From Candidatus Altiarchaeota archaeon (lineage in GTDB: Archaea > Altiarchaeota > Altiarchaeia > IMC4 > QMZM01): a stretch of 64,000 nt of DNA. This document shows, piece by piece, positions 1 to 64,000 of this stretch. The notes beneath the pieces are model-generated. The model was not told where the DNA came from and searched no databases. It saw only the letters and a program-made list of their open reading frames with translations. The stretch is taken from contig JAFGDV010000002.1 of NCBI GenBank assembly GCA_016931955.1, forward strand, positions 48,471 to 112,470. The letters run 5' to 3'. How positions within the stretch are numbered: the first letter of the stretch is position 1; each line of letters starts with the position of its first letter. Made by a program: the position numbers and the translations under genes.

Positions 1-2
1 GT

Positions 3-1292
3 GTAGGCGGTTTAGTCGGCTCATACAACTCGGACAGCAGCGGTTATGCTAAATTCAAATTAGAGAGCCAAGGAAGCTATACCCTCCTCGCCTCAAAGAC
101 AGGTTATGAGGATAGTGACATTGTCTCAATAACGGTCAAGGACAGGAGGGGTATGGACGTTAGGATTGATCCAATAAAGCAAGCGATAGGGCAGGATGTT
201 TCAATAACGATAACCTCTGGGGGGAATCCCATAGAAAACGCCGAGGTCATGATAGAGAAACCCGACGGCTCAAAGGACACCCTGTCAACATCCTCAACAG
301 GGAAGATGGTCTACAAGCCAAGCATGTCTGGCACATATGATATAACAGTCAAAAAACAGGGCTATGAAACAACAACTTCCAGTTTCATTGCTATGAATTT
401 CTTCAATGTCTCAGTTCCAGAGAAGCTAGAGCTAAAAGATGAAGTAACCATTACAGTGAGGAACCAAGACGGCAGAAACATTGAAGGCGCTTCCGTCGAA
501 ATCGTGGGTTCGATCATCAACGGCTTGACGGATTCCGCGGGTAAATTTAGCTTCATCTTGGATAACGTAGGTGAGTACGTCTTATCGATAAAGAAAGAGG
601 GCTACGAGGATTATAGTGAGAAGCTAACCTTTTATGGGAGCCTTACGGTGAGGGTAACCCCTGAGGTGATAGACCTGGGTGATTCAGTGGAGATAAGGGT
701 ACTGGATGAAGAAGGAAGAGAGATTGACGTAGACATGGTCATAGAGAAACCAGATGGTAGAAAGGAGAACATCAAGGGAAGCACTCATACATTAACGCCC
801 AACTTGGCTGGATCCTACAACGTAACGGCGAACAAAAGGTATTACACACCATCAACAGCTGACTTCACGGTCAACCCCTACCAACTTGACCTTAACGTCT
901 GGGTGAGTGGCAGTAATCTGATGATAAAGGCAACCAGGAACAATGAACCGGTTGGAAACATCAGCGTGTCTGTTCTGACACCCGACGATGACGAAATCTT
1001 CCTCAAAACTGATGAGGAGGGTGTTGCAAGGCTCAACATAAGGGAACTAAACCAGACTGGGACCTTCACCATAAGTTCTGTGGACATCAACTACGAGAAA
1101 AAAACAGTCACAAGGGAGATAACTGGTGCTGGAGAGAACCTTCTGCCACTGCTTCTGTTGATAATATTGGTCGTGGTATTGCTTATCATACTGATATCCC
1201 TTACCCTGTATATAAGCCACAAGAGCAAAAGAAGCGCCTTACCAAGTGAAAAAACAAAGAAAACAAAGGGTGGAGGCCTCGGTAGGCTCTGA
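3..1292 (+). CDS. Membrane-anchored surface protein with repeated PEGA/carboxypeptidase-regulatory-like Ig domains (5' truncated)
   Basis: Frame open from position 3; repeated 'G.Y.(I/L)...K.GY' units; C-terminal hydrophobic helix plus basic tail. Confidence 0.7.
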   Translation, partial: VGGLVGSYNSDSSGYAKFKLESQGSYTLLASKTGYEDSDIVSITVKDRRGMDVRIDPIKQAIGQDVSITITSGGNPIENAEVMIEKPDGSKDTLSTSSTGKMVYKPSMSGTYDITVKKQGYETTTSSFIAMNFFNVSVPEKLELKDEVTITVRNQDGRNIEGASVEIVGSIINGLTDSAGKFSFILDNVGEYVLSIKKEGYEDYSEKLTFYGSLTVRVTPEVIDLGDSVEIRVLDEEGREIDVDMVIEKPDGRKENIKGSTHTLTPNLAGSYNVTANKRYYTPSTADFTVNPYQLDLNVWVSGSNLMIKATRNNEPVGNISVSVLTPDDDEIFLKTDEEGVARLNIRELNQTGTFTISSVDINYEKKTVTREITGAGENLLPLLLLIILVVVLLIILISLTLYISHKSKRSALPSEKTKKTKGGGLGRL

Positions 1293-1339
1293 CCAACTTC
1301 TTCTGCTATTTATCCTCTCTAGTCCATTCTTATAACACT

Positions 1340-2392
1340 ATGATAGAAGTAAACACCAACATACTGGGCTCATTTGCTTTAAAGGGAGGGAGGATAATAA
1401 AGAAGATACTCTTCCCAAAAGACACGATAAAACTCGCAGAAAAACTTATGGAAATAGAAAACGCCGTCTGTGATGAAGAAAAAGAGCTTATCTCTTATTT
1501 GTTGGAAACTGGAACGAAATCCATAAAGCTCAGGGACCCGGACAGATTCTCCATGTATCGTGGGGATATGGATTTACTTGAAGACAAGACCCCAACCAGT
1601 TTGTTGGATATCGCATCAGAGCTGGGGATACCTGAGAAAGATGTTACCAAACTGCTGGATAGCGTTAATCTGGAGATAACCAAGGTAAGGATGAGGGAGA
1701 TAAGCAGGGACCAGCTTATAATGCAGGCTGTCGCATCTATCGATGAATTGGAGGAATCAATAAATACACTTATAAAGAGGCTTCGTGAATGGTATTCCCT
1801 GAATTTCCCAGAACTCGATTTTTTGGTGAAAAAACATGACTTATATGCTAAGCTTGTGAGCTCTGACCTAAGAGATGCTGATGAGGGTCTAAGAAAGAGT
1901 ATTGAGGAAGCTAGGAAGCAAACCCTTGGCGTGGACTTCTCCGAGGAGGACAAAAAATCAGTAAAGTACCTGTCAGATAGTATTTTAGGTCTTTACATGG
2001 CTGAACAGAACATTGAGTCATACATCGAAGAGGCTATGGGGGGTATAGCTCCGAACATGGCTGCACTGGCTGGCCCCATACTCTCCGCCAGGATTATCTC
2101 GCTTGCTGGAGGCTTAGAGAGGCTGGCTAAACTGCCGGCGAGCACAATCCAGGTTTTGGGTGCAGAGGATTCCTTCTTTAGGTTCCTGAGGACTGGGGAG
2201 AGGCCACCCAAACATGGGGTGATATTCCAGCTCCCTGAGATAAGGTCCGCACCAAAGAAGGTCAGGGGTAAGGTATCTCGCATCTTTGCCGCTAAGATGG
2301 CCATCGCCGCTAGAACTGACTTCTTTAGGGGGGAATTTATTGGGGATAAGCTCAGGGGTGACTTTTTAGGGAAGCTAGAAAAGTTGAAATGA
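1340..2392 (+). CDS. nop5: Nop5 (Nop56/58) box C/D sRNP protein
   Basis: RLREWY, APNMAALAG, LPASTIQVLGAE, PPKHGVIFQ motifs. Confidence 0.92.
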   Translation: MIEVNTNILGSFALKGGRIIKKILFPKDTIKLAEKLMEIENAVCDEEKELISYLLETGTKSIKLRDPDRFSMYRGDMDLLEDKTPTSLLDIASELGIPEKDVTKLLDSVNLEITKVRMREISRDQLIMQAVASIDELEESINTLIKRLREWYSLNFPELDFLVKKHDLYAKLVSSDLRDADEGLRKSIEEARKQTLGVDFSEEDKKSVKYLSDSILGLYMAEQNIESYIEEAMGGIAPNMAALAGPILSARIISLAGGLERLAKLPASTIQVLGAEDSFFRFLRTGERPPKHGVIFQLPEIRSAPKKVRGKVSRIFAAKMAIAARTDFFRGEFIGDKLRGDFLGKLEKLK

Positions 2393-3294
2393 ATCCGGAG
2401 GTTACTTCATTGGGTGATGTAAACGTCGACATCATCACAGCGAAGTTGGAGAACATGCCTGAAAGGGATTCCCAGACTCTTGTTCCAACTATTAGATTAA
2501 GCTCTGGGGGTTGTGCTGCAAACCTCGCTAAGGCCTTGAACAGGCTCGGAACAAAGGCGAGGTTAATCGGCAAGGTGGGGGATGACTTCTTCGGTGGTTT
2601 CCTTGGGGGTGACTTGGAAGGCGTCGACCTGAGGCTTTCAGTCGGCAGTAGAACTGGCATTACTGTTGGAATCACCTTCGAAGACAATACAAGGTCTTTT
2701 ATAACCTATCCGGGATCGAATTCGGAATTGGTTTATGGGGACATAGACTTTGATCTTATCGAGGGTAGATGCCTCCACATCGCGAGCTTCTTCCTCCAAG
2801 GCCTAAGGGAGAACACGAAAAAAATCCTTGATTTCGCCCACAGCAAGGGGATGGTTACCTCATTTGACACGGGATGGGATCCACGTGGTTGGTCTTCTGG
2901 GGACCAGGAATTGGTAAGAGAAACCCTGAAACACGTTGACTTGTTTTTCCCCAACGTAAAGGAGGGAGAAGCGATTACTGAAGCTCGGGATGAGCGGACT
3001 ATTTGCGGGAGGCTTCTGGATATGGGTCCACGGGTTGTTGCACTGAAGGCTGGGAACAGGGGGTGTTATGTAGCCAGTGAGGGTGATTTTTTCTTTGTAC
3101 CCTCTTTTAGGGTTGATTCCTTAGACACTACAGGTGCAGGGGATGTGTTTGATGCGGGTTTTGTCTATGGTTATCTCAAGGGCTGGGATCTTGAACTGAT
3201 GGGTAGATTCGCGAACGCTGCTGCCGCATTAAGCACCACAGGCTATGGAACCCAAAAGTACCCGACCCTTGAGGAAGTGGGGAAACTGCTGTAA
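2389..3294 (+). CDS. PfkB/ribokinase-family carbohydrate kinase
   Basis: GGCAANLA and DTTGAGDVF signatures. Confidence 0.9.
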   Translation: MNPEVTSLGDVNVDIITAKLENMPERDSQTLVPTIRLSSGGCAANLAKALNRLGTKARLIGKVGDDFFGGFLGGDLEGVDLRLSVGSRTGITVGITFEDNTRSFITYPGSNSELVYGDIDFDLIEGRCLHIASFFLQGLRENTKKILDFAHSKGMVTSFDTGWDPRGWSSGDQELVRETLKHVDLFFPNVKEGEAITEARDERTICGRLLDMGPRVVALKAGNRGCYVASEGDFFFVPSFRVDSLDTTGAGDVFDAGFVYGYLKGWDLELMGRFANAAAALSTTGYGTQKYPTLEEVGKLL

Positions 3295-3311
3295 GCCATC
3301 AGAAAAGGTGT

Positions 3312-3977
3312 TTAGGTGAAGAGTTTGTGGACCCATGATTTTCCTTTTTTCTCTTTTATGTTCTCTTTGGTTTTTTTGTCGATGAGTGTCAGTAGTTTTG
3401 TCGCTGAGTTTGATTCGAGTAGTATGATAAAGTTTCCTGAGACTTCTCCCTTCAGACCCTTGAATTCTACCTCAACTATGAGACCGACGTTGACCTCTCT
3501 CCGCACCCCTAGGAGGACGAAGTTTACTATGGAGCTTGCAAAATTAAAAACCGTTACTGGTTGTGATGGATAGATCTTTATTTCTACGAAATCGGCTATT
3601 GCATTCATGAACGTTGCCGTCAGGATGCTTCCAATCTCTTCCAGGATTGAACGACCTTCCATATCCACCATATCCGTGGTCCCGACCTCCCTGCCCTCTA
3701 GTGTGTCTATGAATATGAGGGCTGTTTTCCGCGGGAATATCAGGATGGTTGTACCAGAGATATCCCCCAGAACCCGTGAGTATACGCCTACAGACAGGAC
3801 GTTATTTTTGCCGAAGTATTTTGGTATCTGGCTTATGGGTATGAGGCTTAGTTTAGTGAGCCTAACATTGACTCTCTCATCTATCATCTTTGAGAGAGCT
3901 GTGCTTGAATGCCACATCGCTATTGCTATAACCTCTTTTAGAGCATCCTTCGCTAGTTCGGTTAAGTTAAGTGTCAC
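3312..3977 (-). CDS. cheC: CheC-like protein, both ExxN sites degenerate
   Basis: DALKE..STALSKM and SILEEIGSIL CheC repeats. Confidence 0.8.
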   Translation of the reverse strand: MTLNLTELAKDALKEVIAIAMWHSSTALSKMIDERVNVRLTKLSLIPISQIPKYFGKNNVLSVGVYSRVLGDISGTTILIFPRKTALIFIDTLEGREVGTTDMVDMEGRSILEEIGSILTATFMNAIADFVEIKIYPSQPVTVFNFASSIVNFVLLGVRREVNVGLIVEVEFKGLKGEVSGNFIILLESNSATKLLTLIDKKTKENIKEKKGKSWVHKLFT

Positions 3978-4221
3978 TTTTGATATTCCCGTTAAATATA
4001 AAGGGTTGCATTCATATTAAAACTTGATGCAGTTTAAACCGGTCTGGTCTGATTCCATGGGGAGCCTGATTACAGGAAAAAAAAGTCGCTAGGGTTTATG
4101 ACGCAACGAGAGATAGGAAGAAAGAAATCGTCACTTTCGCTGAGTGCTTGGGGAAGAAACCTATTCTAGGAGAATGTTAAAAAAGGATGGATTCTCCATT
4201 CGATCAATGGAGAATGTATCC

Positions 4222-4767
4222 TCACTTTGGTTTCTTTTCCAGTGTTTTTAGCTCGTCTAACTGCTCTTCATCTAAGAGGTTTTCTCCTTCAATGGTCTTC
4301 TGTATGTTGTCTATATGTTCATAGTCTTCATCAACCAAGACCTTGCTTAGATCCAACAGGATGAGCAGTCTTTCGCCTATTATACCCACGCCTTCCAGGT
4401 AGTCTGAACTGACCCTCTTCGCTATTATTGAGGGCGCTGGCTCAACCTGGTCACTGTTAAGCCTCATAACCTCTGTGGCTGAGTCAACTATCATACCAAC
4501 TGTGTTTCCAACTACTTCAAGGACTATTATCCTTGTGTCGGTGTTGGCCTTCCTCAGGGGGAGACCCAACTTCATGGCAAGATTTATGACTACCACGATC
4601 CCTCCTCTGAGGTTGATGACTCCTTCGATGTATTCTGCTGTATTGGGTATCTTCGTTATTTCCTCCATACGGATGATCTCTCGAACATCGCTTATGTTCA
4701 CACCGAATTCCTCATCACTAAGGGTAAAGACTACAATCTGCCTCTCCTCATCATCTCCTCCTTTCAT
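4222..4767 (-). CDS. cheW: Chemotaxis coupling protein CheW
   Basis: IVVFTL..EEFGVNI..VREI, GVINLRG, GMIVD motifs; start moved to ATG 4767 after an RBS-like GAGGGAG. Confidence 0.93.
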   Translation of the reverse strand: MKGGDDEERQIVVFTLSDEEFGVNISDVREIIRMEEITKIPNTAEYIEGVINLRGGIVVVINLAMKLGLPLRKANTDTRIIVLEVVGNTVGMIVDSATEVMRLNSDQVEPAPSIIAKRVSSDYLEGVGIIGERLLILLDLSKVLVDEDYEHIDNIQKTIEGENLLDEEQLDELKTLEKKPK

Positions 4768-4809
4768 TTCTCCCTCTAATCCTAGTCTTGCAGGCATTCT
4801 ATGCACCCC

Positions 4810-6942
4810 TCAGATTCTTTCATTACCTAGTTTTAATCGTCCCGTGTTTCCTATGTCATCAAAGCTTCTAGCTCCAAATTGGCCTTGCTCTCTTATCTTG
4901 AACTTGGAAACAACGGTCTTCAGCTCCTCGGCGCTGAGGTTGAATTGTTGAGCTGTCTTTGACACCTGCTGCATGGAGGCTGTGACGCTCTGCACTGAAG
5001 AGGATACCTCCTCAGAGCTGGCCGCGTTTTCTTGAGCTACCTCTGCCATCTCAACCAGTGAGCTGGTCACACCCTGTACTAGGTCGGGTATTGCTTCGAA
5101 TGACTTCATCGCCTCTTTTACGGCGGCTATACCTTCCTCGACCTGCTTTGTGTTGTCATCCATTGTGCTGACTGCATGTGATATCTCGTTCTGTATGTCC
5201 GTTATCAAACCCGCAATCTGTTCGCTTGCGCCTCTCGAGTCCTCGGCGAGCTTCCGTACCTCGTCTGCTACAACCGCGAATCCTCTTCCAGCTTCACCTG
5301 CTCTTGCGGCCTCAATCGCTGCGTTCAGCGCCAGTAGGTTGGTCTGCTCTGCTATGTCCTTGATCGTGTCCACGATCCTACCTATCTCCTCTGACTTTCC
5401 GCCAAGTGATCCGATCTTTGAAGCGCTTTCCTTTGATGTAACGCTTATCTGAGCCATCTTTTCGTTCACGAGCTTGGCTGACTTGCTTCCTTCTTCGGCG
5501 CTCTCTGCTGTTTTCTTGGCTAATTCCTGCGACTCTGTGGCCCCTTGTGAAACGATCTGCACCCCTTTGACGATCTCCTGCATTGTCGAAGCTACTTGTT
5601 CCATCGCCGCATTTGTTTCCTCGGACGACGCTGAAAGCTCCTCAGCAGCTACTGCTGTTGAAGTGGCGTTATTCTTTATGTTTCCTATCAGATCCATGAG
5701 GTTGCTGGCCATTGTCGCGAATGCATTACCTATCATACCTACCTCATTCTTAGCGGATATGCCAACGACATCTAGGGTAAGATCACCAGCTGCTACACGC
5801 TGCATCTGCCTGACTATCAGGTTAAGCCGGTTGGTCAGGAAGTTCGCGAAGAAGTAAGCCGCCAGTGAACCGAGTACTATAGCCAGTGCACACACCATTA
5901 TCGTCATGTCCTGAATCTGTATTATCCCATCATCGAAGTCTTCCCCGTAGGCGCTTGAAGCGATGACCCATTCCCACTCATCGAAATATGCGAAGGCTGC
6001 AAGCTTGCTCGAAGCCCTGCTTTCTCCTTTATTCGCCCACGTGTAACGGTATACGTCTGTCTCTCCCTCACTCAGGGCTGTTGCCTTGTCTATTATCTCT
6101 TGTATGAAGAGGGTTCCATCATCCAACTTCGAATTGATGATGTTCTGTCCATCGCTCTCCCTCTTGTATGAGAGAACATAGTTCCCTTTTGTGTCAAGTA
6201 TCCAGATGTATCCCCGCTCTCCTATGACTACCTTGGCGAGGTTGCCCTTCAGTGTTTCCTGATACTCATTCTCAGGCACGCCAACGTATAGGACGCCTAT
6301 CACCTTATTGCTTTCATCCTTTATTGGTTCATAAGCGCTTAGGTAGTACCCAGTCACCACGAATGCTCTTCCGTAGTAGGTCTGACCCCTCATCACAGTC
6401 TGATAAACCTCTGAATCAGATGGGATGTATGTTCCAACAGCCCTTGAACCATCCAGGTTAAGGACATTGGTTGATATCCTCAACAGCCCGTTAGGGATGA
6501 CTTGGAATACTGTCGCTGTCCCGCCCACCATGCTCTGGATTTCGTCAACGATCTCGTAGTTGTAAGCAAGCTGCTTTTCGCCTATCTTCATCTTTGAGAT
6601 GGTTACTGGCTGGCTGCCTTGGGTTACCTGGTTTACGGCGGTGAACTCCATTGTCTCCATTGGATCCAAGTAGGGCCTGCCATAGCCATACATAACGCTG
6701 CTGGCAACCCTCAGATCAGAGTTCACCTTGCTCTGCGCCACCTCATAGATGTTCTGAACATCCTTTGAGATTATCAGGGCTTGCTCTTGCAGCATTCCTT
6801 CGATCTGATTGAAGGTCTCTCTACTGGTCGAATCATAGCTGATGTAACCAAGCGTTACTACTGGTATCGACACCAGCAAGATGCAGATAGCCATCAGTTG
6901 CCATCTAATACTTATATCATTAAATATGTTTTTGATGTTCAT
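4810..6942 (-). CDS. Methyl-accepting chemotaxis protein (TM, Cache_3-Cache_2-like sensor, TM, HAMP, MCP signal)
   Basis: [38 protein letters not shown] hairpin; two TM helices; RISTNV..RAVGT Cache motif. Confidence 0.95.
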
Positions 6943-7246
6943 CTATATCACCTTTTTCTTTCTTTATTTTGTTTTTTTAATCTTATATGGGCAGTTTGAT
7001 AGCTGGGGTGGGTGCGCCCATCAGACCACCCTAAGTTTTATCTTCTAAAGTTATTTCTGCAAACTTATATAAATATGTTTCTATATTTCTACGTCGGCAT
7101 AGTGATATCTCAACATAATTATCATTTGACTAAACGCTCATGAGCCACATTATAAGTCAAAAGAATGCATATAACATCTGAAGATGGCTGTATTAGATCA
7201 ACAAAAAATAGGTTAAGTATTTACTTATTACTGCCATCTTATGCTA

Positions 7247-7660
7247 TCACTTATAAAAGATAGGTTTACCTTTAGATCGGACCAACCAATACTCTACAGT
7301 CCTGCCAACCCTCTTCCTTGAGATAACACCCTTGCTCTCCAAACTCTTAAGATGTTTACTGAGGGTTGGTTTGGTTACCCTTGTTTTCCCGAGCAATTCA
7401 GTAAAATTCAGTTTACCTTTGTCTAAGGCTGCTAATATACTGTCTTCAAGATTTTCCTCCCCAATTGTCAACCTTTCTTTACCAATCATCGACTTGATCT
7501 CCATTACCTCCATAAACAACCGAGGGATTATGCCAGAATCCTCACCCAGTAGCCTGCGATTCAAATCCCTCAAGTCCTCCAATATCTGGGCTATCCTCAC
7601 ATCATCCACACTTCTGCGCCCTATTTCCCCCCTCAATCTGCTAAGATCATCGGAATCCAT
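7247..7660 (-). CDS. ArsR/MarR-like winged-helix protein
   Basis: FTELL...TKPTLSKHLKSLESKGVI..RVGR.VEY; ATG 7660 directly after the cheC stop. Confidence 0.75.
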   Translation of the reverse strand: MDSDDLSRLRGEIGRRSVDDVRIAQILEDLRDLNRRLLGEDSGIIPRLFMEVMEIKSMIGKERLTIGEENLEDSILAALDKGKLNFTELLGKTRVTKPTLSKHLKSLESKGVISRKRVGRTVEYWLVRSKGKPIFYK

Positions 7661-7661
7661 C

Positions 7662-8336
7662 TCACCCAAGCCCCTCCCCAAATGGAGAACCAAGCTTCGT
7701 TTGAATGGCTTTGAGGATATTCCCAATTGATTTGTCATCAAGTAGGAAAACGAATTCCCCCCTCAGAGATCCCCCAGAACACATAAACTCGGTCTGGGAT
7801 ACTAGAGAATAATTTATTGACTCCTTCACACTCAAAAGCACAAAATAGACAATAGCGCTTGCTATATCAAAGACTACTGACGGCACAGACAACTCAACCT
7901 CCAGATCCAAGAACTCAGCTAAGGTATTGACATACGATGCAGAGAGTATGCTCCCCAGCTCGCCCAAGGCAGACCTATCAATGCTCTTCATAACATCCGT
8001 AGTTCCAGGCTCCCTACCGTTCAGTACATCAACCAGGGACAATGCGCTCTCCCTTGAGAAGAATAGGAGGCTTGTGCCGGCAAGATCCCCCCTCAACCTC
8101 ACGTATATGCCAGTCACAAGCATATTTTTCTGTCCCACGCAGCTTGCAATCTGGTCTAAGGGGATCAGATCCATTCCAGACATCTCTATGTCGACCCTCC
8201 TATCAATCAATTCAGATAAAGCGATTGTTGCATGGCCCATACCGATAGTCGCTATCTCCTGTAGCGCGTCAAGCTGAAGCTCTGTCAACTTCCCATACAA
8301 GCTATCGCTCTCCACCGCTTCCTTCCTATAGGACAT
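7662..8336 (-). CDS. cheC: CheC-like protein, both ExxN sites degenerate
   Basis: DALQEIATIGMGHA and SALGELGSIL. Confidence 0.85.
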   Translation of the reverse strand: MSYRKEAVESDSLYGKLTELQLDALQEIATIGMGHATIALSELIDRRVDIEMSGMDLIPLDQIASCVGQKNMLVTGIYVRLRGDLAGTSLLFFSRESALSLVDVLNGREPGTTDVMKSIDRSALGELGSILSASYVNTLAEFLDLEVELSVPSVVFDIASAIVYFVLLSVKESINYSLVSQTEFMCSGGSLRGEFVFLLDDKSIGNILKAIQTKLGSPFGEGLG

Positions 8337-8349
8337 GTTGCTCCCCAGA

Positions 8350-8970
8350 TCAAAGAGACTTCAATTTTCTGTCAATCTTGTTAACCAGAACGCCCAACGA
8401 AGACGAATCCAAGAGGAATATGAAATCACCCGTTATCTCGCCCCTCTTCCCCCTGAATTTGACCTGGATAATCAAAACAGACTCTATCCTCTTATCAATG
8501 CCTCGAAGCACGAAATCTATCAGAGACTTTGCGACGTCAAAAACAATGCAGGGAGGAGAATGATACAAGGTAACACCTAAAAAGTTGCCCAACTCGGTGA
8601 GGTAACTTGCCGTCAATATGTTACCAACCTCTCCCAAGGCAGAGCGATCATCGTAACTTAGAATCTCCGTGGTCCCAATATCCCTGCCGTAGAGCAGGTC
8701 AGATAAAGCCAGTGAGCTCTCACGCGAGAGGACCAAGAGGCTTGTTCCGCCCAGGTCGCCCATCATCCTCAAGTAGATACCCATTGCAAGCGTATCTGGA
8801 CCCCCCACCCTCTTCGGCACTTCCCCTATAGGCAGAAACTGCACCTTAGACATCTCTACCTCAACACGGCTTTCAACCATCTTGGAGAGCGACTTTGTGG
8901 CAGTGACCATGCCTTTATCCGCAACGCCCTTTAAAGCCCTCTTTTGTCCCTCCGTAAGTTGAGCAACCAT
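8350..8970 (-). CDS. cheC: CheC-like phosphatase (second site intact)
   Basis: SALGEVGNIL; CheC fold pattern. Confidence 0.85.
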   Translation of the reverse strand: MVAQLTEGQKRALKGVADKGMVTATKSLSKMVESRVEVEMSKVQFLPIGEVPKRVGGPDTLAMGIYLRMMGDLGGTSLLVLSRESSLALSDLLYGRDIGTTEILSYDDRSALGEVGNILTASYLTELGNFLGVTLYHSPPCIVFDVAKSLIDFVLRGIDKRIESVLIIQVKFRGKRGEITGDFIFLLDSSSLGVLVNKIDRKLKSL

Positions 8971-8980
8971 CTTCTTTTAC

Positions 8981-9460
8981 TTAGATCGAGGTAGTCGGAC
9001 CATGTATCCTGCTGACGACGACCTCACCTGTTTCGGTGTCGAACCAGATAGATCTGCCCTCGGTCCCGCCAACATCCTCGGCTACTATCTCAATGCACTT
9101 CTCTCTGAGCTTTTTTCTGACTGCTTCCACATTTTTCTTGCCTATGTCAGATATCCTTGGTACGTTGGGGAAAATCTCGGCTCCGCCGCATAGTTTCGCT
9201 TTTATATCATGTGTCTTGCAGCCGAGGATGAGCATGCTCTTTACCATGGCATCTACTGTCTTGTCGACGAACCTCAGGGGATTGATACCCTGAGCAGCCT
9301 CTTTGCTATCTGGGAGGATTATGTGAGCTAAAGCGGCTATCTTTGTCTTCTCGTCTCTTAGACAGATGGCTACGCATGAGCCCAAACCAAGAACCTCCAG
9401 TATGCAAGGATTATGTATTATCTTGAACTCTGCCATGCCGACTGTTATCTTCTTAGTCAT
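8981..9460 (-). CDS. cheD: Chemoreceptor glutamine deamidase CheD
   Basis: GLGSCV, AHIILP, AKLCGGA, AEDVGG..GR. Confidence 0.93.
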   Translation of the reverse strand: MTKKITVGMAEFKIIHNPCILEVLGLGSCVAICLRDEKTKIAALAHIILPDSKEAAQGINPLRFVDKTVDAMVKSMLILGCKTHDIKAKLCGGAEIFPNVPRISDIGKKNVEAVRKKLREKCIEIVAEDVGGTEGRSIWFDTETGEVVVSRIHGPTTSI

Positions 9461-10106
9461 CTTTTTTTTCTTCCATCTCCAAGAGGTACCTGACGTTTTT
9501 GATAAGCACGCCCATGTGAGAGTAAAACAGAACTACGAAGTGGCCGGTTATCTCCAACCCTTCTACGAGGAATCGGGTGTTGAACAAGAGGGCATTTTCG
9601 ACATCGCAGGCATGTTGCGCTATTATGGGGTCCATCACAGAGTCGAGCATATCCGCTGCCAGCGCTGGAAGAGACTCCACAAGGCTCAGGTTAAGGTACT
9701 CTGCAATTGCAGAGAGATAGCTTCCTGCGAGGATGTTTCCGATCTCCATCAATGTGGAACGATCCATATCCGACAGCTCTTCAGCTCCAGTTGCTTCCTC
9801 CCCTTGCAGGATCTTCGCAAGTGTTGCCGCATCCTTTACAGGGAGTACCAGAAGTAGACTGCATACCTCGAATTGGTTATCAAGGGATGTGCCATCAATA
9901 TGCAGGTATATGTTGGTTATCTCCTTCTCTGGTCTGCCCATCTTGGATGTGACGGTTTCAAGGGGACACACCTCCATCCAAGGAAAGCTTACCTCGATCT
10001 TCTTGTCTGTAAGGGACGATAGGGCGATCGATGCATGCCCAGCTCCAATGGAGGATATCTCCATCAGGGCATCTAACTCCAGTGGCGTCAGGTTCTTGAA
10101 TTTCAT
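9453..10106 (-). CDS. cheC: CheC-like phosphatase (second site intact)
   Basis: DALMEISSIGAGHA and STLMEIGNILAG. Confidence 0.88.
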   Translation of the reverse strand: MKFKNLTPLELDALMEISSIGAGHASIALSSLTDKKIEVSFPWMEVCPLETVTSKMGRPEKEITNIYLHIDGTSLDNQFEVCSLLLVLPVKDAATLAKILQGEEATGAEELSDMDRSTLMEIGNILAGSYLSAIAEYLNLSLVESLPALAADMLDSVMDPIIAQHACDVENALLFNTRFLVEGLEITGHFVVLFYSHMGVLIKNVRYLLEMEEKKDD

Positions 10107-11107
10107 AGTATCTCAACGATTTTATCTGCGATACCCAGCAAAGGCAGGATGAAATCCGCATCCCCGTTTCTTATAATCATTTTAGGCATTCCAAATATTA
10201 AACTTGTTGATTCATCTTGGACTATGATCTTTCCACCATTCTTTTTTACCCACTTCACCCCATTCGCGCCGTCATCTCCCATACCAGTTAATATAACCGC
10301 TATTACGTTTTTACCGCATACCTTCGAAACGGACTTCAATGTGACGTCTATGCAAGGCTTTACTATAGTATGTTTTTTGTTTAATTGAGTAAATAAATGT
10401 TTCCCTTTTTGCACTACCTCCAGGTTGTAACCCCCAGGAGCCACTAGAACCTTGCCTTTATCAAGTAGGCTGCCTTCTTTTGCTTCTTCCACCTTTAGTG
10501 GGCACACTGCATCCAGCGTCTCAGCGAACGCCTTAGTGAATCCCGCCGGCATGTGTTGTACGACTAGAACGGCAGCTGGAAAATCCTTTGGGAACGAAGA
10601 CAGTATAGTTCTAATTGTGGCCACACCACCGCAGGAAGCACCCAATACCAAAACCTTCTCGGATATCTTAGGCGCAGACAATTTTTTCTTCGGCTTCTTT
10701 ATCACGAGTTTTTTTATCTCAAGGGATGATGCGACTCGCACCAATGCTATCAGCTCTTCCTTCATTTCCTCCAGATCGCTGAGCCGGTTAGGCATCACTA
10801 TGAAGTCCACTGCCCCATAGCCTAAGGCACTCAGCATCTCCCGCCTTCCCAGATCAGATTCTCGGCCGACCACTATCGTTGGAGTAGGATCAAGCAGCAT
10901 TATGTTGTAGAGGATGTCCAATGCATGTACTCCCTTCATCTCTATGTCTAGTAGAACAACATCCGGCTCAAGGAGCTCAATCTTGTCTAAAGCCTCCTCA
11001 GCTAGACCAGAGCGGTGGATGACCTTTATCTCTGGTTCGGACTCCAGCATACATGTAAGCTTGACCCCAAAAAAATAAGAATCCGCTATTATGAGGACCT
11101 TGATCAT
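10103..11107 (-). CDS. cheB: Chemotaxis methylesterase CheB (receiver plus esterase)
   Basis: GASCGG, VQHMP, LTGMGDDG catalytic motifs; N-terminal receiver. Confidence 0.93.
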   Translation of the reverse strand: MIKVLIIADSYFFGVKLTCMLESEPEIKVIHRSGLAEEALDKIELLEPDVVLLDIEMKGVHALDILYNIMLLDPTPTIVVGRESDLGRREMLSALGYGAVDFIVMPNRLSDLEEMKEELIALVRVASSLEIKKLVIKKPKKKLSAPKISEKVLVLGASCGGVATIRTILSSFPKDFPAAVLVVQHMPAGFTKAFAETLDAVCPLKVEEAKEGSLLDKGKVLVAPGGYNLEVVQKGKHLFTQLNKKHTIVKPCIDVTLKSVSKVCGKNVIAVILTGMGDDGANGVKWVKKNGGKIIVQDESTSLIFGMPKMIIRNGDADFILPLLGIADKIVEIL

Positions 11108-11116
11108 TCTCCCATT

Positions 11117-11485
11117 CTATGAGAATCTCCTGACAACATCAAGTATCTGCTCCCTCTTGAATGGTTTGGTTACGTAGGCCTTTGCACCTATCCTCATCGC
11201 TTCTTTCATAGGATCCCCATGGCCTATGGCGGTTACCATGACAATGACCGCTTTTGGATCTATTTTCATGATCTCGGCTAAGACCTGCAGACCATCCTTC
11301 TCTGCCATTATTATGTCCAGTAAGACGATGCCGGGCCTTTCTTTCTTGTAGACCTCAACTGTTTCAGTCCCGTTCTGGGCTTCAACGATATCGCGATAAC
11401 CTTCCTCAGAGAGCATCGTCTTAAGCATATTCCTCATGAAGGCAGAATCATCTGCCAACAATACCTTAGGTTTTGCCATTTTCAT
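11117..11485 (-). CDS. cheY: CheY-like response regulator
   Basis: ADDSAFMR, LLDIIM, YVTKPF. Confidence 0.88.
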   Translation of the reverse strand: MKMAKPKVLLADDSAFMRNMLKTMLSEEGYRDIVEAQNGTETVEVYKKERPGIVLLDIIMAEKDGLQVLAEIMKIDPKAVIVMVTAIGHGDPMKEAMRIGAKAYVTKPFKREQILDVVRRFS

Positions 11486-11849
11486 CCAAGAGTTTGTTTA
11501 TGTTTTTAATCAACTTTGCCTCAGTTATCGGCTTTGATATGTATGAGCACGCCCCTCGTTTGATGCAGTCCTCCATGGTCTTCTGATCCCTTATTATGCT
11601 CGACACTATAATCTTCACCTCGGGTTTGATCTCCATCAGCCTATCGAGCACATACAACCCGTCATTGCCAGGCATCTTCAGATCGAGCAATACGATATCT
11701 GGATCCTCTACACCGCACTTTAGTATGCAATCGTTTCCGTTAACGGCCTCGACGACATCACTGTACCCGTTTTTTTGGAGGATGCTAATCAACGCCCTGC
11801 GCTCGAACATGGAGTCATCTGCTACAAGTATCTTGACCATCAGCACCAC
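11466..11849 (-). CDS. cheY: CheY-like response regulator
   Basis: ADDSMFER, LLDLKMP, YISKP. Confidence 0.82.
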   Translation of the reverse strand: MVLMVKILVADDSMFERRALISILQKNGYSDVVEAVNGNDCILKCGVEDPDIVLLDLKMPGNDGLYVLDRLMEIKPEVKIIVSSIIRDQKTMEDCIKRGACSYISKPITEAKLIKNINKLLDENGKT

Positions 11850-11926
11850 TATCTTGACTAATTAAATATCTATCTTCTCATTTATATCCTTTTTGTTTTT
11901 CTCATTTAAAGTTCTATTCTATTATA

Positions 11927-12289
11927 ATGCACGAGTTCTCGATAGCTGAAGACATCCTGGAGGTCGCACTGGATGAGGCGGAAAAGCATAAAGCTTCCAG
12001 GATAAAACACATCTCTGTGGAGGTTGGAGGGCTCATGATGGCGAACCTCGAGCAATTGGATTTCGCCCTCAGATCCCTGTCAGTTGGAACCCTTGCAGAG
12101 GATATGGAAGTCGACCTGAAGACGGTCCCTGGGAGATTCAAGTGCGACAACAACCACGTGAATGAGGTAAGTATTGAGGAGGATGACCTCTACCTGGCCC
12201 TAGCCTCTCTCAGATGCCCTGAATGCGGCAGCCCTCTAAGGGTGTTGAGCGGAAAAGAGTGCGTGCTGAAGAGGATAATCGCCGAATAA
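11927..12289 (+). CDS. hypA: Hydrogenase nickel chaperone HypA
   Basis: MHEFSIA N-terminus; CPECGS; GKEC.LKRI. Confidence 0.92.
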   Translation: MHEFSIAEDILEVALDEAEKHKASRIKHISVEVGGLMMANLEQLDFALRSLSVGTLAEDMEVDLKTVPGRFKCDNNHVNEVSIEEDDLYLALASLRCPECGSPLRVLSGKECVLKRIIAE

Positions 12290-12296
12290 CGCTAAA

Positions 12297-12947
12297 ATGC
12301 ATGTGATAGACGTAGACAGGGATATCATGGAGATCAACAGGAGGATATCTGAAAGGAACCAAAGAGTCTTGGAAGAGAACAATGTCTTTGGATTCGATGT
12401 TTTGGGGGCTATCGGCTCTGGCAAGACCTCCCTGATTGAGGCCTTGGTTGGGAGGATCGGGAAAAAACTGGGGATCGGAGCGATAGCGGGTGACGTTATT
12501 AGTGACGCCGACGCCAGCCGTTTGAAGAGGTGTGGAATCCCAGTCATCGGCTTGAACACTGGAAGGGAGTGCCATCTTGACGCCCACCTCGTCGAGCATG
12601 CGCTTGAGAGCCTTCCATTAAAGGACCTCGACATTCTGTTCATAGAGAACGTGGGGAACCTCATATGTCCAGTAGACTTCCCGCTTGGGGCACATCGGAG
12701 GATCGTTGTAGTAAGCGTGAGCGAGGGGGACGACACCGTAGAAAAGCACCCCATGATCTTCCTGGACTCTGATCTTGCGGTGATAAACAAGATAGACATC
12801 GCAGAAGCGGTTGATGCGAGCGTTGAGAAGATGGAATACGACGCCAAACGGATCAATCCACGGCTGCCTGTGATAAAAACAAGCATGAAGAAGGGTATCG
12901 GTCTAAACGAAATAGTCGATTGGATAAGAAAAGAATCCAATCTATAG
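12297..12947 (+). CDS. hypB: Hydrogenase nickel-insertion GTPase HypB
   Basis: GSGKT, ECHLDA, ENVGNLICP, NKID. Confidence 0.95.
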   Translation: MHVIDVDRDIMEINRRISERNQRVLEENNVFGFDVLGAIGSGKTSLIEALVGRIGKKLGIGAIAGDVISDADASRLKRCGIPVIGLNTGRECHLDAHLVEHALESLPLKDLDILFIENVGNLICPVDFPLGAHRRIVVVSVSEGDDTVEKHPMIFLDSDLAVINKIDIAEAVDASVEKMEYDAKRINPRLPVIKTSMKKGIGLNEIVDWIRKESNL

Positions 12948-12962
12948 TTTAATGGTGATATC

Positions 12963-13202
12963 ATGTGTCTGGCTATCCCAGGAAGGATCCTGGATATAAA
13001 GGACAATGAAGCATCTGTTGACTTCGGCGGCGTGAAAAGGCCTGTTAGGATTGACTTAGTCGACGCCAAGGTGGGAGACTACGTCATCGTCCATACGGGA
13101 TACGCAATCGAGGTATTGGATGAAGAGGAAGCTCTTGAAAGCCTGAAACTGTGGAGACAAATCCTCTCCAAAATGGACGATGATCCTAAGAGATTTCCGT
13201 GA
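12963..13202 (+). CDS. hypC: Hydrogenase chaperone HypC
   Basis: MCLAIPG N-terminus; VGDYVIVHTGYA. Confidence 0.95.
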   Translation: MCLAIPGRILDIKDNEASVDFGGVKRPVRIDLVDAKVGDYVIVHTGYAIEVLDEEEALESLKLWRQILSKMDDDPKRFP

Positions 13203-14250
13203 TAGGGGGCTTGCCTTGAAGGCGTCAAAGGAGATAGGGGATATGGCATCAACCTTGGGCAAGGTAAAGATCATGCACGTCTGCGGAACCCACGAAGACA
13301 CAATAACCCGTTTTGGGATAAGGTCTCTTCTCCCAGAGAATGTGGAGGTGATATCCGGTCCTGGATGCCCTGTCTGCGTTACGACGAACAGGGAGATAGA
13401 TGAAGCCATATCGCTCGCACAAAAAGGCATTACTGTGACGACGTTCGGTGACATGCTCCGGGTCCCTGGAAGCCGCTCCTCGCTGGCGGACTCGAAGGCT
13501 GATGGAAATGATGTGAGGATCGTCTACTCCGTAACTGACGCAGTAGAGATCGCCCATAAGAATCCGGAGAAAGAGGTTGCTCACATCGCCATAGGCTTCG
13601 AGACAACGATACCATCCAACGCGGTCGCCCTCCAAGACGCTCCTGAGAATTTCTCGATCCTATGCTGTCACCGGCTTATCCCTCCAGCGATGGAGTTGCT
13701 CTTGGAGTCTCACGAGGTGAGGATAGACGGCTTCATAGATCCTGGGCATGTTTCAGCCATAATAGGAGTAAAACCCTATAGACCTCTGGCGGAAAAATAC
13801 AGGATACCTCACGTAATCGTCGGCTTCGAGCCCCTTGACGTTCTCTTCTCCATCATAATGCTGCTGGAGATGATAAAAAACCATGAATGTGAGGTAAGGA
13901 ATGAGTACAGCCGCGTCGTCAAGGAGGAAGGCAATCAGAAGGCCTTAAGTATCATGGACGCTGTCTTCGAACCCTGCGACGTGGATTGGAGGGGCTTTCC
14001 TGTGATCCCAAGATCCGGGCTCATGTTGAGGGAACGATTCGCTGAACACGACGCAAGAGAGAGGTTCGAGCTTAGGGTAGAACCGACAGAGGATCTTCGG
14101 GGATGCAGGTGCTCTGATGTCTTGAAGGGGTTGATATATCCCAGAGAGTGCCCGCTCTTCGGTAAGGCGTGCACTCCCAAGAAGCCTGTCGGTCCCTGCA
14201 TGGTCTCTGCTGAGGGCGCATGCTCTATAATGTACAGACACACTAGCTAG
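13180..14250 (+). CDS. hypD: Hydrogenase maturation protein HypD
   Basis: HVCGTH, GPGCPVC, GFETT, PGHVS, GPCMVSAEGAC. Confidence 0.96.
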   Translation: MILRDFRDRGLALKASKEIGDMASTLGKVKIMHVCGTHEDTITRFGIRSLLPENVEVISGPGCPVCVTTNREIDEAISLAQKGITVTTFGDMLRVPGSRSSLADSKADGNDVRIVYSVTDAVEIAHKNPEKEVAHIAIGFETTIPSNAVALQDAPENFSILCCHRLIPPAMELLLESHEVRIDGFIDPGHVSAIIGVKPYRPLAEKYRIPHVIVGFEPLDVLFSIIMLLEMIKNHECEVRNEYSRVVKEEGNQKALSIMDAVFEPCDVDWRGFPVIPRSGLMLRERFAEHDARERFELRVEPTEDLRGCRCSDVLKGLIYPRECPLFGKACTPKKPVGPCMVSAEGACSIMYRHTS

Positions 14251-14251
14251 G

Positions 14252-15250
14252 ATGGAAAGGATAAAACTCTTACACGGTGGCGGGGGGGAAGCCATGCAGG
14301 AATTGATCTCTGACGTGATTAAGAACCTCTCCCTCACAAAGGTTGAGGGTGGGATCGGCTTGGATGCCTTGGACGATTCAGCAACCATACCCTTTGGAGA
14401 CAAGCACCTTGTCTTCACCACGGATGCGTACACTGTAAAGCCGTTGTTCTTCCATGGGGGGGACATAGGCAGGCTCTCTGTTTCAGGGACCATAAACGAC
14501 CTCGCTGTTATGGGCGCTAAACCAATCGCTCTCGCCTCTTCTTTCGTTATCGGTGAAGGCCTCCCATTTGAAGACTTGCGGAAGATAACGAAGTCCATGA
14601 ACCAGGTCTGCAAGGAGGTCCCAGTACCTATTATTACAGGAGACACCAAGGTCATGGAAGACCTTGATATGATCATAACAACGTCTGGCATAGGTTTAAC
14701 AGAAAAACCGATACTGGACTCCGGGATGCGGCCAGGTGACAGGATAATAGTGAACGGCACCCTCGGCGATCACGGTATGGCGATCATGGCTCAGAGGGAG
14801 GGCATATCTTTCGAGACCGAACTGAGGTCTGACTGCGCACAGTTGTGGGGTCTTATAAAAAAGATCCTTAGATACGAGATACATGCCATGAAGGATCCTA
14901 CGAGAGGCGGCCTAGCGAACGCCTTAAATGAGATGGCTGAGAAATCAAAATCAGGGGTTTTGTTGTATGAGGACCAGATACCCATGAAAGATGAAGTACT
15001 TGCGGCGTCTGAGATGCTTGGCATAGATCCCCTGTCTGTGGCAAACGAAGGGAAAGCCATTATTGTCACAAGCGAAAATGATACTGAGAAAATCCTAGAA
15101 ACGATGAAGAAGACCCGCTTGGGTCGGGATGCCTCCATAATAGGTGAGGTGACCGAAAAAGATAAGGGACGGGTGATAATGGAGACCCGCATAGGTGGCA
15201 GAAAGATCCTCAGCAAGCCTGCCGGCGACCCTGTCCCAAGGGTCTGTTAG
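14252..15250 (+). CDS. hypE: Carbamoyl dehydratase HypE
   Basis: HGGGG, GDTKV, DPTRGG, ANEG, C-terminal PRVC. Confidence 0.96.
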   Translation: MERIKLLHGGGGEAMQELISDVIKNLSLTKVEGGIGLDALDDSATIPFGDKHLVFTTDAYTVKPLFFHGGDIGRLSVSGTINDLAVMGAKPIALASSFVIGEGLPFEDLRKITKSMNQVCKEVPVPIITGDTKVMEDLDMIITTSGIGLTEKPILDSGMRPGDRIIVNGTLGDHGMAIMAQREGISFETELRSDCAQLWGLIKKILRYEIHAMKDPTRGGLANALNEMAEKSKSGVLLYEDQIPMKDEVLAASEMLGIDPLSVANEGKAIIVTSENDTEKILETMKKTRLGRDASIIGEVTEKDKGRVIMETRIGGRKILSKPAGDPVPRVC

Positions 15251-15251
15251 G

Positions 15252-15713
15252 ATGAAAACCCTGATACTGGGCATTGGGAATCCTATACTGACCGATGACG
15301 GCGTTGGTGTTTTGATTGCTGAACGCCTACGTGATGTTGTCTCAGACCCGGAAATCGATGTCCGTGAGGAATCAACGTCTGGTCTTGACATCATAAGCCT
15401 TGTTAGGGGTTATGATAGGCTCATCCTCGTGGACGCTATAAAGACGGGTAAAGCCAGGGTTGGGGAGATACTCCGGCTCTCGCCTCAGGATATTACCAAG
15501 GAGCCTGCACTTCATTTCTCGACCCTTCATGACGCGGATTTGATGACATCCCTGAATCTTGGTAGTGAACTTGGGATAGATATCCCTAGCGAAATAGTGA
15601 TATACGCTGTTGAGGTCGAAAACGTGGAGGAATTTGGCGAGAAGTGCACACCTGAAGTGGAAAAAGCCATACCCAAGGCAGTGGAATTAATAAAGGAGGA
15701 ATTGGGTCTATAA
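15252..15713 (+). CDS. Hydrogenase maturation endopeptidase (HyaD/HycI family)
   Basis: LGIGNPILTDDGVG, ILVDA, STLHD; start at ATG 15252. Confidence 0.9.
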   Translation: MKTLILGIGNPILTDDGVGVLIAERLRDVVSDPEIDVREESTSGLDIISLVRGYDRLILVDAIKTGKARVGEILRLSPQDITKEPALHFSTLHDADLMTSLNLGSELGIDIPSEIVIYAVEVENVEEFGEKCTPEVEKAIPKAVELIKEELGL

Positions 15714-17084
15714 CCTCGGGAGGCTGGGGCTGTATGCCCTACATGCCATTTCTATCTTGTTGAGGTCTCTTCTTTTTGTGTTATTATTCCTGATCAATCC
15801 ATCTGCCACCTGTTTTACAGAGACGCATATAGCCGCATTGTTGTGGTTGCTGCCCGTTATTATGTCCGCCTTCTCTACGATGCCTTTCTCGTCTGTCACA
15901 TAGTGGTGGATGAGTGTCCCTGAGGGTGATTCTATAACGCCCACACCCTCCCCTTGCGTGTTTTCTGGAACATTCATCAGATTGTTGTCAGTAATCTCCG
16001 GATCCTGTATCAGCTCCAAAGCAAGCTCGGCTGAATAAAGCATTTCTATGAGGTCGGCCCAATGAAACGCCAAGGTGTGATGGCAGGGTTTCGGCAGTGT
16101 GTCAAGCATCCTCTCATATGCTTCCTGTGCCTGAGGTGTTTTCAATCCGTAGGCAACGTTTAATCTGGCCAGTGACCCGACCCGGTAAAGCCAAGAACGA
16201 TCAGCGTCAGATAGCCCCTTCCAGCCAACCTTCCTCAGATGTGAGAAACCCAGATTAGACCATGATTCCTCGTGTTCTTCCACGTGCTGGGGGTAGTCTT
16301 CTCCCCTGAACCTTAAGATCTCCCTTCCGTGGGCGTCCACGACTTTTAGATCGCCATCATAGAGTTCAAGGCGTTCTTTTTCGTCCACTGTACCCATGTA
16401 GTTCGTCTTTATATGGTAGAGCCCCTCATCGAACAGTAGATCCACGTATGCACGATTCTTTAACACGATTTCTTCGAACAGATTTAATGTAAACGCTGCG
16501 AATTCTGTAAATGACTTTACTTTGCCCTCTACCCAATCCCTCTCCTCTCCAGTGATACCCCGAGAGACGCCTCCGGGAAGCCCGCTTACTGGATGAACTG
16601 CCCTTCCCCCCAAGACCTGGAGTATCCTCTGTGCACGAAGAAGGTTTTCTGCCGCGTCCTTTGAGGTTTCCCTCCCGAGCCTCGCCGTTATTGCAGTGAG
16701 ATTCCTTTCGCGAGCTGCTGAATCAGGGTTGATGAATAGGTCTGGAGCATTCAGGTAATAAAAATTTAGTAGTTTATTCCCAAAATGGGAGATATGGTAT
16801 GTTAGTCTCCTTAGCTTGTCTGCTGTGGGTGTTGGCTCTGTTTTCCACAGAGCATCAAGTGCCTTCACAGACGCTATATGATGGGCCCAGCTGCATAGCC
16901 CGCTCATCCTTGAAATGATCCTCGGCATCTCCTCAGACGGCTGTCCGCGACATAATTCCTCAAAACCCTTCATACCCTTCGCTTGAAAGTACGCACTCAC
17001 TCCCATCTCCCTATCTGAAAATATAGTTATCCTAGCGTGGCCGTTTATTCTCGTTACCGGGTCTATTATTATCTTTTTCCTCAA
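15708..17084 (-). CDS. MvhA-like [NiFe]-hydrogenase large-subunit homolog lacking Ni-binding motifs (pseudo-hydrogenase)
   Basis: DPVTRINGH, KGFE, RMSGLCSWAHH, VGSLARLNV, ESPSGTLIHHY, ends RAYSPSLPRL; aligns by eye with 35386..36822. Confidence 0.85.
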   Translation of the reverse strand: MRKKIIIDPVTRINGHARITIFSDREMGVSAYFQAKGMKGFEELCRGQPSEEMPRIISRMSGLCSWAHHIASVKALDALWKTEPTPTADKLRRLTYHISHFGNKLLNFYYLNAPDLFINPDSAARERNLTAITARLGRETSKDAAENLLRAQRILQVLGGRAVHPVSGLPGGVSRGITGEERDWVEGKVKSFTEFAAFTLNLFEEIVLKNRAYVDLLFDEGLYHIKTNYMGTVDEKERLELYDGDLKVVDAHGREILRFRGEDYPQHVEEHEESWSNLGFSHLRKVGWKGLSDADRSWLYRVGSLARLNVAYGLKTPQAQEAYERMLDTLPKPCHHTLAFHWADLIEMLYSAELALELIQDPEITDNNLMNVPENTQGEGVGVIESPSGTLIHHYVTDEKGIVEKADIITGSNHNNAAICVSVKQVADGLIRNNNTKRRDLNKIEMACRAYSPSLPRL

Positions 17085-18061
17085 TTTCTAGATGCCCTCC
17101 TTTGTTTCTTTAGGATGCTCGACGACAGGCTGAAGCGGTAGACTGTTCCACCAAGGGAGGGTATGCTCTCAACCGTCTTTCTTATGGTGGTCTTCTCTCC
17201 ACCGCACATAATGGAAGCTAACGTCGATATGTAGGCTCCACCCATGTCGAGGATTCCCTCAGCTGGTCCAAGGCATCCCCTACAAGGCATATTGGCTGAA
17301 ACACACTGGCTTCCGCACCCGGCTCTTGTTACAGGACCCATGCACAGCAGCCCCTGGTCAAGCAAGCAGACCTTATCGTCGAAAACCTTTTCATAGGGTC
17401 TGTGGAATACCTTGACGCTTTTCCCCTTCCTCGCTCTCTCACATTCGTCGCAGAGTGTCCTCCCAGAAGCGAACACTGAGCCTTTAGGAGGTAGTTTGTT
17501 CTCCAGCATGCTGACGAATAGCTTCAGGATCATTGAAGGTGTTGGGGGACAACCTGGGATGAGATAGTCCACATCAATGACACCGCTTAATGGACTGATG
17601 AAGTCGCATGGCTCCGGAAGTGGAAGTATGCCCTCAGCAAGCTTTACCCTCTTCCTTGATTTTTCCTTCCCCTTGCCCTGTAGACCCAGCATGCCAGGTA
17701 TTCCGCCCATGCAGGCGCATGATCCAACCGCTGTGATTATCTTGGATTTTTTTCTTAGAATCTGGGCCATGTCCATCTGCCCCCTGTTCATCACAGCACC
17801 GTTGAAGAGACAGAGGTCGATTGTTTTGTCATACATCCTCTTTACCCGAGAGTATCTGAAATCCGCTATTAGAGGCCATAAAACGACGTCAATGTTTTCA
17901 GTTATATCCAAGAATCTCTCGCCCAATCCTATGAAGGAGAGATCACAACCACCACATCCTCCTGCCATGTACAGTGCAACCTTCGGTTTTCTTCCTGGAC
18001 TAATCTTCCTTACAGCTTCCGCTACCTGCGACCAGTCTTCTCTGAATGCCTTAAGCTTCAT
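17081..18061 (-). CDS. mvhG: MvhG-like Fe-S hydrogenase small subunit
   Basis: GCGGCD, GSCACMGG, PGCPP, LCDEC, CLL..G..CMGP..RAGC..QC...NMPCRGC. Confidence 0.85.
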   Translation of the reverse strand: MKLKAFREDWSQVAEAVRKISPGRKPKVALYMAGGCGGCDLSFIGLGERFLDITENIDVVLWPLIADFRYSRVKRMYDKTIDLCLFNGAVMNRGQMDMAQILRKKSKIITAVGSCACMGGIPGMLGLQGKGKEKSRKRVKLAEGILPLPEPCDFISPLSGVIDVDYLIPGCPPTPSMILKLFVSMLENKLPPKGSVFASGRTLCDECERARKGKSVKVFHRPYEKVFDDKVCLLDQGLLCMGPVTRAGCGSQCVSANMPCRGCLGPAEGILDMGGAYISTLASIMCGGEKTTIRKTVESIPSLGGTVYRFSLSSSILKKQRRASRN

Positions 18062-18440
18062 TCTCCCACCTTAGGGGTCCCAGGGATTTAAGCTTTGACG
18101 TCATCTCCTTGACAAGTTTCATGAACCCAAAGCTCTCAGACTCCTTAAGGCATTCGAAGCGTAGCCTTTCCCTGCTTATCCTCAGATCAGAGAGCAACCT
18201 TTGGAGGAGAACAAACCTCTTGAATGCTTCCCCGTCTTCCTCCGCTGAGTGGCATTCCCCCGGAGGGCTGCACAGCATCAGGATTCCGTCTGCGCCTTTT
18301 TTGAGTTCTGAGAGCAGAAGCTTTGGGTTAAGGTGATTAACACATCCCTCCCTTACCAGGGGGATTTCCTCAAGGCCGACGTTTTTAGGCAGACAGGATT
18401 TACAGGCAAAGACAATGATCTTGGGCTCATATTCTTCCAT
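18051..18440 (-). CDS. mvhD: MvhD-like [2Fe-2S] subunit
   Basis: YEPKIIVFACKSC, GADGI..LC.PPGECH, ERLR, LGP. Confidence 0.8.
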   Translation of the reverse strand: MEEYEPKIIVFACKSCLPKNVGLEEIPLVREGCVNHLNPKLLLSELKKGADGILMLCSPPGECHSAEEDGEAFKRFVLLQRLLSDLRISRERLRFECLKESESFGFMKLVKEMTSKLKSLGPLRWENEA

Positions 18441-19290
18441 TTATGATCTTCTCCGTTATTCCCTCATACGCGCTCTTCACCTTCCCATCCGACCTATAAT
18501 GGGAGAGTGGCAAGCCTCTTTTCTGCGCTTCGTAGACCTTTTTGGAGTATGGTACTATGAAAAGGTCTCCTCTGAACCCAACGCCTACCGACAAATGCAG
18601 CCGTAGTTTGTCTTCAAGCTCACTGAGGGGGTCTTCAAGAGACAGAAACCCTGATAGTTTCGGTACCCTATCCCTCAGCATCTTGTGTATTGGACGCACC
18701 GTGGGTTCCTGGAACCTTGTAACAATCACAGTGTTGATCCCCTTCTTCACGCCCTCCCTTTCTTCTATATTCTTCAGTATCTCAGCAAAGGTTTCGATGC
18801 TGTCTATGGAGAAGAAACCGCTGTCCAAGGGTAGTATGATAGAGTCTGCTGCAACGATTGCATTGGTCAGTAGTGGCGTGTAGCTGGGGGGCGTATCTAT
18901 CAGTATGTAATCATAGAGTTCTCTGACATCGTCTAGGGCTCGATCAAGTATCTGGGAGGAACCCTTAGCCTTCTGCATGTGACCAAGGATGTTCGCCAGA
19001 TTCAGTTCTGACGGAGCCAGATGAAGATCCTCTATCTCTGTTGCAAGTATCACATTCCTGAACCTTAACTTCCTTTTTCTCCCGCATCCCTCAAGAAGCA
19101 CATCATATACCGAGAACGGCAGGTATCTTTTGTTTATATTCAAACCAGCGGTTGCGTTTGCTTGGGGGTCCATGTCGACGACAAGGACCTTCTTGCCTCT
19201 TTTCACCAGTTCCCCCGCAATGTTTATGCATGAGGTCGTCTTGCCCGTGCCGCCCTTATGGTGGGCGAATGCTATGCATTTAGCCCGCAT
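18427..19290 (-). CDS. ParA/Soj/MinD-family ATPase
   Basis: HKGGTGKTT deviant Walker A, DMDPQANAT, YDYILIDTPP. Confidence 0.92.
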   Translation of the reverse strand: MRAKCIAFAHHKGGTGKTTSCINIAGELVKRGKKVLVVDMDPQANATAGLNINKRYLPFSVYDVLLEGCGRKRKLRFRNVILATEIEDLHLAPSELNLANILGHMQKAKGSSQILDRALDDVRELYDYILIDTPPSYTPLLTNAIVAADSIILPLDSGFFSIDSIETFAEILKNIEEREGVKKGINTVIVTRFQEPTVRPIHKMLRDRVPKLSGFLSLEDPLSELEDKLRLHLSVGVGFRGDLFIVPYSKKVYEAQKRGLPLSHYRSDGKVKSAYEGITEKIINGRI

Positions 19291-19395
19291 CCTAATCAAC
19301 AATATCGCAGAAAGTTCAGCCAGATGGATTACAAGAGACGCACGCTTGAGCCTCTTTAAGCATATATTAAGTAGAACTATTATAAATACGTGTAA

Positions 19396-20046
19396 CTATT
19401 CCCCGACCTTCTTGTCAAGTTTTTCTATGATCAGCTTCAGTGATTTTGAGTCTGGGAGGAATATCAATCTCCCCTTTATCGTGGTCTCCTTCGCCGTGAA
19501 CTCCGTCGCCAGAATGAGTGCCTTCTTTATCTCCCATGTGAAGCCCTTCCTTATGTCGGTGACAGACCTCTCCGTCATTGTGAAAGAAACCAGTGGAACA
19601 TGATGGCACGGCCGCACATCCAAAAAATCGCTGAGTGCTGTAAGATATGATCCAAAGAGTATGTTGGATAACTCACTCAGAGCATCCCGCGATATCTGAT
19701 CCAACACACTGGTTTCTTTTCTTACCAGGATATTGCTGATTATTATGTCAGCCAATTTCGTCGCATCTTCTCTCTCAAAGACCATCACTATCAGGGCATT
19801 GATGTCGCCTGTTATGAGGGAGGAGATTTCGACGAGCAAATCCCTCGGAGGTGCAAGGGTTGAGGGTACTTCGTCGATGCCGACCAGTTTCACCCATGGA
19901 ACCCTCAACATTATCTCGCAGTCTAGCATCTCTGAGAGGGCGACGCTTGAGCTCCCGGCGCCGATAGTCCCTACCTCTCTAAGAGCATCCAGCTGCAGCT
20001 TCGTCATACCTATGTCTTCCGTCATCCTCTTATAGATTTTACTCAA
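19396..20046 (-). CDS. cheC: CheC-like phosphatase (second site intact)
   Basis: DALREVGTIGAG and DALSELSNIL. Confidence 0.85.
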   Translation of the reverse strand: MSKIYKRMTEDIGMTKLQLDALREVGTIGAGSSSVALSEMLDCEIMLRVPWVKLVGIDEVPSTLAPPRDLLVEISSLITGDINALIVMVFEREDATKLADIIISNILVRKETSVLDQISRDALSELSNILFGSYLTALSDFLDVRPCHHVPLVSFTMTERSVTDIRKGFTWEIKKALILATEFTAKETTIKGRLIFLPDSKSLKLIIEKLDKKVGE

Positions 20047-20127
20047 TCATGTATAAAAACATGTGAACGGCAGAAAGTATTTATAAGAGAAATACAAATA
20101 CAATTATCAAATTATCGGGTGATCTGA

Positions 20128-20493
20128 ATGCCTAAGATTTTGACCATAGAAGACTCTACTTTTGAGAGGAAGGCCATACGCGATATGCTGGCTAGGGCAG
20201 GGTACACCAGCGTAGTGGAGGCTGAGAGCGGCGAGATCGGCTTAGAGAGGTACAAGAAGGAAAAACCTGACCTTGTTTTATTGGATCTCCGGATGCCAGG
20301 TATGCCTGGGATGGAAGTCTTAGAGGAGTTGAAGAAGATCAATCCAAGAGTCAGGGTGATAATAGTCAGCATAGTGAGGAAGAAGGAGACCGTCGACGAA
20401 GCGTTGAAGCTGGGCGTCGAAGCCTATGTTTCAAAACCGATCACTACCGAGAAACTAATACCTGAAGTTAAAAAAGCATTAGGAGGGAATTAA
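20128..20493 (+). CDS. cheY: CheY-like response regulator
   Basis: EDSTFER, LLDLRMP, YVSKP. Confidence 0.85.
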   Translation: MPKILTIEDSTFERKAIRDMLARAGYTSVVEAESGEIGLERYKKEKPDLVLLDLRMPGMPGMEVLEELKKINPRVRVIIVSIVRKKETVDEALKLGVEAYVSKPITTEKLIPEVKKALGGN

Positions 20494-20853
20494 ATGACCA
20501 AAATACTATTAGCGGATGATTCTGCCTTTATGAGGAAGATACTGACTAACATATTAACCAAGAAGGGATACACTGACCTCATCGAAGCTGTGGATGGAGA
20601 AGAGACTGTGGCAGCCTATACCAGAGAAAAACCGGACCTTGTTCTCTTGGATATAGTAATGAAGAAGAAATACGGAACCGAGGCGTTGAAGGACATAATG
20701 CAGATGGATCCAAACGCCAAGATAATAATGGTATCGGCAGTAGGGCAGGAGAAGGTTATCGAGGAGGCAATTCAATTAGGCGCCAAGGGTTTTGTTGTTA
20801 AACCCTTCAAGGAAGAGGAAGTCTTAAGCAAGGTTAAGGAAGTCCTTGGCTAA
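20494..20853 (+). CDS. cheY: Chemotaxis response regulator CheY
   Basis: ADDSAFMR, LLDIVM, VSAVGQ, FVVKPF; directly upstream of cheA. Confidence 0.92.
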   Translation: MTKILLADDSAFMRKILTNILTKKGYTDLIEAVDGEETVAAYTREKPDLVLLDIVMKKKYGTEALKDIMQMDPNAKIIMVSAVGQEKVIEEAIQLGAKGFVVKPFKEEEVLSKVKEVLG

Positions 20854-20871
20854 TTCTCTGAATGCTCGGAA

Positions 20872-22461
20872 ATGGCAGATGACATGAGTGAATATAAGGA
20901 GCTCTACCTGAAGGAGGCGGAGGAATTACTGCAAAGCCTGAATTCTTCACTACTTGAGTTCGAGAAGAACCCGACAAGGGAGGACCTTATAAAGGAGATG
21001 GCACGTTGTGCCCATACACTCAAGAGTAATTCTTCTTCAATGGGTTTCGAGAAACTGGCGGAATTATCTCACTCCATGGAGGACGGGTTGTTGATGCTCC
21101 AGGAGTCCGGCATTGAAGCCAGCGATGAGATCATCGACCTCCTCTTTGAATGCTTCGACTACCTGGAGGTCTCAGTGGACAAGGTAAGCACTGGTGAGGA
21201 GGAACCAGACAACACAGATCTTTTGAAGAAACTGGAGGTGCTGAAATCCACTGACATAAAGAAGAGGAGTAAGGAGGAGTCTGGTGTGAAACTCGCCGAA
21301 CGGCCTCAGACCATCAGGAGGCTTCGCTCAATCAAGGTGGACATCAAGATCCTAGATAAATTGGTGGACTTGGTTGGAGAACTACTGACCGCAACCATGA
21401 GGTTCCAGAACCTGAACTCAACGTACAAGATCAAGGAATTCGACAAGATAATAAACCAGCTGAATATGCTAACGGAGGATATCCAATACGAGGTCACTGA
21501 AGCAAGAATGATCCCTGTTGGCCAGGTATTCAACCGGTTTCCGAGGATGGTGCGAGACCTGGCGAAGAGGGAGAACAAGAAGGTGGACTTCACCATTGAG
21601 GGAAGCGACATACAACTGGATAGAACTGTGTTGGATCAGATCGGTGAGCCACTGATCCATCTGCTGAGGAATTCCATAGACCACGGCATCGAATCTCCGG
21701 AGGAGAGGATTAAGGCAGGCAAACCCGAGACAGGCAAAATCCATTTGAGAGCCAGTAGAGAGAAAAACGCCGTAATCATTGAGGTCATTGACGATGGCGC
21801 AGGCTTCGATGAAGACAAGATAAAGGAGATAGCAATAAAAAAGGGCGTGATAACGGAGGAGGAGGCTAAGACCATACCCAAAAAGCAGTTACTGGATATC
21901 CCATTTCTGCCCACTTTCAGCACATCCGATAAGGTCACCAAGGTCTCCGGCAGAGGGGTTGGATTGGATGTTGTCAAGACAAAGATTGATGAACTAAATG
22001 GGTCGCTGAAGATGGAGACCGAAAAGAGCAAGGGGACGAGATTCATCCTAGGTCTGCCGCACACTCTAGCAATCATCAAGTGCCTCCTAACGTACGTCGG
22101 CGAGGAACGCTATGCTTTGCCCATCATTGATATCTCAAGGATCGTCAACATCGAAGAATCTAGGATGCAACACATCGAAGGCAATGAAGTCTTCATTCTC
22201 GATGGCGAAGACATACCCCTGATAAGGCTGCGCGACGTATTTAATCTGCCCCGCAAGAAAGACAGAAAACTGACGGTAATAATTACTGAGAGAACCCAGG
22301 AGAAGAACGGTATTGCTGTGGATGGGATCATCGGTGAACAGGAGCTTATGATAAAGTCGGTGACTAAAACGCTGAAGAAGATCAAGGGAATAGCAGGTGC
22401 TACCATCCTTGGCGATGGTCAACCCGCCATGGTCTTGGATATTAATGGCCTGCTTGCTTAG
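20872..22461 (+). CDS. cheA: Chemotaxis histidine kinase CheA (no evident P2 domain)
   Basis: Hpt AHTLKS; HLLRNSIDHG, DDGAG, SGRGVGLDVV; C-terminal CheW-like P5. Confidence 0.95.
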   Translation: MADDMSEYKELYLKEAEELLQSLNSSLLEFEKNPTREDLIKEMARCAHTLKSNSSSMGFEKLAELSHSMEDGLLMLQESGIEASDEIIDLLFECFDYLEVSVDKVSTGEEEPDNTDLLKKLEVLKSTDIKKRSKEESGVKLAERPQTIRRLRSIKVDIKILDKLVDLVGELLTATMRFQNLNSTYKIKEFDKIINQLNMLTEDIQYEVTEARMIPVGQVFNRFPRMVRDLAKRENKKVDFTIEGSDIQLDRTVLDQIGEPLIHLLRNSIDHGIESPEERIKAGKPETGKIHLRASREKNAVIIEVIDDGAGFDEDKIKEIAIKKGVITEEEAKTIPKKQLLDIPFLPTFSTSDKVTKVSGRGVGLDVVKTKIDELNGSLKMETEKSKGTRFILGLPHTLAIIKCLLTYVGEERYALPIIDISRIVNIEESRMQHIEGNEVFILDGEDIPLIRLRDVFNLPRKKDRKLTVIITERTQEKNGIAVDGIIGEQELMIKSVTKTLKKIKGIAGATILGDGQPAMVLDINGLLA

Positions 22462-22477
22462 ATACCACAGTACCAAA

Positions 22478-23155
22478 ATGACTGAACTATCAAAATTCGA
22501 GATCGACGCGATAGCTGAGATAATAAACATCGGTGCAGGGCATGCATCCAACGCACTATCCGTGATGACTCGCAAGGACATACACATGAGCTTCCCTGAG
22601 GTGAAACTATGTCCGATAGAAAAGATACCCCAGCTCCTTGGCAATCCCGAGGACCTGGTTGCCGCAGTTTATCTCAAGATCGAGGGCAAGAGTAACAACA
22701 AACTCATCCCCGTTGGAAGCCTGATCTTTATGTTACAGCATGATAGCGCAGAGGAGCTTGCGGCGCTTTTAGAGAACAGGAAACCGCCTAAAGAGAAGAG
22801 TTTCGAACTCGGTGAGATGGATGTATCCGCATTAGAGGAGACTGGAAACATCCTCAGCGGTGCTTCATTAACAGCGATAAGCAAGGTCCTTGACATGCAA
22901 TTGGTCGAGTCACTGCCACATTTCGCACACGACATGCTTCAAGCAGTATTGAGTTTCTGTTTGATCGAGCTGGCCCCAAAGGCGACGGATGCGTTGACAT
23001 TTACGACCGCATTCGAGGTCGAAGGCCACGAAATAGACGCCTACTTCCTCCTTTTATTAGACCCAGAGAGCTTAGAGCTCCTCAGTAAGAGACTGAGGAC
23101 ACTATTTGAGGATATGCTAGCGGAATACATAGAAGAGGAGTACTCAGATGCGTGA
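22478..23155 (+). CDS. cheC: CheC phosphatase (both ExxN sites intact)
   Basis: DAIAEIINIGAG and SALEETGNIL; start at ATG 22478. Confidence 0.9.
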   Translation: MTELSKFEIDAIAEIINIGAGHASNALSVMTRKDIHMSFPEVKLCPIEKIPQLLGNPEDLVAAVYLKIEGKSNNKLIPVGSLIFMLQHDSAEELAALLENRKPPKEKSFELGEMDVSALEETGNILSGASLTAISKVLDMQLVESLPHFAHDMLQAVLSFCLIELAPKATDALTFTTAFEVEGHEIDAYFLLLLDPESLELLSKRLRTLFEDMLAEYIEEEYSDA

Positions 23156-23627
23156 GAAACAAGCATATTTGAACATAGGGGAGGGCAGGGTAGTTAATGA
23201 ACCGACGATTCTCGAAGCAGTTGGCATAGGCTCATGCATCGTAATCTGCCTTTATGATAAAGAAAAAAGGGTGGCTGGCATGGTCCATGCCCTATTAGGC
23301 AACAATCCGCATGACGAAAAAGCGGATCTGAATCCCATGAGGTTCGCCGATACTGCTATAGATCTCCTATTAGGGGAGATGGCCGAAAAGGGCTGCCAAA
23401 AGGGGAACATAGTCGCGAAGATCTTCGGCGGGGCTAAACTCTTTACCTTGGAACACATCAACGTGGGCGAAGATAACATATTTGCTGTAAGACAGAAACT
23501 CGAAGAGGTTGGAATACCAATAGTAGCTGAAGACACCGGTGGAAAACACGGCAGGAATATCTGGTTCGACACAGAAAACGGGAAAGTAGTTGTTGGGAGG
23601 GTCTTCGGACCCACGTTGGAGTATTAG
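23148..23627 (+). CDS. cheD: CheD deamidase (second copy)
   Basis: GIGSCI, GMVHALL, AKIFGGA, AEDTGG..GR. Confidence 0.92.
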   Translation: MREKQAYLNIGEGRVVNEPTILEAVGIGSCIVICLYDKEKRVAGMVHALLGNNPHDEKADLNPMRFADTAIDLLLGEMAEKGCQKGNIVAKIFGGAKLFTLEHINVGEDNIFAVRQKLEEVGIPIVAEDTGGKHGRNIWFDTENGKVVVGRVFGPTLEY

Positions 23628-24439
23628 CTAACCTTCCTGAATATCCTCTCAGAGAGGCTGACCAGATTGAATTTCTTATGCATTGCCTCATGCATTGTCT
23701 CTGTTTTCCCTATTACGAGATAACCCTCCTTGGCCAGTGAGTCATAGAATGCCTCAAAGATTTCCTTCTGCGTATCCCTTGAGAAGTAGATGAAAACGTT
23801 CCTGCAGAATATCACGTCCACATAGTGCTGAGGCTTTCCGTTTATCAGGTCGCTTTTTTCGAATTTCACCATGGACTTTATGCTGTCCCTTAACCTGTAA
23901 TAGTCGCAGACCTTGTCGAAGTATTTTTCCAGTAACTCAACACCAACATTCTTGAGAAGGTCTTTTTCGTATAAGCCTCTCACAGCATCCCCCAGGCACT
24001 TTTCATCGATATCTGTCGCCTTTATAGCTACTACAAAGTTCTTCATATCATCCCCAAGTAGCTCTTGGAGGATGATTGCTATGCTGTAGGGTTCTTCGCC
24101 GGCTGCGCATCCGGCAGACCATATGCTTATAACCTTCTTTCCCTCCCTCTTCTTCCTATCAATCAGTTCGGGAAAGATCTCTTCCCTCAATAGATCAAAC
24201 ATCTCCTTGTCCCTGAAAAACTCGGTGAAATTGATCGTTAACACATCCACTAGCTTGTCGTATTCCCTCTTGTTGTTTATGAGTAACCTTATGTATTCCC
24301 CATATGACTGAACATTATTGACCTTCATCCGGACGTTGATCCTCCTCTTCAGGGTCGTGTCTTTGTAGTTTTTACAGTTGAAGCCCCTCTCCCTTTGTAT
24401 CATGTCCTTGAGCAACTCGAAATCGTCTCTCGTCTCCAT
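23624..24439 (-). CDS. cheR: Chemotaxis methyltransferase CheR
   Basis: TINFTEFFRD, WSAGCAAGEEPYS, ATDID, IFCRNVFIYF. Confidence 0.95.
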   Translation of the reverse strand: METRDDFELLKDMIQRERGFNCKNYKDTTLKRRINVRMKVNNVQSYGEYIRLLINNKREYDKLVDVLTINFTEFFRDKEMFDLLREEIFPELIDRKKREGKKVISIWSAGCAAGEEPYSIAIILQELLGDDMKNFVVAIKATDIDEKCLGDAVRGLYEKDLLKNVGVELLEKYFDKVCDYYRLRDSIKSMVKFEKSDLINGKPQHYVDVIFCRNVFIYFSRDTQKEIFEAFYDSLAKEGYLVIGKTETMHEAMHKKFNLVSLSERIFRKVS

Positions 24440-24548
24440 CTTCAAGTAATAAATTTGGCATTCAGGTATTTATCCGTTGAATCGCTGGGGGTAAAAGATA
24501 TATACTAGTTAATCCAATTAATCTAACAAATAGTTTACAGGTGATAAC

Positions 24549-25157
24549 ATGTACGACTTGAATGACTTTCAGAAGGATGCCTTGAAGGAGCTGGGCAGTC
24601 TGGGGTCTGGAAAGGCTTCAGCAGCGCTTTCAACTTTAGTGGATACGGAGGTAAGACTTGACGTACCCTTCGTCGACTTGGTGCCTACTAAGAATGTACC
24701 GAACCTCGTCGGAGGACCGAGGAAGCTGGTCATTGGGACATATTCGACAGTTATCGGCGACGTATCTGGAACGATAGTTGTGGTCTTCCCGATTAAGAGC
24801 GCTAGACTGCTCGTCGACATACTGAATAAAGAGCCATCAGGTACGTGCGAGGTACTGAAACTCAAGGACAGAGACAACATAAGGAAGATTGGGGAAATCC
24901 TGTCCTCGGCCTATCTTGAAACACTCGCTGAGTTTCTGGACATACACGCAACCCACGAAGACCCGAGGATTGTTTCGGCGTTCGGTGAATCGCTCCCGGA
25001 CTTTGTGCTTTTGAATATTACGGGAGAATATGCTCTACTCCTGAAGACCGTATTCAAGATTCCGTCGACGGAGGAGCTTGAAGGTAACTTCGTGCTGCTG
25101 TTGACTGCTGAATCGATAGAGAAGCTCCTGGAAACAATAAAGAGCAAACTCTCCTAA
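24549..25157 (+). CDS. cheC: CheC-like protein, both ExxN sites degenerate
   Basis: DALKELGSLGSG and DNIRKIGEIL. Confidence 0.8.
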   Translation: MYDLNDFQKDALKELGSLGSGKASAALSTLVDTEVRLDVPFVDLVPTKNVPNLVGGPRKLVIGTYSTVIGDVSGTIVVVFPIKSARLLVDILNKEPSGTCEVLKLKDRDNIRKIGEILSSAYLETLAEFLDIHATHEDPRIVSAFGESLPDFVLLNITGEYALLLKTVFKIPSTEELEGNFVLLLTAESIEKLLETIKSKLS

Positions 25158-25158
25158 A

Positions 25159-25761
25159 ATGCCTCTTGACCTCAAAAAAGAGATTGGAAACAACAAGATT
25201 CTGGTCTTAGTCATACCCAATGACACATACACAGAGTGTGTTATAGAATTATCAAAGCAGGTTGGAGGCATTTATGGAAAGACCTGCTACGTCAGCCTGA
25301 ACAAGCTGTTCACGGCCCTCCTGAACAGCCTCAAGAATAATGGAGTGAACACCGAGGGTTTCTTCTTCATCGACGCTATAACGAAGTCCGCCCTTCCGGG
25401 GGTAGAGAACACATTCAACTGCAATTATATATCCTCCGCTTCCTCACTACAGGAGCTGGCGATAGCGATAAATAACGAATTAAACAAGGAGGACTATGAA
25501 GCCTTGATCTTCGACTCCCTGTCCACGCTTCAGATATACAATAGAGAGGACGTTATCACGGAATTCATAAAGTACATGATGGCCAGGGTCAGGTTGTCTA
25601 ACTGCGTCGCTATCCTAACCTGCCTTGAAGGCGACACTGATTCCCAGCTTATAAGAAACCTTGCCATGTTCAGCGACAAGATAATACACATCGAAGCCCA
25701 CATAATCATGGAAGACACGGAGACGACGGTAACCTTCGAAGCCAGGGGCTCAACAATCTAA
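25159..25761 (+). CDS. Truncated KaiC/RecA-fold protein lacking Walker A (DUF835/DUF7504-like)
   Basis: CYVSLNK, FFFIDAIT, ALIFDSLSTL, FSDKIIH pattern. Confidence 0.65.
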   Translation: MPLDLKKEIGNNKILVLVIPNDTYTECVIELSKQVGGIYGKTCYVSLNKLFTALLNSLKNNGVNTEGFFFIDAITKSALPGVENTFNCNYISSASSLQELAIAINNELNKEDYEALIFDSLSTLQIYNREDVITEFIKYMMARVRLSNCVAILTCLEGDTDSQLIRNLAMFSDKIIHIEAHIIMEDTETTVTFEARGSTI

Positions 25762-25770
25762 GGAGCAGGG

Positions 25771-26373
25771 ATGGCACACAACCTAAAACAGGAGATCGGG
25801 AAAAACTGGATAATACTTGTGGTGATACCCCATGAGACCTACCCCGACTGCTCAATTGAAGTATCCAAGCAGATAGAGCGCATGTACCAAAGGATATGTT
25901 ACGTGAACACTAACAAGCCCTTCACCACCCTTATGAAGACCTTCAAGGACAAGGGCATAAACACGGAGGGTTTTTTCTTCATTGATATGGTAACTAGATC
26001 TGCTTTCCCAGGCGTGAAAGACGGCCCCATATGTAGATACATATCCTCTGAGTCGGCGTTGGACGAGCTTGGCTCAGCAATCAATGAAGAGCTGGATAAG
26101 GGGGTATATAAGGCATTGATCTTTGACTCCCTGTCTTCACTGCTTGTGCACAACGACGAAGACGTTCTCATAAAATTCGTGAAGTTCATTGTGACAAAGA
26201 TCAGACACTCGGACTGCATCGCTGTTCTTAAATGCGCTGAGGGGGACATCGACTCAAAGCTTATGAAGAATCTAAGCATGCTCAGCGACAAGATAATACG
26301 CCTTAGCACGCACACCGTCATGGGCCTCGACGAGACAATAGTGAGCTGCGACCTTCATAAACCCAAGGCCTAA
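25771..26373 (+). CDS. Truncated KaiC/RecA-fold protein lacking Walker A (tandem paralog)
   Basis: CYVNTNKP, FFFIDMVT, ALIFDSLSSL, LSDKII; same length as the upstream gene. Confidence 0.65.
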   Translation: MAHNLKQEIGKNWIILVVIPHETYPDCSIEVSKQIERMYQRICYVNTNKPFTTLMKTFKDKGINTEGFFFIDMVTRSAFPGVKDGPICRYISSESALDELGSAINEELDKGVYKALIFDSLSSLLVHNDEDVLIKFVKFIVTKIRHSDCIAVLKCAEGDIDSKLMKNLSMLSDKIIRLSTHTVMGLDETIVSCDLHKPKA

Positions 26374-28250
26374 CATCCCAGTATCTTCTTCTCATTCAAC
26401 GGCTTCTTCTGCAGTACATCCTCAAAATAGCATCTCAGGAGTTCGGCGACAGAGCACGCGTAGGATATGCACCCCCTTGGAGTGAACGGCGGCTCGCCCT
26501 CCAGGAATTCCGATACAGTGCCCAGACCTGCGTTGTTCAGGTGCTGGACAAGTATCTGCTCCATGAGCTCCTTGACCCTCAGCCGGCTCCCATACAACCT
26601 AGTATGTGCCTTGACATAGGGACCGAAAAACCAAGGCCATACACCCCCATTATATGGAGACCCTTTATCGTATCTGGGATCCTCTGGACTCAGGGTCCTT
26701 AAACCGAATGGAGTCAGTAGCTCACTTTCAACAGCTGACATGATCTTACCTGCGATGGTGTCGTCAACGAGACGATAGTCCAGAGACAACAGTATCACCT
26801 GATTGGGGCGGAGCGCGTCGTCGTCGATAGAGTCCTTAAGATATCTGCCATTCCAGTAGGTTTCCATGAATTTCTTCTCAATCCGCTTGCATGTGGACTT
26901 ATAGGCTTCAGCATCATCGTCCATGATCCCAGAAAAATGCTCCATTATCTTCAGCGCATTATACCATAGGCCTTGGGCTTCCACGGCGTTTTTCCTCCCA
27001 GATTTCATCCAGGTTCCGCCTTCGTGTGCGAGGATGCCTTCCCTCTCCCTCTCTCCAAGGTTGCTCATGATGTCTTTAAGAACCCACCAGTAGGTGTGCA
27101 AAAAACTCCTGCTTTCATCTATTCCAACGTACTTAATGTACTGGTGTATTCTGTCAACAAGCCACAGGCTGGTGTCTATGTCTTTGTAGAGGGGCTCTCC
27201 TTTAGAGAATTCACTTGGTATGCCCTTGTTCGTTGCCAGATTCAGGAAACGCTCTAATATATCCTCAGCATCCACGTGTCTGCCTTTTATGAGGGTCAGC
27301 CCTGGGAGGGAGATCATGGCATCCCTCCCCCTCTCCCCATAGCATGGATAACCTGCTATTATGGTCTTCTTCAGGCCAGCATCAACTATGAACGAGTCCG
27401 CTACACTGAGGAGGGAGAATATCGAAGCACCTCTCCCACTTGAGAGGATCCTTCTGGTACCATGTCCTCCCAGCAGCCCCTTCAACACCTGTGCCGTCTC
27501 GTTCTCTGTTGGGTAGGCTACCACCACAACCGTCAATTCCTGGGTCGTGTCCGGCTCAACCTTTAGGGATAGGTATGCTGGACAACAACAATATTCCTCT
27601 GAACTTTCCTTCGAGTGGAACAACCTATTCCACCGTGATTTTTCGGGTGTTTCCAAGAATTCTCCGTTATCCGACCTCAAAGCCACATATCCATTGTTTA
27701 AATTGATGCCCACTATATTTTTGGTGAAGAACCTCGGTGTTGACTCCATATTCTTCTCAGATAATTCCCAGATGCCCCTTGAGTTCAGCAGAGGCTTTAC
27801 GGTTAATACCACATCCAGTTCTGAGTTGTTTTCTATGGAGTACACCACCACTAGGGAATTATTATCTGGGAGGGGGGTTATCTGTTTGTCTACGTAGACC
27901 CCCTTAGCCTTGTAGTAGAATGAAACTGATTCGTAGCTGAAGTCGAACCTGTTCAGGTATCTATAACCTTCTGTTATCTCCCCTTGAGGGTATTCATTCA
28001 CCGAAAGCTCGATTACCGTTTTTCCTAGGGAGAGTTCATCGTCCAGCTTCTGTAGGTATAGCATCCTCTTGAGATTCCTGCATCCGGAAACGAGGAGGCC
28101 GTGGAATCTGCTGGTATTCAATCCGATCGATGTCGTGGAGGAATAACCCCCCAGCTTGTTCGTTATAACCCATTCAAGCCCCTTTGATTTTTCTATGCTG
28201 AGCTGGTTTGGGTTGAAGGACGCGAAGGGGAATGCTTTCCTGGAGCCCAT
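26370..28250 (-). CDS. Archaeal-type glycogen debranching enzyme (amylo-alpha-1,6-glucosidase)
   Basis: EWVITNKLGGYSS, IIAGYP, GRDAMISLPGL, LRPNQ, LLTPFGLRTL, YNGGVWPW. Confidence 0.88.
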   Translation of the reverse strand: MGSRKAFPFASFNPNQLSIEKSKGLEWVITNKLGGYSSTTSIGLNTSRFHGLLVSGCRNLKRMLYLQKLDDELSLGKTVIELSVNEYPQGEITEGYRYLNRFDFSYESVSFYYKAKGVYVDKQITPLPDNNSLVVVYSIENNSELDVVLTVKPLLNSRGIWELSEKNMESTPRFFTKNIVGINLNNGYVALRSDNGEFLETPEKSRWNRLFHSKESSEEYCCCPAYLSLKVEPDTTQELTVVVVAYPTENETAQVLKGLLGGHGTRRILSSGRGASIFSLLSVADSFIVDAGLKKTIIAGYPCYGERGRDAMISLPGLTLIKGRHVDAEDILERFLNLATNKGIPSEFSKGEPLYKDIDTSLWLVDRIHQYIKYVGIDESRSFLHTYWWVLKDIMSNLGEREREGILAHEGGTWMKSGRKNAVEAQGLWYNALKIMEHFSGIMDDDAEAYKSTCKRIEKKFMETYWNGRYLKDSIDDDALRPNQVILLSLDYRLVDDTIAGKIMSAVESELLTPFGLRTLSPEDPRYDKGSPYNGGVWPWFFGPYVKAHTRLYGSRLRVKELMEQILVQHLNNAGLGTVSEFLEGEPPFTPRGCISYACSVAELLRCYFEDVLQKKPLNEKKILGC

Positions 28251-28285
28251 CTCATCTAATTATTTCACTCGCTTCGTTAAAAGGC

Positions 28286-29290
28286 TCAGGGCAGCTTGGA
28301 TATCACGTAATCCGTGAATTCTGAAAGCCTGGCCTTCCCCCCAAGATCATAGGTCAGTTTCTTTCCTTCCAGGAATGCTTCGTCGAGCGCCTTTGTTATC
28401 GCATCTGCTGCCTTTTTTTCGCCCAGATGCTTCAGCATCAAAATCCCGGAGAGGATTGTCGCCGTAGGATTCACCTTATCCATTCCAGCATATTTTGGAG
28501 CGGAGCCGTGCACTGGCTCGAATACGGCTATTTCTTCGCCGATGTTCGCCCCGGGTGCGATGCCTAGTCCGCCGACCAAGCCGGCGCATAGGTCTGATAG
28601 TATGTCCCCGAACATGTTCGTCGTGACAATCACGTCATATAGTTCTGGTTTCACTACGAGCTGCATGCTCATGTTGTCTATTATCCTGTCCTCGAATTCT
28701 ATCCCTTGATAGCTTTCCGCTATTCTCCTTGCAGCTTCCAGGAATATTCCATCCGTTACCTTCATTATGTTGGCTTTATGTACGCATGTTACCTTCTTTC
28801 TTTTTTCTCTTTCAGCGTACTCGAATGCGAACCTCGCTATCCTCTCAGAGGCCTTCTTGGTTATCCTCCTTATCGTTTCTCCTGAACTCTTGTCCTCTGA
28901 TGTGTATTTTTCTATTCCAGCATACAGTCCTTCGGTGTTCTCTCTCACAATAACCAGGTCGATATTCTCATATCTTGTCCGGATTCCCTTGAAGGACTTC
29001 GCAGGTCGCAGGTTAGCATATAGGTCCAGTTCTTTTCTGAGCGCGACGTTAACGCTCCTGAATCCCGATGCTATTGGAGTCGTTATCGGACCCTTTAAAG
29101 CTACCTTGTTCTTCCTGATGGACTCGAGCACTTGCTCAGGTAGGGGTGTTCCCTCCCTCTCCATCACTCCAGCGCCTGCGTCAACCTTCTCGTATTTTAT
29201 CTTCACGCCCGCTGCTTCCATAACCTTGACGCATGAGTCCGTGACCTCCGGACCTATCCCGTCGCCAGGTATTAGAGTGACCTTGTGCAT
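28286..29290 (-). CDS. Isocitrate/isopropylmalate/homoisocitrate dehydrogenase family
   Basis: [38 protein letters not shown]. Confidence 0.92.
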
Positions 29291-29503
29291 TTTATCGATT
29301 CACGTAAGTAATATATTGTTTTGCTTATTTAATTCCAAAACCGTTGGTCTGCTTAAAGCCCCATATTGCTCCCAGTACATGGGGGATAGTCCTCAAAAAA
29401 AAAAGCAAAGGATTTTATACTTGAAGAGTAAAAAATATTTAGAGATATTGGTTAATGTTATTTAGATATCTGGATATACACAAATGATAAGGAGGGCTAT
29501 AAG

Positions 29504-30388
29504 ATGACAGAAGCTGAAAATCAATCCGCTACATACGCTTTTTCTATTACAGTATTGACTAGGGCAATGGAGGCTGGGGAGGAGGTTATGGGTTCCGGTG
29601 CTACTGTTTTATTACGTAGATTCGGTAAACCCGTCAGCAGGATTCTATTGGGTAGTGAACGCTTTGAGAGGAGTGGAACAGTCGATCTGCAGAAAGCAGC
29701 TGAGGAAGCTAAGAGGGGCATATCTGACATAAAGACCTTCGGGGATACGGAGATACAAAGTGCTGGAGGGGATGTTGTTTCACTTATACAGAAGGGTTGT
29801 TTAAGGCGGATTGAGGAATACGGAAAGAATCCTGGGGGGATGAAGTCGTGTATCCTCTGCATGGGTTTGATAGAAAGCTTTTTTAGGGATGCTACGGGTA
29901 ATAGTGCTCTTAGAGCAACACTTGACCGTTTTGATAACGATAACTGTTATATATCAGTGAAGCAATGGGGTTCTGGAGCAGGTGCTGGTCCGGCTGAAGT
30001 GGACGTGGTGGATATTGCCAAGGCTTTTGAGATATACAACTTCCTACTGAAGACATTCGCTGCGAAAGCTGATGAAAAGGTCTTTGGTGGATCTAAGATG
30101 TTCATGCGAGGCCTACAATCCACGCTGACTGAACTGAAGAGCTCAGAGAGTGGTATGCCAGCAATAGCGATAAAGAATGATTTTTCAGTGGATGCACCCG
30201 GCTGTAAGGATTCCAAGAAACTGGCGAAGTATATGAATATCGCCATTAAGAGTACGATGAATTCCATTGCAGATGAGCTTAATCCAAAGGTAGTGGATGG
30301 TATCGGAGCCTTTTTGGACAAGGAAATACACACTAAGTTCAGTGCAGATGCGGAGAAACTCAATATATCAAATGTCTTGAAGGGATAA
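29504..30388 (+). CDS. Putative V4R-like domain protein with a helical C-terminal domain
   Basis: GC...CILCMGLIE..F...G...NC.I Cys pattern; Gly/Ala linker before a second domain. Confidence 0.5.
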   Translation: MTEAENQSATYAFSITVLTRAMEAGEEVMGSGATVLLRRFGKPVSRILLGSERFERSGTVDLQKAAEEAKRGISDIKTFGDTEIQSAGGDVVSLIQKGCLRRIEEYGKNPGGMKSCILCMGLIESFFRDATGNSALRATLDRFDNDNCYISVKQWGSGAGAGPAEVDVVDIAKAFEIYNFLLKTFAAKADEKVFGGSKMFMRGLQSTLTELKSSESGMPAIAIKNDFSVDAPGCKDSKKLAKYMNIAIKSTMNSIADELNPKVVDGIGAFLDKEIHTKFSADAEKLNISNVLKG

Positions 30389-30415
30389 AATAAAAAAAAT
30401 GTGGAGGAAAAAAAA

Positions 30416-31462
30416 ATGGTTGACGCAAAAACTAAATTGCTGATATTCTTTGTTGTTGTAGGTATTATACCCGTAGTTGTGATGGGCGGTAGCATGTTTT
30501 TAATGATGGGTTACCTTGACTCAAGGATGACTGCGGATGCGCAGAGCAAGGTCACAACGTTTTTGGGGATAGCTAATGCTGTCTATAATGAAGAATTAGA
30601 TGATGTTAAGAGGACTGCAGTTGCTGCCAGCTTGCAGGATAGTGTGGGTAGTTCTCTGAGAACGGGCACAGTTGCAGCAGATTTGCAGCCTTTGTTAGAT
30701 AAGATGGTCGATGAGTCGGAGATAGATCAACTGACTGTTGTTGATAAGAGTGGAAGGGTCATCATAAGGGCAACCACAGATGCCAAGGGGGATGATATGT
30801 CTTCAAAGCCCTGGATTACGGCAGCATTGAAGGGGCAAACCCTCTTATTTACAAGGATTACTCCGGAGGCTGAGCTTGCATTAGACGGTCTCACAGAGCA
30901 GGCGCGCTTGGATTTTGTAGAAAGCCCAACTGCGAAGCCGACAACCAAAACAGTAGAGAAAGATGGTATGGTACTCACCGCTGTTACGCCTGTGATGGAT
31001 GATTCAGGAAATGTTATCGGAGCTGTTGTAGCGAGTAATCTGCTGACAAAGAACTATGAGATCGTAGATAAGGCAAAGGCAGTCTATGGAGAGAAGGGAG
31101 GCCCGACGGTTACGATATTCCAAAGCGATCTTAGGATCTCAACGAATGTTATGAGGGAAGGCAAGCGAGCGATTGGTACACGGGTTTCTGCGGAAGTGTA
31201 TGATCAGGTCTTGGGTAAGGGCCAGACCTATGTGGGACGCGCATTCGTCGTTAACGACTGGTATATAACAGCATATGAGCCAATAAAGGACGTTGAGGGA
31301 AATATCATTGGTATACTGTATGTTGGTCTGCTTGAGAGCGAGGTTAAATCAGAGATTTCGTCGTTCCTCAACTCAGCCATATTTATGAGGCTGATCATTG
31401 GTGCAGTGATTGCGATAGTTTCAGCCCTCGTTGTAATGCAGGTTTATCTGAGGAGTCTTTGA
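30416..31462 (+). CDS. Stand-alone Cache-domain membrane sensor (TM-Cache-TM, no cytoplasmic output)
   Basis: TIFQ.DLRISTNV..RAIGT..YVGRAFVV shared with the MCP; stops just after TM2; GGAGG RBS at 30403. Confidence 0.8.
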   Translation: MVDAKTKLLIFFVVVGIIPVVVMGGSMFLMMGYLDSRMTADAQSKVTTFLGIANAVYNEELDDVKRTAVAASLQDSVGSSLRTGTVAADLQPLLDKMVDESEIDQLTVVDKSGRVIIRATTDAKGDDMSSKPWITAALKGQTLLFTRITPEAELALDGLTEQARLDFVESPTAKPTTKTVEKDGMVLTAVTPVMDDSGNVIGAVVASNLLTKNYEIVDKAKAVYGEKGGPTVTIFQSDLRISTNVMREGKRAIGTRVSAEVYDQVLGKGQTYVGRAFVVNDWYITAYEPIKDVEGNIIGILYVGLLESEVKSEISSFLNSAIFMRLIIGAVIAIVSALVVMQVYLRSL

Positions 31463-31476
31463 TCCAGGTAAAAAAA

Positions 31477-31737
31477 ATGAACGAAGAATTTGATTTCAGA
31501 GGGAAGATAGATCCAATGCTTACAGTGGAGACGATAAAGAAGGTTAAAGAGTACAGGGCTAAGCTGGACAGCGGCGAAATAAAGGAGGAGGTTGTCCTTT
31601 CCTTTACTATCGACCATCAACCTGCGACGAGAAGCATTCCAGACACCCTGTCTAAGACGGGTCTCGGAGATTATAGGATATTGAGGGCGAAGGATAAGCA
31701 ATTATGGAAGATCGTGGTAACGTTAAAGAAAACATAG
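31477..31737 (+). CDS. TusA/SirA-like protein without the active-site Cys
   Basis: FDFRGKIDP (canonical LD.RG..CP.P), D.QPATRSIP, WKIVV. Confidence 0.6.
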   Translation: MNEEFDFRGKIDPMLTVETIKKVKEYRAKLDSGEIKEEVVLSFTIDHQPATRSIPDTLSKTGLGDYRILRAKDKQLWKIVVTLKKT

Positions 31738-31748
31738 GAGGTAAAAAA

Positions 31749-32903
31749 ATGGTTGAAGACTGGGAAGAAATCGAACGCGGAACGGGGGCCAAGGCGGCAG
31801 CCCGTGTAAAAACTGAGTCAATGAGTACCCCCACAATCGGTAGAACAAAGAAGACCGGCGTTAGGACTAAGTTGATGCTGGCTTTTATAGCGACTGCAGT
31901 TATACCTGTTCTTGTGATGAGCGTATCCCTGTGGATGATGGCCGGGGATATCAACAATTTCATGACAGACAACGCACAGGAAAAAGTCAACACGTTTTAT
32001 GGGATAACTGACCAAGTATATCAGAGCGAGATGCATAACGTGAAGGAAACTGCAATAGCGGCGGCTTCATTAGACTCTGTCGCTGATCTGGTACAGGGTA
32101 CCGGTAACAAGGATAGTGTGAGAAAGATCCTGTTGGGATTACAGAGTGCTGAGGAAGTCGGCTATTTGACGGTGTTAGATGCAAGCGGTAGGGTTGTGCT
32201 CAGGTCTAATCCAAACTCTGCCTCAGGTGATACAAAATCAGATGCATGGATCAGGACTGCCTTAGCAGGAACTGCGACAGTATCCTCTGAGGTGCTTAAT
32301 GCAAACACCCTCGCAGAGTATGGACTTGACGTGCAATCAAAGTTGTTTTTAATCACAACTGATAACGCCAAACCGACGAGTAGAACAGTGGAGACCTCGA
32401 GCTTGTCCATAGTCGCCGCCGCACCCATAAAGGATAGCACAGGACGTGTTATTGGCGCAGTTGAAGTCGGTGAACCCCTAACAAGGAATTATAAGATAGT
32501 GGATAACGCCAAGGACATATATGGTACAAGCGGCAGTCCAACAGTTACTATCTTCCAGGATGATCTGCGGATTTCAACGAACGTTAAGACAAAAGGCGGT
32601 TCAAGGGCAATCGGTACGCGTGTGTCTGTGCCAGTGTATGAACAGGTTTTAACCAGGGGCCAAGAATATGTGGGACGCGCATTCGTCGTAAACGACTGGT
32701 ATATGACATTGTATAAGCCAATAAAGAGCGGAGGCGGCAGTACTGTTGGAATACTCTATGTGGGTCTCCTTGAGAGGGATATTAAGACAGACATTGGAAA
32801 CTTTATCTCCCAACAGGTTTCTAACCGGATACTTTTCGGTGGAGTGATTGCTTTTATATTAGCTATGCTTTGTATGTGGCTCTACCTGAGAGGGTTGGAA
32901 TAA
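31749..32903 (+). CDS. Stand-alone Cache-domain membrane sensor (second paralog)
   Basis: Same Cache motifs; ends YLRGLE after TM2; GGAGGT RBS upstream. Confidence 0.8.
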   Translation: MVEDWEEIERGTGAKAAARVKTESMSTPTIGRTKKTGVRTKLMLAFIATAVIPVLVMSVSLWMMAGDINNFMTDNAQEKVNTFYGITDQVYQSEMHNVKETAIAAASLDSVADLVQGTGNKDSVRKILLGLQSAEEVGYLTVLDASGRVVLRSNPNSASGDTKSDAWIRTALAGTATVSSEVLNANTLAEYGLDVQSKLFLITTDNAKPTSRTVETSSLSIVAAAPIKDSTGRVIGAVEVGEPLTRNYKIVDNAKDIYGTSGSPTVTIFQDDLRISTNVKTKGGSRAIGTRVSVPVYEQVLTRGQEYVGRAFVVNDWYMTLYKPIKSGGGSTVGILYVGLLERDIKTDIGNFISQQVSNRILFGGVIAFILAMLCMWLYLRGLE

Positions 32904-32911
32904 ACCTAGTA

Positions 32912-32948
32912 CCCCTCTTTCTTCTTTATTTTTTTCCTTTTTCCTCTT
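32912..32948 (+). terminator. Oligo-T/pyrimidine tract, probable archaeal terminator
   Basis: ctctttcttctttattttttcctttttcctctt directly after the 32903 stop. Confidence 0.45.
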
Positions 32949-33119
32949 ATCAAAGCCGATCTGCCAGACTACTTTCCATATTTTGTTACAGCTTAAGCCC
33001 TCAACATACCTGTTCACGTTTGAAATCAGGCGCATGGACAATAGTGGGATAGCACAGTTCAAAAAACAAAGGGATATATATAATGATGCAGAATACTTAA
33101 CTGAGGTAAAACATCGGAA

Positions 33120-33590
33120 GTGTCGATAATGAGGGAAATAATAGGTATTGGAAACGACTTATTCGGCGACGACGGTTTCGGTCCAATGGTGGTGGGCTAC
33201 ATAAAAGCCAACTACATGCTGGCTCCAGATGTTGAAGTAATCGATGCAGGGTCTTCTCCCGACTTTCTATTGAACGAACTCCTGGAGACCGAAACCAAGA
33301 GGATTATCATAATAGACGTCTTCGATAACGGAGGGGTTCCTGGTGAGATATCGATACTCTCCTCAGAGGATCTGCCGGATGTTTTCCCTCAACGGCTCAC
33401 ACATAATATGCCAATAGCGGAGATAATAAGAGAGCTATCTAACAGCAGAGACATGGACATCAAGGTGATCGCGTGCCAACCAGAGAAAATAACCGTCCCG
33501 GACGTGTGCGTCGGCCTATCTAAGCCCCTCGTCGACGCCGTACCCAAGGCTGCTGATCTAGCCGTCAGGTTAATCAATCAGGATAATTAG
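33120..33590 (+). CDS. FrhD-like hydrogenase maturation protease
   Basis: GIGNDLFGDDGFGP, IDAG, THNMP, GLSKPL.DAVP. Confidence 0.88.
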   Translation: MSIMREIIGIGNDLFGDDGFGPMVVGYIKANYMLAPDVEVIDAGSSPDFLLNELLETETKRIIIIDVFDNGGVPGEISILSSEDLPDVFPQRLTHNMPIAEIIRELSNSRDMDIKVIACQPEKITVPDVCVGLSKPLVDAVPKAADLAVRLINQDN

Positions 33591-33606
33591 CAGGTGATCT
33601 AAAAAA

Positions 33607-33858
33607 ATGGTTCAAATAGAAGTAGACGAAAGCCTCTGTAAGGGGTGTGGGATGTGTGCTGACGTATGCCCTACAGGGGTTCTGGAGAAACAGGAAAACT
33701 TCGAGCCAACCAAGGTGGTGAACCCGGATGACTGTATTCAGTGCCTCTCCTGTCTGGAGATATGTCCAGCTTATGCTGTGATACACAAGGAGTTGATTCC
33801 TGTGAGGAGGCTGCAGATAGAGACCTCAACACTGGACATGATTAAAAAAATACTTTAG
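33607..33858 (+). CDS. 2x[4Fe-4S] ferredoxin
   Basis: CKGCGMCADVCP and CIQCLSCLEICP. Confidence 0.92.
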   Translation: MVQIEVDESLCKGCGMCADVCPTGVLEKQENFEPTKVVNPDDCIQCLSCLEICPAYAVIHKELIPVRRLQIETSTLDMIKKIL

Positions 33859-33867
33859 GTGTTTAGG

Positions 33868-34407
33868 ATGGTAATCAAAAGAGAAACGTACACCGATTAC
33901 GAGATAGAGTTCGCGATGAGGGAGAAGGAAGACTTCGAGAAATCGATGCAGGCCCTGATGGACATTGTCGGCGCAACAGTAAGCACTCTCGAATCGGTGG
34001 CTGGGATGGGTGCCAGAGCCATGAGCTACATGGCGGGCAAGAACATCGGCAAGAGGATAGGTAGAATGATCGGCAGAAAACCCGACGTTGAAACCGCGAT
34101 AGATGCCCTCACAGACCTGATGGGCGACGCGTGGAAGATCGAAATATGGAAGCCTGCAACCGAAAAGGAATTGGTGAAGAAGACTGACAAAGGCTTCCAG
34201 TGCAAGCTTCTCTTCAGGGACTGCATAGTAAGGCAGACCCTTGAGAGGGAGGCGATACCGCAGAAGGGGACCATGTGCTACCTCACCAATGGATACGTGT
34301 GCGGAGCCTTGGAGGTGATGCTTGGAATGCGCGGCAAACTTGATTTCCTCCACAGCGGAAACAACGCTTGCCTGAAGGATCTGAATTTAACTAGGGAGGG
34401 CGTGTAA
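33868..34407 (+). CDS. V4R-domain protein
   Basis: GARAMSYMAGKNIG; DCIVR..MCYLTNGYVCGAL..NACL V4R Cys pattern. Confidence 0.75.
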   Translation: MVIKRETYTDYEIEFAMREKEDFEKSMQALMDIVGATVSTLESVAGMGARAMSYMAGKNIGKRIGRMIGRKPDVETAIDALTDLMGDAWKIEIWKPATEKELVKKTDKGFQCKLLFRDCIVRQTLEREAIPQKGTMCYLTNGYVCGALEVMLGMRGKLDFLHSGNNACLKDLNLTREGV

Positions 34408-34408
34408 A

Positions 34409-35389
34409 ATGGCTAAGACAACACTGGCCTATGTCGCGGGAGCGATATGCGGCGGATGCGCCACCACCATGCTCGATGTTCACGAGGAGCTTCCAGACCT
34501 CTTAGAAAAAATCGATATCGTTTATAATACGTTGTTAATGGATGTAAAAAAGATCCCCGAATGCGACATCGGCGTGTGGGGCGGGACCGTAAGGACCGAT
34601 GAACACAGAGAGCAGCTGATTGAGCTGAGGGGGAAGTGCAAGACACTTATCGCCTTCGGGACATGTGCCGTATATGGCGGCATCCCCGGGCTGAGCTTCT
34701 ACTGGCCCATATCCGAGTTACTTAAAAAAGTCTACACCGGTACTAAGGGCATCACCAACGGAACCCCACCCAAGCAGGATGTCCCCAACCTGATGAGGGA
34801 GCTGTATCCAGCCGACCAGGTTGTTGAGGTAGACTACTACATGCCAGGTTGCCCTTGTCCGCCAGACTGGTTCATGAAAGCTGTTGAAGCACTCCTCGAA
34901 GGCAAGGTGTCTGAGCTCAGGCATAAAACAGTCTGCTCCGAGTGTCCGAGAAGGATGACTCGTCCAGTGAATTTCCCGATAAAGAGGAAGATTGGGAAAT
35001 TCGACGACACCGTCGTTAAAACAGAGAAGGACGGAACTGTAAGGCACAGATGCTTCCTGTCTCAGGGGATACTCTGCCTTGGCTCTGTGACAATCAATAG
35101 ATGCGGGGCCTCCTGTCAACTGCATAATATGCCCTGCTCCGGATGCTCTGGCCCGTCCCTCGAGGTTTTGAGGGAACAGGGAAGGGACCCACTGCTCATG
35201 ATTGCGAAGAGGATGGCCATCCTCTCCGGGCAGGACCCTGAAGCCATCATCAGCGGGCAAATACCACAGGATATCATAGACCAGTTCTACGACATAAAAC
35301 ACCAGTTTTACGGGTATATCTCAACCCATCCCGCATTGTGGAAGAAAGCAGCTTCAAAGATACCCGACCTAGTGGAGGTTGAAAAATGA
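34409..35389 (+). CDS. mvhG: [NiFe]-hydrogenase small subunit (MvhG-like)
   Basis: CGGC, GTCAVYGG, PGCP, CSEC, CFL..G..CLG..RCGASC...MPCSGC. Confidence 0.85.
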   Translation: MAKTTLAYVAGAICGGCATTMLDVHEELPDLLEKIDIVYNTLLMDVKKIPECDIGVWGGTVRTDEHREQLIELRGKCKTLIAFGTCAVYGGIPGLSFYWPISELLKKVYTGTKGITNGTPPKQDVPNLMRELYPADQVVEVDYYMPGCPCPPDWFMKAVEALLEGKVSELRHKTVCSECPRRMTRPVNFPIKRKIGKFDDTVVKTEKDGTVRHRCFLSQGILCLGSVTINRCGASCQLHNMPCSGCSGPSLEVLREQGRDPLLMIAKRMAILSGQDPEAIISGQIPQDIIDQFYDIKHQFYGYISTHPALWKKAASKIPDLVEVEK

Positions 35390-36822
35390 GCGAGATAATA
35401 ATAGACCCCATGACGAGGTTGGAGGGTCACGGAAAGGTTACCATCGAACTAGACGACGGAGGCAAGGTGAAGGATGCAAGGTTCTCGATAGTCTACCTGA
35501 GAGGCTTTGAGAAGTTCCTTGAAGGCTGCGCCCTGGAGGATCTTCCAAAGTTCACCCCAAGGATATGCGGCGTCTGCCCGGTCGCACATCACATGGCGAG
35601 TGCCAAGGCATGTGACGCAGTCCTAAAAGCCAAGCTGACGGAGACCGGAGAAAAGATCAGACGCCTATGGTACGCAGTCAACGGCGTGCACGACAAGATG
35701 TTGATATTAGCGGGCACAGGCGCTCCAGATCTGTTGCTGCCGGATGCAAACCAGAAGACGAGGAACGTGATAACCTTGATAACGAAGAACCCTGAGCTCG
35801 GTAAGAAGATCCTCGAACTAAGGAAGTTCGGCCAAGAGAGTAATAGAGTAATATCAGGAAAAGCCATCCACCCATTTACTGCAGTACCTGGCGGCGTCTC
35901 CTTCAAGGTGACAGAGGACCAAGTCAAACAGATCAAAAAGCTGGGGAAGAACGCACTACATATTGCAACAGAGGTGGTAGAGCTGATAAAGGATAAAACC
36001 TATGAACTTGTAGAAAAAAAAGGCGACCTCTTGGAGAAATTAGGTAATGTCGAGACGAACTACTTGGGTTTGAGGGCTTCGGATGGGACAAGCGACCACT
36101 ATGATGGCGATGTTGCTTTCATGGATTCAAAGGGGAAGATCACGGAATTCCATCCATCGGATTACCTGAATTATCTGGCTGAGAACACCTCTGATTACTC
36201 CTTCGGCAAGTATCCCTACTGGAAGGCCTTAGGTTTCCCTGAGGGGATCATAAGGGTCGGTCCACTAGCGAGGTTGAATGTTGCTGAGAAACTGAGCACA
36301 CCTAAGGCGCAGGAGTACTTTGAAGACTTCAGGAAATCCTTCGGCAGACCAGCGCATGTGACCATGCTATACCACTACGCCCGCGCTATCGAGTTGTTGA
36401 ATTGTGCGGAGATGGCAATGGACCTCTTAGATGATCCCGCAATTCTAGGTGACGACACCATAGGCAGCATGGGTCCGCTTGGAGCAGGTCAAGGCGTTGG
36501 CATAGTGGAAGCCCCAAGAGGGACTTTAATACACCACTATGAGACAGACGAAAAGGGTCTTGTAAAGGACATCAACCTGATTGTTGCCACGACATTCAAC
36601 AATGCACCAATAGACAGGGATATCAAGGCTGCATCTCAGAAGCTGATAACCAGCAAGTCGCCTAATGAGAAGATACTGAACACTATAGAGATGGTTGCAA
36701 GGGCATATGATCCCTGCCTCTCATGTGCTGCACACAGCGTTGACGGCGGCTATCCCCTGAAGATAGAGATATATGACTCGGAGGGTAATAGGGTGGGGGA
36801 GATAAGCAATACACGGAGGTGA
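35386..36822 (+). CDS. mvhA: [NiFe]-hydrogenase large subunit (MvhA-like, group 3), catalytically intact
   Basis: RLEGH, RGFE, RICGVCPVAH (L1), EAPRG, DPCLSCAAH (L2) plus cleavable C-terminal tail. Confidence 0.92.
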   Translation: MSEIIIDPMTRLEGHGKVTIELDDGGKVKDARFSIVYLRGFEKFLEGCALEDLPKFTPRICGVCPVAHHMASAKACDAVLKAKLTETGEKIRRLWYAVNGVHDKMLILAGTGAPDLLLPDANQKTRNVITLITKNPELGKKILELRKFGQESNRVISGKAIHPFTAVPGGVSFKVTEDQVKQIKKLGKNALHIATEVVELIKDKTYELVEKKGDLLEKLGNVETNYLGLRASDGTSDHYDGDVAFMDSKGKITEFHPSDYLNYLAENTSDYSFGKYPYWKALGFPEGIIRVGPLARLNVAEKLSTPKAQEYFEDFRKSFGRPAHVTMLYHYARAIELLNCAEMAMDLLDDPAILGDDTIGSMGPLGAGQGVGIVEAPRGTLIHHYETDEKGLVKDINLIVATTFNNAPIDRDIKAASQKLITSKSPNEKILNTIEMVARAYDPCLSCAAHSVDGGYPLKIEIYDSEGNRVGEISNTRR

Positions 36823-36855
36823 TCCCTCATTTTTACTTTAATTGCGTGATCTAAA

Positions 36856-37065
36856 ATGGTGAAGATTAAAATCAAAAACGTGCAAACAAGGCAGGTTGAT
36901 GTATTCGACGTCGAGGAACGTGACACGATGAAGGATGTCCTGCAGGCGATGGGCTTCAAGGTGGATGACTTTTTCATAACCGACGACCAGACAGGCCGCT
37001 TCTTCGACCCACGCATTAAATTCGGCGACACCGACAAGCGCTCCTTCGGTATCCTGAAGAAATAA
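36856..37065 (+). CDS. Small putative ubiquitin-like (beta-grasp) protein
   Basis: KIKIKNVQT...FDVEERDTMKDV resembles the ubiquitin beta1-beta2-helix; no C-terminal GG. Confidence 0.45.
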   Translation: MVKIKIKNVQTRQVDVFDVEERDTMKDVLQAMGFKVDDFFITDDQTGRFFDPRIKFGDTDKRSFGILKK

Positions 37066-37084
37066 AACCCCTTACTTCTTTTTT

Positions 37085-37588
37085 TTAATCTAATCTGAAG
37101 CCTCCGTGTTTCCTGAAGTGCGCAGCTAATCCTCCGTCTCCAAGAATCCTCAGCATGAAATCAGGCATCGGCTTAACATTCAGTTTTTTATCTATTGTCT
37201 TGTCTTCGATAACGCCTACTTCCAGGTCCACCTCAAGCAGGTCTCCTCCCCCTATTTCATCTGCCCCATTACATTCTATCGCTGGTAGCCCAATGTTTAT
37301 CGAATTCCTGTAGAATATTCTGGCGAAGGATTCCGCAATCACTGCCGATATCCCCGCATACTTTATCGCTAACGGTGCTTGTTCTCTCGAGCTGCCGCAG
37401 CCGAAGTTTCTCCCAGCCACGATGAAATCACCTCCCCCTATCTTCTTGTAGAATTCAGGATCCAGGTCTTCTAACACATGCTTAGCCAATTCTTTATCAT
37501 CGAGAGTCTTGAACTTGTATCTTCCAGAGATTATCAAATCCGTGTTGACGTCGTCTCCCACCTTATGGGCTCTTCCCTTGAACCTCAT
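37085..37588 (-). CDS. leuD: 3-isopropylmalate/homoaconitate dehydratase small subunit
   Basis: [33 protein letters not shown]. Confidence 0.88.
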
Positions 37589-37685
37589 GTTAATGATTAG
37601 AACCAGGGGTATAAATCAAACGCCGATGAGAATTCATTCCTTGTAACTTTTTCTATATAAAAAAACAATATCCTAACAAGAAAGA

Positions 37686-38006
37686 ATGGCAGACGATAAA
37701 TCCATGCTTGTCAGGATAATGGGTGACCACCCAAGCATCAGGATCCTGGACTTCCTGATAGACAACAAGAACTTCGACTACTCCAAAACGGACGCCTGTG
37801 AGGGGGCTAACGTGAGCCCAGGCTCTTTATACAAGATCTGGCACAATCTGGAGGAATCAGAGATCGTCGTAAAGACGAGACAGTATGGTGCGACAAAACT
37901 TTACAGGCTGAACAAGGAAAACCCATTAGTCAAAAAGTTGCTGGAATTGGATCTAGAATTATGTAGACAGTATGCGCAATTCGAAGCCGCTTCTACGCCG
38001 GCATAA
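37686..38006 (+). CDS. Small winged-helix protein
   Basis: RILDFL..FDYSKTD..EGANVS..LYK; TRQYGATKLYRLN wing. Confidence 0.7.
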   Translation: MADDKSMLVRIMGDHPSIRILDFLIDNKNFDYSKTDACEGANVSPGSLYKIWHNLEESEIVVKTRQYGATKLYRLNKENPLVKKLLELDLELCRQYAQFEAASTPA

Positions 38007-38402
38007 TCAAGCATTCCTTAGCTTCTCTGCTTCTTTGTTGAGGTCTACTTCCGTCTTAGGGTAGTTGCTCTGCGGGAATCCACTGATACCATCTCCTTCC
38101 TTTGAAGGGAACAACGCTATGTGTAAATGATGTATTCTCCCGCCTCGGATGAACATGCACACGTAATCGGGCTTATAGGTTTTCTTTATCTTCTTAGCGA
38201 CCTTCTTCGCCGCAGTGAATAATCTTCCTAAATCCCCATCATCCATCTCATAGAATCTCTCCACGTGTTTCTTCGGCACCAACAGGCAGTGCCCTGGAGC
38301 ACAGGGCTGAATATCCAGTACGCCTACACAGAAGTCGTCCTCGTAGACCCTCCAAGACCCTATCTCTCCCCTAACCAGCTTACACAGTATGCAGTCTCCC
38401 AT
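38007..38402 (-). CDS. HIT-family hydrolase
   Basis: CILC, VYED, DIQP..PGHCLLVPKKH, HLHIA. Confidence 0.85.
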   Translation of the reverse strand: MGDCILCKLVRGEIGSWRVYEDDFCVGVLDIQPCAPGHCLLVPKKHVERFYEMDDGDLGRLFTAAKKVAKKIKKTYKPDYVCMFIRGGRIHHLHIALFPSKEGDGISGFPQSNYPKTEVDLNKEAEKLRNA

Positions 38403-38476
38403 ATTCCCATCATGGATTATTAGATCGCCTGAACTATTAAGTAAAGTATTTATATCCTCAAGGAGAAGAAGATAAT

Positions 38477-40063
38477 ATGTTCTCCAAGTTATTCAATTGG
38501 TTGGTTAAGCGGATGCCGTACACTTCCGCCCTTGTCTTGATCTGTTTTACCTGGGCTATCCTGGTCACCGTCTTCGGAGCCTTACTGGTCATCATCGGCG
38601 CCAGGGAAAATTTTGAGGTTACTGGAACCAGAGACCTATATTTGATGCTCTATTTCGGTGGTGTTTCAATGGCTTCCACCCTCATCCTGATAGAATACAG
38701 CATCCTCCGCGTTTTCGGGATCAGGTTTGAGAGGAAAGAGTTCACTCCACTAAACGACAACATCGTGGACGGTCACTTCAGAGAGAATATCTCAGATGAT
38801 GACCTTGTGAAGGCCTACTATGCTCTCGTCAACCTAACCAAGTGGAAGGAGACACGGGATGTCGTCTATGCTCAGATAGTCGTCTTCGGCGCCGCCTTCG
38901 GGGAGTGGCTTATCAGCGGACAGTTGATGAACGTGCCCATCATCTTTGTAGGCAGCGAAATCGCGGTTTTTTCGCTTTACGTGTATGCTGCCGTCTTCCA
39001 TGACACCATAACCTCTCCAGCTAGGAGGGAATGCAAGCTTCTCATGGCTGAACGAGGAATACCATTCAAAGAAACCCCCATGTTGAGTCTGAGGACTAAG
39101 TCAAGGTTCTTCATTGCCTTGATTGGCTTGGCTCTTCTAGCGATCCTTATCCTGATAAAGCCCTTTAATCCGTTGATTGTGGTCCTCGCCTTGATAACCC
39201 TCGCCATAGTCAGCATGTTAAACGACTTCGTATCTAAGTCTATTCAAACAGAATTTGAGGAGATTAAGGAGTCAGCCCATAGCTTGGCGGAAGGCAAAAA
39301 GGCGCTGTTTTTCTCAGGCAGCTCTGACAGGGAGATGTTTGATCTAACGCAGAGTTTGAATAAAACCGCCGGAGAGATAACAGATTACCAGAGATCCCTT
39401 AAAGAAAAGATAAATGAATTGGAGGAGTATATGTCTGTGGCTTCACACGACCTCCAGCAGCCCCTGGCGACGATTCAGGCTTATACGCAGATTCTTAAGG
39501 TGGTTGAACAGGATGATGAGAAACTGAAGAAAGTCAAGGTCGTTGAATCCCAGGCAGACTTCATGAGGGAGATGCTCAATGATCTACTGGAGTACTCCCG
39601 CGCCAAAAAGACTATGGAATACGAAGAAGTGAAGCTCCATAAAGTCCTTGAGGAAATCAGAGAACACCTGAAAGTGCAGATACAAGAAAAAGAAGCTAAG
39701 ATAATATTCAAAGACATTCCTGAAACAATAATAGGACAACCTAAGAGAATAGAGCAACTATTCCTGAACCTAATAGGCAATGCAATAAAGTACTCAGACA
39801 AACCGATAATAGAAGCAGGCTGCACCGACCGAGAACAGGAATACGAATTCTACGTAAAAGACAACGGAAGAGGAATAGAACAAAAATACCACGAAAAAAT
39901 ATTCAAACCATTCTGGAAGCTCGGCAAAGAACCAGGAACCGGAATGGGTCTCGCAATATGCAAAACCGTGGTCGAAAACCACGGAGGAAAAATCTGGATA
40001 GAATCCACCCCAGGAAAAGGCTCAACATTCAAATTCACAATACCAAAAAAACAGGGGGGATGA
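38477..40063 (+). CDS. Multi-TM sensor histidine kinase (HK1)
   Basis: SHDLQQPL H-box; NLIGNAIKY, DNGRG, GTGMGL; HAMP-like segment. Confidence 0.92.
   Translation: MFSKLFNWLVKRMPYTSALVLICFTWAILVTVFGALLVIIGARENFEVTGTRDLYLMLYFGGVSMASTLILIEYSILRVFGIRFERKEFTPLNDNIVDGHFRENISDDDLVKAYYALVNLTKWKETRDVVYAQIVVFGAAFGEWLISGQLMNVPIIFVGSEIAVFSLYVYAAVFHDTITSPARRECKLLMAERGIPFKETPMLSLRTKSRFFIALIGLALLAILILIKPFNPLIVVLALITLAIVSMLNDFVSKSIQTEFEEIKESAHSLAEGKKALFFSGSSDREMFDLTQSLNKTAGEITDYQRSLKEKINELEEYMSVASHDLQQPLATIQAYTQILKVVEQDDEKLKKVKVVESQADFMREMLNDLLEYSRAKKTMEYEEVKLHKVLEEIREHLKVQIQEKEAKIIFKDIPETIIGQPKRIEQLFLNLIGNAIKYSDKPIIEAGCTDREQEYEFYVKDNGRGIEQKYHEKIFKPFWKLGKEPGTGMGLAICKTVVENHGGKIWIESTPGKGSTFKFTIPKKQGG
39974..40032 (+). 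repeat. Kinase 3' segment repeated identically at about 42013 and 43685, with near copies in HK4/HK5
   Basis: gaaaaccacggaggaaaaatctggatagaatccaccccaggaaaaggctcaacattcaa. Confidence 0.85.
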
Positions 40064-40064
40064 G

Positions 40065-40430
40065 ATGGTTAAGGTTCTCGTAGTTGACGACTATGCTCCG
40101 CTTAGAGAGATTGCAGTCATGATCCTGAAGTCTAAGGGTTTCGATGAAGTGTTTGAAGCGGAGAGCCCGGAGGAGGGGATGAGGTTATTCGAGGAACATA
40201 AGCCAGAGCTTGTCATATTAGATATAATAATGCCTGTCACCAATGGAATAGACTTGGCTGCGGAGATCAAGAAAGTTAATCCAGAAACTAAGGTGGTCAT
40301 GCTCAGTGTCTTGGGCGAGAACACTCATGGAAAGAAACGAGTAGAGGAGGTGGCTGATCTTTACTTGGTGAAACCTTTAACCCATGAAAAAGTCGATAAA
40401 ATCAAGGAGATACTAGACTCAGGGCCTTGA
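40065..40430 (+). CDS. Single-domain response regulator
   Basis: VVDD, ILDIIMP, YLVKP. Confidence 0.9.
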   Translation: MVKVLVVDDYAPLREIAVMILKSKGFDEVFEAESPEEGMRLFEEHKPELVILDIIMPVTNGIDLAAEIKKVNPETKVVMLSVLGENTHGKKRVEEVADLYLVKPLTHEKVDKIKEILDSGP

Positions 40431-40437
40431 TAAAAAA

Positions 40438-42099
40438 ATGTTCTTTAGATTGTTCGAATGGTTGGTGAAGAGGACTCCTTATACCCTAGCATTTATTACT
40501 CTTGGTTTTTCTTGGACTGCATTGGTTGCGAGTTTTGGCGCTTTATTGATTATCATTGGGGCTGATTTTGAAGCCACTGGGACAAGGGATATTTTTCTCT
40601 TGCTTTTGGCGGAAACGGTAGGAATTGCTTCCTTCCTCACCTTCTGGGAATACGGTATCTTCCGGCTTGTTGGGATAAAATGGGAGAGAAGAGAATTCAC
40701 GGTTCTTAACGAGAATATCATCCAAGGTCATTTTCGGCAGGATGTTTCCAATGAAGCGCTTTTAGAGGCCTATGATTCTCTTAAACAAATAACAAGATGG
40801 ACAGTACTCAAAAATATTCAATACGGTCAGATAGTAGCTTCTTTTACTGCCTTGGGGGAATGGTTGTTTAGTGGTCAATTAACAAATGTCCCAATCATAT
40901 TTGTTGGGCTTAACATTGCTACTATTTCACTTTATATATATGGGGCTGTCTTCTATGACTCAATGACCTCCCCAGCTAGGAGGGAGTGTAAGAGGCTTTT
41001 AGCTCAGAGGGGCATTCAATTTGATGAGTCTTCTTTCCTGAGCCTAAGGACTAAATCAAGGTTCTTCCTTACCTTGATAGGCTTCGCTCTTTTAGCAATG
41101 TTGATCATCATCAAGCCATTTAACCCGCTTAGTGTAGTGCTCGCCGTTACTACCTTAGTTATAATCGGCTTACTGAACGACTTGGTATTTAGGTCTATCT
41201 ACATGGAATTCACTGAAGTCGAAGAATCGGCCAAGAATCTAGCGGAAGGCAGGGAAGCATTATTTTTCTCAGGCAGCTCAGACAAAGAAATACTTGACCT
41301 GTCAGAGAGCCTGAATGAAACCGCTCAAGAGATCAGGGAATATGAAAAAGCCCTTGAGGAGGAGAAGGCCTCCCTAGAGATCAAGGTAAAGGATAGAACC
41401 AAGGAGTTGGAGGAGCTAACCAAGAGCCTTGAGGAGAAGGTAGAGAAAAGAACCCATGAGCTCCAAGACAGAATTGAAGAGCTTGAAGAGTATACTTCTG
41501 TTACTTCCCACGACCTGCAACAACCCCTAGCGACAATTCAGGCATATACGCAGCTTAGTGTGCAGAATGCTAAGGTGATTGAGTCTCAGGCGAACTTCAT
41601 GAGGAATTTACTTGAGGACTTGTTAAGCTATTCACGGATAAAGGAGAAGGCGCCCTCCGAAGAAGTAAAACTCCTGGAAGTCTTAGATGAAGCAAAAGAG
41701 CACCTGTCAGCGCAGATACAAGAGAAAGAAGCGGAAATAACACTCAAAGACATTCCAGACACCATCACTGGACAGCCTAAGAGGATAGAGCAACTATTCT
41801 TGAACCTGATCGGGAACGCAATAAAATACACTGATGATAAGCCGGTGATTGAAGTAGGATGCACAGAACAAGAACAAGAATACCTATTCTGGATCAGAGA
41901 CAATGGTAGAGGAATCGAACAAAAATACTTCGAGAAAATATTCAAACCCTTCTGGAAGCTCGGCAAAGAACCCGGAACCGGAATGGGGTTGGCGATCTGC
42001 AAAGCAGTAGTGGAAAACCACGGAGGAAAAATCTGGATAGAATCCACCCCAGGAAAAGGCTCAACATTCAAGTTCACAATACCCAAGAAGAAAACATAG
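40438..42099 (+). CDS. Multi-TM sensor histidine kinase (HK2)
   Basis: TSHDLQQPL; HATPase boxes; extra S-helix repeats. Confidence 0.92.
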   Translation: MFFRLFEWLVKRTPYTLAFITLGFSWTALVASFGALLIIIGADFEATGTRDIFLLLLAETVGIASFLTFWEYGIFRLVGIKWERREFTVLNENIIQGHFRQDVSNEALLEAYDSLKQITRWTVLKNIQYGQIVASFTALGEWLFSGQLTNVPIIFVGLNIATISLYIYGAVFYDSMTSPARRECKRLLAQRGIQFDESSFLSLRTKSRFFLTLIGFALLAMLIIIKPFNPLSVVLAVTTLVIIGLLNDLVFRSIYMEFTEVEESAKNLAEGREALFFSGSSDKEILDLSESLNETAQEIREYEKALEEEKASLEIKVKDRTKELEELTKSLEEKVEKRTHELQDRIEELEEYTSVTSHDLQQPLATIQAYTQLSVQNAKVIESQANFMRNLLEDLLSYSRIKEKAPSEEVKLLEVLDEAKEHLSAQIQEKEAEITLKDIPDTITGQPKRIEQLFLNLIGNAIKYTDDKPVIEVGCTEQEQEYLFWIRDNGRGIEQKYFEKIFKPFWKLGKEPGTGMGLAICKAVVENHGGKIWIESTPGKGSTFKFTIPKKKT

Positions 42100-42109
42100 A
42101 AGATAAAAA

Positions 42110-43774
42110 ATGTTTTATGGGATATTTAATTGGTTTGTGAAGAGGCTTCCGTATAGTCTAGCAGTGATGATCTTCAGTTTTATTTTGAGTGCTTTGATGA
42201 TCGTCTTCGTTGCCTGGTTTATTCTGATCGGGACTGATATTGAGTCTGAAGGAACCGCTGGTGTTGTGATATCCGCTCTTTTCTTGGCAGGGTTTGTCTC
42301 CTTCATATTATGTATCATAGAATACGGTTACGGCATCTCTTTTGGACTGGAGGGGAAAAGAAAGGGTTTCAAGGTCCTCAACGACAACATCATAGAGGGG
42401 CGCATTAGACAGGATATATCTGACCAGGCACTCTTAGAGGTCTACGACGCCCTTAAAAAAATAAACAGGTGGATATTGAGCAGACATATGTTATATGCTA
42501 ACTCCATAGCAACCGCTGGTGCTTTAGCAGAACTGCTGACAAGTGGGAATTTAATGAATGCAGTTATCATTTGGGCTATTGGATTAATCTGGGGCAATAT
42601 AGCAGTCATAACAGGAATCGCCTATGACCTATTCACTCTCCCAGCTAGGCGTGAATGCAAGCTGCTCTTGAATTCGAGAGGCATCCCCTTCAAGGACGAC
42701 GCCTATTTCCTTGGTCTTAGGATTAAATCCGACCTATTCATCATCTTAACTGCCTTTGGTTTGGGTGTGATTTTATTGATTTTCCGCCCAATCACCTGGG
42801 AGCTTGTAGTATCTGCCGCCATCATCCTCCTCACCGTTGTCTTATTAACTAAGCTAGTATTCGAGACCATCTATGCCGCGTTATTGGAGATTAAAGACTT
42901 AGCCAGTGATCTGGAGCATGGAAGGAAGGTTTCTTTCTTCACCGGCAGCTTGGACCGGGAAATCGTGGACCTGTCTAAGAGCCTGAATGTCGCAGCTGAT
43001 GAGATCTACTTTACTAAGAAGGCCCTTGAGGAAGAGAAGACTTCCCTGGAGCTTAAGGTTGAAGATAGGACTAAGGAGTTGAAGGGACTTAATGAGAGCC
43101 TGGAGGAGAAGGTAAAAGAGAGAACTAAAGAGCTTGAGGGGAAGATAGGTGAGTTGGAGGAGTATACCTCCGTCACCTCCCATGACCTCCAGCAGCCACT
43201 TGCTGCGATTCAAGCCTACACACAGCTCACTCAAAAAAATGCTAAGATGATAGAATCCCAGGCGAACTTCATGAGAGAGTTGCTTGAGGACTTGTTAAGT
43301 TATTCACGAATAAAGGAGAAGGCACCCTCTGAGGAAGTGAAACTCCAAGATATATTGAAAGAGGTAAAAGAACACCTGAAAGTGCAGATACAAGAAAAAA
43401 ACGCAGAGATAACACTCAAAGACATACCTGAAACAATAACAGGACAACCTAAGAGGATAGAGCAACTATTCCTAAACCTGATCAGCAACGCATTGAAATA
43501 CACCGACGGAAAAACAACAATTGAGGTCGGCTGCGAGGGGGGAGAGAGGGAATATGAATTCTGGGTGAAGGACAATGGTATAGGAATCGAACAAAAATAC
43601 TTCGAGAAAATATTCAAACCCTTCTGGAAGCTCGGCAAAGAACCCGGAACCGGAATGGGCCTCGCCATATGCAAAGCAGTAGTGGAAAACCACGGAGGAA
43701 AAATCTGGATAGAATCCACCCCAGGAAAAGGCTCAACATTCAAATTCACAATACCCAAGAAAAATGTTCCTTAG
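42110..43774 (+). CDS. Multi-TM sensor histidine kinase (HK3)
   Basis: Same architecture as HK2. Confidence 0.92.
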   Translation: MFYGIFNWFVKRLPYSLAVMIFSFILSALMIVFVAWFILIGTDIESEGTAGVVISALFLAGFVSFILCIIEYGYGISFGLEGKRKGFKVLNDNIIEGRIRQDISDQALLEVYDALKKINRWILSRHMLYANSIATAGALAELLTSGNLMNAVIIWAIGLIWGNIAVITGIAYDLFTLPARRECKLLLNSRGIPFKDDAYFLGLRIKSDLFIILTAFGLGVILLIFRPITWELVVSAAIILLTVVLLTKLVFETIYAALLEIKDLASDLEHGRKVSFFTGSLDREIVDLSKSLNVAADEIYFTKKALEEEKTSLELKVEDRTKELKGLNESLEEKVKERTKELEGKIGELEEYTSVTSHDLQQPLAAIQAYTQLTQKNAKMIESQANFMRELLEDLLSYSRIKEKAPSEEVKLQDILKEVKEHLKVQIQEKNAEITLKDIPETITGQPKRIEQLFLNLISNALKYTDGKTTIEVGCEGGEREYEFWVKDNGIGIEQKYFEKIFKPFWKLGKEPGTGMGLAICKAVVENHGGKIWIESTPGKGSTFKFTIPKKNVP

Positions 43775-45395
43775 ACTATTCAACTGGCTGGTTAAGAAAA
43801 AGGATGTGCCTTATACCTTTGCAGTGATTTTCCCAGGCAGTTCTTTCGCTATCTTGGGTGCTGTTTTAGGCGGCATCATCCTACTCCGCCGAGCCGATTT
43901 CGAGTCTACTGGAACTGGGATGATATTCGTCCTCAGTCTTACCCTTCTGATGACTTTCGTCGTTTCGCGTACGCTTATAAGGGCTGGAGCTCTTAGGGTT
44001 TTTGGAACCATTTTAGGGGAGAGGAGAGAGTTTAGTATCCTTAACGACAACATAATCAGCGGCGTTATTCGTTCTGATGTATCTACCTCAACACTCTTGC
44101 AAGTATATGGCTCACTCACTCAATTGAATAATCATATGATGAGGATGCATCTAAGTGACATATGTGTCGTAGTCCCAAATGTTGCGGCAATAGAGTTCAT
44201 TGCTAGCTGGTTTATCACTGGTAGCTTCCAGCTTACAAATACCTTAATGATACTTTTGGTCGGAGCCATAATAGCTGCCTTAGATATCATCTGCGATCTG
44301 CCGTTGTGGGAGCTGTCGATTTATCCGACCCGGAAGGGATGTAAGACCCTCTTAGCTGAGAGGGGCGTTCATTTCGAAGAAACCCACTTCATGAGCTTGA
44401 GGGCTAAGTCAAGATTCTTCATCATATTGATGGCTATTATATTGTTGGCTATGTGGACACTCGCTGAATCCCCAAACCTTGACCTCATAGTTTTTTCTAT
44501 TATCATCTTATCCCTTACTGTCTTATTAAGCGATATGGTGTTCCAATCATTTTATAAAGCATTCGCTGAGGTTGAGGAATCCGCAAGAGACCTGGCGAAA
44601 GGCAACAAGGTCCTGTTTTTCTCAGGCAGCTCAGACAGGGAAATATTAGATTTGTCAAAGAGCCTGAACATCTCCGCCGACGAAATCTATTCCACCAGAA
44701 AAGAACTTGAACAAGAGAAGCTTTCCCTTCAAGAGAAGATAGATGAACTTGAAGAATATACATCAGTTACGTCACATGATCTGCAGCAGCCGTTGGCGAC
44801 GATCCAAGCCTACACGCAGCTACTTAAGGCTGCGGAAAAGGATGAAGTAAAAAAGAAAAACGTGGACGTAGTAGAGTCGCAGGCAAATTTCATGCGAAGC
44901 CTCCTTGAGGATCTGCTGAATTATTCGAGGATGAAGAAGGAGATGCCTTACGAGGAAGTGGATGTCAAAAAAATATTGGAGGGAGTTAGAGAACACCTCA
45001 ACCCCGAAATAGAGAAAAAAGAAGCGGAGATAACATTCAGAGATTTGCCCGATAAAATCATCGCACAACGAAAGGCGATAACACAACTATTCCACAACCT
45101 CGTAGACAACGCATTAAAGTACTCAGATGAGAAACCAGTGGTGGAGATAGGCTGCGAAGAACGTGAGCAAGAATATGAATTCTACGTCCGGGACAATGGA
45201 ATAGGAATAGAAGAACACTTCCACGAGAAGATTTTTAAACCATTCTGGAAGTTGGGTAAAGAACCCGGCACAGGAATGGGGTTGGCGATCTGTAAAGCCG
45301 TGGTAGAAAACCACGGAGGCAGGATATGGGTAGAATCAGAACCCTGGAGGGGGTCAACATTCAAATTCACAATACCAAAGAAAAATGTTCTTTAA
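43764..45395 (+). CDS. Multi-TM sensor histidine kinase (HK4)
   Basis: H-box and HATPase boxes. Confidence 0.92.
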   Translation: MFLRLFNWLVKKKDVPYTFAVIFPGSSFAILGAVLGGIILLRRADFESTGTGMIFVLSLTLLMTFVVSRTLIRAGALRVFGTILGERREFSILNDNIISGVIRSDVSTSTLLQVYGSLTQLNNHMMRMHLSDICVVVPNVAAIEFIASWFITGSFQLTNTLMILLVGAIIAALDIICDLPLWELSIYPTRKGCKTLLAERGVHFEETHFMSLRAKSRFFIILMAIILLAMWTLAESPNLDLIVFSIIILSLTVLLSDMVFQSFYKAFAEVEESARDLAKGNKVLFFSGSSDREILDLSKSLNISADEIYSTRKELEQEKLSLQEKIDELEEYTSVTSHDLQQPLATIQAYTQLLKAAEKDEVKKKNVDVVESQANFMRSLLEDLLNYSRMKKEMPYEEVDVKKILEGVREHLNPEIEKKEAEITFRDLPDKIIAQRKAITQLFHNLVDNALKYSDEKPVVEIGCEEREQEYEFYVRDNGIGIEEHFHEKIFKPFWKLGKEPGTGMGLAICKAVVENHGGRIWVESEPWRGSTFKFTIPKKNVL

Positions 45396-46968
45396 GTTAT
45401 TCAACTGGCTGGTGAAGAGGGTTCCATATGTATTAGCTGTTTTACTCCCCGTCGACATATGGAGTGTATTAATGGGAGTTCCAGGCTTTGTCCTTATCTG
45501 GGTTCTCGAAATCGATTTAATGGGGAATACCACAACAGGAGGCCAGTTCATCTTTGTCTGGTTTTTCTTTCTTTTCCTTGCCTTCGTGGGGGCTGCTTTG
45601 GAGATGGGTATTCTGAGGCTCTTTGGAATAAAATTTGAGAGAAAACACATAAGGCCTCTTAACGAGAACATCATTGATAATCATATTCGGCCGAATATTT
45701 CAACACCTGAACTTCAACAAGTTTACTTCGCCCTCAATAAGTTCGATAGGTGGGTGATAAAAACGCATATTAGATATGTTTCTGCTGTCGTATTTTGTGA
45801 CGCTTTTGTGATGGGTTTAATTACCGGCGACTGGGATCTTGCCCTCTTCATCTTCGAGGTCGCATTCCTCAGTGGTCCTTTGGCTTTGATATGTGGTATC
45901 CCTCTTTGGGAGTTGTTTGTGGCTCCCGTACGTAAGGAATGTAAGATGCTTCTACGTCAGAGAGGTGTGGATTTTGAGGAAAAGCCGTTCATGAGCTTGA
46001 GGATTAAGTCGAAGTTTTTCACTATCTTGGTTGGTTTTTCTCTTTTGGCGTTCTTAATTCTCCTCCGTTCCTGGGATCCTTTTTTTATAGTATTTACGAT
46101 TATCATCTTACTTATCCTTGCTTTTCTAAGCGACTTGATATTTAAATCAATCTACTCCGCCTTCTTAGAAATCGAGGAATCTGCCAAGAATCTGGCTGAA
46201 GGAAAGAGCGTATCATTCTTTTCAGGCAGCTTTGATAAGGAGATACTTGACTTATCACAAAGCCTAGACGAAACCGCTGGAGAGATAAGAGACTACCAGA
46301 AATCCCTTGAAGAAAAGATAAAGGAGTTGGAGGAGTACATGTCTGTTGCTTCACACGACCTGCAACAGCCCCTTGCTGCGATCCAGGCCTACACTCAACT
46401 TCTTAAATCGGTCGAAATGAACGAAACAGGTAAAAGGAATGTGGGAGTGATTGAGTCTCAGGCAGACTTCATGCGCGATCTACTGAACGATCTGCTGGAG
46501 TATTCTAGGGCGAAGAAGACCATGGAATACGAGAAAGTGAAGCTCAGAGAGGTCTTGGAAGAAGTCAGAGAACACCTGAAAGTGCAGATACAAGAAAAAA
46601 ACGCAGAGATAACACTCAAAGACATACCTGAAACAATAACAGGACAACCTAAAAGAATCAGTCAATTATTCCTGAACCTCATAAGCAACGCAATAAAATA
46701 CACCGAAGGAAAGCCAGTGGTTGAGGCAGGCTGCGTGGAGAGAGAGGAGGAATATGAATTCTGGGTGAAGGACAATGGTATAGGAATCGAAGAGAAATAC
46801 TTCAACAAAATATTCAAACCCTTCTGGAAACTGGGAAAAGAACCCGGAACCGGAATGGGGTTGGCGATCTGCAAAGCCGTGGTCGAAAACCACGGAGGCA
46901 GAATCTGGATAGAATCAGAACCAGGAAAAGGCTCAACATTCAAATTCACAATAGAGAAGAGGAGTTAA
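45385..46968 (+). CDS. Multi-TM sensor histidine kinase (HK5)
   Basis: H-box and HATPase boxes. Confidence 0.92.
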   Translation: MFFKLFNWLVKRVPYVLAVLLPVDIWSVLMGVPGFVLIWVLEIDLMGNTTTGGQFIFVWFFFLFLAFVGAALEMGILRLFGIKFERKHIRPLNENIIDNHIRPNISTPELQQVYFALNKFDRWVIKTHIRYVSAVVFCDAFVMGLITGDWDLALFIFEVAFLSGPLALICGIPLWELFVAPVRKECKMLLRQRGVDFEEKPFMSLRIKSKFFTILVGFSLLAFLILLRSWDPFFIVFTIIILLILAFLSDLIFKSIYSAFLEIEESAKNLAEGKSVSFFSGSFDKEILDLSQSLDETAGEIRDYQKSLEEKIKELEEYMSVASHDLQQPLAAIQAYTQLLKSVEMNETGKRNVGVIESQADFMRDLLNDLLEYSRAKKTMEYEKVKLREVLEEVREHLKVQIQEKNAEITLKDIPETITGQPKRISQLFLNLISNAIKYTEGKPVVEAGCVEREEEYEFWVKDNGIGIEEKYFNKIFKPFWKLGKEPGTGMGLAICKAVVENHGGRIWIESEPGKGSTFKFTIEKRS

Positions 46969-47011
46969 GCTATTTATAGGATAAACCCCAATAAAATATA
47001 TTCTACTCAGA

Positions 47012-47392
47012 ATGGAATCGAAGGTCCTCATAATAACATTGGTAGTCGACGACTATGCTCCGCTGAGGGAAGCTGCTGTCGAGATCTTGAGGTCGAAGGG
47101 TTTCAGAAACATCTTTGAGGCGGAAACCCCTGAGGAAGGTATGGATTTGGTCAGAGAACATAAACCCGACCTCGTCATCTTGGACATAATCATGCCTAGT
47201 ATAAGGGGGATAGATCTGATAGACGACGTCAAAAAGATTAGTCCAGAAACCAAGGTGGTGATGTTGAGCGTTTTAAGCGGAGAAGCCACCATACAGGAGT
47301 CAATGACTAAGGGAGCTGACCTCTATCTGGTGAAACCCTTGACTCCAACAAAAGTCGACGAGATCAAGAAAGTGCTTAGGGTACAAACATAA
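47012..47392 (+). CDS. Single-domain response regulator (paralog of 40065..40430)
   Basis: VVDDYAPLRE, ILDIIMP, ADLYLVKPLT. Confidence 0.9.
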   Translation: MESKVLIITLVVDDYAPLREAAVEILRSKGFRNIFEAETPEEGMDLVREHKPDLVILDIIMPSIRGIDLIDDVKKISPETKVVMLSVLSGEATIQESMTKGADLYLVKPLTPTKVDEIKKVLRVQT

Positions 47393-47405
47393 CATTTCCC
47401 CTGCA

Positions 47406-47918
47406 TCATTTTTTATCGCATACGTAGATGTTCACGCCCTCAATTGAGTTTTTACTGTATTTGCCGAGTTTTTTTAGCTCAGACTCCAGCCACCTGAAGT
47501 CGACCATCTCATACCCAGAGGGATGTGTTTTCTTGAATCTCGTAGCCGAGTAGTCTGCTATCACCACCTTCTCCCTCGCGACCCTGAACATTTCTCGGAC
47601 GCATTTCCCTCGGTCTTCAGAGGCGATGTGGTGAAGCGCTCCATAGCATATCACTGCATCAAATGAGTCGTCAGGATAGGATAGGGAGGTAACGTCCCCT
47701 CTCTTGAAGTCTATTCCACGTATCTCGGACGCTTCGGCCTTCTTCTTATACCTCAGAAGCCTTTTATCGTCTAAGTCTATGGAGGTTACCTTGCAGCCGT
47801 AGTCTCTGACTGCGATGAATGCCAGAGGCCCGGCCCCAATATCCAACACGCTCTTGTTCCATAAATCCGCCTCCCTGAGGACCACAGCCCTCAACCTGAG
47901 TCTCTCTTCCTCATCCAT
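47406..47918 (-). CDS. Class I SAM-dependent methyltransferase
   Basis: VLDIGAG, GDVTSLSYPDDSFDAV, ALHH. Confidence 0.85.
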   Translation of the reverse strand: MDEEERLRLRAVVLREADLWNKSVLDIGAGPLAFIAVRDYGCKVTSIDLDDKRLLRYKKKAEASEIRGIDFKRGDVTSLSYPDDSFDAVICYGALHHIASEDRGKCVREMFRVAREKVVIADYSATRFKKTHPSGYEMVDFRWLESELKKLGKYSKNSIEGVNIYVCDKK

Positions 47919-47925
47919 TTCACGG

Positions 47926-49647
47926 CTAAAATCCAAGCAAGATAATCCTCAGTATTCCGCCGACCAGAAACGCGGTGCTTACCATGATCAATGCAGACTC
48001 TATCGTATCCCGCAACCCTAACTCCTTGAATAGAGTTGCAAAGGATGCCGCGCAAGGGAAGTACATTGTAAGCACTACGGCGGTTACGACAAACTGCTCC
48101 GGCGTCATCATGCCGCTTATCCTTGGACTGAGCAGCATTCCAACGGCAAGGTCCTTTCTCAGGAATCCAGCAAGGAGGACGACCACCACCTCCCGCGGAA
48201 GACCGAACCATGACTCAACGAGTGGTGCGAAGATTCCCCCTATCAAATCAAGGAATCCTAGGGTATAGAGCATATTCACGAGGAAGATCCCGAAGAACAG
48301 CCAGGGGATCGCATCCGCCAGAAACCACTTAACCCTTAAGAGTGTCTTCTTCAGGAGGGTTTTCAAACTTGGTCTCCGGTAGGGTGGGACCTCGAGGAAT
48401 ATTTCAGGGCATTCCCCTTGTACGAATCTGTTCATGATAAGGCCTCCTATGACGTAGACTAGTATCAGTGTAATGAATATTAGGTACAGGTACTCAACCC
48501 TGTCGCCAAGTATTGCGAAGATCATGGCAGTCTGCCCCATACACGGAACCGCTATAGCCATAAGAGTTGCCGCAATAAACCGCTGCTTTCTTGTTTCAAG
48601 AGTTCTTGTCGCGATTATCCCTGGAACGTTACAACCAAGACCCAGGAATACTGGAACGATTCCATGACCGTGCATCCCAAGGCGATGGAATATATTGTCC
48701 ATCAGGGTAGCGAGCCTCGGCAGATACCCAGAGTCCTCCAAAACAGAGAGCATGAAATAGAACGCTACGATATATGGCAGAATGACTGCGAAGGGTACGT
48801 AAAGCCCCGTAGTCAGCAGGCCAAGAGACTCCATAAAATCTATTCCCCCCCCAGATAGTTCCCCAACAAGTATATAGTGCAGGGGTGTGCCATAACCCAG
48901 CAGTAGGCTTAATTGCATAACCAGTGGCTTGTATAGTTCAAAAATCGGATCAAAGAGGATGCTCTTTAAGCCCTCCCCCACCAACGCAACCATCATGAAT
49001 GTTACGGCGAGCACTGCGAGGGCGAATGGTACACCCGTCAGTGGTCTTATGGTCGCATCCGCGATTCTCTCTCCGATGGTGTGATGCCTGTGTCTCACCA
49101 CCTGCACCTCTTTGACGATCTTGCCTATGTCCACCCATCTATCGTCGCGCGTGTGTTTTTTGACATCCGGCGACTTCGCCTCAGAGATCCTTGAAACCAG
49201 TTCCTTGATGCCTTCACCGGTCACCGCCACCGTTGGGATGACCGGGATGCGGAGTATTTCCTCCAGTTTTTCTCTGTCTATTTCGATACCTAGATGCTTG
49301 GCTTCATCCCACATGTTCAGGGCCACTATCAGAGGGATGTCCAACTCCAACAGCTCCAAGGTCAGGTAGAGATTCCTCTCCAGATTTGTTGAGTCAACGA
49401 CGTTTATGACCACGTCGGCTTCCTTTATCATCTGTGCTGTGACTTCCTCTACCTTCGACCTGGGCTCTAGGGAATAAGTTCCTGGTGTGTCTATCAGCTC
49501 GGATGTTTCTTCGCCTATGCGCATACTCCCATTCGTGTATTCCACCGTGGTCCCTGGGTAGTTGGAGACTACAACGTCTACGCCAGTCAGCCTGGAGAAC
49601 ACAACCGATTTACCCACGTTCGGGTTTCCTACTAGGAGTATCTTCAT
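47926..49647 (-). CDS. feoB: Ferrous iron transporter FeoB
   Basis: GNPNVGKS, NYPGTTV, DTPG, NMWD, LEDSGY, GLGCNVP; many TM helices. Confidence 0.95.
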   Translation of the reverse strand: MKILLVGNPNVGKSVVFSRLTGVDVVVSNYPGTTVEYTNGSMRIGEETSELIDTPGTYSLEPRSKVEEVTAQMIKEADVVINVVDSTNLERNLYLTLELLELDIPLIVALNMWDEAKHLGIEIDREKLEEILRIPVIPTVAVTGEGIKELVSRISEAKSPDVKKHTRDDRWVDIGKIVKEVQVVRHRHHTIGERIADATIRPLTGVPFALAVLAVTFMMVALVGEGLKSILFDPIFELYKPLVMQLSLLLGYGTPLHYILVGELSGGGIDFMESLGLLTTGLYVPFAVILPYIVAFYFMLSVLEDSGYLPRLATLMDNIFHRLGMHGHGIVPVFLGLGCNVPGIIATRTLETRKQRFIAATLMAIAVPCMGQTAMIFAILGDRVEYLYLIFITLILVYVIGGLIMNRFVQGECPEIFLEVPPYRRPSLKTLLKKTLLRVKWFLADAIPWLFFGIFLVNMLYTLGFLDLIGGIFAPLVESWFGLPREVVVVLLAGFLRKDLAVGMLLSPRISGMMTPEQFVVTAVVLTMYFPCAASFATLFKELGLRDTIESALIMVSTAFLVGGILRIILLGF

Positions 49648-49648
49648 C

Positions 49649-49873
49649 TTACAGCCTCTCCACAAGGACCTTCATCGCCATGCCTCTGCCTATTGTGATG
49701 GTCATGTTGTCCACCTTTATCACAATCGGCCCCCCGAGTGGTTGTATGGCCAGGGTCTCAACCACTTTGCCCTTTCTGACACCCATCGTTTCCAGATTCC
49801 TTTGGAACCCATGGCCGCCTTCGAATCCTATAATCCGCCCTCTCTCCTTTCTTCTTAGATCAGTGAGCCTCAT
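49649..49873 (-). CDS. feoA: FeoA
   Basis: L..MG.R.G..V....P.GGP.......IGRGMA pattern. Confidence 0.92.
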   Translation of the reverse strand: MRLTDLRRKERGRIIGFEGGHGFQRNLETMGVRKGKVVETLAIQPLGGPIVIKVDNMTITIGRGMAMKVLVERL

Positions 49874-50285
49874 TTTCACAGTAGCTCCTGAAATCTTCAA
49901 TCAATTTTGGGTGCTTTGACGGGTCGATAAAGTCTACGAACCTCTTCAACTGTTCAATGGTCTCTGGACTCAGCTCGTGTTCAATCCTGCATGCGTCCTT
50001 TTCGGCGGTTTTGTCTGAGACTTGGATGATCCTAAGGAGCTTTCTTATGGTGTTGTGTCTCTTCTTAACTGACTTGGCTATCTTCTCGCCTTCAGTCGTT
50101 AATGTAACCCCGCCGTATCTCTTGTAATCCACAAGGTCTTTTTCATCCAACTTCCTGAGCATCTCTGTAACGCTGGGTGAGCTGATCCCAAGTTCACTGG
50201 ATATGTCTTTTGTCCTTGCGTGCCCTTTTTTCTGTGCGATGCCCAGTATCACCTCCAGATAGTCTTCGATTGCTTGAGAGTACAT
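49860..50285 (-). CDS. DtxR/MntR-family metal-dependent regulator
   Basis: EDYLE.I, SPSVTEML.KL, RH, DACRIEH. Confidence 0.92.
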   Translation of the reverse strand: MYSQAIEDYLEVILGIAQKKGHARTKDISSELGISSPSVTEMLRKLDEKDLVDYKRYGGVTLTTEGEKIAKSVKKRHNTIRKLLRIIQVSDKTAEKDACRIEHELSPETIEQLKRFVDFIDPSKHPKLIEDFRSYCENEAH

Positions 50286-50303
50286 TTTAGGCTGACCTAA
50301 AAT
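50284..50303. promoter_or_regulatory. Putative DtxR/MntR-type operator
   Basis: Perfect inverted repeat ATTTTAGG-CTGA-CCTAAAAT overlapping the regulator's start codon. Confidence 0.7.
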
Positions 50304-50328
50304 AATAAGGTAAGTCCAATATAAAAAT

Positions 50329-51603
50329 CTAACACCTCAGCCTATCAAATAACTGCCTCAAGGTGTCCTCATCAGATTCAGTGAAAGAAAAAGGTGGCTC
50401 GACGAATTTCTTCAACGGCAACGGCACATTATCCAACCTATAGATAGTGCCACTAGACTCCATTCCAGCCACGACACCTGGGAGAACAACATCACTAAAC
50501 AATGCTGTGGGACATTGAGATACGTTAACTGATACAATAGGAATCCCCTTCATAAAGCGGACAACATCCCTCGGCATATGGGCTACCAGATCCGCCGCCA
50601 CGATAAGCATAGCATCCACCTCCCCCCTCCGCAGAAGATCGACCGTCGTATATTCCCCCGGATTGTATCTAGGATACCCCCTGCTATAGTCTACCCCAAA
50701 CGGGTAACCTGACGCTGAAGTCATTGCCTGGATGAAACCTGAAACGTTCCCATGCCCCAGATTAGGGATTATGACAAATCTTGTGAACCTGTTAAGGTCT
50801 CTCACCAACTTCATCAATCGTTCGAGGTTCCTGTATTTCCCAAGAGAGCTGGCAAGACCCAATCCGATGAAGACCGCACCGAATTCACAGTTCTTCATCA
50901 AGTCAGCCAGCTCATAGATGGTTTCTCTTCCTACACCTGCAACATCCCCTCCCACATCATTCCCCTTCAGTATCGCCATAACGGCAGACATCAGCTCATA
51001 GTCTTTGTTGGGATCCACCTGAACGTGCAGGTCAGCGATTTCTGCAGTCTTCGTCTTCCTCGGATCAACGACCACAAGCTTTCTGTCCCTTCTCCCGCCT
51101 TTCCTGAAACGACCCTCTGGGAACAGGGAATATCTGCTGAGGTGTCTCAGATGCGACTGTAGGGGATTAGCGCCCCAGAAGACAACCAGATCAGCCCTGT
51201 TCCTGACCTCTCCGAGGGTCGAGGAAGGCATGCCAGCCTCTTGGATACCCATTATCATAGGCCCCTCGCACAAAGTTGGGTGACTGTCTACAACGCCGCC
51301 CAGGTATTCTGCGATCCTTATTCCCTGACGCATGGTCTCGGTTGACGTTACAGAGCCGATGAATATGAGAGGATGCTCCGCATTCTTCAGGATTTTAGCA
51401 GCCTTATCCAGCGCCTGATCCCAATCAACGTGAACACCACCTACCAGCGGCTCCTTTATCCTGTCCTCGTTGGTGAGTTCCTGGAACCTCGCTCTTCCGA
51501 GAGCGCACGCGTTTTTTACCTTGATTTCTCCACCCACAAGCCCCACTTCTATGTCGTCACATACCGCGCCACAGACGCAGCAGACCACGTTCCTGTGTTT
51601 CAT
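50329..51603 (-). CDS. fwdB: Formylmethanofuran dehydrogenase subunit B
   Basis: CCVCGAVCDD, NACALG, TLGEVRNRAD, WGANP, GYPRYNPGE. Confidence 0.92.
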   Translation of the reverse strand: MKHRNVVCCVCGAVCDDIEVGLVGGEIKVKNACALGRARFQELTNEDRIKEPLVGGVHVDWDQALDKAAKILKNAEHPLIFIGSVTSTETMRQGIRIAEYLGGVVDSHPTLCEGPMIMGIQEAGMPSSTLGEVRNRADLVVFWGANPLQSHLRHLSRYSLFPEGRFRKGGRRDRKLVVVDPRKTKTAEIADLHVQVDPNKDYELMSAVMAILKGNDVGGDVAGVGRETIYELADLMKNCEFGAVFIGLGLASSLGKYRNLERLMKLVRDLNRFTRFVIIPNLGHGNVSGFIQAMTSASGYPFGVDYSRGYPRYNPGEYTTVDLLRRGEVDAMLIVAADLVAHMPRDVVRFMKGIPIVSVNVSQCPTALFSDVVLPGVVAGMESSGTIYRLDNVPLPLKKFVEPPFSFTESDEDTLRQLFDRLRC

Positions 51604-51965
51604 CGTCTGATCAGCTCCACTAGATCCAAGACATCCTCCTCAGTTCCCTCTACCTCAGCCCCCATGCCTTTATAGAAGGGCGAACCTGTCTCAAATGTGT
51701 TGGAGCTTATCACCGTGTTAGCCCAAGGCCCCCGAGGCATGAACACATGACCTTCCCTGATTCCTTTATCCTGTCGAGCATAGACCACGACTTCCCCACA
51801 GTCTGTGGAAACCTTTACCTTCCTTGGATCAGACAATCGCCTCAAATCAGCCGAGTTCATGAAGCAGACTGCGGCCTTTTCTTTATACTCCTCAGTCATC
51901 TTTTTGCCGCCCTTGGCCGCAATACCCTGGTCCAATGTGGATCCTGTATTCAGTACAAACTTCAT
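51600..51965 (-). CDS. fwdD: Formylmethanofuran dehydrogenase subunit D
   Basis: LNTGSTLDQG, FMPRGPWAN, GSPFYKG. Confidence 0.9.
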   Translation of the reverse strand: MKFVLNTGSTLDQGIAAKGGKKMTEEYKEKAAVCFMNSADLRRLSDPRKVKVSTDCGEVVVYARQDKGIREGHVFMPRGPWANTVISSNTFETGSPFYKGMGAEVEGTEEDVLDLVELIRR

Positions 51966-51966
51966 T

Positions 51967-52740
51967 CTAATCCCGCACATACAATCTGCCTCTGCCGCAT
52001 TCAGCCAGATCACCTTCGTACCCTATAAAAGCCCCGCTTAAACCCTTGACCCCATCAACCCTGCCCCTCTCCTTGAAGCTTGGCAGCATTTCTTTTATCC
52101 CCCCTTCAACGATTATTATTCCATCGATCATCCCGGCTCCGACGCGCAGACCAGCGTTCCCGGAGATGATGAGGACTCCGCCTTTCATTCCAACGCCTGC
52201 GAACTCGCCGGAGTCCCCTCCAACCGTTATCCTACCAGCCCCCATGTTGCCCCCAAGGTTATGGCCTGCATTGCCTTTGATCTCTATCTCTCCCTCAGTC
52301 ATCCCACAACCCCTCCCACGATAAGCCGCCCCAAAAAAGTTGCCGGCATCGCCTTCTATGGTGATCCTGCCCCCAGACATCTCCATGCCCGCCCACGAGC
52401 CAACACTTCCAGAAACCCTTATTTCTCCGCCACTCATCCTAGAACCCAGATGCATTCCAGCATCCCCTTCGATGATAACCTCGCCTGCGCTCATCCTCTC
52501 CCCTATCCTCTTCACCTTCGAGGCATCACCTCTGATTACGATCCTCAAGTCCTCAGGTTTTTCCGACGCCTCTCCTCCAACGGTGAAGTACTCCCCCAGC
52601 TTCTTTTTTTTGTTTCCAACAAAAACATCCAATGCCCTGATCTCTTTCAGTGATTTTTCGGCGAACATGTCGGGTGAGATGTTCTCTGCTTCCATCCCAA
52701 TCCCTGGAATTGCCTTGGGTTTCAGCCTTATCTCTTTCAT
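51967..52740 (-). CDS. fwdC: Formylmethanofuran dehydrogenase subunit C
   Basis: GXGXG beta-helix repeats (G..M.GG.I.I.G.AG), GDLAECGRG. Confidence 0.93.
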   Translation of the reverse strand: MKEIRLKPKAIPGIGMEAENISPDMFAEKSLKEIRALDVFVGNKKKKLGEYFTVGGEASEKPEDLRIVIRGDASKVKRIGERMSAGEVIIEGDAGMHLGSRMSGGEIRVSGSVGSWAGMEMSGGRITIEGDAGNFFGAAYRGRGCGMTEGEIEIKGNAGHNLGGNMGAGRITVGGDSGEFAGVGMKGGVLIISGNAGLRVGAGMIDGIIIVEGGIKEMLPSFKERGRVDGVKGLSGAFIGYEGDLAECGRGRLYVRD

Positions 52741-54371
52741 TTCGTATCCAGTTCAACGCCGTTTCGTATATACGCTGACTCAACTATGTAGTTTTCAGGC
52801 TCTATTGTATAGTACCTGAATCTTTCCAGGATATCCTCTTTGATGTCCTTTTCAGTCCTTGTCTTAACCCAGAAGGTTCTTCCATTGATTTCCCGAACAA
52901 CCCTCCCGTCTTTAACAACAATGTCGCCGTTCTTTATCGTATACGCTGCTGAGCTGAATGCCTCCTCGATCTTCTCTCCCTCAGTCTCCTCGGGGCTTAT
53001 GTCGTAGACCGCTAGATTGGCTTCATCGCCTATGGAGAGGGACGCTCTTAAATCAAGCCTCTTGGCCGGACCTGCTCGAGTCATCACCACAATCTCCTCC
53101 AGTGAAAGCTCCCTATCCAAGGAAGGTAGGGTTGTCCTCTCCAAAGCCCATCTATGGCATTCCCCCAGCACCTTGTCCCTATAGCGCTTGTCCATGAGCC
53201 ATGCTATTATCCTCGGATAATAGATGAACGGCGCCGCATTGGGATGGTCTGTGGTCAGGTAGACCCTCCAGGGATCCTTGACATGGAGGGCCAGTTCCAG
53301 GCCGATCGCCCACTGCACCGCGTTTACGCCAGAGCTCTTCCTGTACGTGTAAGGCGTTACACCCCCTCCTGATTCGTTTTCGACATCAGCGTTACTCCAC
53401 TTCATCCCAGTGAGCTGTGATAGATGGTATTCGAAGGGTGCGTCCGCCGTTATCGTCGTTGTTTCGCCGAAGACTACCTGCCCCATATCCACCGTAATCT
53501 CCGCTCTCCTGTTTACTTCCTTTGCGACCTTCTCCGCCTCCGAGCAGAAGTCCTTCCAAGAATCCCCACCGTATGAGCTGAATTGTGCATGCGTTATATG
53601 CATGGGTCCCATCCTCATAGATTCCAGGGTTGTTTCATAGTTCCCTGGATTCCCCAAGTTGTTCAGGTGTATGTGCAGTGGATGAGGCAGCCTTAAAGTG
53701 GCACAACCTTGGATTAAGCCGGATATTATCTCCTTGGGCGTGACATTGTAGCAAGGAACCTCATCATCCAATGAATTGATGTACTTATTCCATCCCCATG
53801 CGAAAACCCCCCCAGGGTTTACCGCCTTCACTCCATATGTTTTGGTTGCATTGAGCATGTATGAGATCCAGGAATTCAAGGACTCCTGGTCTTCCTCTGC
53901 CACGTATTCTATAACCTGGTGATTGTTCCCTAGTAGGAGGAGACCTGATTTATCCAACATCGGCGTTTCGTTGAATTCCTCATGGGTGTGCCTTGACTTC
54001 ATGGGCGGCACCGCCGGTTCATTCGCCAGTGTGTATCCCATCCTAGCGTATAGGTAACCCGTCAGATGCGTTGTAGGCAGGGAGAAGCCGCTTCCCGACC
54101 TCAGGAGGCCTGTTTTGGAGACCTCGTGTCCCATGCTGTCCTCTGGTCTTAGTAGGCGACCCATGTTCACCTTCCCCCCTGCGAAGTGGGAGTGTATGTC
54201 TACTCCAGAAGGCATCACCACCTTACCTTTTAGGTCGATCACCTTGGCTTTTCTTTCATCCATTTTCTCAACCAGCCTGCCTTCGTGGATGAACAGGTCC
54301 TTTCTTTCCCCATTCACATTGTTGAGTGGATCATAGACGATCCCATTCCTGAGGACTACATTCTTCATCAT
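52737..54371 (-). CDS. fwdA: Formylmethanofuran dehydrogenase subunit A
   Basis: GVDIHSH, KAVNPGG, HIHLNNLG, TTDHPN. Confidence 0.95.
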   Translation of the reverse strand: MMKNVVLRNGIVYDPLNNVNGERKDLFIHEGRLVEKMDERKAKVIDLKGKVVMPSGVDIHSHFAGGKVNMGRLLRPEDSMGHEVSKTGLLRSGSGFSLPTTHLTGYLYARMGYTLANEPAVPPMKSRHTHEEFNETPMLDKSGLLLLGNNHQVIEYVAEEDQESLNSWISYMLNATKTYGVKAVNPGGVFAWGWNKYINSLDDEVPCYNVTPKEIISGLIQGCATLRLPHPLHIHLNNLGNPGNYETTLESMRMGPMHITHAQFSSYGGDSWKDFCSEAEKVAKEVNRRAEITVDMGQVVFGETTTITADAPFEYHLSQLTGMKWSNADVENESGGGVTPYTYRKSSGVNAVQWAIGLELALHVKDPWRVYLTTDHPNAAPFIYYPRIIAWLMDKRYRDKVLGECHRWALERTTLPSLDRELSLEEIVVMTRAGPAKRLDLRASLSIGDEANLAVYDISPEETEGEKIEEAFSSAAYTIKNGDIVVKDGRVVREINGRTFWVKTRTEKDIKEDILERFRYYTIEPENYIVESAYIRNGVELDTK

Positions 54372-54405
54372 AATATATTGCATCTAGTATATGATATCTA
54401 CCTTA

Positions 54406-54434
54406 GTAACAAAACAAATAAAAATCTTTGTTAC
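54406..54434. promoter_or_regulatory. Putative NikR operator
   Basis: Inverted repeat GTAACAAA-N13-TTTGTTAC with A-rich spacer between divergent fwdA and nikR. Confidence 0.55.
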
Positions 54435-54446
54435 CATTAGTATAAC

Positions 54447-54872
54447 ATGGATAAAGAGAATGTTACCCGGATCGGCGTTTCATTACCGCCTAAACTGCTG
54501 GAGAAATTCGACGCCATGATTGAGGAAATGGGTTACGCCAACCGCTCTGAGGCTATTAGAGACTCCGTCAGGGAATACATCCGAAAAAACGAGGTCTTGG
54601 ACGAGAAGGGTGAAATGGCGGGCGTGGTATCCATTATATACGACCACGACGTCAGGGGTGTGAATGACCTCCTCATCGAACTACAGCACAAATACCATAA
54701 CGTCATAGAATTAACAACTCACCTGCACCTGGATGAACACCGCTGCATGGAGTTGATAATAGTGAAAGGGGACACCGGAAAGATAAAGGAGGTCAGGGAT
54801 AGGCTGACTTCAATCCGCGGAGTGACGCACTCCGATCTCCTGCTGGCTGCTGCGGTTAAAAACCAGCACTAG
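54447..54872 (+). CDS. nikR: Nickel-responsive regulator NikR
   Basis: RIGVSLP, GYANRSEAIRD, YDH, HLHLDEHRCME. Confidence 0.95.
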   Translation: MDKENVTRIGVSLPPKLLEKFDAMIEEMGYANRSEAIRDSVREYIRKNEVLDEKGEMAGVVSIIYDHDVRGVNDLLIELQHKYHNVIELTTHLHLDEHRCMELIIVKGDTGKIKEVRDRLTSIRGVTHSDLLLAAAVKNQH

Positions 54873-54908
54873 GACTTATTTATCTTTATCCAATACAATG
54901 TCTTATAC

Positions 54909-55187
54909 ATGGAGCTGTACGCAATAGTCTTTATTGCTTTAGCGATAATTGTCTACGTGATGGTTCCCGGCCTCATGATAAGCCTCGCATTATTCCCGAA
55001 GAGGAAGGACCTTGACCCGGTTGAGCGCGCCGGCGTGAGCACCATCCTTGGTTTGATCCCAACACTCCTCCTCTACTTTCTGGACAAGAATTTTTCTATG
55101 CCGATAGACTCTTACACGACCACTGCGACGTTTCTCCTAGTATCCTTTATAGGGTTCGCTGGATGGCAGTATCATAAGAGGGGATAA
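54909..55187 (+). CDS. Small three-TM membrane protein (DUF1616-like)
   Basis: PG...ALFP....LD.VER pattern; hydrophobic. Confidence 0.55.
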   Translation: MELYAIVFIALAIIVYVMVPGLMISLALFPKRKDLDPVERAGVSTILGLIPTLLLYFLDKNFSMPIDSYTTTATFLLVSFIGFAGWQYHKRG

Positions 55188-55202
55188 CCTTATCCGACTG
55201 CG

Positions 55203-56399
55203 ATGAAACCCGTGAAGATGATACGGGACCCAATTCATGGCAGCATAGCCTTGAATGAATTGGAGCTGGAACTAATAGACTCACCTCAGTTCCAGAGACT
55301 GAGGAATATCAAACAGAACGGTTTATGTTTTCTGGTCTATCCTGCGATGAATTCCACCCGCTTCGAGCACTCTTTGGGGGTGATGCACCTCGCAGGCATC
55401 CTTGCAGACCATCTCGAATTAGATGACCAAGACAGAAAACTCCTCCGGGTTGCCGGCCTGTTACACGACATAGGTCACTGCGCCTTCTCCCACACATCCG
55501 ATGACATTCTGGTGAAGATGGGTCACTCCCATGAGGAAAACGCGGTAATGCTTATATCGACGACCGAGCTGAGGGATGTAATAGAAAAACACGGCCTGGA
55601 CGGGAGGAAGGTCTCTAAGCTGATTAATGGAGAGGGTAACTTCGGCAAGATAATATCCTCTGAGATAGACGTGGACAAGATGGATTATCTCATCAGGGAT
55701 TCGTACTATGCCGGCGTCGCCTATGGTATAATCGACCTTGAGCGTATAATTCATGGGATGAGGTTGTACAACAACGAGCTGGTCATCCGCGGAAGCAGTC
55801 AGGAGGCGGTTGAGTCTCTTCTGATAAGCAGGAACATGATGTATCAGACAGTCTACCGCCACCACACTAAGAGGATCGTTGAGGCGATGTTCAAGCGCTC
55901 ATTAAGGAGGTTCCTGGACGACGAGAACATAAGCTATGAGGAATTCATCCAGATGGACGACATAGACCTCGTCTACAGGCTGCGGAACAGCAGGGGCTAC
56001 CCTAGGCAGATGATGGATAGGATAGACAATAGGAGGTTATTCAAGATATTCTACAGCGAGAAGGTCAAGAAGATCGAGGAAAACTTCAGACGCGACATAC
56101 TGGAAAAAGATGAAAAGATTGAGGAAAGGATCTCGGCAGACTTCGGGATCGAATCAGGCCATGTCTTAGTAGACATGCCCGAAACCAAGATGTCGGAATT
56201 CAGGATAAGGATAGAATCAGACGACGGCTTAAGGCACATAGACGAGGTCTCCAGTCTGGCGAAGGCACTGGAGAGGGCTGAAGAGGAGAGGATGAATTTC
56301 TGCATCTACACTCCTCCTGAAGAGATGAAGAAGATGAAGGGCTTCAACGTTGAAGACTACATAGAGTTCACCCAGAAGAGGCTCAGCAGCTTTCTGTAG
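55203..56399 (+). CDS. HD-domain phosphohydrolase (dNTPase/SAMHD1-like)
   Basis: RDPIHG, FQRLR.IKQ, RFEHSLG, LHDIGH, DVDKMDY. Confidence 0.9.
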   Translation: MKPVKMIRDPIHGSIALNELELELIDSPQFQRLRNIKQNGLCFLVYPAMNSTRFEHSLGVMHLAGILADHLELDDQDRKLLRVAGLLHDIGHCAFSHTSDDILVKMGHSHEENAVMLISTTELRDVIEKHGLDGRKVSKLINGEGNFGKIISSEIDVDKMDYLIRDSYYAGVAYGIIDLERIIHGMRLYNNELVIRGSSQEAVESLLISRNMMYQTVYRHHTKRIVEAMFKRSLRRFLDDENISYEEFIQMDDIDLVYRLRNSRGYPRQMMDRIDNRRLFKIFYSEKVKKIEENFRRDILEKDEKIEERISADFGIESGHVLVDMPETKMSEFRIRIESDDGLRHIDEVSSLAKALERAEEERMNFCIYTPPEEMKKMKGFNVEDYIEFTQKRLSSFL

Positions 56400-56400
56400 A

Positions 56401-57354
56401 CTATTCGGCTGGCATCTTTATACCTTCATTTCTCACAGGCTCCAGGAGTTCCGTCAAGGCCTCCGATACGGAGTTCTTCAAGTCCATTGGATGCAGTTTC
56501 TTTTCCAGGTATTGTTTCTCCAGCTCAGCATATGATTCGAAGGCTATGTCTCCGCCGAATTTATCCGGTCTCTTTACTTCTAAGCTATCCATCCTTGGAA
56601 ACAGCAGGTATTTGCATATTTGTAGCACTGGATTTCCTTCCGCCTCCAGTGGACAGTAGGCTTTTGCTATCTTCTCCCTTATCTGCCCTGGTTCCTCATC
56701 TACTGCTATTATGGTCTCCGGCTTCGAACTGGACATCTTACCCCCGGGGCCTTGAAGTGAAACCAGGAGGGGTGTATGAATGCAGACTGGCTTCCTGTAG
56801 CCTATCTCCGGCAAGATTTCCCTCGCCAGCATATGGATTTTTCTCTGCTCCATTCCCCCATGTGCTATGTCCACACTCAGATGTTTTATGTCCGCTATCT
56901 GCATCAGGGGATAGATCATCTGCGAAACCCTTGCGTGTTCTATGTCGCGGGCGATCTCCTGCATGCTCCGCGAAGCCCTGCTTACTGTAGTTAATAAACC
57001 CAGTGATAGAATGTCGTGTACGTATTCTTTTTCAAATTCGAAGTCTGTCCCCCTGACGTACTCTGCCTTCTTCAGGCCGAGGGCAACGAAAGAATTCTTC
57101 CAGTATTCCACCATATCATCGATCCACTTCTCTGAGCCTTTCCTGTTCAGGTAGGTGTGTACGTCAGCTAACAGGGCCTTAACCCTTAAGCCAGCATCCT
57201 GGAAGTCCACCTGCTTTGATATCGCCACCAGCGTCCCTATGTGTACTGGACCGGAGACCTCGTAGCCGCAGTATGTGACTGCCTTTTTACCAAGTGTCTG
57301 CTTCAGCTCCTCCTGGGTTATTATCTCCTCAGTGTTCCGGGTTATTAGATCCAT
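56401..57354 (-). CDS. tyrS: Tyrosyl-tRNA synthetase (archaeal type)
   Basis: HIGT, YPLMQIAD, GGMEQRKIH, KMSSS, LHPMDLK. Confidence 0.95.
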   Translation of the reverse strand: MDLITRNTEEIITQEELKQTLGKKAVTYCGYEVSGPVHIGTLVAISKQVDFQDAGLRVKALLADVHTYLNRKGSEKWIDDMVEYWKNSFVALGLKKAEYVRGTDFEFEKEYVHDILSLGLLTTVSRASRSMQEIARDIEHARVSQMIYPLMQIADIKHLSVDIAHGGMEQRKIHMLAREILPEIGYRKPVCIHTPLLVSLQGPGGKMSSSKPETIIAVDEEPGQIREKIAKAYCPLEAEGNPVLQICKYLLFPRMDSLEVKRPDKFGGDIAFESYAELEKQYLEKKLHPMDLKNSVSEALTELLEPVRNEGIKMPAE

Positions 57355-57364
57355 CGCAGACGTT

Positions 57365-57613
57365 TTAGTCCCCTTTTATCGCCTCCAGGTCACTTATTAT
57401 GTCCCAGAGCGCTGTTTTCGCATGCATTGGTATGTTTATGTCGTTCACTATCTCGTCCAGCTCGTAGACTGCCAACGTTACCCTGACCGCCTCATCCTGT
57501 TTTTCATTCTGCAGGTCGTTCAGCAGCTTCTTCAGCGTGTTTCTAACCCTGTTGGGTATCGAATAGTCCTCGGATTTTTCCTCTATCTTCTCTACTATCT
57601 CGCTGAGTTCCAT
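57365..57613 (-). CDS. UPF0147 family protein
   Basis: D.SIP.RVR, LDEIVNDINIPMHAKT.LW.IIS.LE. Confidence 0.85.
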   Translation of the reverse strand: MELSEIVEKIEEKSEDYSIPNRVRNTLKKLLNDLQNEKQDEAVRVTLAVYELDEIVNDINIPMHAKTALWDIISDLEAIKGD

Positions 57614-57709
57614 TTTAATCCCCCTCACCAGATGATTGGCATAGAATAAGCTAAGGGCTTTAATTTGTATGGATTTTACTTATTAGGAATTTAATATTAA
57701 ATAGGACAA

Positions 57710-58318
57710 ATGGCTGAGAAGGTTGTTGCGAAGGGCGCTGAAGCCGTCCTCTATAGAAGAGACGGCCGGCTTGTGAAACACAGGATTGTGAAGGCGTACA
57801 GGATCCCTGAACTTGACGATAGACTTAGGAAACAGCGGACTCAGAGGGAGGCGAAGCTCTTGGAGAATGCGCAGAAGGCCGGCATCGCTGTTCCAAGGGT
57901 TCATGAGGTCGATCTTAGGGATAGGAGGATTGTGATGGACTTCATCGAAGGCCGGCTCCTGAAGGATGTCTTTTTTTCGGCTGATGATGCTACTGTGGCT
58001 AAGCTTTCAGGTGAGGTCGGCAGTATATTGTCTAGGCTCCATGAGGCTAACATTGTCCACAATGACCTGACCACCTCTAACATGATTCTTAGCATTGATA
58101 GAATATCCTTCATAGACTTTGGTTTGAGTATCACCTCAACCAGGATCGAAGACAAGGCTATGGATCTAGTCGTCTTTAAAAAGGCGTTGAAGGCGACTCA
58201 CACAGACAGATTCGACCTGATCTGGGATTCACTGGTTGAAGCCTATAAGGGCTATGAGAGAAGCAACGAGGTCTTGAACCGGATAGCCAAGATAGAGAAG
58301 AGGGCGAGATACACTTAA
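57710..58318 (+). CDS. bud32: KEOPS complex kinase Bud32
   Basis: KGAEA, K.YRIPELD..LRK.RT..EA, HNDLTTSN, IDFGL, EDKAMDL, RARY. Confidence 0.93.
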   Translation: MAEKVVAKGAEAVLYRRDGRLVKHRIVKAYRIPELDDRLRKQRTQREAKLLENAQKAGIAVPRVHEVDLRDRRIVMDFIEGRLLKDVFFSADDATVAKLSGEVGSILSRLHEANIVHNDLTTSNMILSIDRISFIDFGLSITSTRIEDKAMDLVVFKKALKATHTDRFDLIWDSLVEAYKGYERSNEVLNRIAKIEKRARYT

Positions 58319-58331
58319 CAGTGCCTTCGGA

Positions 58332-58913
58332 TTAGGCGAAGCTTAGGCTATCGATTGCTAAGACGATGAGGCTGACGATGACCCCTGCAAGGAGCATCTT
58401 GAAGCCGTTTTTTAATATGCCGTCTCTGCTTATGTTTCCAACGAATGCCCCTATCAGGAAGAGGATGGTCGCTGCAAGGACAGTTGAGGATAGGAACGCG
58501 TTTTCTAAGGAGACCACCCCTATCTGGGCTAGTATGAACGGCGATATCAGGATCATTGAGACTACGAGGGGGGACAAGCTGTTGACCAACGCTATCAATA
58601 TGCTTATCATTTGGGCGTCTCTGCCCACTTGGGTGTTGCTGAGGTCCACCAGCATGTGTTCTTCAAGGCGCCTTATGTCTTCGCGTCTTTCAGCCCTTTC
58701 TGAGGTGTAAGCGCCCCATATCCCTGAGATGGCCATCGCCACGGAGACGCCGAGGCAGGGTAAGATCACCATCTTAGGGTCTGTCACGCCCACAGTATAC
58801 ATCCCTATTAAGATGCCGAATATGGTCAACGCCCCGTCGAAGGAGTTCATGATGAAGTATCTTCTCGCTATCTCCTCATCCTTCAGTATTTTGAGGTATT
58901 TTATTGCTCCCAT
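58332..58913 (-). CDS. VIT1/CCC1-like membrane protein
   Basis: RRYFIMNSFDG, ISG.WGAY.SERAE; five TM helices. Confidence 0.75.
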   Translation of the reverse strand: MGAIKYLKILKDEEIARRYFIMNSFDGALTIFGILIGMYTVGVTDPKMVILPCLGVSVAMAISGIWGAYTSERAERREDIRRLEEHMLVDLSNTQVGRDAQMISILIALVNSLSPLVVSMILISPFILAQIGVVSLENAFLSSTVLAATILFLIGAFVGNISRDGILKNGFKMLLAGVIVSLIVLAIDSLSFA

Positions 58914-59017
58914 CTTTGTGTGGTCTCAGTTGAGGTATTTCCTTCACCCATATAATAAGATACGTAAACAGCTTAATATGTCGGTGTTTTTTTGTTGTAT
59001 GCGTGTAATCTATTATC

Positions 59018-59671
59018 ATGTTCGGGCTTATAGTCTTCGACCTTGACGGTGTTCTGTGGATCTCGAATGAAGCGCACGTTGAGGTCTGTCTGCGGGCTTT
59101 GGAGAGGGCTGGCGTCCACAGGGATGTGGATGCGAAGGCCATCACCAGGTTCTTTGGTCTCCCTTATAGGGAGGTTCTTAGAGAGGTCATGGGTGTCGAC
59201 TATTCCCCTGAGAAACTGGATATCGCTTACCGAGAACAGCAGAGGCTTCTCTACTCTGACAGCTTCTTTGAGCGTGTGAGCAGGATTGAGGGATTAGAGG
59301 ATCTGCTCTCTAAGTTTAGGGACGCTGGTATCAGGCTTGCCGTCGCCTCAGGTAATGAGAGGGCGTTCTTGGACAAAGCCCTTAGATTTCTCCGCTTGAG
59401 TGGGTTTTTTGACTTGGTTTTGTCGGCTGATGATGTTTCCAGGTCTAAGCCTGACCCGGAGATGCTCTGTAAGGCCATGGATTTTTTCAGTGTGAAGCCT
59501 TTAGATACTCTCTTCGTCGGCGACGCATTTAATGATGTCTTGGCTGCTAAGAACGCCGGCGTTTGTTCTGCTGTTGTTTTGACTGGCGCCCTTGGCTTGG
59601 ATGAGGCCATGAGCTTGGATGTTGACTTTATTTTGGACAGCGTCCTTGACTTAGGATCTGTTCTCCCTTAA
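59018..59671 (+). CDS. HAD-superfamily phosphatase
   Basis: FDLDGVL, KPDPE, VGD..ND. Confidence 0.9.
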   Translation: MFGLIVFDLDGVLWISNEAHVEVCLRALERAGVHRDVDAKAITRFFGLPYREVLREVMGVDYSPEKLDIAYREQQRLLYSDSFFERVSRIEGLEDLLSKFRDAGIRLAVASGNERAFLDKALRFLRLSGFFDLVLSADDVSRSKPDPEMLCKAMDFFSVKPLDTLFVGDAFNDVLAAKNAGVCSAVVLTGALGLDEAMSLDVDFILDSVLDLGSVLP

Positions 59672-59737
59672 GCGTAAGGTATATATTCTACCACATACTA
59701 TATAGGATATATACTGGGGGGTGCCGTGAGGGCGCCG

Positions 59738-62700
59738 ATGATTTCAGATAAATCCAGGAGAGGGATCACATTAGCTTTTGCTTTGTCCTTAGCTTTGCTT
59801 TTCTTCACTGGATTGGCTTCTTCTGCCACCGTCAACGTATCCTCATGCAGGGACCTGAATGTTTCAGATACAATATACCAACTAAACCAAAGCGTTAATG
59901 ATGCTGACACGTGCTTCTACATTAAGGCTAATAACGTAACCTTGGACTGCAAGGGACACACTATAAACTACTCTCAGACTGCTACGGGATTCGCCGTACA
60001 AAATCAGGATGGATTCAATCTCTCAACAATCAAGAACTGCGTGATCGTGCAAGGAAACGCATCTACTACTTCCCATGCAATCTATTTTGACGGAAATGCC
60101 AAAGAAATAGCTAATATAAGCATATTGAATAACACGATCACTACATTCGGTTCCTCCAGTTCAGGAATTTACCTCCATAAATCCTCTGACAACCAAGTAT
60201 TGGATAACACATTAACAACGTATGGCAATGATTCTTATGGAATCTTTCTCGGGTCTTATTCCATTGATTCGAAAGTAGCAAATAACACAGTAAAAACTTC
60301 TGGCAAGGATGCTTACGGAATCCATATCTCCACTTCTTCGGATTTTATCATGGTCTTGAAGAACCGAATCAACACTTCAGGTAATAGCAGTCATGGAATC
60401 TATTTCGCTTCCTCTAACTACGCGAATGTTTCAGGCAATAATGTGTCCACTTCAGGTTACGATGCTTCTGGGATATATTCTGCAAGTTGTTCTTATTCTA
60501 ATGCCGTGGATAACGTAGTGAAGACGTCTGGTTCATCCAGTCACGGAATCTATCTTTACACTACCTCGAACTCTAATCTGACAGAAAACAAGATAACCAC
60601 ATACAATGCCTCCGCTTACGGAATTCACTTTTATTCGAACTCAGACAATAACACGATTATGAACTCTACTATCATAAGCAAGCAGAGCTACGCCATCTAC
60701 TTCCGAAACTTAACGGTTTTTCCAGATAATAACCTCATCTACAACTGTCTACTGAACGGCTCCTCTGAGCCAGTCGGCTTCTCTAGTGGATACAGTGGAG
60801 CGAATAGTTGGAACACCAGCAATCGGTCAGACACAAACATCGTCGGAGGCAATGTTATTGGAGGAAATTACTATACCAACAGCTCTGGAACAGGTTTCTC
60901 AGATAAGTGCATTGACGTAATCCCACCATACGGCTTCTGCGACGAATCCTACAACATAACGTCGGACTTGAAGAACATAGACTATTTTCCACTAAGCAAC
61001 AAATTCGGTCCAACCTATCTGTCGGACTGCAGAAACCTGACGATGGAGAACACAACCTACTACTTGACGAAGAACGTCTCATCTAATGGAACCTGCTTCA
61101 CAATTAAGGCAGACAACATAACCCTAGACTGTAACGGGTATATGATAAATTACTCACAAACTCAGACAGGATATGCTATCAATGACTCCTGGGGGTATGA
61201 TCATCTGACCGTAAGGAACTGCATGATTTATCAGGGTGAGGCCTTCAATGCCTCCTTTGGGATTTATCTCGAGAATTCTGCAAACTCAACAATAGATAAC
61301 AGCTCAATCTACACGTATGGCAATCGCAGTGATTGTGTGAGCTCAGACTATCTGACTGATACAGTGATAGCAAATAACGTGATGACGACAGAGGGAGCCG
61401 ATGCCAGCTGCGTGTACGCCTATCATTCTGCAGGCAACAATATGATACTGGATAACGCATGCACCACAAAAGGCGACGCTGGACCAGGTAGCGGCAGCAT
61501 CGGCCTCCGGCTCGACCATGGGGGCAGTGACTTCCAGGTCATAGGCAACACGATAACGACTCTAGGAAACGCCGCGCGCGGCATAAGGTTCTCAGGAGAC
61601 ACGAACGCGAACATCATAAGAAACAATAACATAACCACTTATAACACAAAGGCTCATGGCGTACAGTGCGATAACAGCTCCAACAGCCTGTTCTCCAACA
61701 ACACAGTCTCAACCTACAGCACAGACGTCTACGCCGTCTTCCTCAAGAATAACTCGGACAACAACTCCTTCGTGAACAACACACTGAAAAGCAATAAGAG
61801 CTACGGAATCTACTTTGAATACAATGGAGTGAACATCCCCAACAATAACGCCATCTATAATTGCCTCATAAACGGATCATCAAAGCCTGTAGGCTTTAAT
61901 GCAGGATACTTCGGCGCCAACGTCTGGAATACCTCAAAAAAACTTGGGACCAGAGTCTATTCCTCTGGAAACATGATCGGTGGAAACTATTATACTAACA
62001 GCAGTGGAACAGGATACAGCGACACCTGCTCCGACGACAACCACGACGGCTTCTGTGATGGCTTCTATGATGTATTCAATAATAGCGTCTGCAGTGAATC
62101 AACCTGCGGCGATAATGCAGACCGTCTGCCGCTTTCCAGCAAATATTCTAACGTCTCGTTCTCTGTTAACCTGACTTCTCCGCCTGACGGGATCCTTACA
62201 GACGATAACATAACAGGTATCAGCTTCAAGGTCCGGGGTTCAGAGAGCACATACAACTGCACAGTATACTTTAACAACACCATAAAAGGAAACAACGCCT
62301 CAGTAAGCAATGACACCCTGACGACGATAACATCTATCGAGCTTTCAGATGGTGTCTGGAACTGGTACGTGAACTGCACAGCATCAGGCGTGATAAACCT
62401 GAGCGAAACTCGGACGCTGACAATCGATACCACGCCGCCGCAGATCACGTTAGTGCATCCCGTAAACGAAACTAACCTCTCAGCTGGCACAACCTGGACG
62501 TGGATAAACATCACCACAGACGAGAACGCAACCTGCCGGTGGAATAAATCAGACTTCACTTACCCTATAGGAACAAACTTCACCACGACAGGAGGAACAA
62601 AACACTACTTCAACTACTCCGAACTAATAAACGGACAAACCATCTCACTATACTACAAATGCAACGACAGCTTGGGGAACATTAACCCAAGCTCAGTAAT

Positions 62701-64000
62701 ACACGTCTTCAGAGTGAACGAATCTATTATGTTCTATGTTGACTTGAACTACCCAAGCAACGATACGACTACGAATGACTCAACACCCGACTTCAACTAC
62801 ACAGTTACAGGAACAGAAAACACCTACAACTGCGAACTATTCATAAACAACATAAGCTACGGCACAACAGAATACTTCACCAACGTCGGACACATATACG
62901 ACAACGGAACTGGATTAGGAGTGTGGGGAGACGGAACATACATATACCTAGCAAACGATGCTGAGGGACTGAGCGCATACACATTTAATGGGACGAATTT
63001 CACCAAAGTCGGCTGGGTAGACGATGGAGGTACTGGAGAGGGGGTGTGGGGAGACGGAAAATACATATACCTAGCAAACGGAGATGACGGACTGAGAGCA
63101 TACACATTCAACGGAACAAACTTCAACAAAACAGAACACATAAACAACGGAGGAACTGCTAAGGGGGTGTGGGGGGACGGAACATACATATACCTAGCAA
63201 ACGGGGAGACTGGACTAATAGCATACACATTCAACGGAACAAACTTCAACAAAACAGGAAACATAAGCAACGGAGGAACTGCTGAGGGAGTATGGGGAGA
63301 CGGAAAATACATATACCTAGCAAACGGAAATGACGGACTGAGAGCGTACACATTCAACGGAACAAACTTCACAAACGTCGGCTGGGTAGACGATGGGGGA
63401 ACTGGAGAGGGAGTGTGGGGGGACGGAACATACATATACCTAGCAAACGGAAATGACGGACTGAGAGCATACACATTCAACGGAACAAACTTCAACAAAA
63501 CAGAACACATAAACAACGGAGGATACGGAGAGGGAGTATGGGGAGACGGAACATACATATACCTAGCAAACGATAATGACGGGCTGAGAGCATACACATT
63601 CAACGGAACAAACTTCAACAACGTCAGCAAGACATACCACAGCTCATGGGCAATGGGAGTATGGGGGGATGGAACATACATATACCTAGCAAACGGAAAT
63701 GACGGACTTAGAGCATACACATTCTATGCTTTAAATAACACGCCAACAACGATCACCACAAATCCCATCTTACAGGATAGAACCTATAACTGGTACATAA
63801 ACTGCACAACAAAAGGAGTGACAAACCAGTCAGAGACAAGAGGGATCACAATAAACGCTAAACCACCGAACATAACAATAACAAACCCAGAAAACAACAC
63901 CAACCTCTCAGCTGGAACCAATTGGACTTGGATAAACATCACCACAGACGAGAACGCAACCTGCCGGTGGAATAAATCAGACTTCACTTACCCTATAGGA
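59738..64000 (+). CDS. Large secreted surface glycoprotein: signal peptide, two NosD/CASH beta-helices, Ig-like domains, 7-repeat LVIVD-like propeller (3' truncated; absent from ORF track)
   Basis: MISDKSRRGITLAFALSLALLFFTGLASSA signal; CF.IKA.N.TLDC.G twice; IGGNYYTN twice; same frame at the end (CRWNKSDFTYPIG); many N-x-S/T sequons; alternative GTG start at 59726. Confidence 0.82.
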   Translation, partial: MISDKSRRGITLAFALSLALLFFTGLASSATVNVSSCRDLNVSDTIYQLNQSVNDADTCFYIKANNVTLDCKGHTINYSQTATGFAVQNQDGFNLSTIKNCVIVQGNASTTSHAIYFDGNAKEIANISILNNTITTFGSSSSGIYLHKSSDNQVLDNTLTTYGNDSYGIFLGSYSIDSKVANNTVKTSGKDAYGIHISTSSDFIMVLKNRINTSGNSSHGIYFASSNYANVSGNNVSTSGYDASGIYSASCSYSNAVDNVVKTSGSSSHGIYLYTTSNSNLTENKITTYNASAYGIHFYSNSDNNTIMNSTIISKQSYAIYFRNLTVFPDNNLIYNCLLNGSSEPVGFSSGYSGANSWNTSNRSDTNIVGGNVIGGNYYTNSSGTGFSDKCIDVIPPYGFCDESYNITSDLKNIDYFPLSNKFGPTYLSDCRNLTMENTTYYLTKNVSSNGTCFTIKADNITLDCNGYMINYSQTQTGYAINDSWGYDHLTVRNCMIYQGEAFNASFGIYLENSANSTIDNSSIYTYGNRSDCVSSDYLTDTVIANNVMTTEGADASCVYAYHSAGNNMILDNACTTKGDAGPGSGSIGLRLDHGGSDFQVIGNTITTLGNAARGIRFSGDTNANIIRNNNITTYNTKAHGVQCDNSSNSLFSNNTVSTYSTDVYAVFLKNNSDNNSFVNNTLKSNKSYGIYFEYNGVNIPNNNAIYNCLINGSSKPVGFNAGYFGANVWNTSKKLGTRVYSSGNMIGGNYYTNSSGTGYSDTCSDDNHDGFCDGFYDVFNNSVCSESTCGDNADRLPLSSKYSNVSFSVNLTSPPDGILTDDNITGISFKVRGSESTYNCTVYFNNTIKGNNASVSNDTLTTITSIELSDGVWNWYVNCTASGVINLSETRTLTIDTTPPQITLVHPVNETNLSAGTTWTWINITTDENATCRWNKSDFTYPIGTNFTTTGGTKHYFNYSELINGQTISLYYKCNDSLGNINPSSVIHVFRVNESIMFYVDLNYPSNDTTTNDSTPDFNYTVTGTENTYNCELFINNISYGTTEYFTNVGHIYDNGTGLGVWGDGTYIYLANDAEGLSAYTFNGTNFTKVGWVDDGGTGEGVWGDGKYIYLANGDDGLRAYTFNGTNFNKTEHINNGGTAKGVWGDGTYIYLANGETGLIAYTFNGTNFNKTGNISNGGTAEGVWGDGKYIYLANGNDGLRAYTFNGTNFTNVGWVDDGGTGEGVWGDGTYIYLANGNDGLRAYTFNGTNFNKTEHINNGGYGEGVWGDGTYIYLANDNDGLRAYTFNGTNFNNVSKTYHSSWAMGVWGDGTYIYLANGNDGLRAYTFYALNNTPTTITTNPILQDRTYNWYINCTTKGVTNQSETRGITINAKPPNITITNPENNTNLSAGTNWTWINITTDENATCRWNKSDFTYPIG
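62501..62572 (+). repeat. 72-bp direct repeat, identical copy at 63929..64000
   Basis: tggataaacatcaccacagacgagaacgcaacctgccggtgg...taccctatagga occurs twice. Confidence 0.9.
62875..63725 (+). repeat. Seven tandem 123-bp (41-aa) coding repeats
   Basis: GVWGDG(T/K)YIYLAN...GL.AYTF units begin at 62918, 63041, 63164, 63287, 63410, 63533, 63656. Confidence 0.92.

Follow-up and report, generated by a model that had tools for sequence, protein, structure and literature searches.

The window considered here is a 64,000-nucleotide stretch of archaeal DNA whose CheA and HypD have their nearest named relatives in Candidatus Altiarchaeales; no mcrA was found for the organism. Within a 44-kb portion of it, che genes form two blocks, at 3.3-11.8 kb and at 19.4-26.4 kb, with hypABCDE, an endopeptidase gene and a copy of mvhDGA lying between them. 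Pfam assignments establish that this layout, a che cluster split by hyp genes, a protease and a pseudo-hydrogenase as the initial annotation had it, is real. Housekeeping genes (GDE, LeuB, LeuD and HIT) break up the stretch.

The first che block (3312..11849, minus strand), read from Pfam, NCBIfam and motifs, encodes a weak, degenerate CheC-like protein (3312-3977), CheW (4222-4806), a Cache_3-Cache_2/HAMP/MCPsignal receptor (4810-6942), an ArsR-type wHTH ORF (7247-7741), a second degenerate CheC-like protein (7662-8336), CheC (8350-8970), CheD (8981-9460), a further CheC (9453-10106), CheB (10103-11107), and CheY with an additional receiver (11117-11849). Assignment of 4810-6942 to a Cache receptor corrects an earlier reading; no other MCP was found in the genome. 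The receiver of CheB is degenerate, as had been claimed, with AD replacing DD and MP replacing KP. The core of the second block (19396..24445), assigned by Pfam, homologs, tree and synteny, comprises a minus-strand CheC (19396-20046), a plus-strand run of two CheY, a CheA without P2 domain (20872-22461), CheC (at 22397) and CheD, and a minus-strand CheR. It is followed on the plus strand by a weak CheC-like protein, CheC6w (24549-25157), and by two KaiC/DUF7504 proteins (25159-25761 and 25771-26373), from both of which the Walker A motif G....GK[ST] is missing, in agreement with the initial annotation. That annotation also counted three degenerate CheC proteins. Three without catalytic motifs are indeed present, but the total in the stretch is seven CheC-like ORFs by Pfam. 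Taking ExxN as the CheC site motif, those at 3312, 7662 and 24549 lack it at both sites, and the other four have the second site; both sites are intact in one, at 22397.

With the F1-type archaeal Che system the window shares CheA, CheW, CheY, CheB, CheR, CheC, CheD and an MCP. It departs from that type in its seven CheC-like genes, in the ParA and Walker-A-less KaiC-like genes that lie inside the cluster, and in the missing P2 domain of CheA. In a tree of 118 CheA sequences, the 39 short (P2-less) rows are explained by 3 changes; outside the short group, the nearest CheAs are archaeal proteins with a P2 domain, from Methanolobus, Methanoperedens and Syntrophoarchaeum (44-52% identity over 71-81% of the query). 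With such a gene set, one Cache receptor would signal via CheW and the P2-less, F1-like CheA to CheY-type receivers, and CheR, CheB, CheD and the CheC proteins would carry out adaptation and signal removal.

To the right of the second block, a glycogen debranching enzyme and an isopropylmalate dehydrogenase (26370..29290, minus strand, Pfam) are the same genes that flank the che cluster of the relative G004. Beyond them, on the plus strand, come a 294-residue ORF, two stand-alone Cache proteins and a 92-residue ORF (29504..32903, Pfam); the Cache proteins and the MCP sensor are paralogous (42-50% across ~110-126 aligned residues). A third Mvh-type hydrogenase set (33120..37065, plus strand) consists of HycI_2, a 2x[4Fe-4S] ferredoxin (33607-33858), a V4R-like ORF (33859-34407), small and large subunits (34409-36822, Pfam) and a 69-residue ORF. 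Its large subunit, LSU2 (35386-36822), is intact and has no ortholog in 60 relatives. Five tandem HisKA/HATPase kinases, 50-61% identical to the first, and two single-domain receivers complete the stretch (38477..47392, plus strand); the kinases had been recognized correctly from the outset. The proposed V4R/Cache sensors fared less uniformly: the two Cache proteins stand, whereas neither Pfam nor NCBIfam finds V4R in 29504-30388 or 33859-34407, the latter ORF resembling Atlas clusters named 'hydrocarbon binding protein (contains V4R domain)' at 0.96. The ORF at 31459-31737, called a Cys-less TusA, has no Cys, but its TusA match reaches only E 0.0016, below the Pfam cut-off, and a supposed GG-less ubiquitin-like ORF (36856-37065) has no family match.

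The genes between the che blocks fall into two sets. On the plus strand lie hypA, hypB, hypC, hypD and hypE (11927..15250; A, B, D and E by Pfam, hypC at 12963-13202 from the ORF list) and a gene for a HycI-type endopeptidase, HycI_1 (15195..15713; Pfam, NCBIfam, synteny). According to tblastn on the organism's own genome these are its only copies, further HypE matches being ~30% paralogs, and its working hydrogenases have no other maturation set. In relatives, hyp loci adjoin working mvh genes where the contig reaches; hypF adjoins hypC/D in 8/9 of them, no che gene was seen beside hyp in any of the nine, and a HycI gene directly follows mvhA in all five loci that reach that far. The organism's own canonical locus, hypF-hdrA/mvhD-mvhG-mvhA-hdrC-hdrB, has no space for hycI. 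The hypABCDE genes and endopeptidase of the window would serve the working Mvh hydrogenase of this locus, which lies 27 kb upstream.

The second set, on the minus strand, is a diverged mvhDGA copy: MvhA*, an Mvh-type (group 3c) large subunit (15708..17084), MvhG*, a small subunit (17081..18061; Pfam, NCBIfam), and MvhD*, a stand-alone MvhD-like protein (18051..18440; Pfam, NCBIfam). The subunit set and D-G-A order are those of the F420-non-reducing [NiFe] hydrogenase MvhAGD of methanogens (group 3c, PDB 5ODC). MvhA* matches the VhuA model with E 7e-89, and the intact paralog in the window matches 5odc_F with E 4e-126. In contrast to MvhAGD, the 458-codon frame of MvhA* specifies neither a Ni-Fe site nor the C-terminal extension that undergoes endopeptidase processing. 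Three of the four Ni-Fe cysteines (C61, C454 and C457) are lost, as are the Glu at position 14 (E14N), which we take to be the proton-relay residue, the Arg of the APRG stretch (R388S), presumably catalytic, and the Asp of DPC. The N-terminal motif reads RMSGLCSWAHH, as against RICGVCPVAHH in the intact paralog, and the protein ends in SPSLPRL* where the paralog has DPCLSCAAH, which bears out the earlier description of a degenerate large subunit. Among the 119 relatives listed, the best of them 51% identical, 118 have both cysteine pairs and one the N-terminal pair alone. No ortholog of MvhA* is among the database protein matches listed, and a full-text literature search found no report of a cysteine-less Mvh-type large subunit, including in the accessible part of PMC9012536.

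Such losses raise the question of whether MvhD*G*A*, as a redundant duplicate or an acquired copy, is simply decaying, functionless and next to parA only through the accident of a rearrangement. Much about MvhA* would fit: the lack of a listed ortholog, an end branch of 0.84 in the tree against a median of 0.11, an active site fully dismantled with the tail gone, GC3 slightly below that of the working mvh genes, and two intact paralogs in the same genome. However, none of the three frames is interrupted and they overlap closely, and 29 of the 121 columns that are >=97% conserved (24%) are altered in MvhA* (127 other sequences: median 0, maximum 8). When substitutions were introduced at random, frames this long remained open in only 26/300 trials at 90% identity, 4/300 at 80% and 0/300 at <=70%, in a test of one frame with a crude substitution model that has neither indels nor rate variation. 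The partner subunits also retain their iron-sulfur cysteines: MvhG*, 34% identical to canonical MvhG, has 16 Cys, most of them aligned with canonical ones, and MvhD* keeps the cysteines of FAC, EGC, MLC and GEC. In a marsh metagenome, a relative with ~90% DNA identity retains a piece of mvhG*. We regard decay as unlikely. The frame of MvhA* has stayed open, so this subunit is probably a pseudoenzyme that is being maintained.

Other proteins of hydrogenase descent that have no Ni-Fe site are familiar: NuoD/NuoB of complex I and members of the Ehr group, relatives of the group 4 enzymes. As in Mvh*, they combine a large-subunit fold devoid of the metal-binding cysteines with an iron-sulfur small subunit; unlike Mvh*, which is soluble, of group 3c and so far confined to one species-level lineage, they are membrane-bound and form large conserved families. 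The regulatory hydrogenases HoxBC/HupUV, which act with the kinase HoxJ, are likewise hydrogenase-type heterodimers devoted to signaling instead of energy, and were the model behind the idea of the initial annotation. Their Ni-Fe site is intact and binds H2, whereas MvhA* itself, judging from its sequence and from what the four cysteines are established to do, would be unable to bind or sense H2.

Immediately upstream of mvhD* is the gene for a ParA/MinD-type ATPase with the motif KGGTGKTT (18427..19302, minus strand; Pfam, NCBIfam, motif reading, orthologs). The parA/mvhD*, mvhD*/mvhG* and mvhG*/mvhA* overlaps are 14, 11 and 4 nt, and since the parA stop overlaps the mvhD* start in this way, we infer that the four genes form one operon and are co-transcribed. 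These in-frame overlaps at the junction also speak against an assembly chimera of che and hydrogenase DNA from different organisms, an explanation prompted by a metagenome-assembled contig with no single long read piece across the junctions. Moreover, one sequencing run has 807/807 sampled words of 15000-22500, a run from a second study covers 30/30 bins of 3001-23000 with pieces ~90% identical, neither GC nor GC3 shifts at the junctions, and each flank has its counterpart in a relative, the left (PfkB) in G001 and the right (GDE/IPMDH) in G004. We consider a chimera extremely improbable.

Comparison with relatives shows an unbroken che cluster. Those read were G004, G013, G017 and two metagenome contigs. 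In G004 (CheA 61%) the order is CheC-CheC-CheD-CheC-CheB-CheY-CheW-MCP-DsrE-TusA-ParA-CheC-CheY-CheY-CheA-CheC-CheD-CheR-CheC-KaiC-CheC-GDE-IPMDH, and the same core recurs in the two contigs (CheA 77%), G013 and G017. No hyp or mvh genes were seen with the cluster in any of these five, the one exception being a 28% HypE-family match ~17 kb downstream of it in G004 (L033), which we read as a paralog. Where the DNA reaches, the slot downstream of parA holds tusA-dsrE together with a receptor, which in G004 is of the PAS type. In the same-genus genome G001 the left flank of the window recurs (Ig protein, Nop56, PfkB); an orphan ParA (62%) comes next, and the locus has neither a che gene nor mvh*. 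A closer relative may likewise carry hyp near che, since database entries for a HypD (71%) and a CheA (70%) both give 87,376 bases as the longest contig.

These comparisons bear on the proposal that che, hyp, the pseudo-hydrogenase, V4R/Cache, the second hydrogenase and the five kinases all belong to a single network, assembled from pseudoenzymes, that senses H2, formate or redox state. In its favor are the apparent parA-mvh* operon inside the che cluster, the iron-sulfur cysteines and apparent maintenance just described, the reality of the degenerate CheC and KaiC folds, and the TusA, DsrE and receptor genes of relatives, which suggest that the slot may be a redox/sulfur input position. Yet the linkage expected of a conserved supercluster is missing in all relatives read, one of two findings that the initial annotation had named as speaking against it; the other, an ordinary cheF/archaellum locus, was not found. 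Further, che-bearing G004 and G013 have no MvhA or HypD match, hyp and hycI_1 are housekeeping maturation genes, LSU2 is without orthologs, housekeeping genes divide the stretch, and a large subunit without Ni-Fe ligands would be unable to bind H2. With the Cache receptor as the sole MCP found, the organism also has no soluble receptor left through which an intracellular signal could enter. A single network is thus quite doubtful. A narrower, redox-related input role for mvh* may nevertheless exist, because these genes occupy the relatives' sulfur-carrier and receptor slot.

ParA-type ATPases with deviant Walker A motifs are encoded in other che clusters, as with PpfA, which acts with TlpT in Rhodobacter sphaeroides, and ParC of Vibrio; MinD4 of Haloferax is a further protein for comparison. 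In relatives parA sits directly upstream of a soluble PAS receptor; the window has no such receptor, and parA is followed there by a dead hydrogenase. ParA would probably position the chemosensory array, a tie made uncertain by G001, which keeps ParA without che.

F1-type chemotaxis in Halobacterium and Haloferax couples to the archaellum via CheF and ArlCDE, according to the part of PMC4858521 available to us. The absence of CheF and archaellum genes noted earlier for the window extends to the whole assembly (92% complete), in which CheF, archaellin and ArlD/E have 0 matches. Neither archaellin nor CheF was found in G004, G013, G017 or G021, the other family genomes with this CheA. The machinery might instead lie in unassembled DNA, with Che steering an ordinary archaellum through CheF: all the genomes are incomplete MAGs, archaellins occur elsewhere in the order (11/61 genomes), and F1-type systems usually accompany archaella in surveys, as stated in the portion of PMC13747009 at hand. 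Against this, 0/5 che-bearing family genomes (92, 90, 83, 75 and 60% complete) have archaellin or CheF, G005, the sole member of the family in which archaellins occur, is without CheA, and a comparison of review type describes Altiarchaeota as without archaella, in the excerpt of PMC8407392 consulted. CheF is above cut-off in 0/61 genomes; it may be hard to detect in this order, because G028, from another family, has CheA and archaellins and no Pfam CheF match. We judge a hidden archaellum very unlikely. The output of the Che system is probably not the archaellum, given that no archaellin, ArlD/E or CheF was found, and the suggestion that it may not be motility is supported.

A new lead on this output is that degenerate CheC6w and Walker-A-less KaiC1 are predicted to bind. 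Their modeled complex gave an ipSAE, a measure of model confidence, of 0.86 in three runs (best of 3 controls, 0.00), with a partner pLDDT of 88 and >=98% of contacts shared; the mark was reached by 116/157 solved complexes and 2/215 mismatched pairs, counts that apply only roughly here because the models were built on shallow alignments of our own. On KaiC1, the predicted interface (residues 21-25 and 120-129) covers the surface at which a P-loop and Walker B would be expected. The window KaiC-like proteins share the RecA/KaiC fold with ArlH (FlaH), the KaiC-like component of the archaellum motor, and with archaeal RAD55/DUF7504-type proteins, but have no Walker A. They have Pfam DUF7504 matches and resemble Atlas DUF7504/RAD55-type clusters at 0.90-0.95; matches to ArlH are weak (E 0.0009-0.008, below cut-offs). 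In another Altiarchaeales family the nearest KaiC-like homologs (38-42%) follow a full KaiC ATPase, preceded in turn by a gene with weak, sub-threshold matches to surface-type domains in 3/4 loci scanned.

The initial annotation was right about the layout, MvhA*, KaiC and the CheB receiver, and wrong about the CheC count, while its V4R, TusA and ubiquitin-like calls find little or no confirmation; its non-archaellum output is probable and its pseudoenzyme a good candidate, whereas the single sensing supercluster finds no such support. On balance, the 44-kb stretch is best explained as three things side by side rather than a single system, its gene mix being mostly local rearrangement rather than one sensing machine. 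The first would be a single chemosensory cluster of an Altiarchaeales archaeon. In the second, a lineage-specific rearrangement would have filled the slot behind parA with hypABCDE, the endopeptidase and the diverged mvhDGA copy, the latter a putative maintained pseudoenzyme co-transcribed with parA, its small and delta subunits bearing iron-sulfur cysteines and its large subunit an open frame and no Ni-Fe site. Beyond two housekeeping genes, the third would be an unrelated set of Cache proteins, an intact third Mvh-type hydrogenase and five tandem kinases. For the chemosensory cluster, the best candidate for an output adaptor would be a conserved pair, in which a catalytically dead protein of the CheC type is predicted to bind a KaiC-like protein that lacks Walker A.

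The gene layout described in the initial annotation is real, and the observation behind it was largely right, as judged from an ORF listing and Pfam and NCBIfam scans. The window corresponds to C5:48471-112470 of an assembly of 1.55 Mb in 46 contigs that is 92% complete. On the minus strand, 3312-11849 encodes a weak CheC-like protein, CheW, a Cache-MCP, an ArsR-type winged-helix ORF, two CheC proteins, CheD, a further CheC, CheB and two receivers. The product of 4810-6942 (minus strand) is a Cache_3-Cache_2/HAMP/MCPsignal receptor and not a kinase. The winged-helix ORF (7247-7741) lies between the MCP and CheC genes, and its true start is uncertain because its called frame runs 80 nt into the following gene. 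The plus strand at 11927-15713 carries hypA, hypB, hypC (12963-13202), hypD, hypE and the gene for a HycI-type endopeptidase, HycI_1. These are followed on the minus strand, at 15708-19302, by genes for the diverged NiFe large-subunit-like protein MvhA*, the small subunit MvhG*, MvhD* and a ParA/MinD ATPase, with overlaps of 4, 11 and 14 nt between successive genes. GC and GC3 of this hyp-mvh* block are ordinary. A second che block at 19396-26373 encodes CheC, two CheY, CheA, CheC, CheD, CheR, the CheC-like protein CheC6w and two KaiC-like/DUF7504 proteins, and glycogen debranching enzyme and isopropylmalate dehydrogenase are encoded at 26370-29290. To the right of 29290 come an uncharacterized ORF, two stand-alone Cache proteins, a second endopeptidase (HycI_2) and a 2x[4Fe-4S] ferredoxin, and then a 182-aa ORF, small and intact large hydrogenase subunits, LeuD, PadR, HIT, five tandem histidine kinases and two receivers. 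Just right of the stretch under study, FeoB, a DtxR-type repressor and NikR, all connected with metal homeostasis, flank formylmethanofuran dehydrogenase genes (47926-54872). No mcrA was found in the search, and the fwd genes are therefore assigned to a non-methanogenic C1 pathway.

The initial annotation joined the che, hyp, pseudo-hydrogenase, Cache/V4R and kinase genes into one supercluster, a candidate system for sensing H2, formate or redox state. The gene neighborhoods of relatives do not support this single network, as the che-hyp-mvh linkage is absent from them. CheA was found in seven of 61 related genomes (the family of this archaeon has 22 genomes in the collection), counting the source genome and one with fragments only. 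Full-length homologs occur in G004 (61% identity), in G013, G017 and G021 (53-54%) and in G028, of another family (45%). The DNA around the CheA genes of relatives, together with two metagenome contigs (CheA 77%), was searched by tblastn with all window proteins and read by ORF and Pfam. In the relatives read, the che cluster is contiguous. That of G004 runs CheC-CheC-CheD-CheC-CheB-CheY-CheW-PAS-MCP-DsrE-TusA-ParA and continues with CheC-CheY-CheY-CheA-CheC-CheD-CheR-CheC-KaiC-CheC, followed by the debranching enzyme and isopropylmalate dehydrogenase as in the window. ParA-TusA-DsrE is found in both metagenome contigs, one of which reaches the start of an MCP before it ends and the other of which ends before any MCP; in G013 and G017, ParA is followed by a receptor and CheW. 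By tblastn and ORF/Pfam reading, no hyp or mvh gene lies in these che stretches, save for one 28% HypE-family match in G004 (locus L033), some 17 kb downstream of the che cluster, which is read as a paralog. In G001, a member of the same genus, the left flank of the window is present (Ig-domain protein, Nop56, PfkB) and an orphan ParA (62%) stands about 2.5 kb beyond it between unrelated genes; the locus has no che gene and no mvh*. Across genomes, matches to MvhA and HypD are both absent from the che-bearing G004 and G013, G017 has MvhA only, G021 and the source genome have both, and MvhA is present in six family genomes without CheA. The che genes and the hydrogenases do not travel together.

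Several further observations concern the che loci themselves. TusA (Pfam E 2e-18, CP motif) and a DsrE-like protein (E 4e-17) are encoded between parA and the receptor at L032:8038-8646 (G004), L041:288-900 and L042:126-720, and are sulfur carriers inside a chemosensory operon; the receptor beyond them in G004 is a soluble PAS-MCP. By tblastn, neither TusA nor DsrE of the relatives has an ortholog in the source genome, and the sole match there to their PAS-MCP is the Cache-MCP of the window (33% over 359 residues). G020 has only CheA fragments (G020:C96:16593-17626 and G020:C1), one with an in-frame stop, beside an intact CheY, which suggests that the che cluster is being lost there. An Ignavibacteria MAG, the sole locus from a scan of contigs for CheA, was of no use for synteny at 38% identity.

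No sensing role has to be invoked to explain why the hyp genes and HycI_1 lie within the che cluster. By tblastn, the genome has one copy each of hypA-E and HycI_1, and the set hypA-F is complete, without second copies, with hypF at C5:25957-28197 of the same contig. HypD occurs in 22 of the 61 genomes, and its nearest named relatives, like those of CheA, are from Candidatus Altiarchaeales. When the hyp loci of nine relatives were fetched and read, hypC/D adjoined hypF in eight, the order hypF-hdrA/mvhD-mvhG-mvhA-hycI-hdrC-hdrB was found in all five loci that reach far enough, and none of the nine contained a che gene. The working locus of this archaeon reads hypF-hdrA/mvhD-mvhG-mvhA-hdrC-hdrB (C5:25957-34182); it has no hycI, since the stop of mvhA overlaps the start of hdrC. 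The genome encodes two endopeptidases for two intact large subunits, and HycI_2 lies beside one of these, LSU2, so HycI_1 (15195-15713), in the che gap, is best interpreted as the protease that serves the working Mvh, and hypA-E as the general maturation set.

The claim that MvhA* is degenerate proved correct. Of its N-terminal ligand pair, R-x-C-G-x-C-x3-H, the first Cys has become Ser (RMSGLCSWAHH), and the C-terminal pair, D-P-C-x2-C-x2-H, is gone: the last residues are SPSLPRL, in which neither Cys remains, nor the Asp or the His, and no cleavable C-terminal extension follows. The intact paralog in the window has RICGVCPVAHH and DPCLSCAAH. Homology to MvhA nevertheless spans the full length (VhuA model, E 7e-89, below the equivalog cut-off). 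A database search gave 5842 matches, of which the best 120 were listed, one being the window's own protein; among the other 119, the best identity is 50-51% over 99% of the query, CGxC is present in all 119, and the C-terminal motif, and hence both Cys pairs, in 118, with one having the N-terminal pair only. An alignment with 127 other Mvh-type sequences has 121 columns conserved at 97% or more, and MvhA* departs from 29 of them (24%), whereas the others depart from at most 8 (median 0); its substitutions include E14N, C61S, R388S, D452S, C454S and C457R. Its end branch in a FastTree phylogeny of 71 rows is 0.84 against a median of 0.11, and it falls outside the clade of the genome's working MvhA and the MvhAs of eight relatives, a placement that is unsure given the long branch and the single method.

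Despite these losses, MvhA* retains an open frame of 458 codons. When random substitutions were introduced into the working mvhA in a crude simulation (300 trials per identity level), the frame was still open in 26 trials at 90% protein identity, in 4 at 80% and in none at 70% or below. As the frame is open even with 24% of the most conserved columns altered, MvhA* is most likely a protein retained by selection after the loss of catalysis. Contig pieces from a marsh metagenome, about 90% identical, cover 30 of 30 bins of 3001-23000, including 17660-17919 within mvhG*, so the mvh* copy is present in at least one further population. The contig pieces from four sequencing runs are short and none spans the junctions, and the X1 pieces shown are mostly conserved MCP matches. 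A literature search of listings and selected passages returned no description of a cysteine-less Mvh-type large subunit.

The partners of MvhA* have kept their FeS-binding cysteines. MvhG* has 16 cysteines, most of which align by eye with the 16 of canonical MvhG, and MvhD* likewise retains those that align by eye with the MvhD part of the working HdrA-MvhD protein. Thus a nickel-free Mvh-type complex appears to be maintained, and is predicted to be read together with parA. The working locus has an HdrA-MvhD fusion of 713 aa (C5:28254-30395), whereas MvhD stands alone in the degenerate copy.

The core pathway of MCP, CheW, CheA and CheY is present by Pfam, and CheA, CheW, CheR, CheB and the MCP are each single in the genome. 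CheA has 529 aa and is without a P2 domain; in a FastTree phylogeny of CheA relatives (118 sequences), 3 state changes suffice to account for the 39 short forms, compared with about 33 for shuffled labels. The phosphatases CheC, CheX and FliY are defined by two E-x2-N active-site motifs. Alignment by eye of the seven CheC-like ORFs placed both sites in 22397-23155, only the second in those starting at 8350, 9453 and 19396, and neither in those starting at 3312, 7662 and 24549, so that in sequence terms the seven form a gradient of decay. The Walker A motif G-x4-G-K-[ST] is missing from both KaiC-like proteins, 25159-25761 and 25771-26373 (Pfam KaiC E 8.5e-5 and 0.023; DUF7504 E 4.5e-5 and 3e-7), and the CheB receiver has AD for DD and MP for KP. 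The recurrence of degenerate folds that had been proposed therefore stands for the KaiC-like proteins and the CheB receiver, and in part for the CheC-like proteins, of which some have lost sites and one retains both. Three stand-alone Cache proteins without a transmitter domain, encoded within 30401-32903 of the window and at G000:C17:953-1909 elsewhere in the source genome, are paralogs of the sensor part of the sole MCP (42-60% over about 110-320 aligned residues).

CheC6w (24549-25157), one of the CheC-like proteins with neither site, adjoins the first KaiC-like gene, KaiC1 (25159-25761), not only in the window but also in G004 and one of the metagenome contigs. The two were folded together with their own small alignments in three runs, alongside three controls. 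The predicted complex reached an ipSAE of 0.86 in all three runs, compared with 0.00 for the best of the controls, with a partner pLDDT of 88 and at least 98% shared contacts. The same mark is reached by 116 of 157 solved complexes and by 2 of 215 mismatched pairs, counts that are only a rough guide for predictions made with own alignments. On the KaiC-like side, the predicted interface comprises residues 21-25 and 120-129, the positions expected for the P-loop and Walker B. The models support binding of CheC6w to KaiC1 at the level of prediction. The closest homologs (38-42%) in another Altiarchaeales family, which is without CheA, are encoded after a full KaiC ATPase in the loci scanned. The order in loci L063-L067 (G029, G030, G031, G033 and G034), as scanned, is a protein of about 410 aa, the full KaiC ATPase and the DUF7504 protein, with a second DUF7504 gene next in the two loci where this was scanned. 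The protein of about 410 aa has surface-type matches (WxLIP_HBD, CARDB or DUF7507) in three of four loci, all below Pfam cut-offs, and none in the fourth. As a thin lead, these neighborhoods may point to a surface structure as the output.

CheF is described as the link between archaeal Che systems and the archaellum. The annotation had noted that the window has neither, and this holds genome-wide: CheF (PF04283), archaellin (PF01917) and ArlD/E (PF04659) have no match in the source genome (92% complete), with controls positive in known genomes (three for CheF). The annotation's own refutation test therefore has a divided outcome: the linkage to hydrogenase genes is absent in relatives, but no normal cheF/archaellum locus accounts for the Che system. 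CheF is not found above the cut-off in any of the 61 genomes. Archaellin occurs in 11 of them and in none of the five che-bearing family genomes (the source genome, G004, G013, G017 and G021), which are incomplete assemblies; G005 has six archaellin matches and no CheA. G028, of another family, has archaellins and a P2-bearing CheA with no CheF match, and the detection of CheF in this order may therefore be weak. No type IV pilus or archaellum gene lies beside the che clusters of relatives, where the neighbors are housekeeping genes; the source genome has seven PilB/VirB11-type ATPase genes. A published comparison gives Altiarchaeota as without archaella (PMC8407392), and a 2016 census of archaeal type IV filaments reports no evidence for Che regulation of other filaments (PMC4858521). 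In a survey of 2026, F1 Che systems are tied to archaella, and the portion consulted makes no mention of Altiarchaeota (PMC13747009). Our literature search of listings and selected passages found no paper on Che genes in Altiarchaeota.

The right-hand part of the stretch is tied to the che cluster by proximity alone. LSU2 (35386-36822) keeps all ligands and is the third large subunit of Mvh type (5odc_F, E 4e-126). Its best matches in the 60 relatives are canonical MvhAs at 39-41%, and it is on this ground regarded as having no ortholog among them. Of the V4R sensors proposed here, neither ORF (29504-30388 and 33859-34407) matches PF02830 at E up to 5; what is left of the proposal is a resemblance of 33859-34407, the ORF before the small subunit of LSU2, to Atlas clusters named V4R (0.96), no more than a lead. 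The five kinases, encoded in tandem at 38477-47392, are paralogs that share 50-61% identity with the first. They have 527-554 aa, with N-terminal halves of about 300 aa that have no Pfam match, and two single-domain receivers lie alongside.

One joint reading would combine a Che output other than the archaellum, the CheC-like/KaiC-like pair as adaptor and, in this archaeon, a nickel-free Mvh-like redox input; we consider it improbable as a whole. On this reading, some Altiarchaeales would steer a non-archaellum target with a bacterial-type Che pathway, and the adaptor that reads CheY-P would be, in place of CheF-ArlCDE, the pair of a dead CheC-like and a Walker-A-less KaiC-like protein, with a surface filament or adhesion machine as its target. 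In the species studied here, the TusA-DsrE-PAS receptor input of relatives would have been exchanged for the FeS-carrying, nickel-free Mvh-like complex, which would report the redox state of the cell.

Two features remain of interest: a Che cluster that lacks an archaellum and includes a predicted CheC-like/KaiC-like pair, and a nickel-free Mvh-type complex that is seemingly maintained. The most striking neighbors of the che genes here, the hyp genes, are relocated housekeeping genes, a caution that function should not be read from the gene order of one genome. Few group 3 hydrogenases would be expected to have become pseudoenzymes, and a soluble Mvh-type large subunit without its metal site, and with its frame open, would be such a rare case. 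The retention of a Che cluster in Altiarchaeales that are without archaella, together with the predicted protein pair, offers a concrete place in which to seek a different output.

Follow-up and report, generated by a model that had tools for sequence, protein, structure and literature searches.

The window (the whole stretch of 64,000 nucleotides analyzed) carries on its minus strand four genes, parA, mvhD*, mvhG* and mvhA*, that form a single end-to-start overlapping string downstream of a same-strand cheC (Table 1), and the ORFs were found as the original prediction had described them. Neighbouring genes overlap by 4, 11 and 14 nt, the 14-nt overlap being that of the parA stop with the mvhD* start, which attaches mvhDGA* to the 3' end of parA. 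The longest ORF of parA spans 18427-19302, and the ATG at 19290 agrees with the start of its orthologs. The gap of about 100 nt between cheC and parA contains TATA-like A/T boxes (read by eye), and for this reason the string may have its own promoter in this spacer. Family assignments were NiFeSe_Hases/VhuA for mvhA*, Oxidored_q6/VhuG for mvhG*, FlpD/VhuD for mvhD*, AAA_31/ParA for parA and CheC for cheC; the score of mvhA* against VhuA (298 bits) was well below the 800-bit equivalog cut-off. The hypABCDE-hycI operon, overlooked in the original prediction, converges on mvhA* from the opposite strand, the two stops overlapping by 6 nt; in relatives, the hyp-hycI genes adjoin hypF-hdrA-mvhGA1 instead.

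Table 1. Features at and around the locus (positions within the window)
Feature	Position	Strand	Description
second chemotaxis operon	4222-11849	minus	cheY, cheY, cheB, cheC, cheD, cheC, cheC, HTH protein gene, Cache-MCP gene, cheW
hypA, hypB, hypC, hypD, hypE and HycI-family endopeptidase gene	11927-15713	plus	converges on mvhA*
hypC	12963-13202	plus	
hycI	15195-15713	plus	HycI-family endopeptidase
mvhA*	15708-17084	minus	458 aa, without stop or frameshift; group 3c [NiFe]-hydrogenase large-subunit homolog
mvhG*	17081-18061	minus	326 aa; small subunit, 12 cysteines of three [4Fe-4S] clusters, 18-residue loop deletion
mvhD*	18051-18440	minus	129 aa; divergent MvhD/FlpD-family [2Fe-2S] subunit
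parA	18427-19290	minus	ParA/MinD-family ATPase, deviant Walker A (KGGTGKTT) intact
cheC-parA spacer	19291-19395	minus	TATA-like A/T boxes; candidate promoter
cheC	19396-20046	minus	same-strand neighbour upstream of parA
cheY-cheY-cheA-cheC-cheD operon	20128-23627	plus	divergent chemotaxis operon, syntenic in relatives
MvhA1 locus	17 kb upstream of the window		hypF-hdrA/mvhD-mvhG-mvhA-hdrC-hdrB

GC3 and codon use of the four genes were within 1 SD of 851 ORFs of the genome. It is hardly credible that the locus stems from an error of assembly or sequencing or from a chimeric contig: the genome is metagenome-assembled and only one DNA run, possibly its source, holds the stretch, but every sampled 31-mer is present in that run (share 1.00), synteny with relatives extends over both flanks, the composition is host-like, and the changes are many independent substitutions, not frameshifts. 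The observation itself was confirmed as real.

Loss of the [NiFe] site and retention of the iron-sulfur subunits

MvhA* is encoded by an open frame of 458 codons, in keeping with the earlier claim that no frameshift interrupts it. In comparison with the intact paralog in the window (36% identity) and with 14 canonical relatives, all the motif changes that had been named were present (RINGH, RMSGLC, ESPSG and a final SPSLPRL-stop), with the substitutions E14N, C61S, R388S, D452S and C454S and the protein ending before the last Cys and His. MvhA* has therefore lost its C-terminal maturation tail, the Glu of the proton relay, the Arg of the canopy and three of its four Ni-Fe cysteines, C64 being the one ligand Cys retained; no hidden CxxC tail was seen by eye in other frames of the mvhA* 3' end, and the point of truncation there is also that of a rearrangement junction at hycI. 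The intact paralog MvhA1 is closer to MvhA* (46-47% identity). The AF2 model of MvhA* reached a pLDDT of 83.4 and a pTM of 0.89, with pLDDT below 50 solely at residues 10-15 and 453-458, and its best Foldseek match was 5odc_F (TM 0.90/0.93). MvhA* keeps the fold but is unable to form a [NiFe] site, and the description as a nickel-free pseudo-hydrogenase was borne out; the former active-site pocket would be lined by Ser and Asn.

The Fe-S motifs had been described as kept in both smaller subunits. This was fully the case for MvhG*, which retains 12/12 cysteine columns, each 100% conserved across 127 canonical MvhG, while about half of all its residues differ from the nearest relatives, and mostly so for MvhD*, in which four cysteines are in register, one is displaced by one residue, a 9-residue deletion adjoins the first Cys pair and the conserved W-V-S-A-x-E-G stretch is replaced. 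The score of MvhD* against FlpD was 70 bits, in comparison with 189 bits for the MvhD of a relative. The matching chains of 5ODC were 5odc_E for MvhG* (5e-54) and 5odc_D for MvhD* (2.5e-16), and nothing unusual was found at the N- and C-termini of MvhG*. What the module preserves is thus the fold, all three [4Fe-4S] sites of MvhG* and the greater part of the MvhD* site.

The position of the hyp-hycI operon beside mvhA* leaves room for alternative readings. MvhA* could be a maturation scaffold transiently holding Fe(CN)2CO for the two intact hydrogenases, as do HoxV/HupK, which PMC12134894 presents as inactive, large-subunit-like relatives among maturation genes that carry this group. Such a role would explain the location of mvhA* directly against the hyp operon, and the retention of C64 and the lack of a cleavable tail fit with it. 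We consider it very improbable, as the genome has a single HypC, mvhA* is transcribed with parA and opposite to hyp, the HupK/HoxV family was absent from the Pfam and NCBIfam scans, and a small subunit with three clusters, or an MvhD, would be superfluous for a scaffold, although these parts are the best conserved. HoxV/HupK are, moreover, proteobacterial proteins of about 37 kDa paired with a HupF/HoxL chaperone (PMC3534401), whereas here the genome is archaeal and of an anaerobe type, has one HypC and encodes Fe-S subunits in the same operon.

Distribution, origin and selection

A search of 5.8 billion protein clusters returned no ortholog of MvhA*: its own cluster has 1 member, and the best other match was 50-51% identical. 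None turned up in 40 relatives either, or in 60 further genomes from the phylum, one of which is G001, of the same genus (73% complete). The module is a singleton, seen in one genome. A recurring parA-mvhDGA synteny with che genes, raised in the original prediction, did not appear: parA was beside canonical mvhA in 0/160 loci.

In the best tree, MvhA* was placed beside P0010/P0015 (SH-aLRT 91), and it has two indels common to just 4/125 canonical sequences, all in the P0010/P0015 subclade. Loci of relatives of this type read hycI-hdrA-mvhD-mvhG-mvhA, and one cluster member is labelled Omnitrophota. The module was probably derived from a bacterial-type hdrA-mvhDGA cluster; an origin by duplication within the lineage was not rejected (AU p = 0.093).

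The terminal branch of MvhA* was considerably longer than those of its neighbours (0.87 vs. 0.13-0.18). After its origin the module would have evolved about four to five times faster than its nearest canonical relatives. Compared with the consensus of 125 canonical clade members, MvhA* differed at 27/113, 26/72, 66/116, 47/81 and 73/103 columns, the bins being ordered by decreasing conservation, and MvhG*, in the same binning against its canonical counterparts, at 5/44, 8/30, 39/68, 48/83 and 72/91. Of the 27 changes of MvhA* at columns conserved in at least 98%, 14 fall in the metal-site motifs, and 13 ultra-conserved residues were lost outside them. Neutral simulations, with 300 runs at each level of amino-acid divergence, preserved an open ORF in 6.7% of runs at 10% divergence, 1.7% at 20%, 0.3% at 30% and 0% at 40%.

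These data bear on whether the module is a decaying duplicate or acquired copy without function, its frames open by chance and read through from parA. Decay would account for the occurrence in a single genome, the very long branch, the loss of every catalytic element, the number of near-invariant positions changed (at most 3 in any of the 125 relatives), a truncation exactly at the rearrangement junction, as an accident would give, and the badly eroded MvhD*. In contrast, three ORFs in a row remain intact and still overlap start to stop, changes in MvhA* and MvhG* concentrate in variable columns, every Fe-S cysteine of MvhG* is kept despite its divergence, and simulated ORFs seldom stay open. 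With these features, the host-like codons and the MvhA-like fold, mvhDGA* does not look like plain decay, which we regard as distinctly unlikely; the hydrogenase-derived module is real and appears to be selected for.

ParA, the chemotaxis cluster and the predicted contact with MvhD*

The parA gene is an ortholog of the chemotaxis-cluster ParA of relatives. In G004, G013 and G017, parA lies beside cheY-cheA and the gene order reads cheC-parA-soluble MCP-cheW; in these three relatives the downstream soluble chemoreceptor has a basic N-terminal tail, and the cheC-parA pair is conserved in G004. Basic N-terminal tails are the usual kind of ParA-stimulating peptide; none was evident on MvhD*. The soluble MCP was not found in this genome (G000), in which mvhD*G*A* occupies its place after cheC-parA. 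The nearest ParA ortholog (62%, G001) sits without che or mvh neighbours. The association of ParA with che genes is thus an ancestral trait of the family and does not depend on the hydrogenase.

The ParA-MvhD* complex model gave an ipSAE of 0.64 (runs 0.58, 0.64 and 0.65) vs. 0.00 for the best control, a mark reached by 58/80 solved complexes and 2/110 mismatched pairs; the runs agreed in at least 85% of contacts, with a partner pLDDT of at least 72. The model supports ParA-MvhD* binding. The predicted ParA interface (residues 11-14, 42-43, 96-112, 136-142 and 161-178) takes in the deviant Walker A and the switch motifs, in which 5 orthologs show no variation, and coincides with what we take to be the ATP-sandwich homodimer face of ParA/Soj/MinD. 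Since the model held one ParA copy, MvhD* may have been placed where a second ParA belongs.

All these factors taken together, we favour, with middling confidence, a reading in which the product of mvhD*-mvhG*-mvhA* is a group 3c (Mvh-type) hydrogenase derivative, nickel-free and inactive towards H2, that selection maintains as an Fe-S complex. MvhA* would now be to MvhG* what NuoD is to NuoB, a structural partner, and the MvhG*-MvhD* clusters would form a four-cluster electron wire or a redox-responsive unit. The single HdrA of the genome is already fused to its own MvhD, and MvhD*, without a free HdrA to dock on, would contact the ParA ATPase instead. ParA would be the positioning ATPase of the family's chemotaxis cluster; as the receptor was not found here and the Fe-S module stands in its place, a cargo or regulator associated with ParA is the most likely role of the module, and not that of an energy-conserving enzyme.

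A possible but rather unlikely alternative is a nickel-free Fe-S electron-transfer module unrelated to ParA or chemotaxis, its hydrogenase cassette and hyp-hycI having reached the che locus by rearrangement. The inactive large subunit would scaffold MvhG* and electrons would go to an unspecified oxidoreductase, or the remodelled pocket would have a new substrate, much like quinone at the NuoD/NuoB interface. The constraint signatures are identical under both readings, the hypABCDE-hycI and mvhA*G*D* block splits a che cluster that is contiguous or differently filled in relatives, and Ehr (PMC7304191) and HylA (PMC6085437) are precedents for Ni-free descendants. Conversely, the parA-mvhD* overlap and the complex model, which passed its controls, argue for an association with ParA, the operon encodes no candidate acceptor, and the one HdrA of the genome already has an MvhD of its own. 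The interpretation of the original prediction was thus partly supported: coupling to ParA stood, as one overlapping string and a predicted contact, whereas the link of ParA to che genes is independent of the hydrogenase, and a chemotaxis role of the module, including signalling to CheA, CheC or CheY, is unproven. What emerges is a real nickel-free Fe-S module, specific to this lineage and tied to ParA.

Comparison with known systems

The group 2b proteins HoxBC/HupUV are hydrogenases that serve signalling and not energy metabolism; they sense H2 and signal to a histidine kinase. Like MvhA*, their large subunit has no cleavable C-terminal extension, but they keep a full [NiFe] site, whereas MvhA* cannot bind the cofactor. 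PpfA-TlpT (Rhodobacter) and ParC-ParP (Vibrio) are systems in which ParA/MinD ATPases position chemosensory arrays. MinD4 of Haloferax is likewise reported to be an array-positioning ATPase (bioRxiv 10.1101/2020.04.03.021790, PMC11407121). As in these systems, ParA is encoded here inside a che cluster, but the gene that follows is mvhD* and not a receptor or a ParP-like adaptor.

NuoD/NuoB of complex I and Ehr, membrane-bound group 4 derivatives retaining the proximal cluster only, resemble MvhA* in having a large-subunit fold without ligand cysteines beside an Fe-S small subunit. In contrast, mvhDGA* is a soluble group 3c set that retains MvhD and each of the three clusters, and it has no genes for membrane subunits nearby. 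Ehr lacks the metal-binding Cys and is likely unable to interact with H2, according to PMC7304191. HylA, a hydrogenase-like subunit without H-cluster motifs, is kept in HylABC-Fdh presumably for electron transfer (PMC6085437); it shares with MvhA* the loss of active-site motifs, but its fold is unrelated ([FeFe] type) and its partner enzyme is known.

The best sequence and fold match is HdrABC-MvhAGD (group 3c; PDB 5ODC, 9SW2), which has these three subunits too, encoded in an identical order, and whose small-subunit cluster ligands are all kept in MvhG*. Unlike that complex, MvhA* has neither the L1/L2 cysteine pairs nor the Glu, Arg and tail, MvhG* and MvhD* carry deletions of 18 and 9 residues, respectively, and the operon has parA in the place of hdrA.

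Organisation of the operon and its surroundings

From 15708 to 20046 the minus strand was found to carry five ORFs, the last four of which overlapped, by 14 nt (parA/mvhD*), 11 nt (mvhD*/mvhG*) and 4 nt (mvhG*/mvhA*). The ORF coordinates agree with the original prediction, which had described these four genes as joined end to start, downstream of a same-strand cheC. The spacer between cheC and parA, of about 100 nt, contained TATA-like A/T boxes when read by eye.

Coordinates of the features in the window, elsewhere in its genome (G000) and in numbered comparison loci (L)
Feature	Position	Strand	Assignment or remark
cheC	19396-20046	minus	CheC (Pfam/NCBIfam)
parA	18427-19302, ortholog-matching ATG at 19290	minus	AAA_31, 162 bits
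mvhD*	18051-18440	minus	FlpD/VhuD (Pfam/NCBIfam)
mvhG*	17081-18061	minus	Oxidored_q6/VhuG (Pfam/NCBIfam)
mvhA*	15708-17084	minus	NiFeSe_Hases/VhuA (Pfam/NCBIfam)
hypA, hypB, hypC, hypD, hypE and HycI-type protease	11927-15713	opposite, toward mvhA*	missed by the original prediction
hycI of this block	15195-15713		
Chemotaxis gene block	3400-25200		22 kb
Intact second hydrogenase	33120-36822		
HycI protease of second hydrogenase	33120-33590		
182-aa ORF	33859-34407		no Pfam family
mvhG2	34409-35389		
mvhA2	35386-36822		
hypF-hdrA(fused to mvhD)-mvhG1-mvhA1-hdrC-hdrB	G000:C5:25957-34182 (L019)		canonical operon, upstream of the window
Flox-Hdr-type operon of a relative	L204:4621-9724		equivalents in L205-L208
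Metagenome MvhA with changed L2	L177:7446-8813		
Tandem mvhD-mvhG-mvhA sets	L078:3248-11466		Chloroflexota MAG
parA-MCP stretch of G004	L037:5201-7987		
parA-MCP stretch of G013	L035:6100-8162		
parA and soluble MCP stretch of G017	L036:270-1766		che cluster

Past the stop codon of mvhA*, a hycI gene running in the opposite direction ends, and the hyp genes follow. In relatives the hyp genes adjoin hypF-hdrA/mvhD-mvhG-mvhA1, in the same-genus genome G001 the protease comes after mvhA1 (between it and hdrC), and in the genome of the window the canonical operon, placed 17 kb upstream of the window, carries no protease of its own. This difference in placement indicated that the locus has been rearranged, with one junction at the end of mvhA*. 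A mobile element was considered as an explanation and dismissed, no meaningful repeats flanking the block; the lack of Rfam families between 11000 and 21000 argues against an RNA explanation.

No hdrA, whose product takes up the electrons passed on by MvhD in the electron-bifurcating Hdr-Mvh complex, was present in the parA-mvhD*G*A* operon. The only HdrA of the genome (92% complete), with no second one seen, has its own MvhD as a fused domain and lies beside MvhG1A1, so that MvhD* would have no free HdrA to bind. The canonical operon is followed by a pyridine-nucleotide disulfide oxidoreductase. In the second hydrogenase, a 182-aa ORF occupies the place where mvhD would be, ahead of mvhG2; a V4R domain was rejected for it, no Pfam match being obtained even at E = 1.

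Loss of the metal site and state of the Fe-S subunits

MvhA* showed homology to the group 3c large subunit (MvhA/VhuA; PF00374, 65.7 bits) and fell within the 3c clade in the tree, its VhuA score (NCBIfam, 298 bits) being far under the equivalog cut-off of 800 bits. In comparison with the in-window paralog MvhA2 (36% identity) and 14 canonical relatives, the alignment bore out the changes in catalytic elements originally described against the paralog. Thus, MvhA* has RINGH where the others have RLEGH, SGLC instead of CGVC at L1, ESPSG instead of EAPRG, and ends in SPSLPRL-stop, as opposed to DPCxxCxxH plus a tail of about 30 residues. The Glu of RxEGH acts as proton relay and the Arg of EAPRG belongs to the canopy; the corresponding changes, E14N and R388S, fall in columns at least 98% conserved among 125 canonical relatives. 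The first L1 cysteine is replaced by Ser, so that the two-Cys motif CGxCxxxH is not present, and C64 is the sole survivor of the four ligand cysteines. The L2 motif and the C-terminal extension cleavable by HycI-type proteases are both absent, and no hidden L2 motif occurs in other reading frames of the 3' end.

The AlphaFold2 model of MvhA* (15-row alignment) reached a pLDDT of 83.4 and a pTM of 0.89, and its top Foldseek match was MvhA of the HdrABC-MvhAGD complex (PDB 5ODC, chain 5odc_F; TM 0.90/0.93). Only residues 10-15 and 453-458 fell below pLDDT 50, and these are the stretches normally wrapping the metals.

Retention of the Fe-S motifs, claimed earlier for both small proteins, held in full for MvhG* and in part for MvhD*. 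In MvhG* all 12 Cys columns of the proximal, medial and distal [4Fe-4S] clusters were kept (each 100% Cys in 127 canonical MvhG from related loci; also aligned to the MvhG chain 5odc_E); the protein also has an 18-residue loop deletion. A ParA-binding tail on MvhG* was discarded, as its N- and C-terminal basic stretches also occur in canonical MvhG. Erosion was greater in MvhD*, with C13, C16, C33 and C63, putative ligands of the [2Fe-2S] site, in register in the alignment and C57 off by one residue, a 9-residue deletion next to the first Cys pair, the conserved WVSAxEG stretch replaced, and a Pfam FlpD score of just 70 bits. Its nearest kin was the stand-alone MvhD of the relatives' hdrA-mvhD-Flox-like operon (37-40% identity, vs. 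29-33% for bacterial-type MvhD), and therefore the three genes may not share one history. That Flox-Hdr-type operon, found in five relatives, reads hdrA-mvhD-(two Fe-S proteins)-(NAD-binding/DHODB Fe-S protein), its mvhD lying at 6597-7004 in L204.

Constraint, distribution and origin of the altered genes

When MvhA* was aligned with 125 canonical clade members and columns were binned by conservation, it was changed at 27 of the 113 columns conserved at 98% or more, at 26/72 of those between 90 and 98%, 66/116 between 70 and 90%, 47/81 between 50 and 70%, and 73/103 below 50%. In the top bin the canonical rows had 0 changes as their median and never more than 3, which makes MvhA* a strong outlier; its changes still avoid conserved columns, and 14 of the 27 top-bin losses sit in the metal-site motifs and tail. 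The gradient was steeper in MvhG* (5/44, 8/30, 39/68, 48/83 and 72/91, from the most to the least conserved bin). Neutral substitution of mvhA* was simulated without indels, 300 times per level; an open frame survived in 6.7, 1.7, 0.3 and 0% of cases when amino-acid divergence was 10, 20, 30 and 40%, respectively. In GC3 and codon usage, parA, mvhD*, mvhG* and mvhA* deviated by less than one standard deviation from 851 long ORFs taken from the same genome. Taken together, the column gradients, the open-frame simulations, the host-like codons and the fold model argue that the proteins are still made and folded, as judged from sequence and modelling.

The rival reading of a relic not yet broken has to be weighed with these data and with the terminal branch, of 0.87 changes per site for MvhA* and 0.13-0.18 for its nearest neighbours. 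A dN/dS estimate against the nearest relatives, about 50% identical, would meet saturation at synonymous sites. Of the sampled words of the stretch, next to none occurred in two metatranscriptome runs from the same study, and no RNA run was listed as containing it. As to an artefact, a further rival, all sampled 31-mers were present in one DNA run, which is possibly the source of the assembly; over 15000-20100, however, this run (56% of it read) and the two metatranscriptome runs yielded no contig.

MvhA* stood alone in its cluster in a set of 5.8 billion clusters; the matches that followed were 46-51% identical, and those inspected (14 aligned, 119 screened) keep the ligand cysteines. Orthologs of MvhA* and MvhG* were not found in 40 relatives, nor was one of MvhA* in 60 other genomes of the phylum, the same-genus G001 being only 73% complete. 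The search for other MvhA homologs lacking L1/L2, suggested at the outset, did return about 20: by alignment, 20 of 211 non-self full-length proteins from the cluster and representative-library searches missed at least one L1 Cys, all of them from the library of 1.84 billion representative proteins. Seven degenerate proteins looked up belonged to clusters of 1-3 members. Because the substitutions differ among the L1-deficient proteins and the tree joins none of them to MvhA*, they look like independent cases and not a family, and loss of the L1 cysteines may recur independently. A genome scan with one degenerate protein, P0139, gave 80 loci (best 53% identical), none of them being its own genome.

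By strict motif regexes, 78 of the 166 MvhA ORFs in the 160 canonical loci stood out. Row by row, however, these proved to be benign variants (K, M, N or T preceding the L1 pair; DLCLAC), contig-end cuts, or, in four cases, ORFs of another hydrogenase type. A ligand Cys was truly missing only in the metagenome MvhA of L177, with DPSLGC at L2 (first Cys to Ser) and the rest canonical, which could represent the beginning of such a loss or else an error. In the Chloroflexota locus L078, two tandem mvhD-mvhG-mvhA sets precede a hycI whose product is the closest match (45%) to the window HycI next to mvhA*; its first MvhD lacks the second Cys of the N-terminal CxxC pair, and the MvhA of that set keeps both motifs.

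In the best tree MvhA* was placed next to the comparison proteins P0010/P0015 (SH-aLRT 91), outside the fully supported (100%) clade of the archaeon's own family including MvhA1. Two single-residue indels of MvhA* were common to only four of the 125 canonical sequences (P0010, P0014, P0015 and P0017). The cluster of P0015 has one member labelled Candidatus Omnitrophota, and in these relatives' loci the order is hycI-hdrA-mvhD-mvhG-mvhA (followed in L122 by hypF-, hypD- and hypE-like genes), with MvhG 46-47% identical to MvhG*. An in-lineage duplication of MvhA1 was not rejected by the AU test (lnL difference 30, p = 0.093).

The putative ParA partner and relation to known systems

The window ParA carries KGGxGK[ST] with Walker A' and B motifs; its deviant Walker A KGGTGKTT, VVDMDPQ and LIDTPP are invariant in five orthologs. 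In G001, the closest ortholog (62%) comes after an ABC transporter and has neither che nor mvh genes in its vicinity; a search of this incomplete genome for CheA was negative. The next three (37-45%), in the relatives G004, G013 and G017, all adjoin a divergent cheY(-cheY)-cheA operon, and G004 has in addition a cheC upstream of parA. Downstream of parA, all three encode a soluble MCP, Lys/Arg-rich in its N-terminal tail, and next cheW; in the window mvhD*G*A* stand in the MCP's position, and the genome gave no match to that MCP beyond its one Cache-type receptor. The parA-MCP arrangement is that of ParA-type ATPases which position cytoplasmic receptor arrays (PpfA-TlpT).

The chemotaxis block of the window holds seven CheC-like paralogs, including the cheC product next to parA, two CheD, four single-domain CheY, a single copy each of CheA, CheB and CheR, and no more than one MCP and one CheW. 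The MCP of G004 contains HAMP-like repeats as well as a PAS-like region carrying C-x9-C-x4-C, and a 119-aa DsrE-family gene separates it from parA; in G013 a 72-aa Cys-rich ORF lies between parA and an MCP split into two ORFs. A sCache_3-like domain, 39-47% identical to residues 90-230 of the window Cache-MCP, follows mvhA-hycI directly (about 0.6-1.1 kb downstream of mvhA) in L041, L043-L048, L053, L055, L070 and L162, ten of these eleven loci being labelled Aminicenantes or Eubacteriales.

The expected recurrence of the parA-mvhD-mvhG-mvhA* synteny did not materialise: none of 160 canonical mvhA loci had a ParA homolog at E below 1e-6, while the same loci contained MvhG in 156, an HdrA/MvhD match in 141 and HycI in 112. 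An Fe-S module unrelated to ParA is the rival reading to be set beside these counts and beside the complex models (5-row ParA and 6-row MvhD* alignments, single ParA chain), in which the proposed modelling with ParA gave a contact with MvhD* above controls. The ipSAE was 0.64 (0.58, 0.64 and 0.65 in three runs) vs. 0.00 for all three controls, and a score at this mark was attained by 58 of the 80 solved complexes, compared with 2 of the 110 mismatched pairs; the runs had 85% or more of their contacts in common, with partner pLDDT of at least 72. As a prediction, the modelling supports ParA-MvhD* binding. On ParA the predicted interface comprises residues 11-14, 42-43, 96-112, 136-142 and 161-178, taking in the deviant Walker A and the switch motifs invariant in orthologs. 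In ParA/MinD structures that surface is the ATP-sandwich homodimer face and, since just one ParA chain was supplied, MvhD* may have been placed there in lieu of the absent second monomer. If real, the contact would for a first time connect a positioning ATPase of the ParA/MinD family with a redox protein.

The best-supported reading is that a nickel-free derivative of Mvh, specific to this lineage, has been kept as an Fe-S complex, is predicted to be expressed together with the ParA of the chemotaxis cluster, and possibly docks on it via MvhD*. We regard as improbable the fuller scenario in which this module replaces the soluble chemoreceptor, MvhD* docks on the ATP-dimerisation face, and the redox state of four clusters gates ParA dimerisation, controlling where or whether chemosensory or motility machinery is positioned, as a redox/energy-taxis input not built on an MCP.

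Nickel-free relatives of hydrogenases include Ehr of group 4 (PMC7304191), HoxV/HupK (PMC12134894, PMC3534401) and the [FeFe]-like HylA (PMC6085437). A HoxV/HupK-like cofactor scaffold is disfavoured for MvhA*: the whole genome has a single PF01455 (HypC-family) match and no extra HupF/HoxL-type chaperone, and the small subunit is conserved. The L1 motif CGxCxxxH has been used to define MvhA, and surveys that require L1 and L2 drop sequences without them (PMC6085437); soluble group 3c relics would therefore be invisible there. No nickel-free or Cys-less group 3c/Mvh protein was found in the literature searched, the supplements of which may hold cases. Ehr and NuoD of complex I are group 4 proteins with membrane subunits, whereas MvhA* matched best to group 3 throughout and is flanked by hyp, parA and che genes instead of membrane subunits of that type. 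As a nickel-free relic keeping a fully ligated small subunit under constraint, the mvhA* case would add the cytoplasmic Mvh type to the route from hydrogenases to Fe-S scaffolds that is known from complex I and Ehr.
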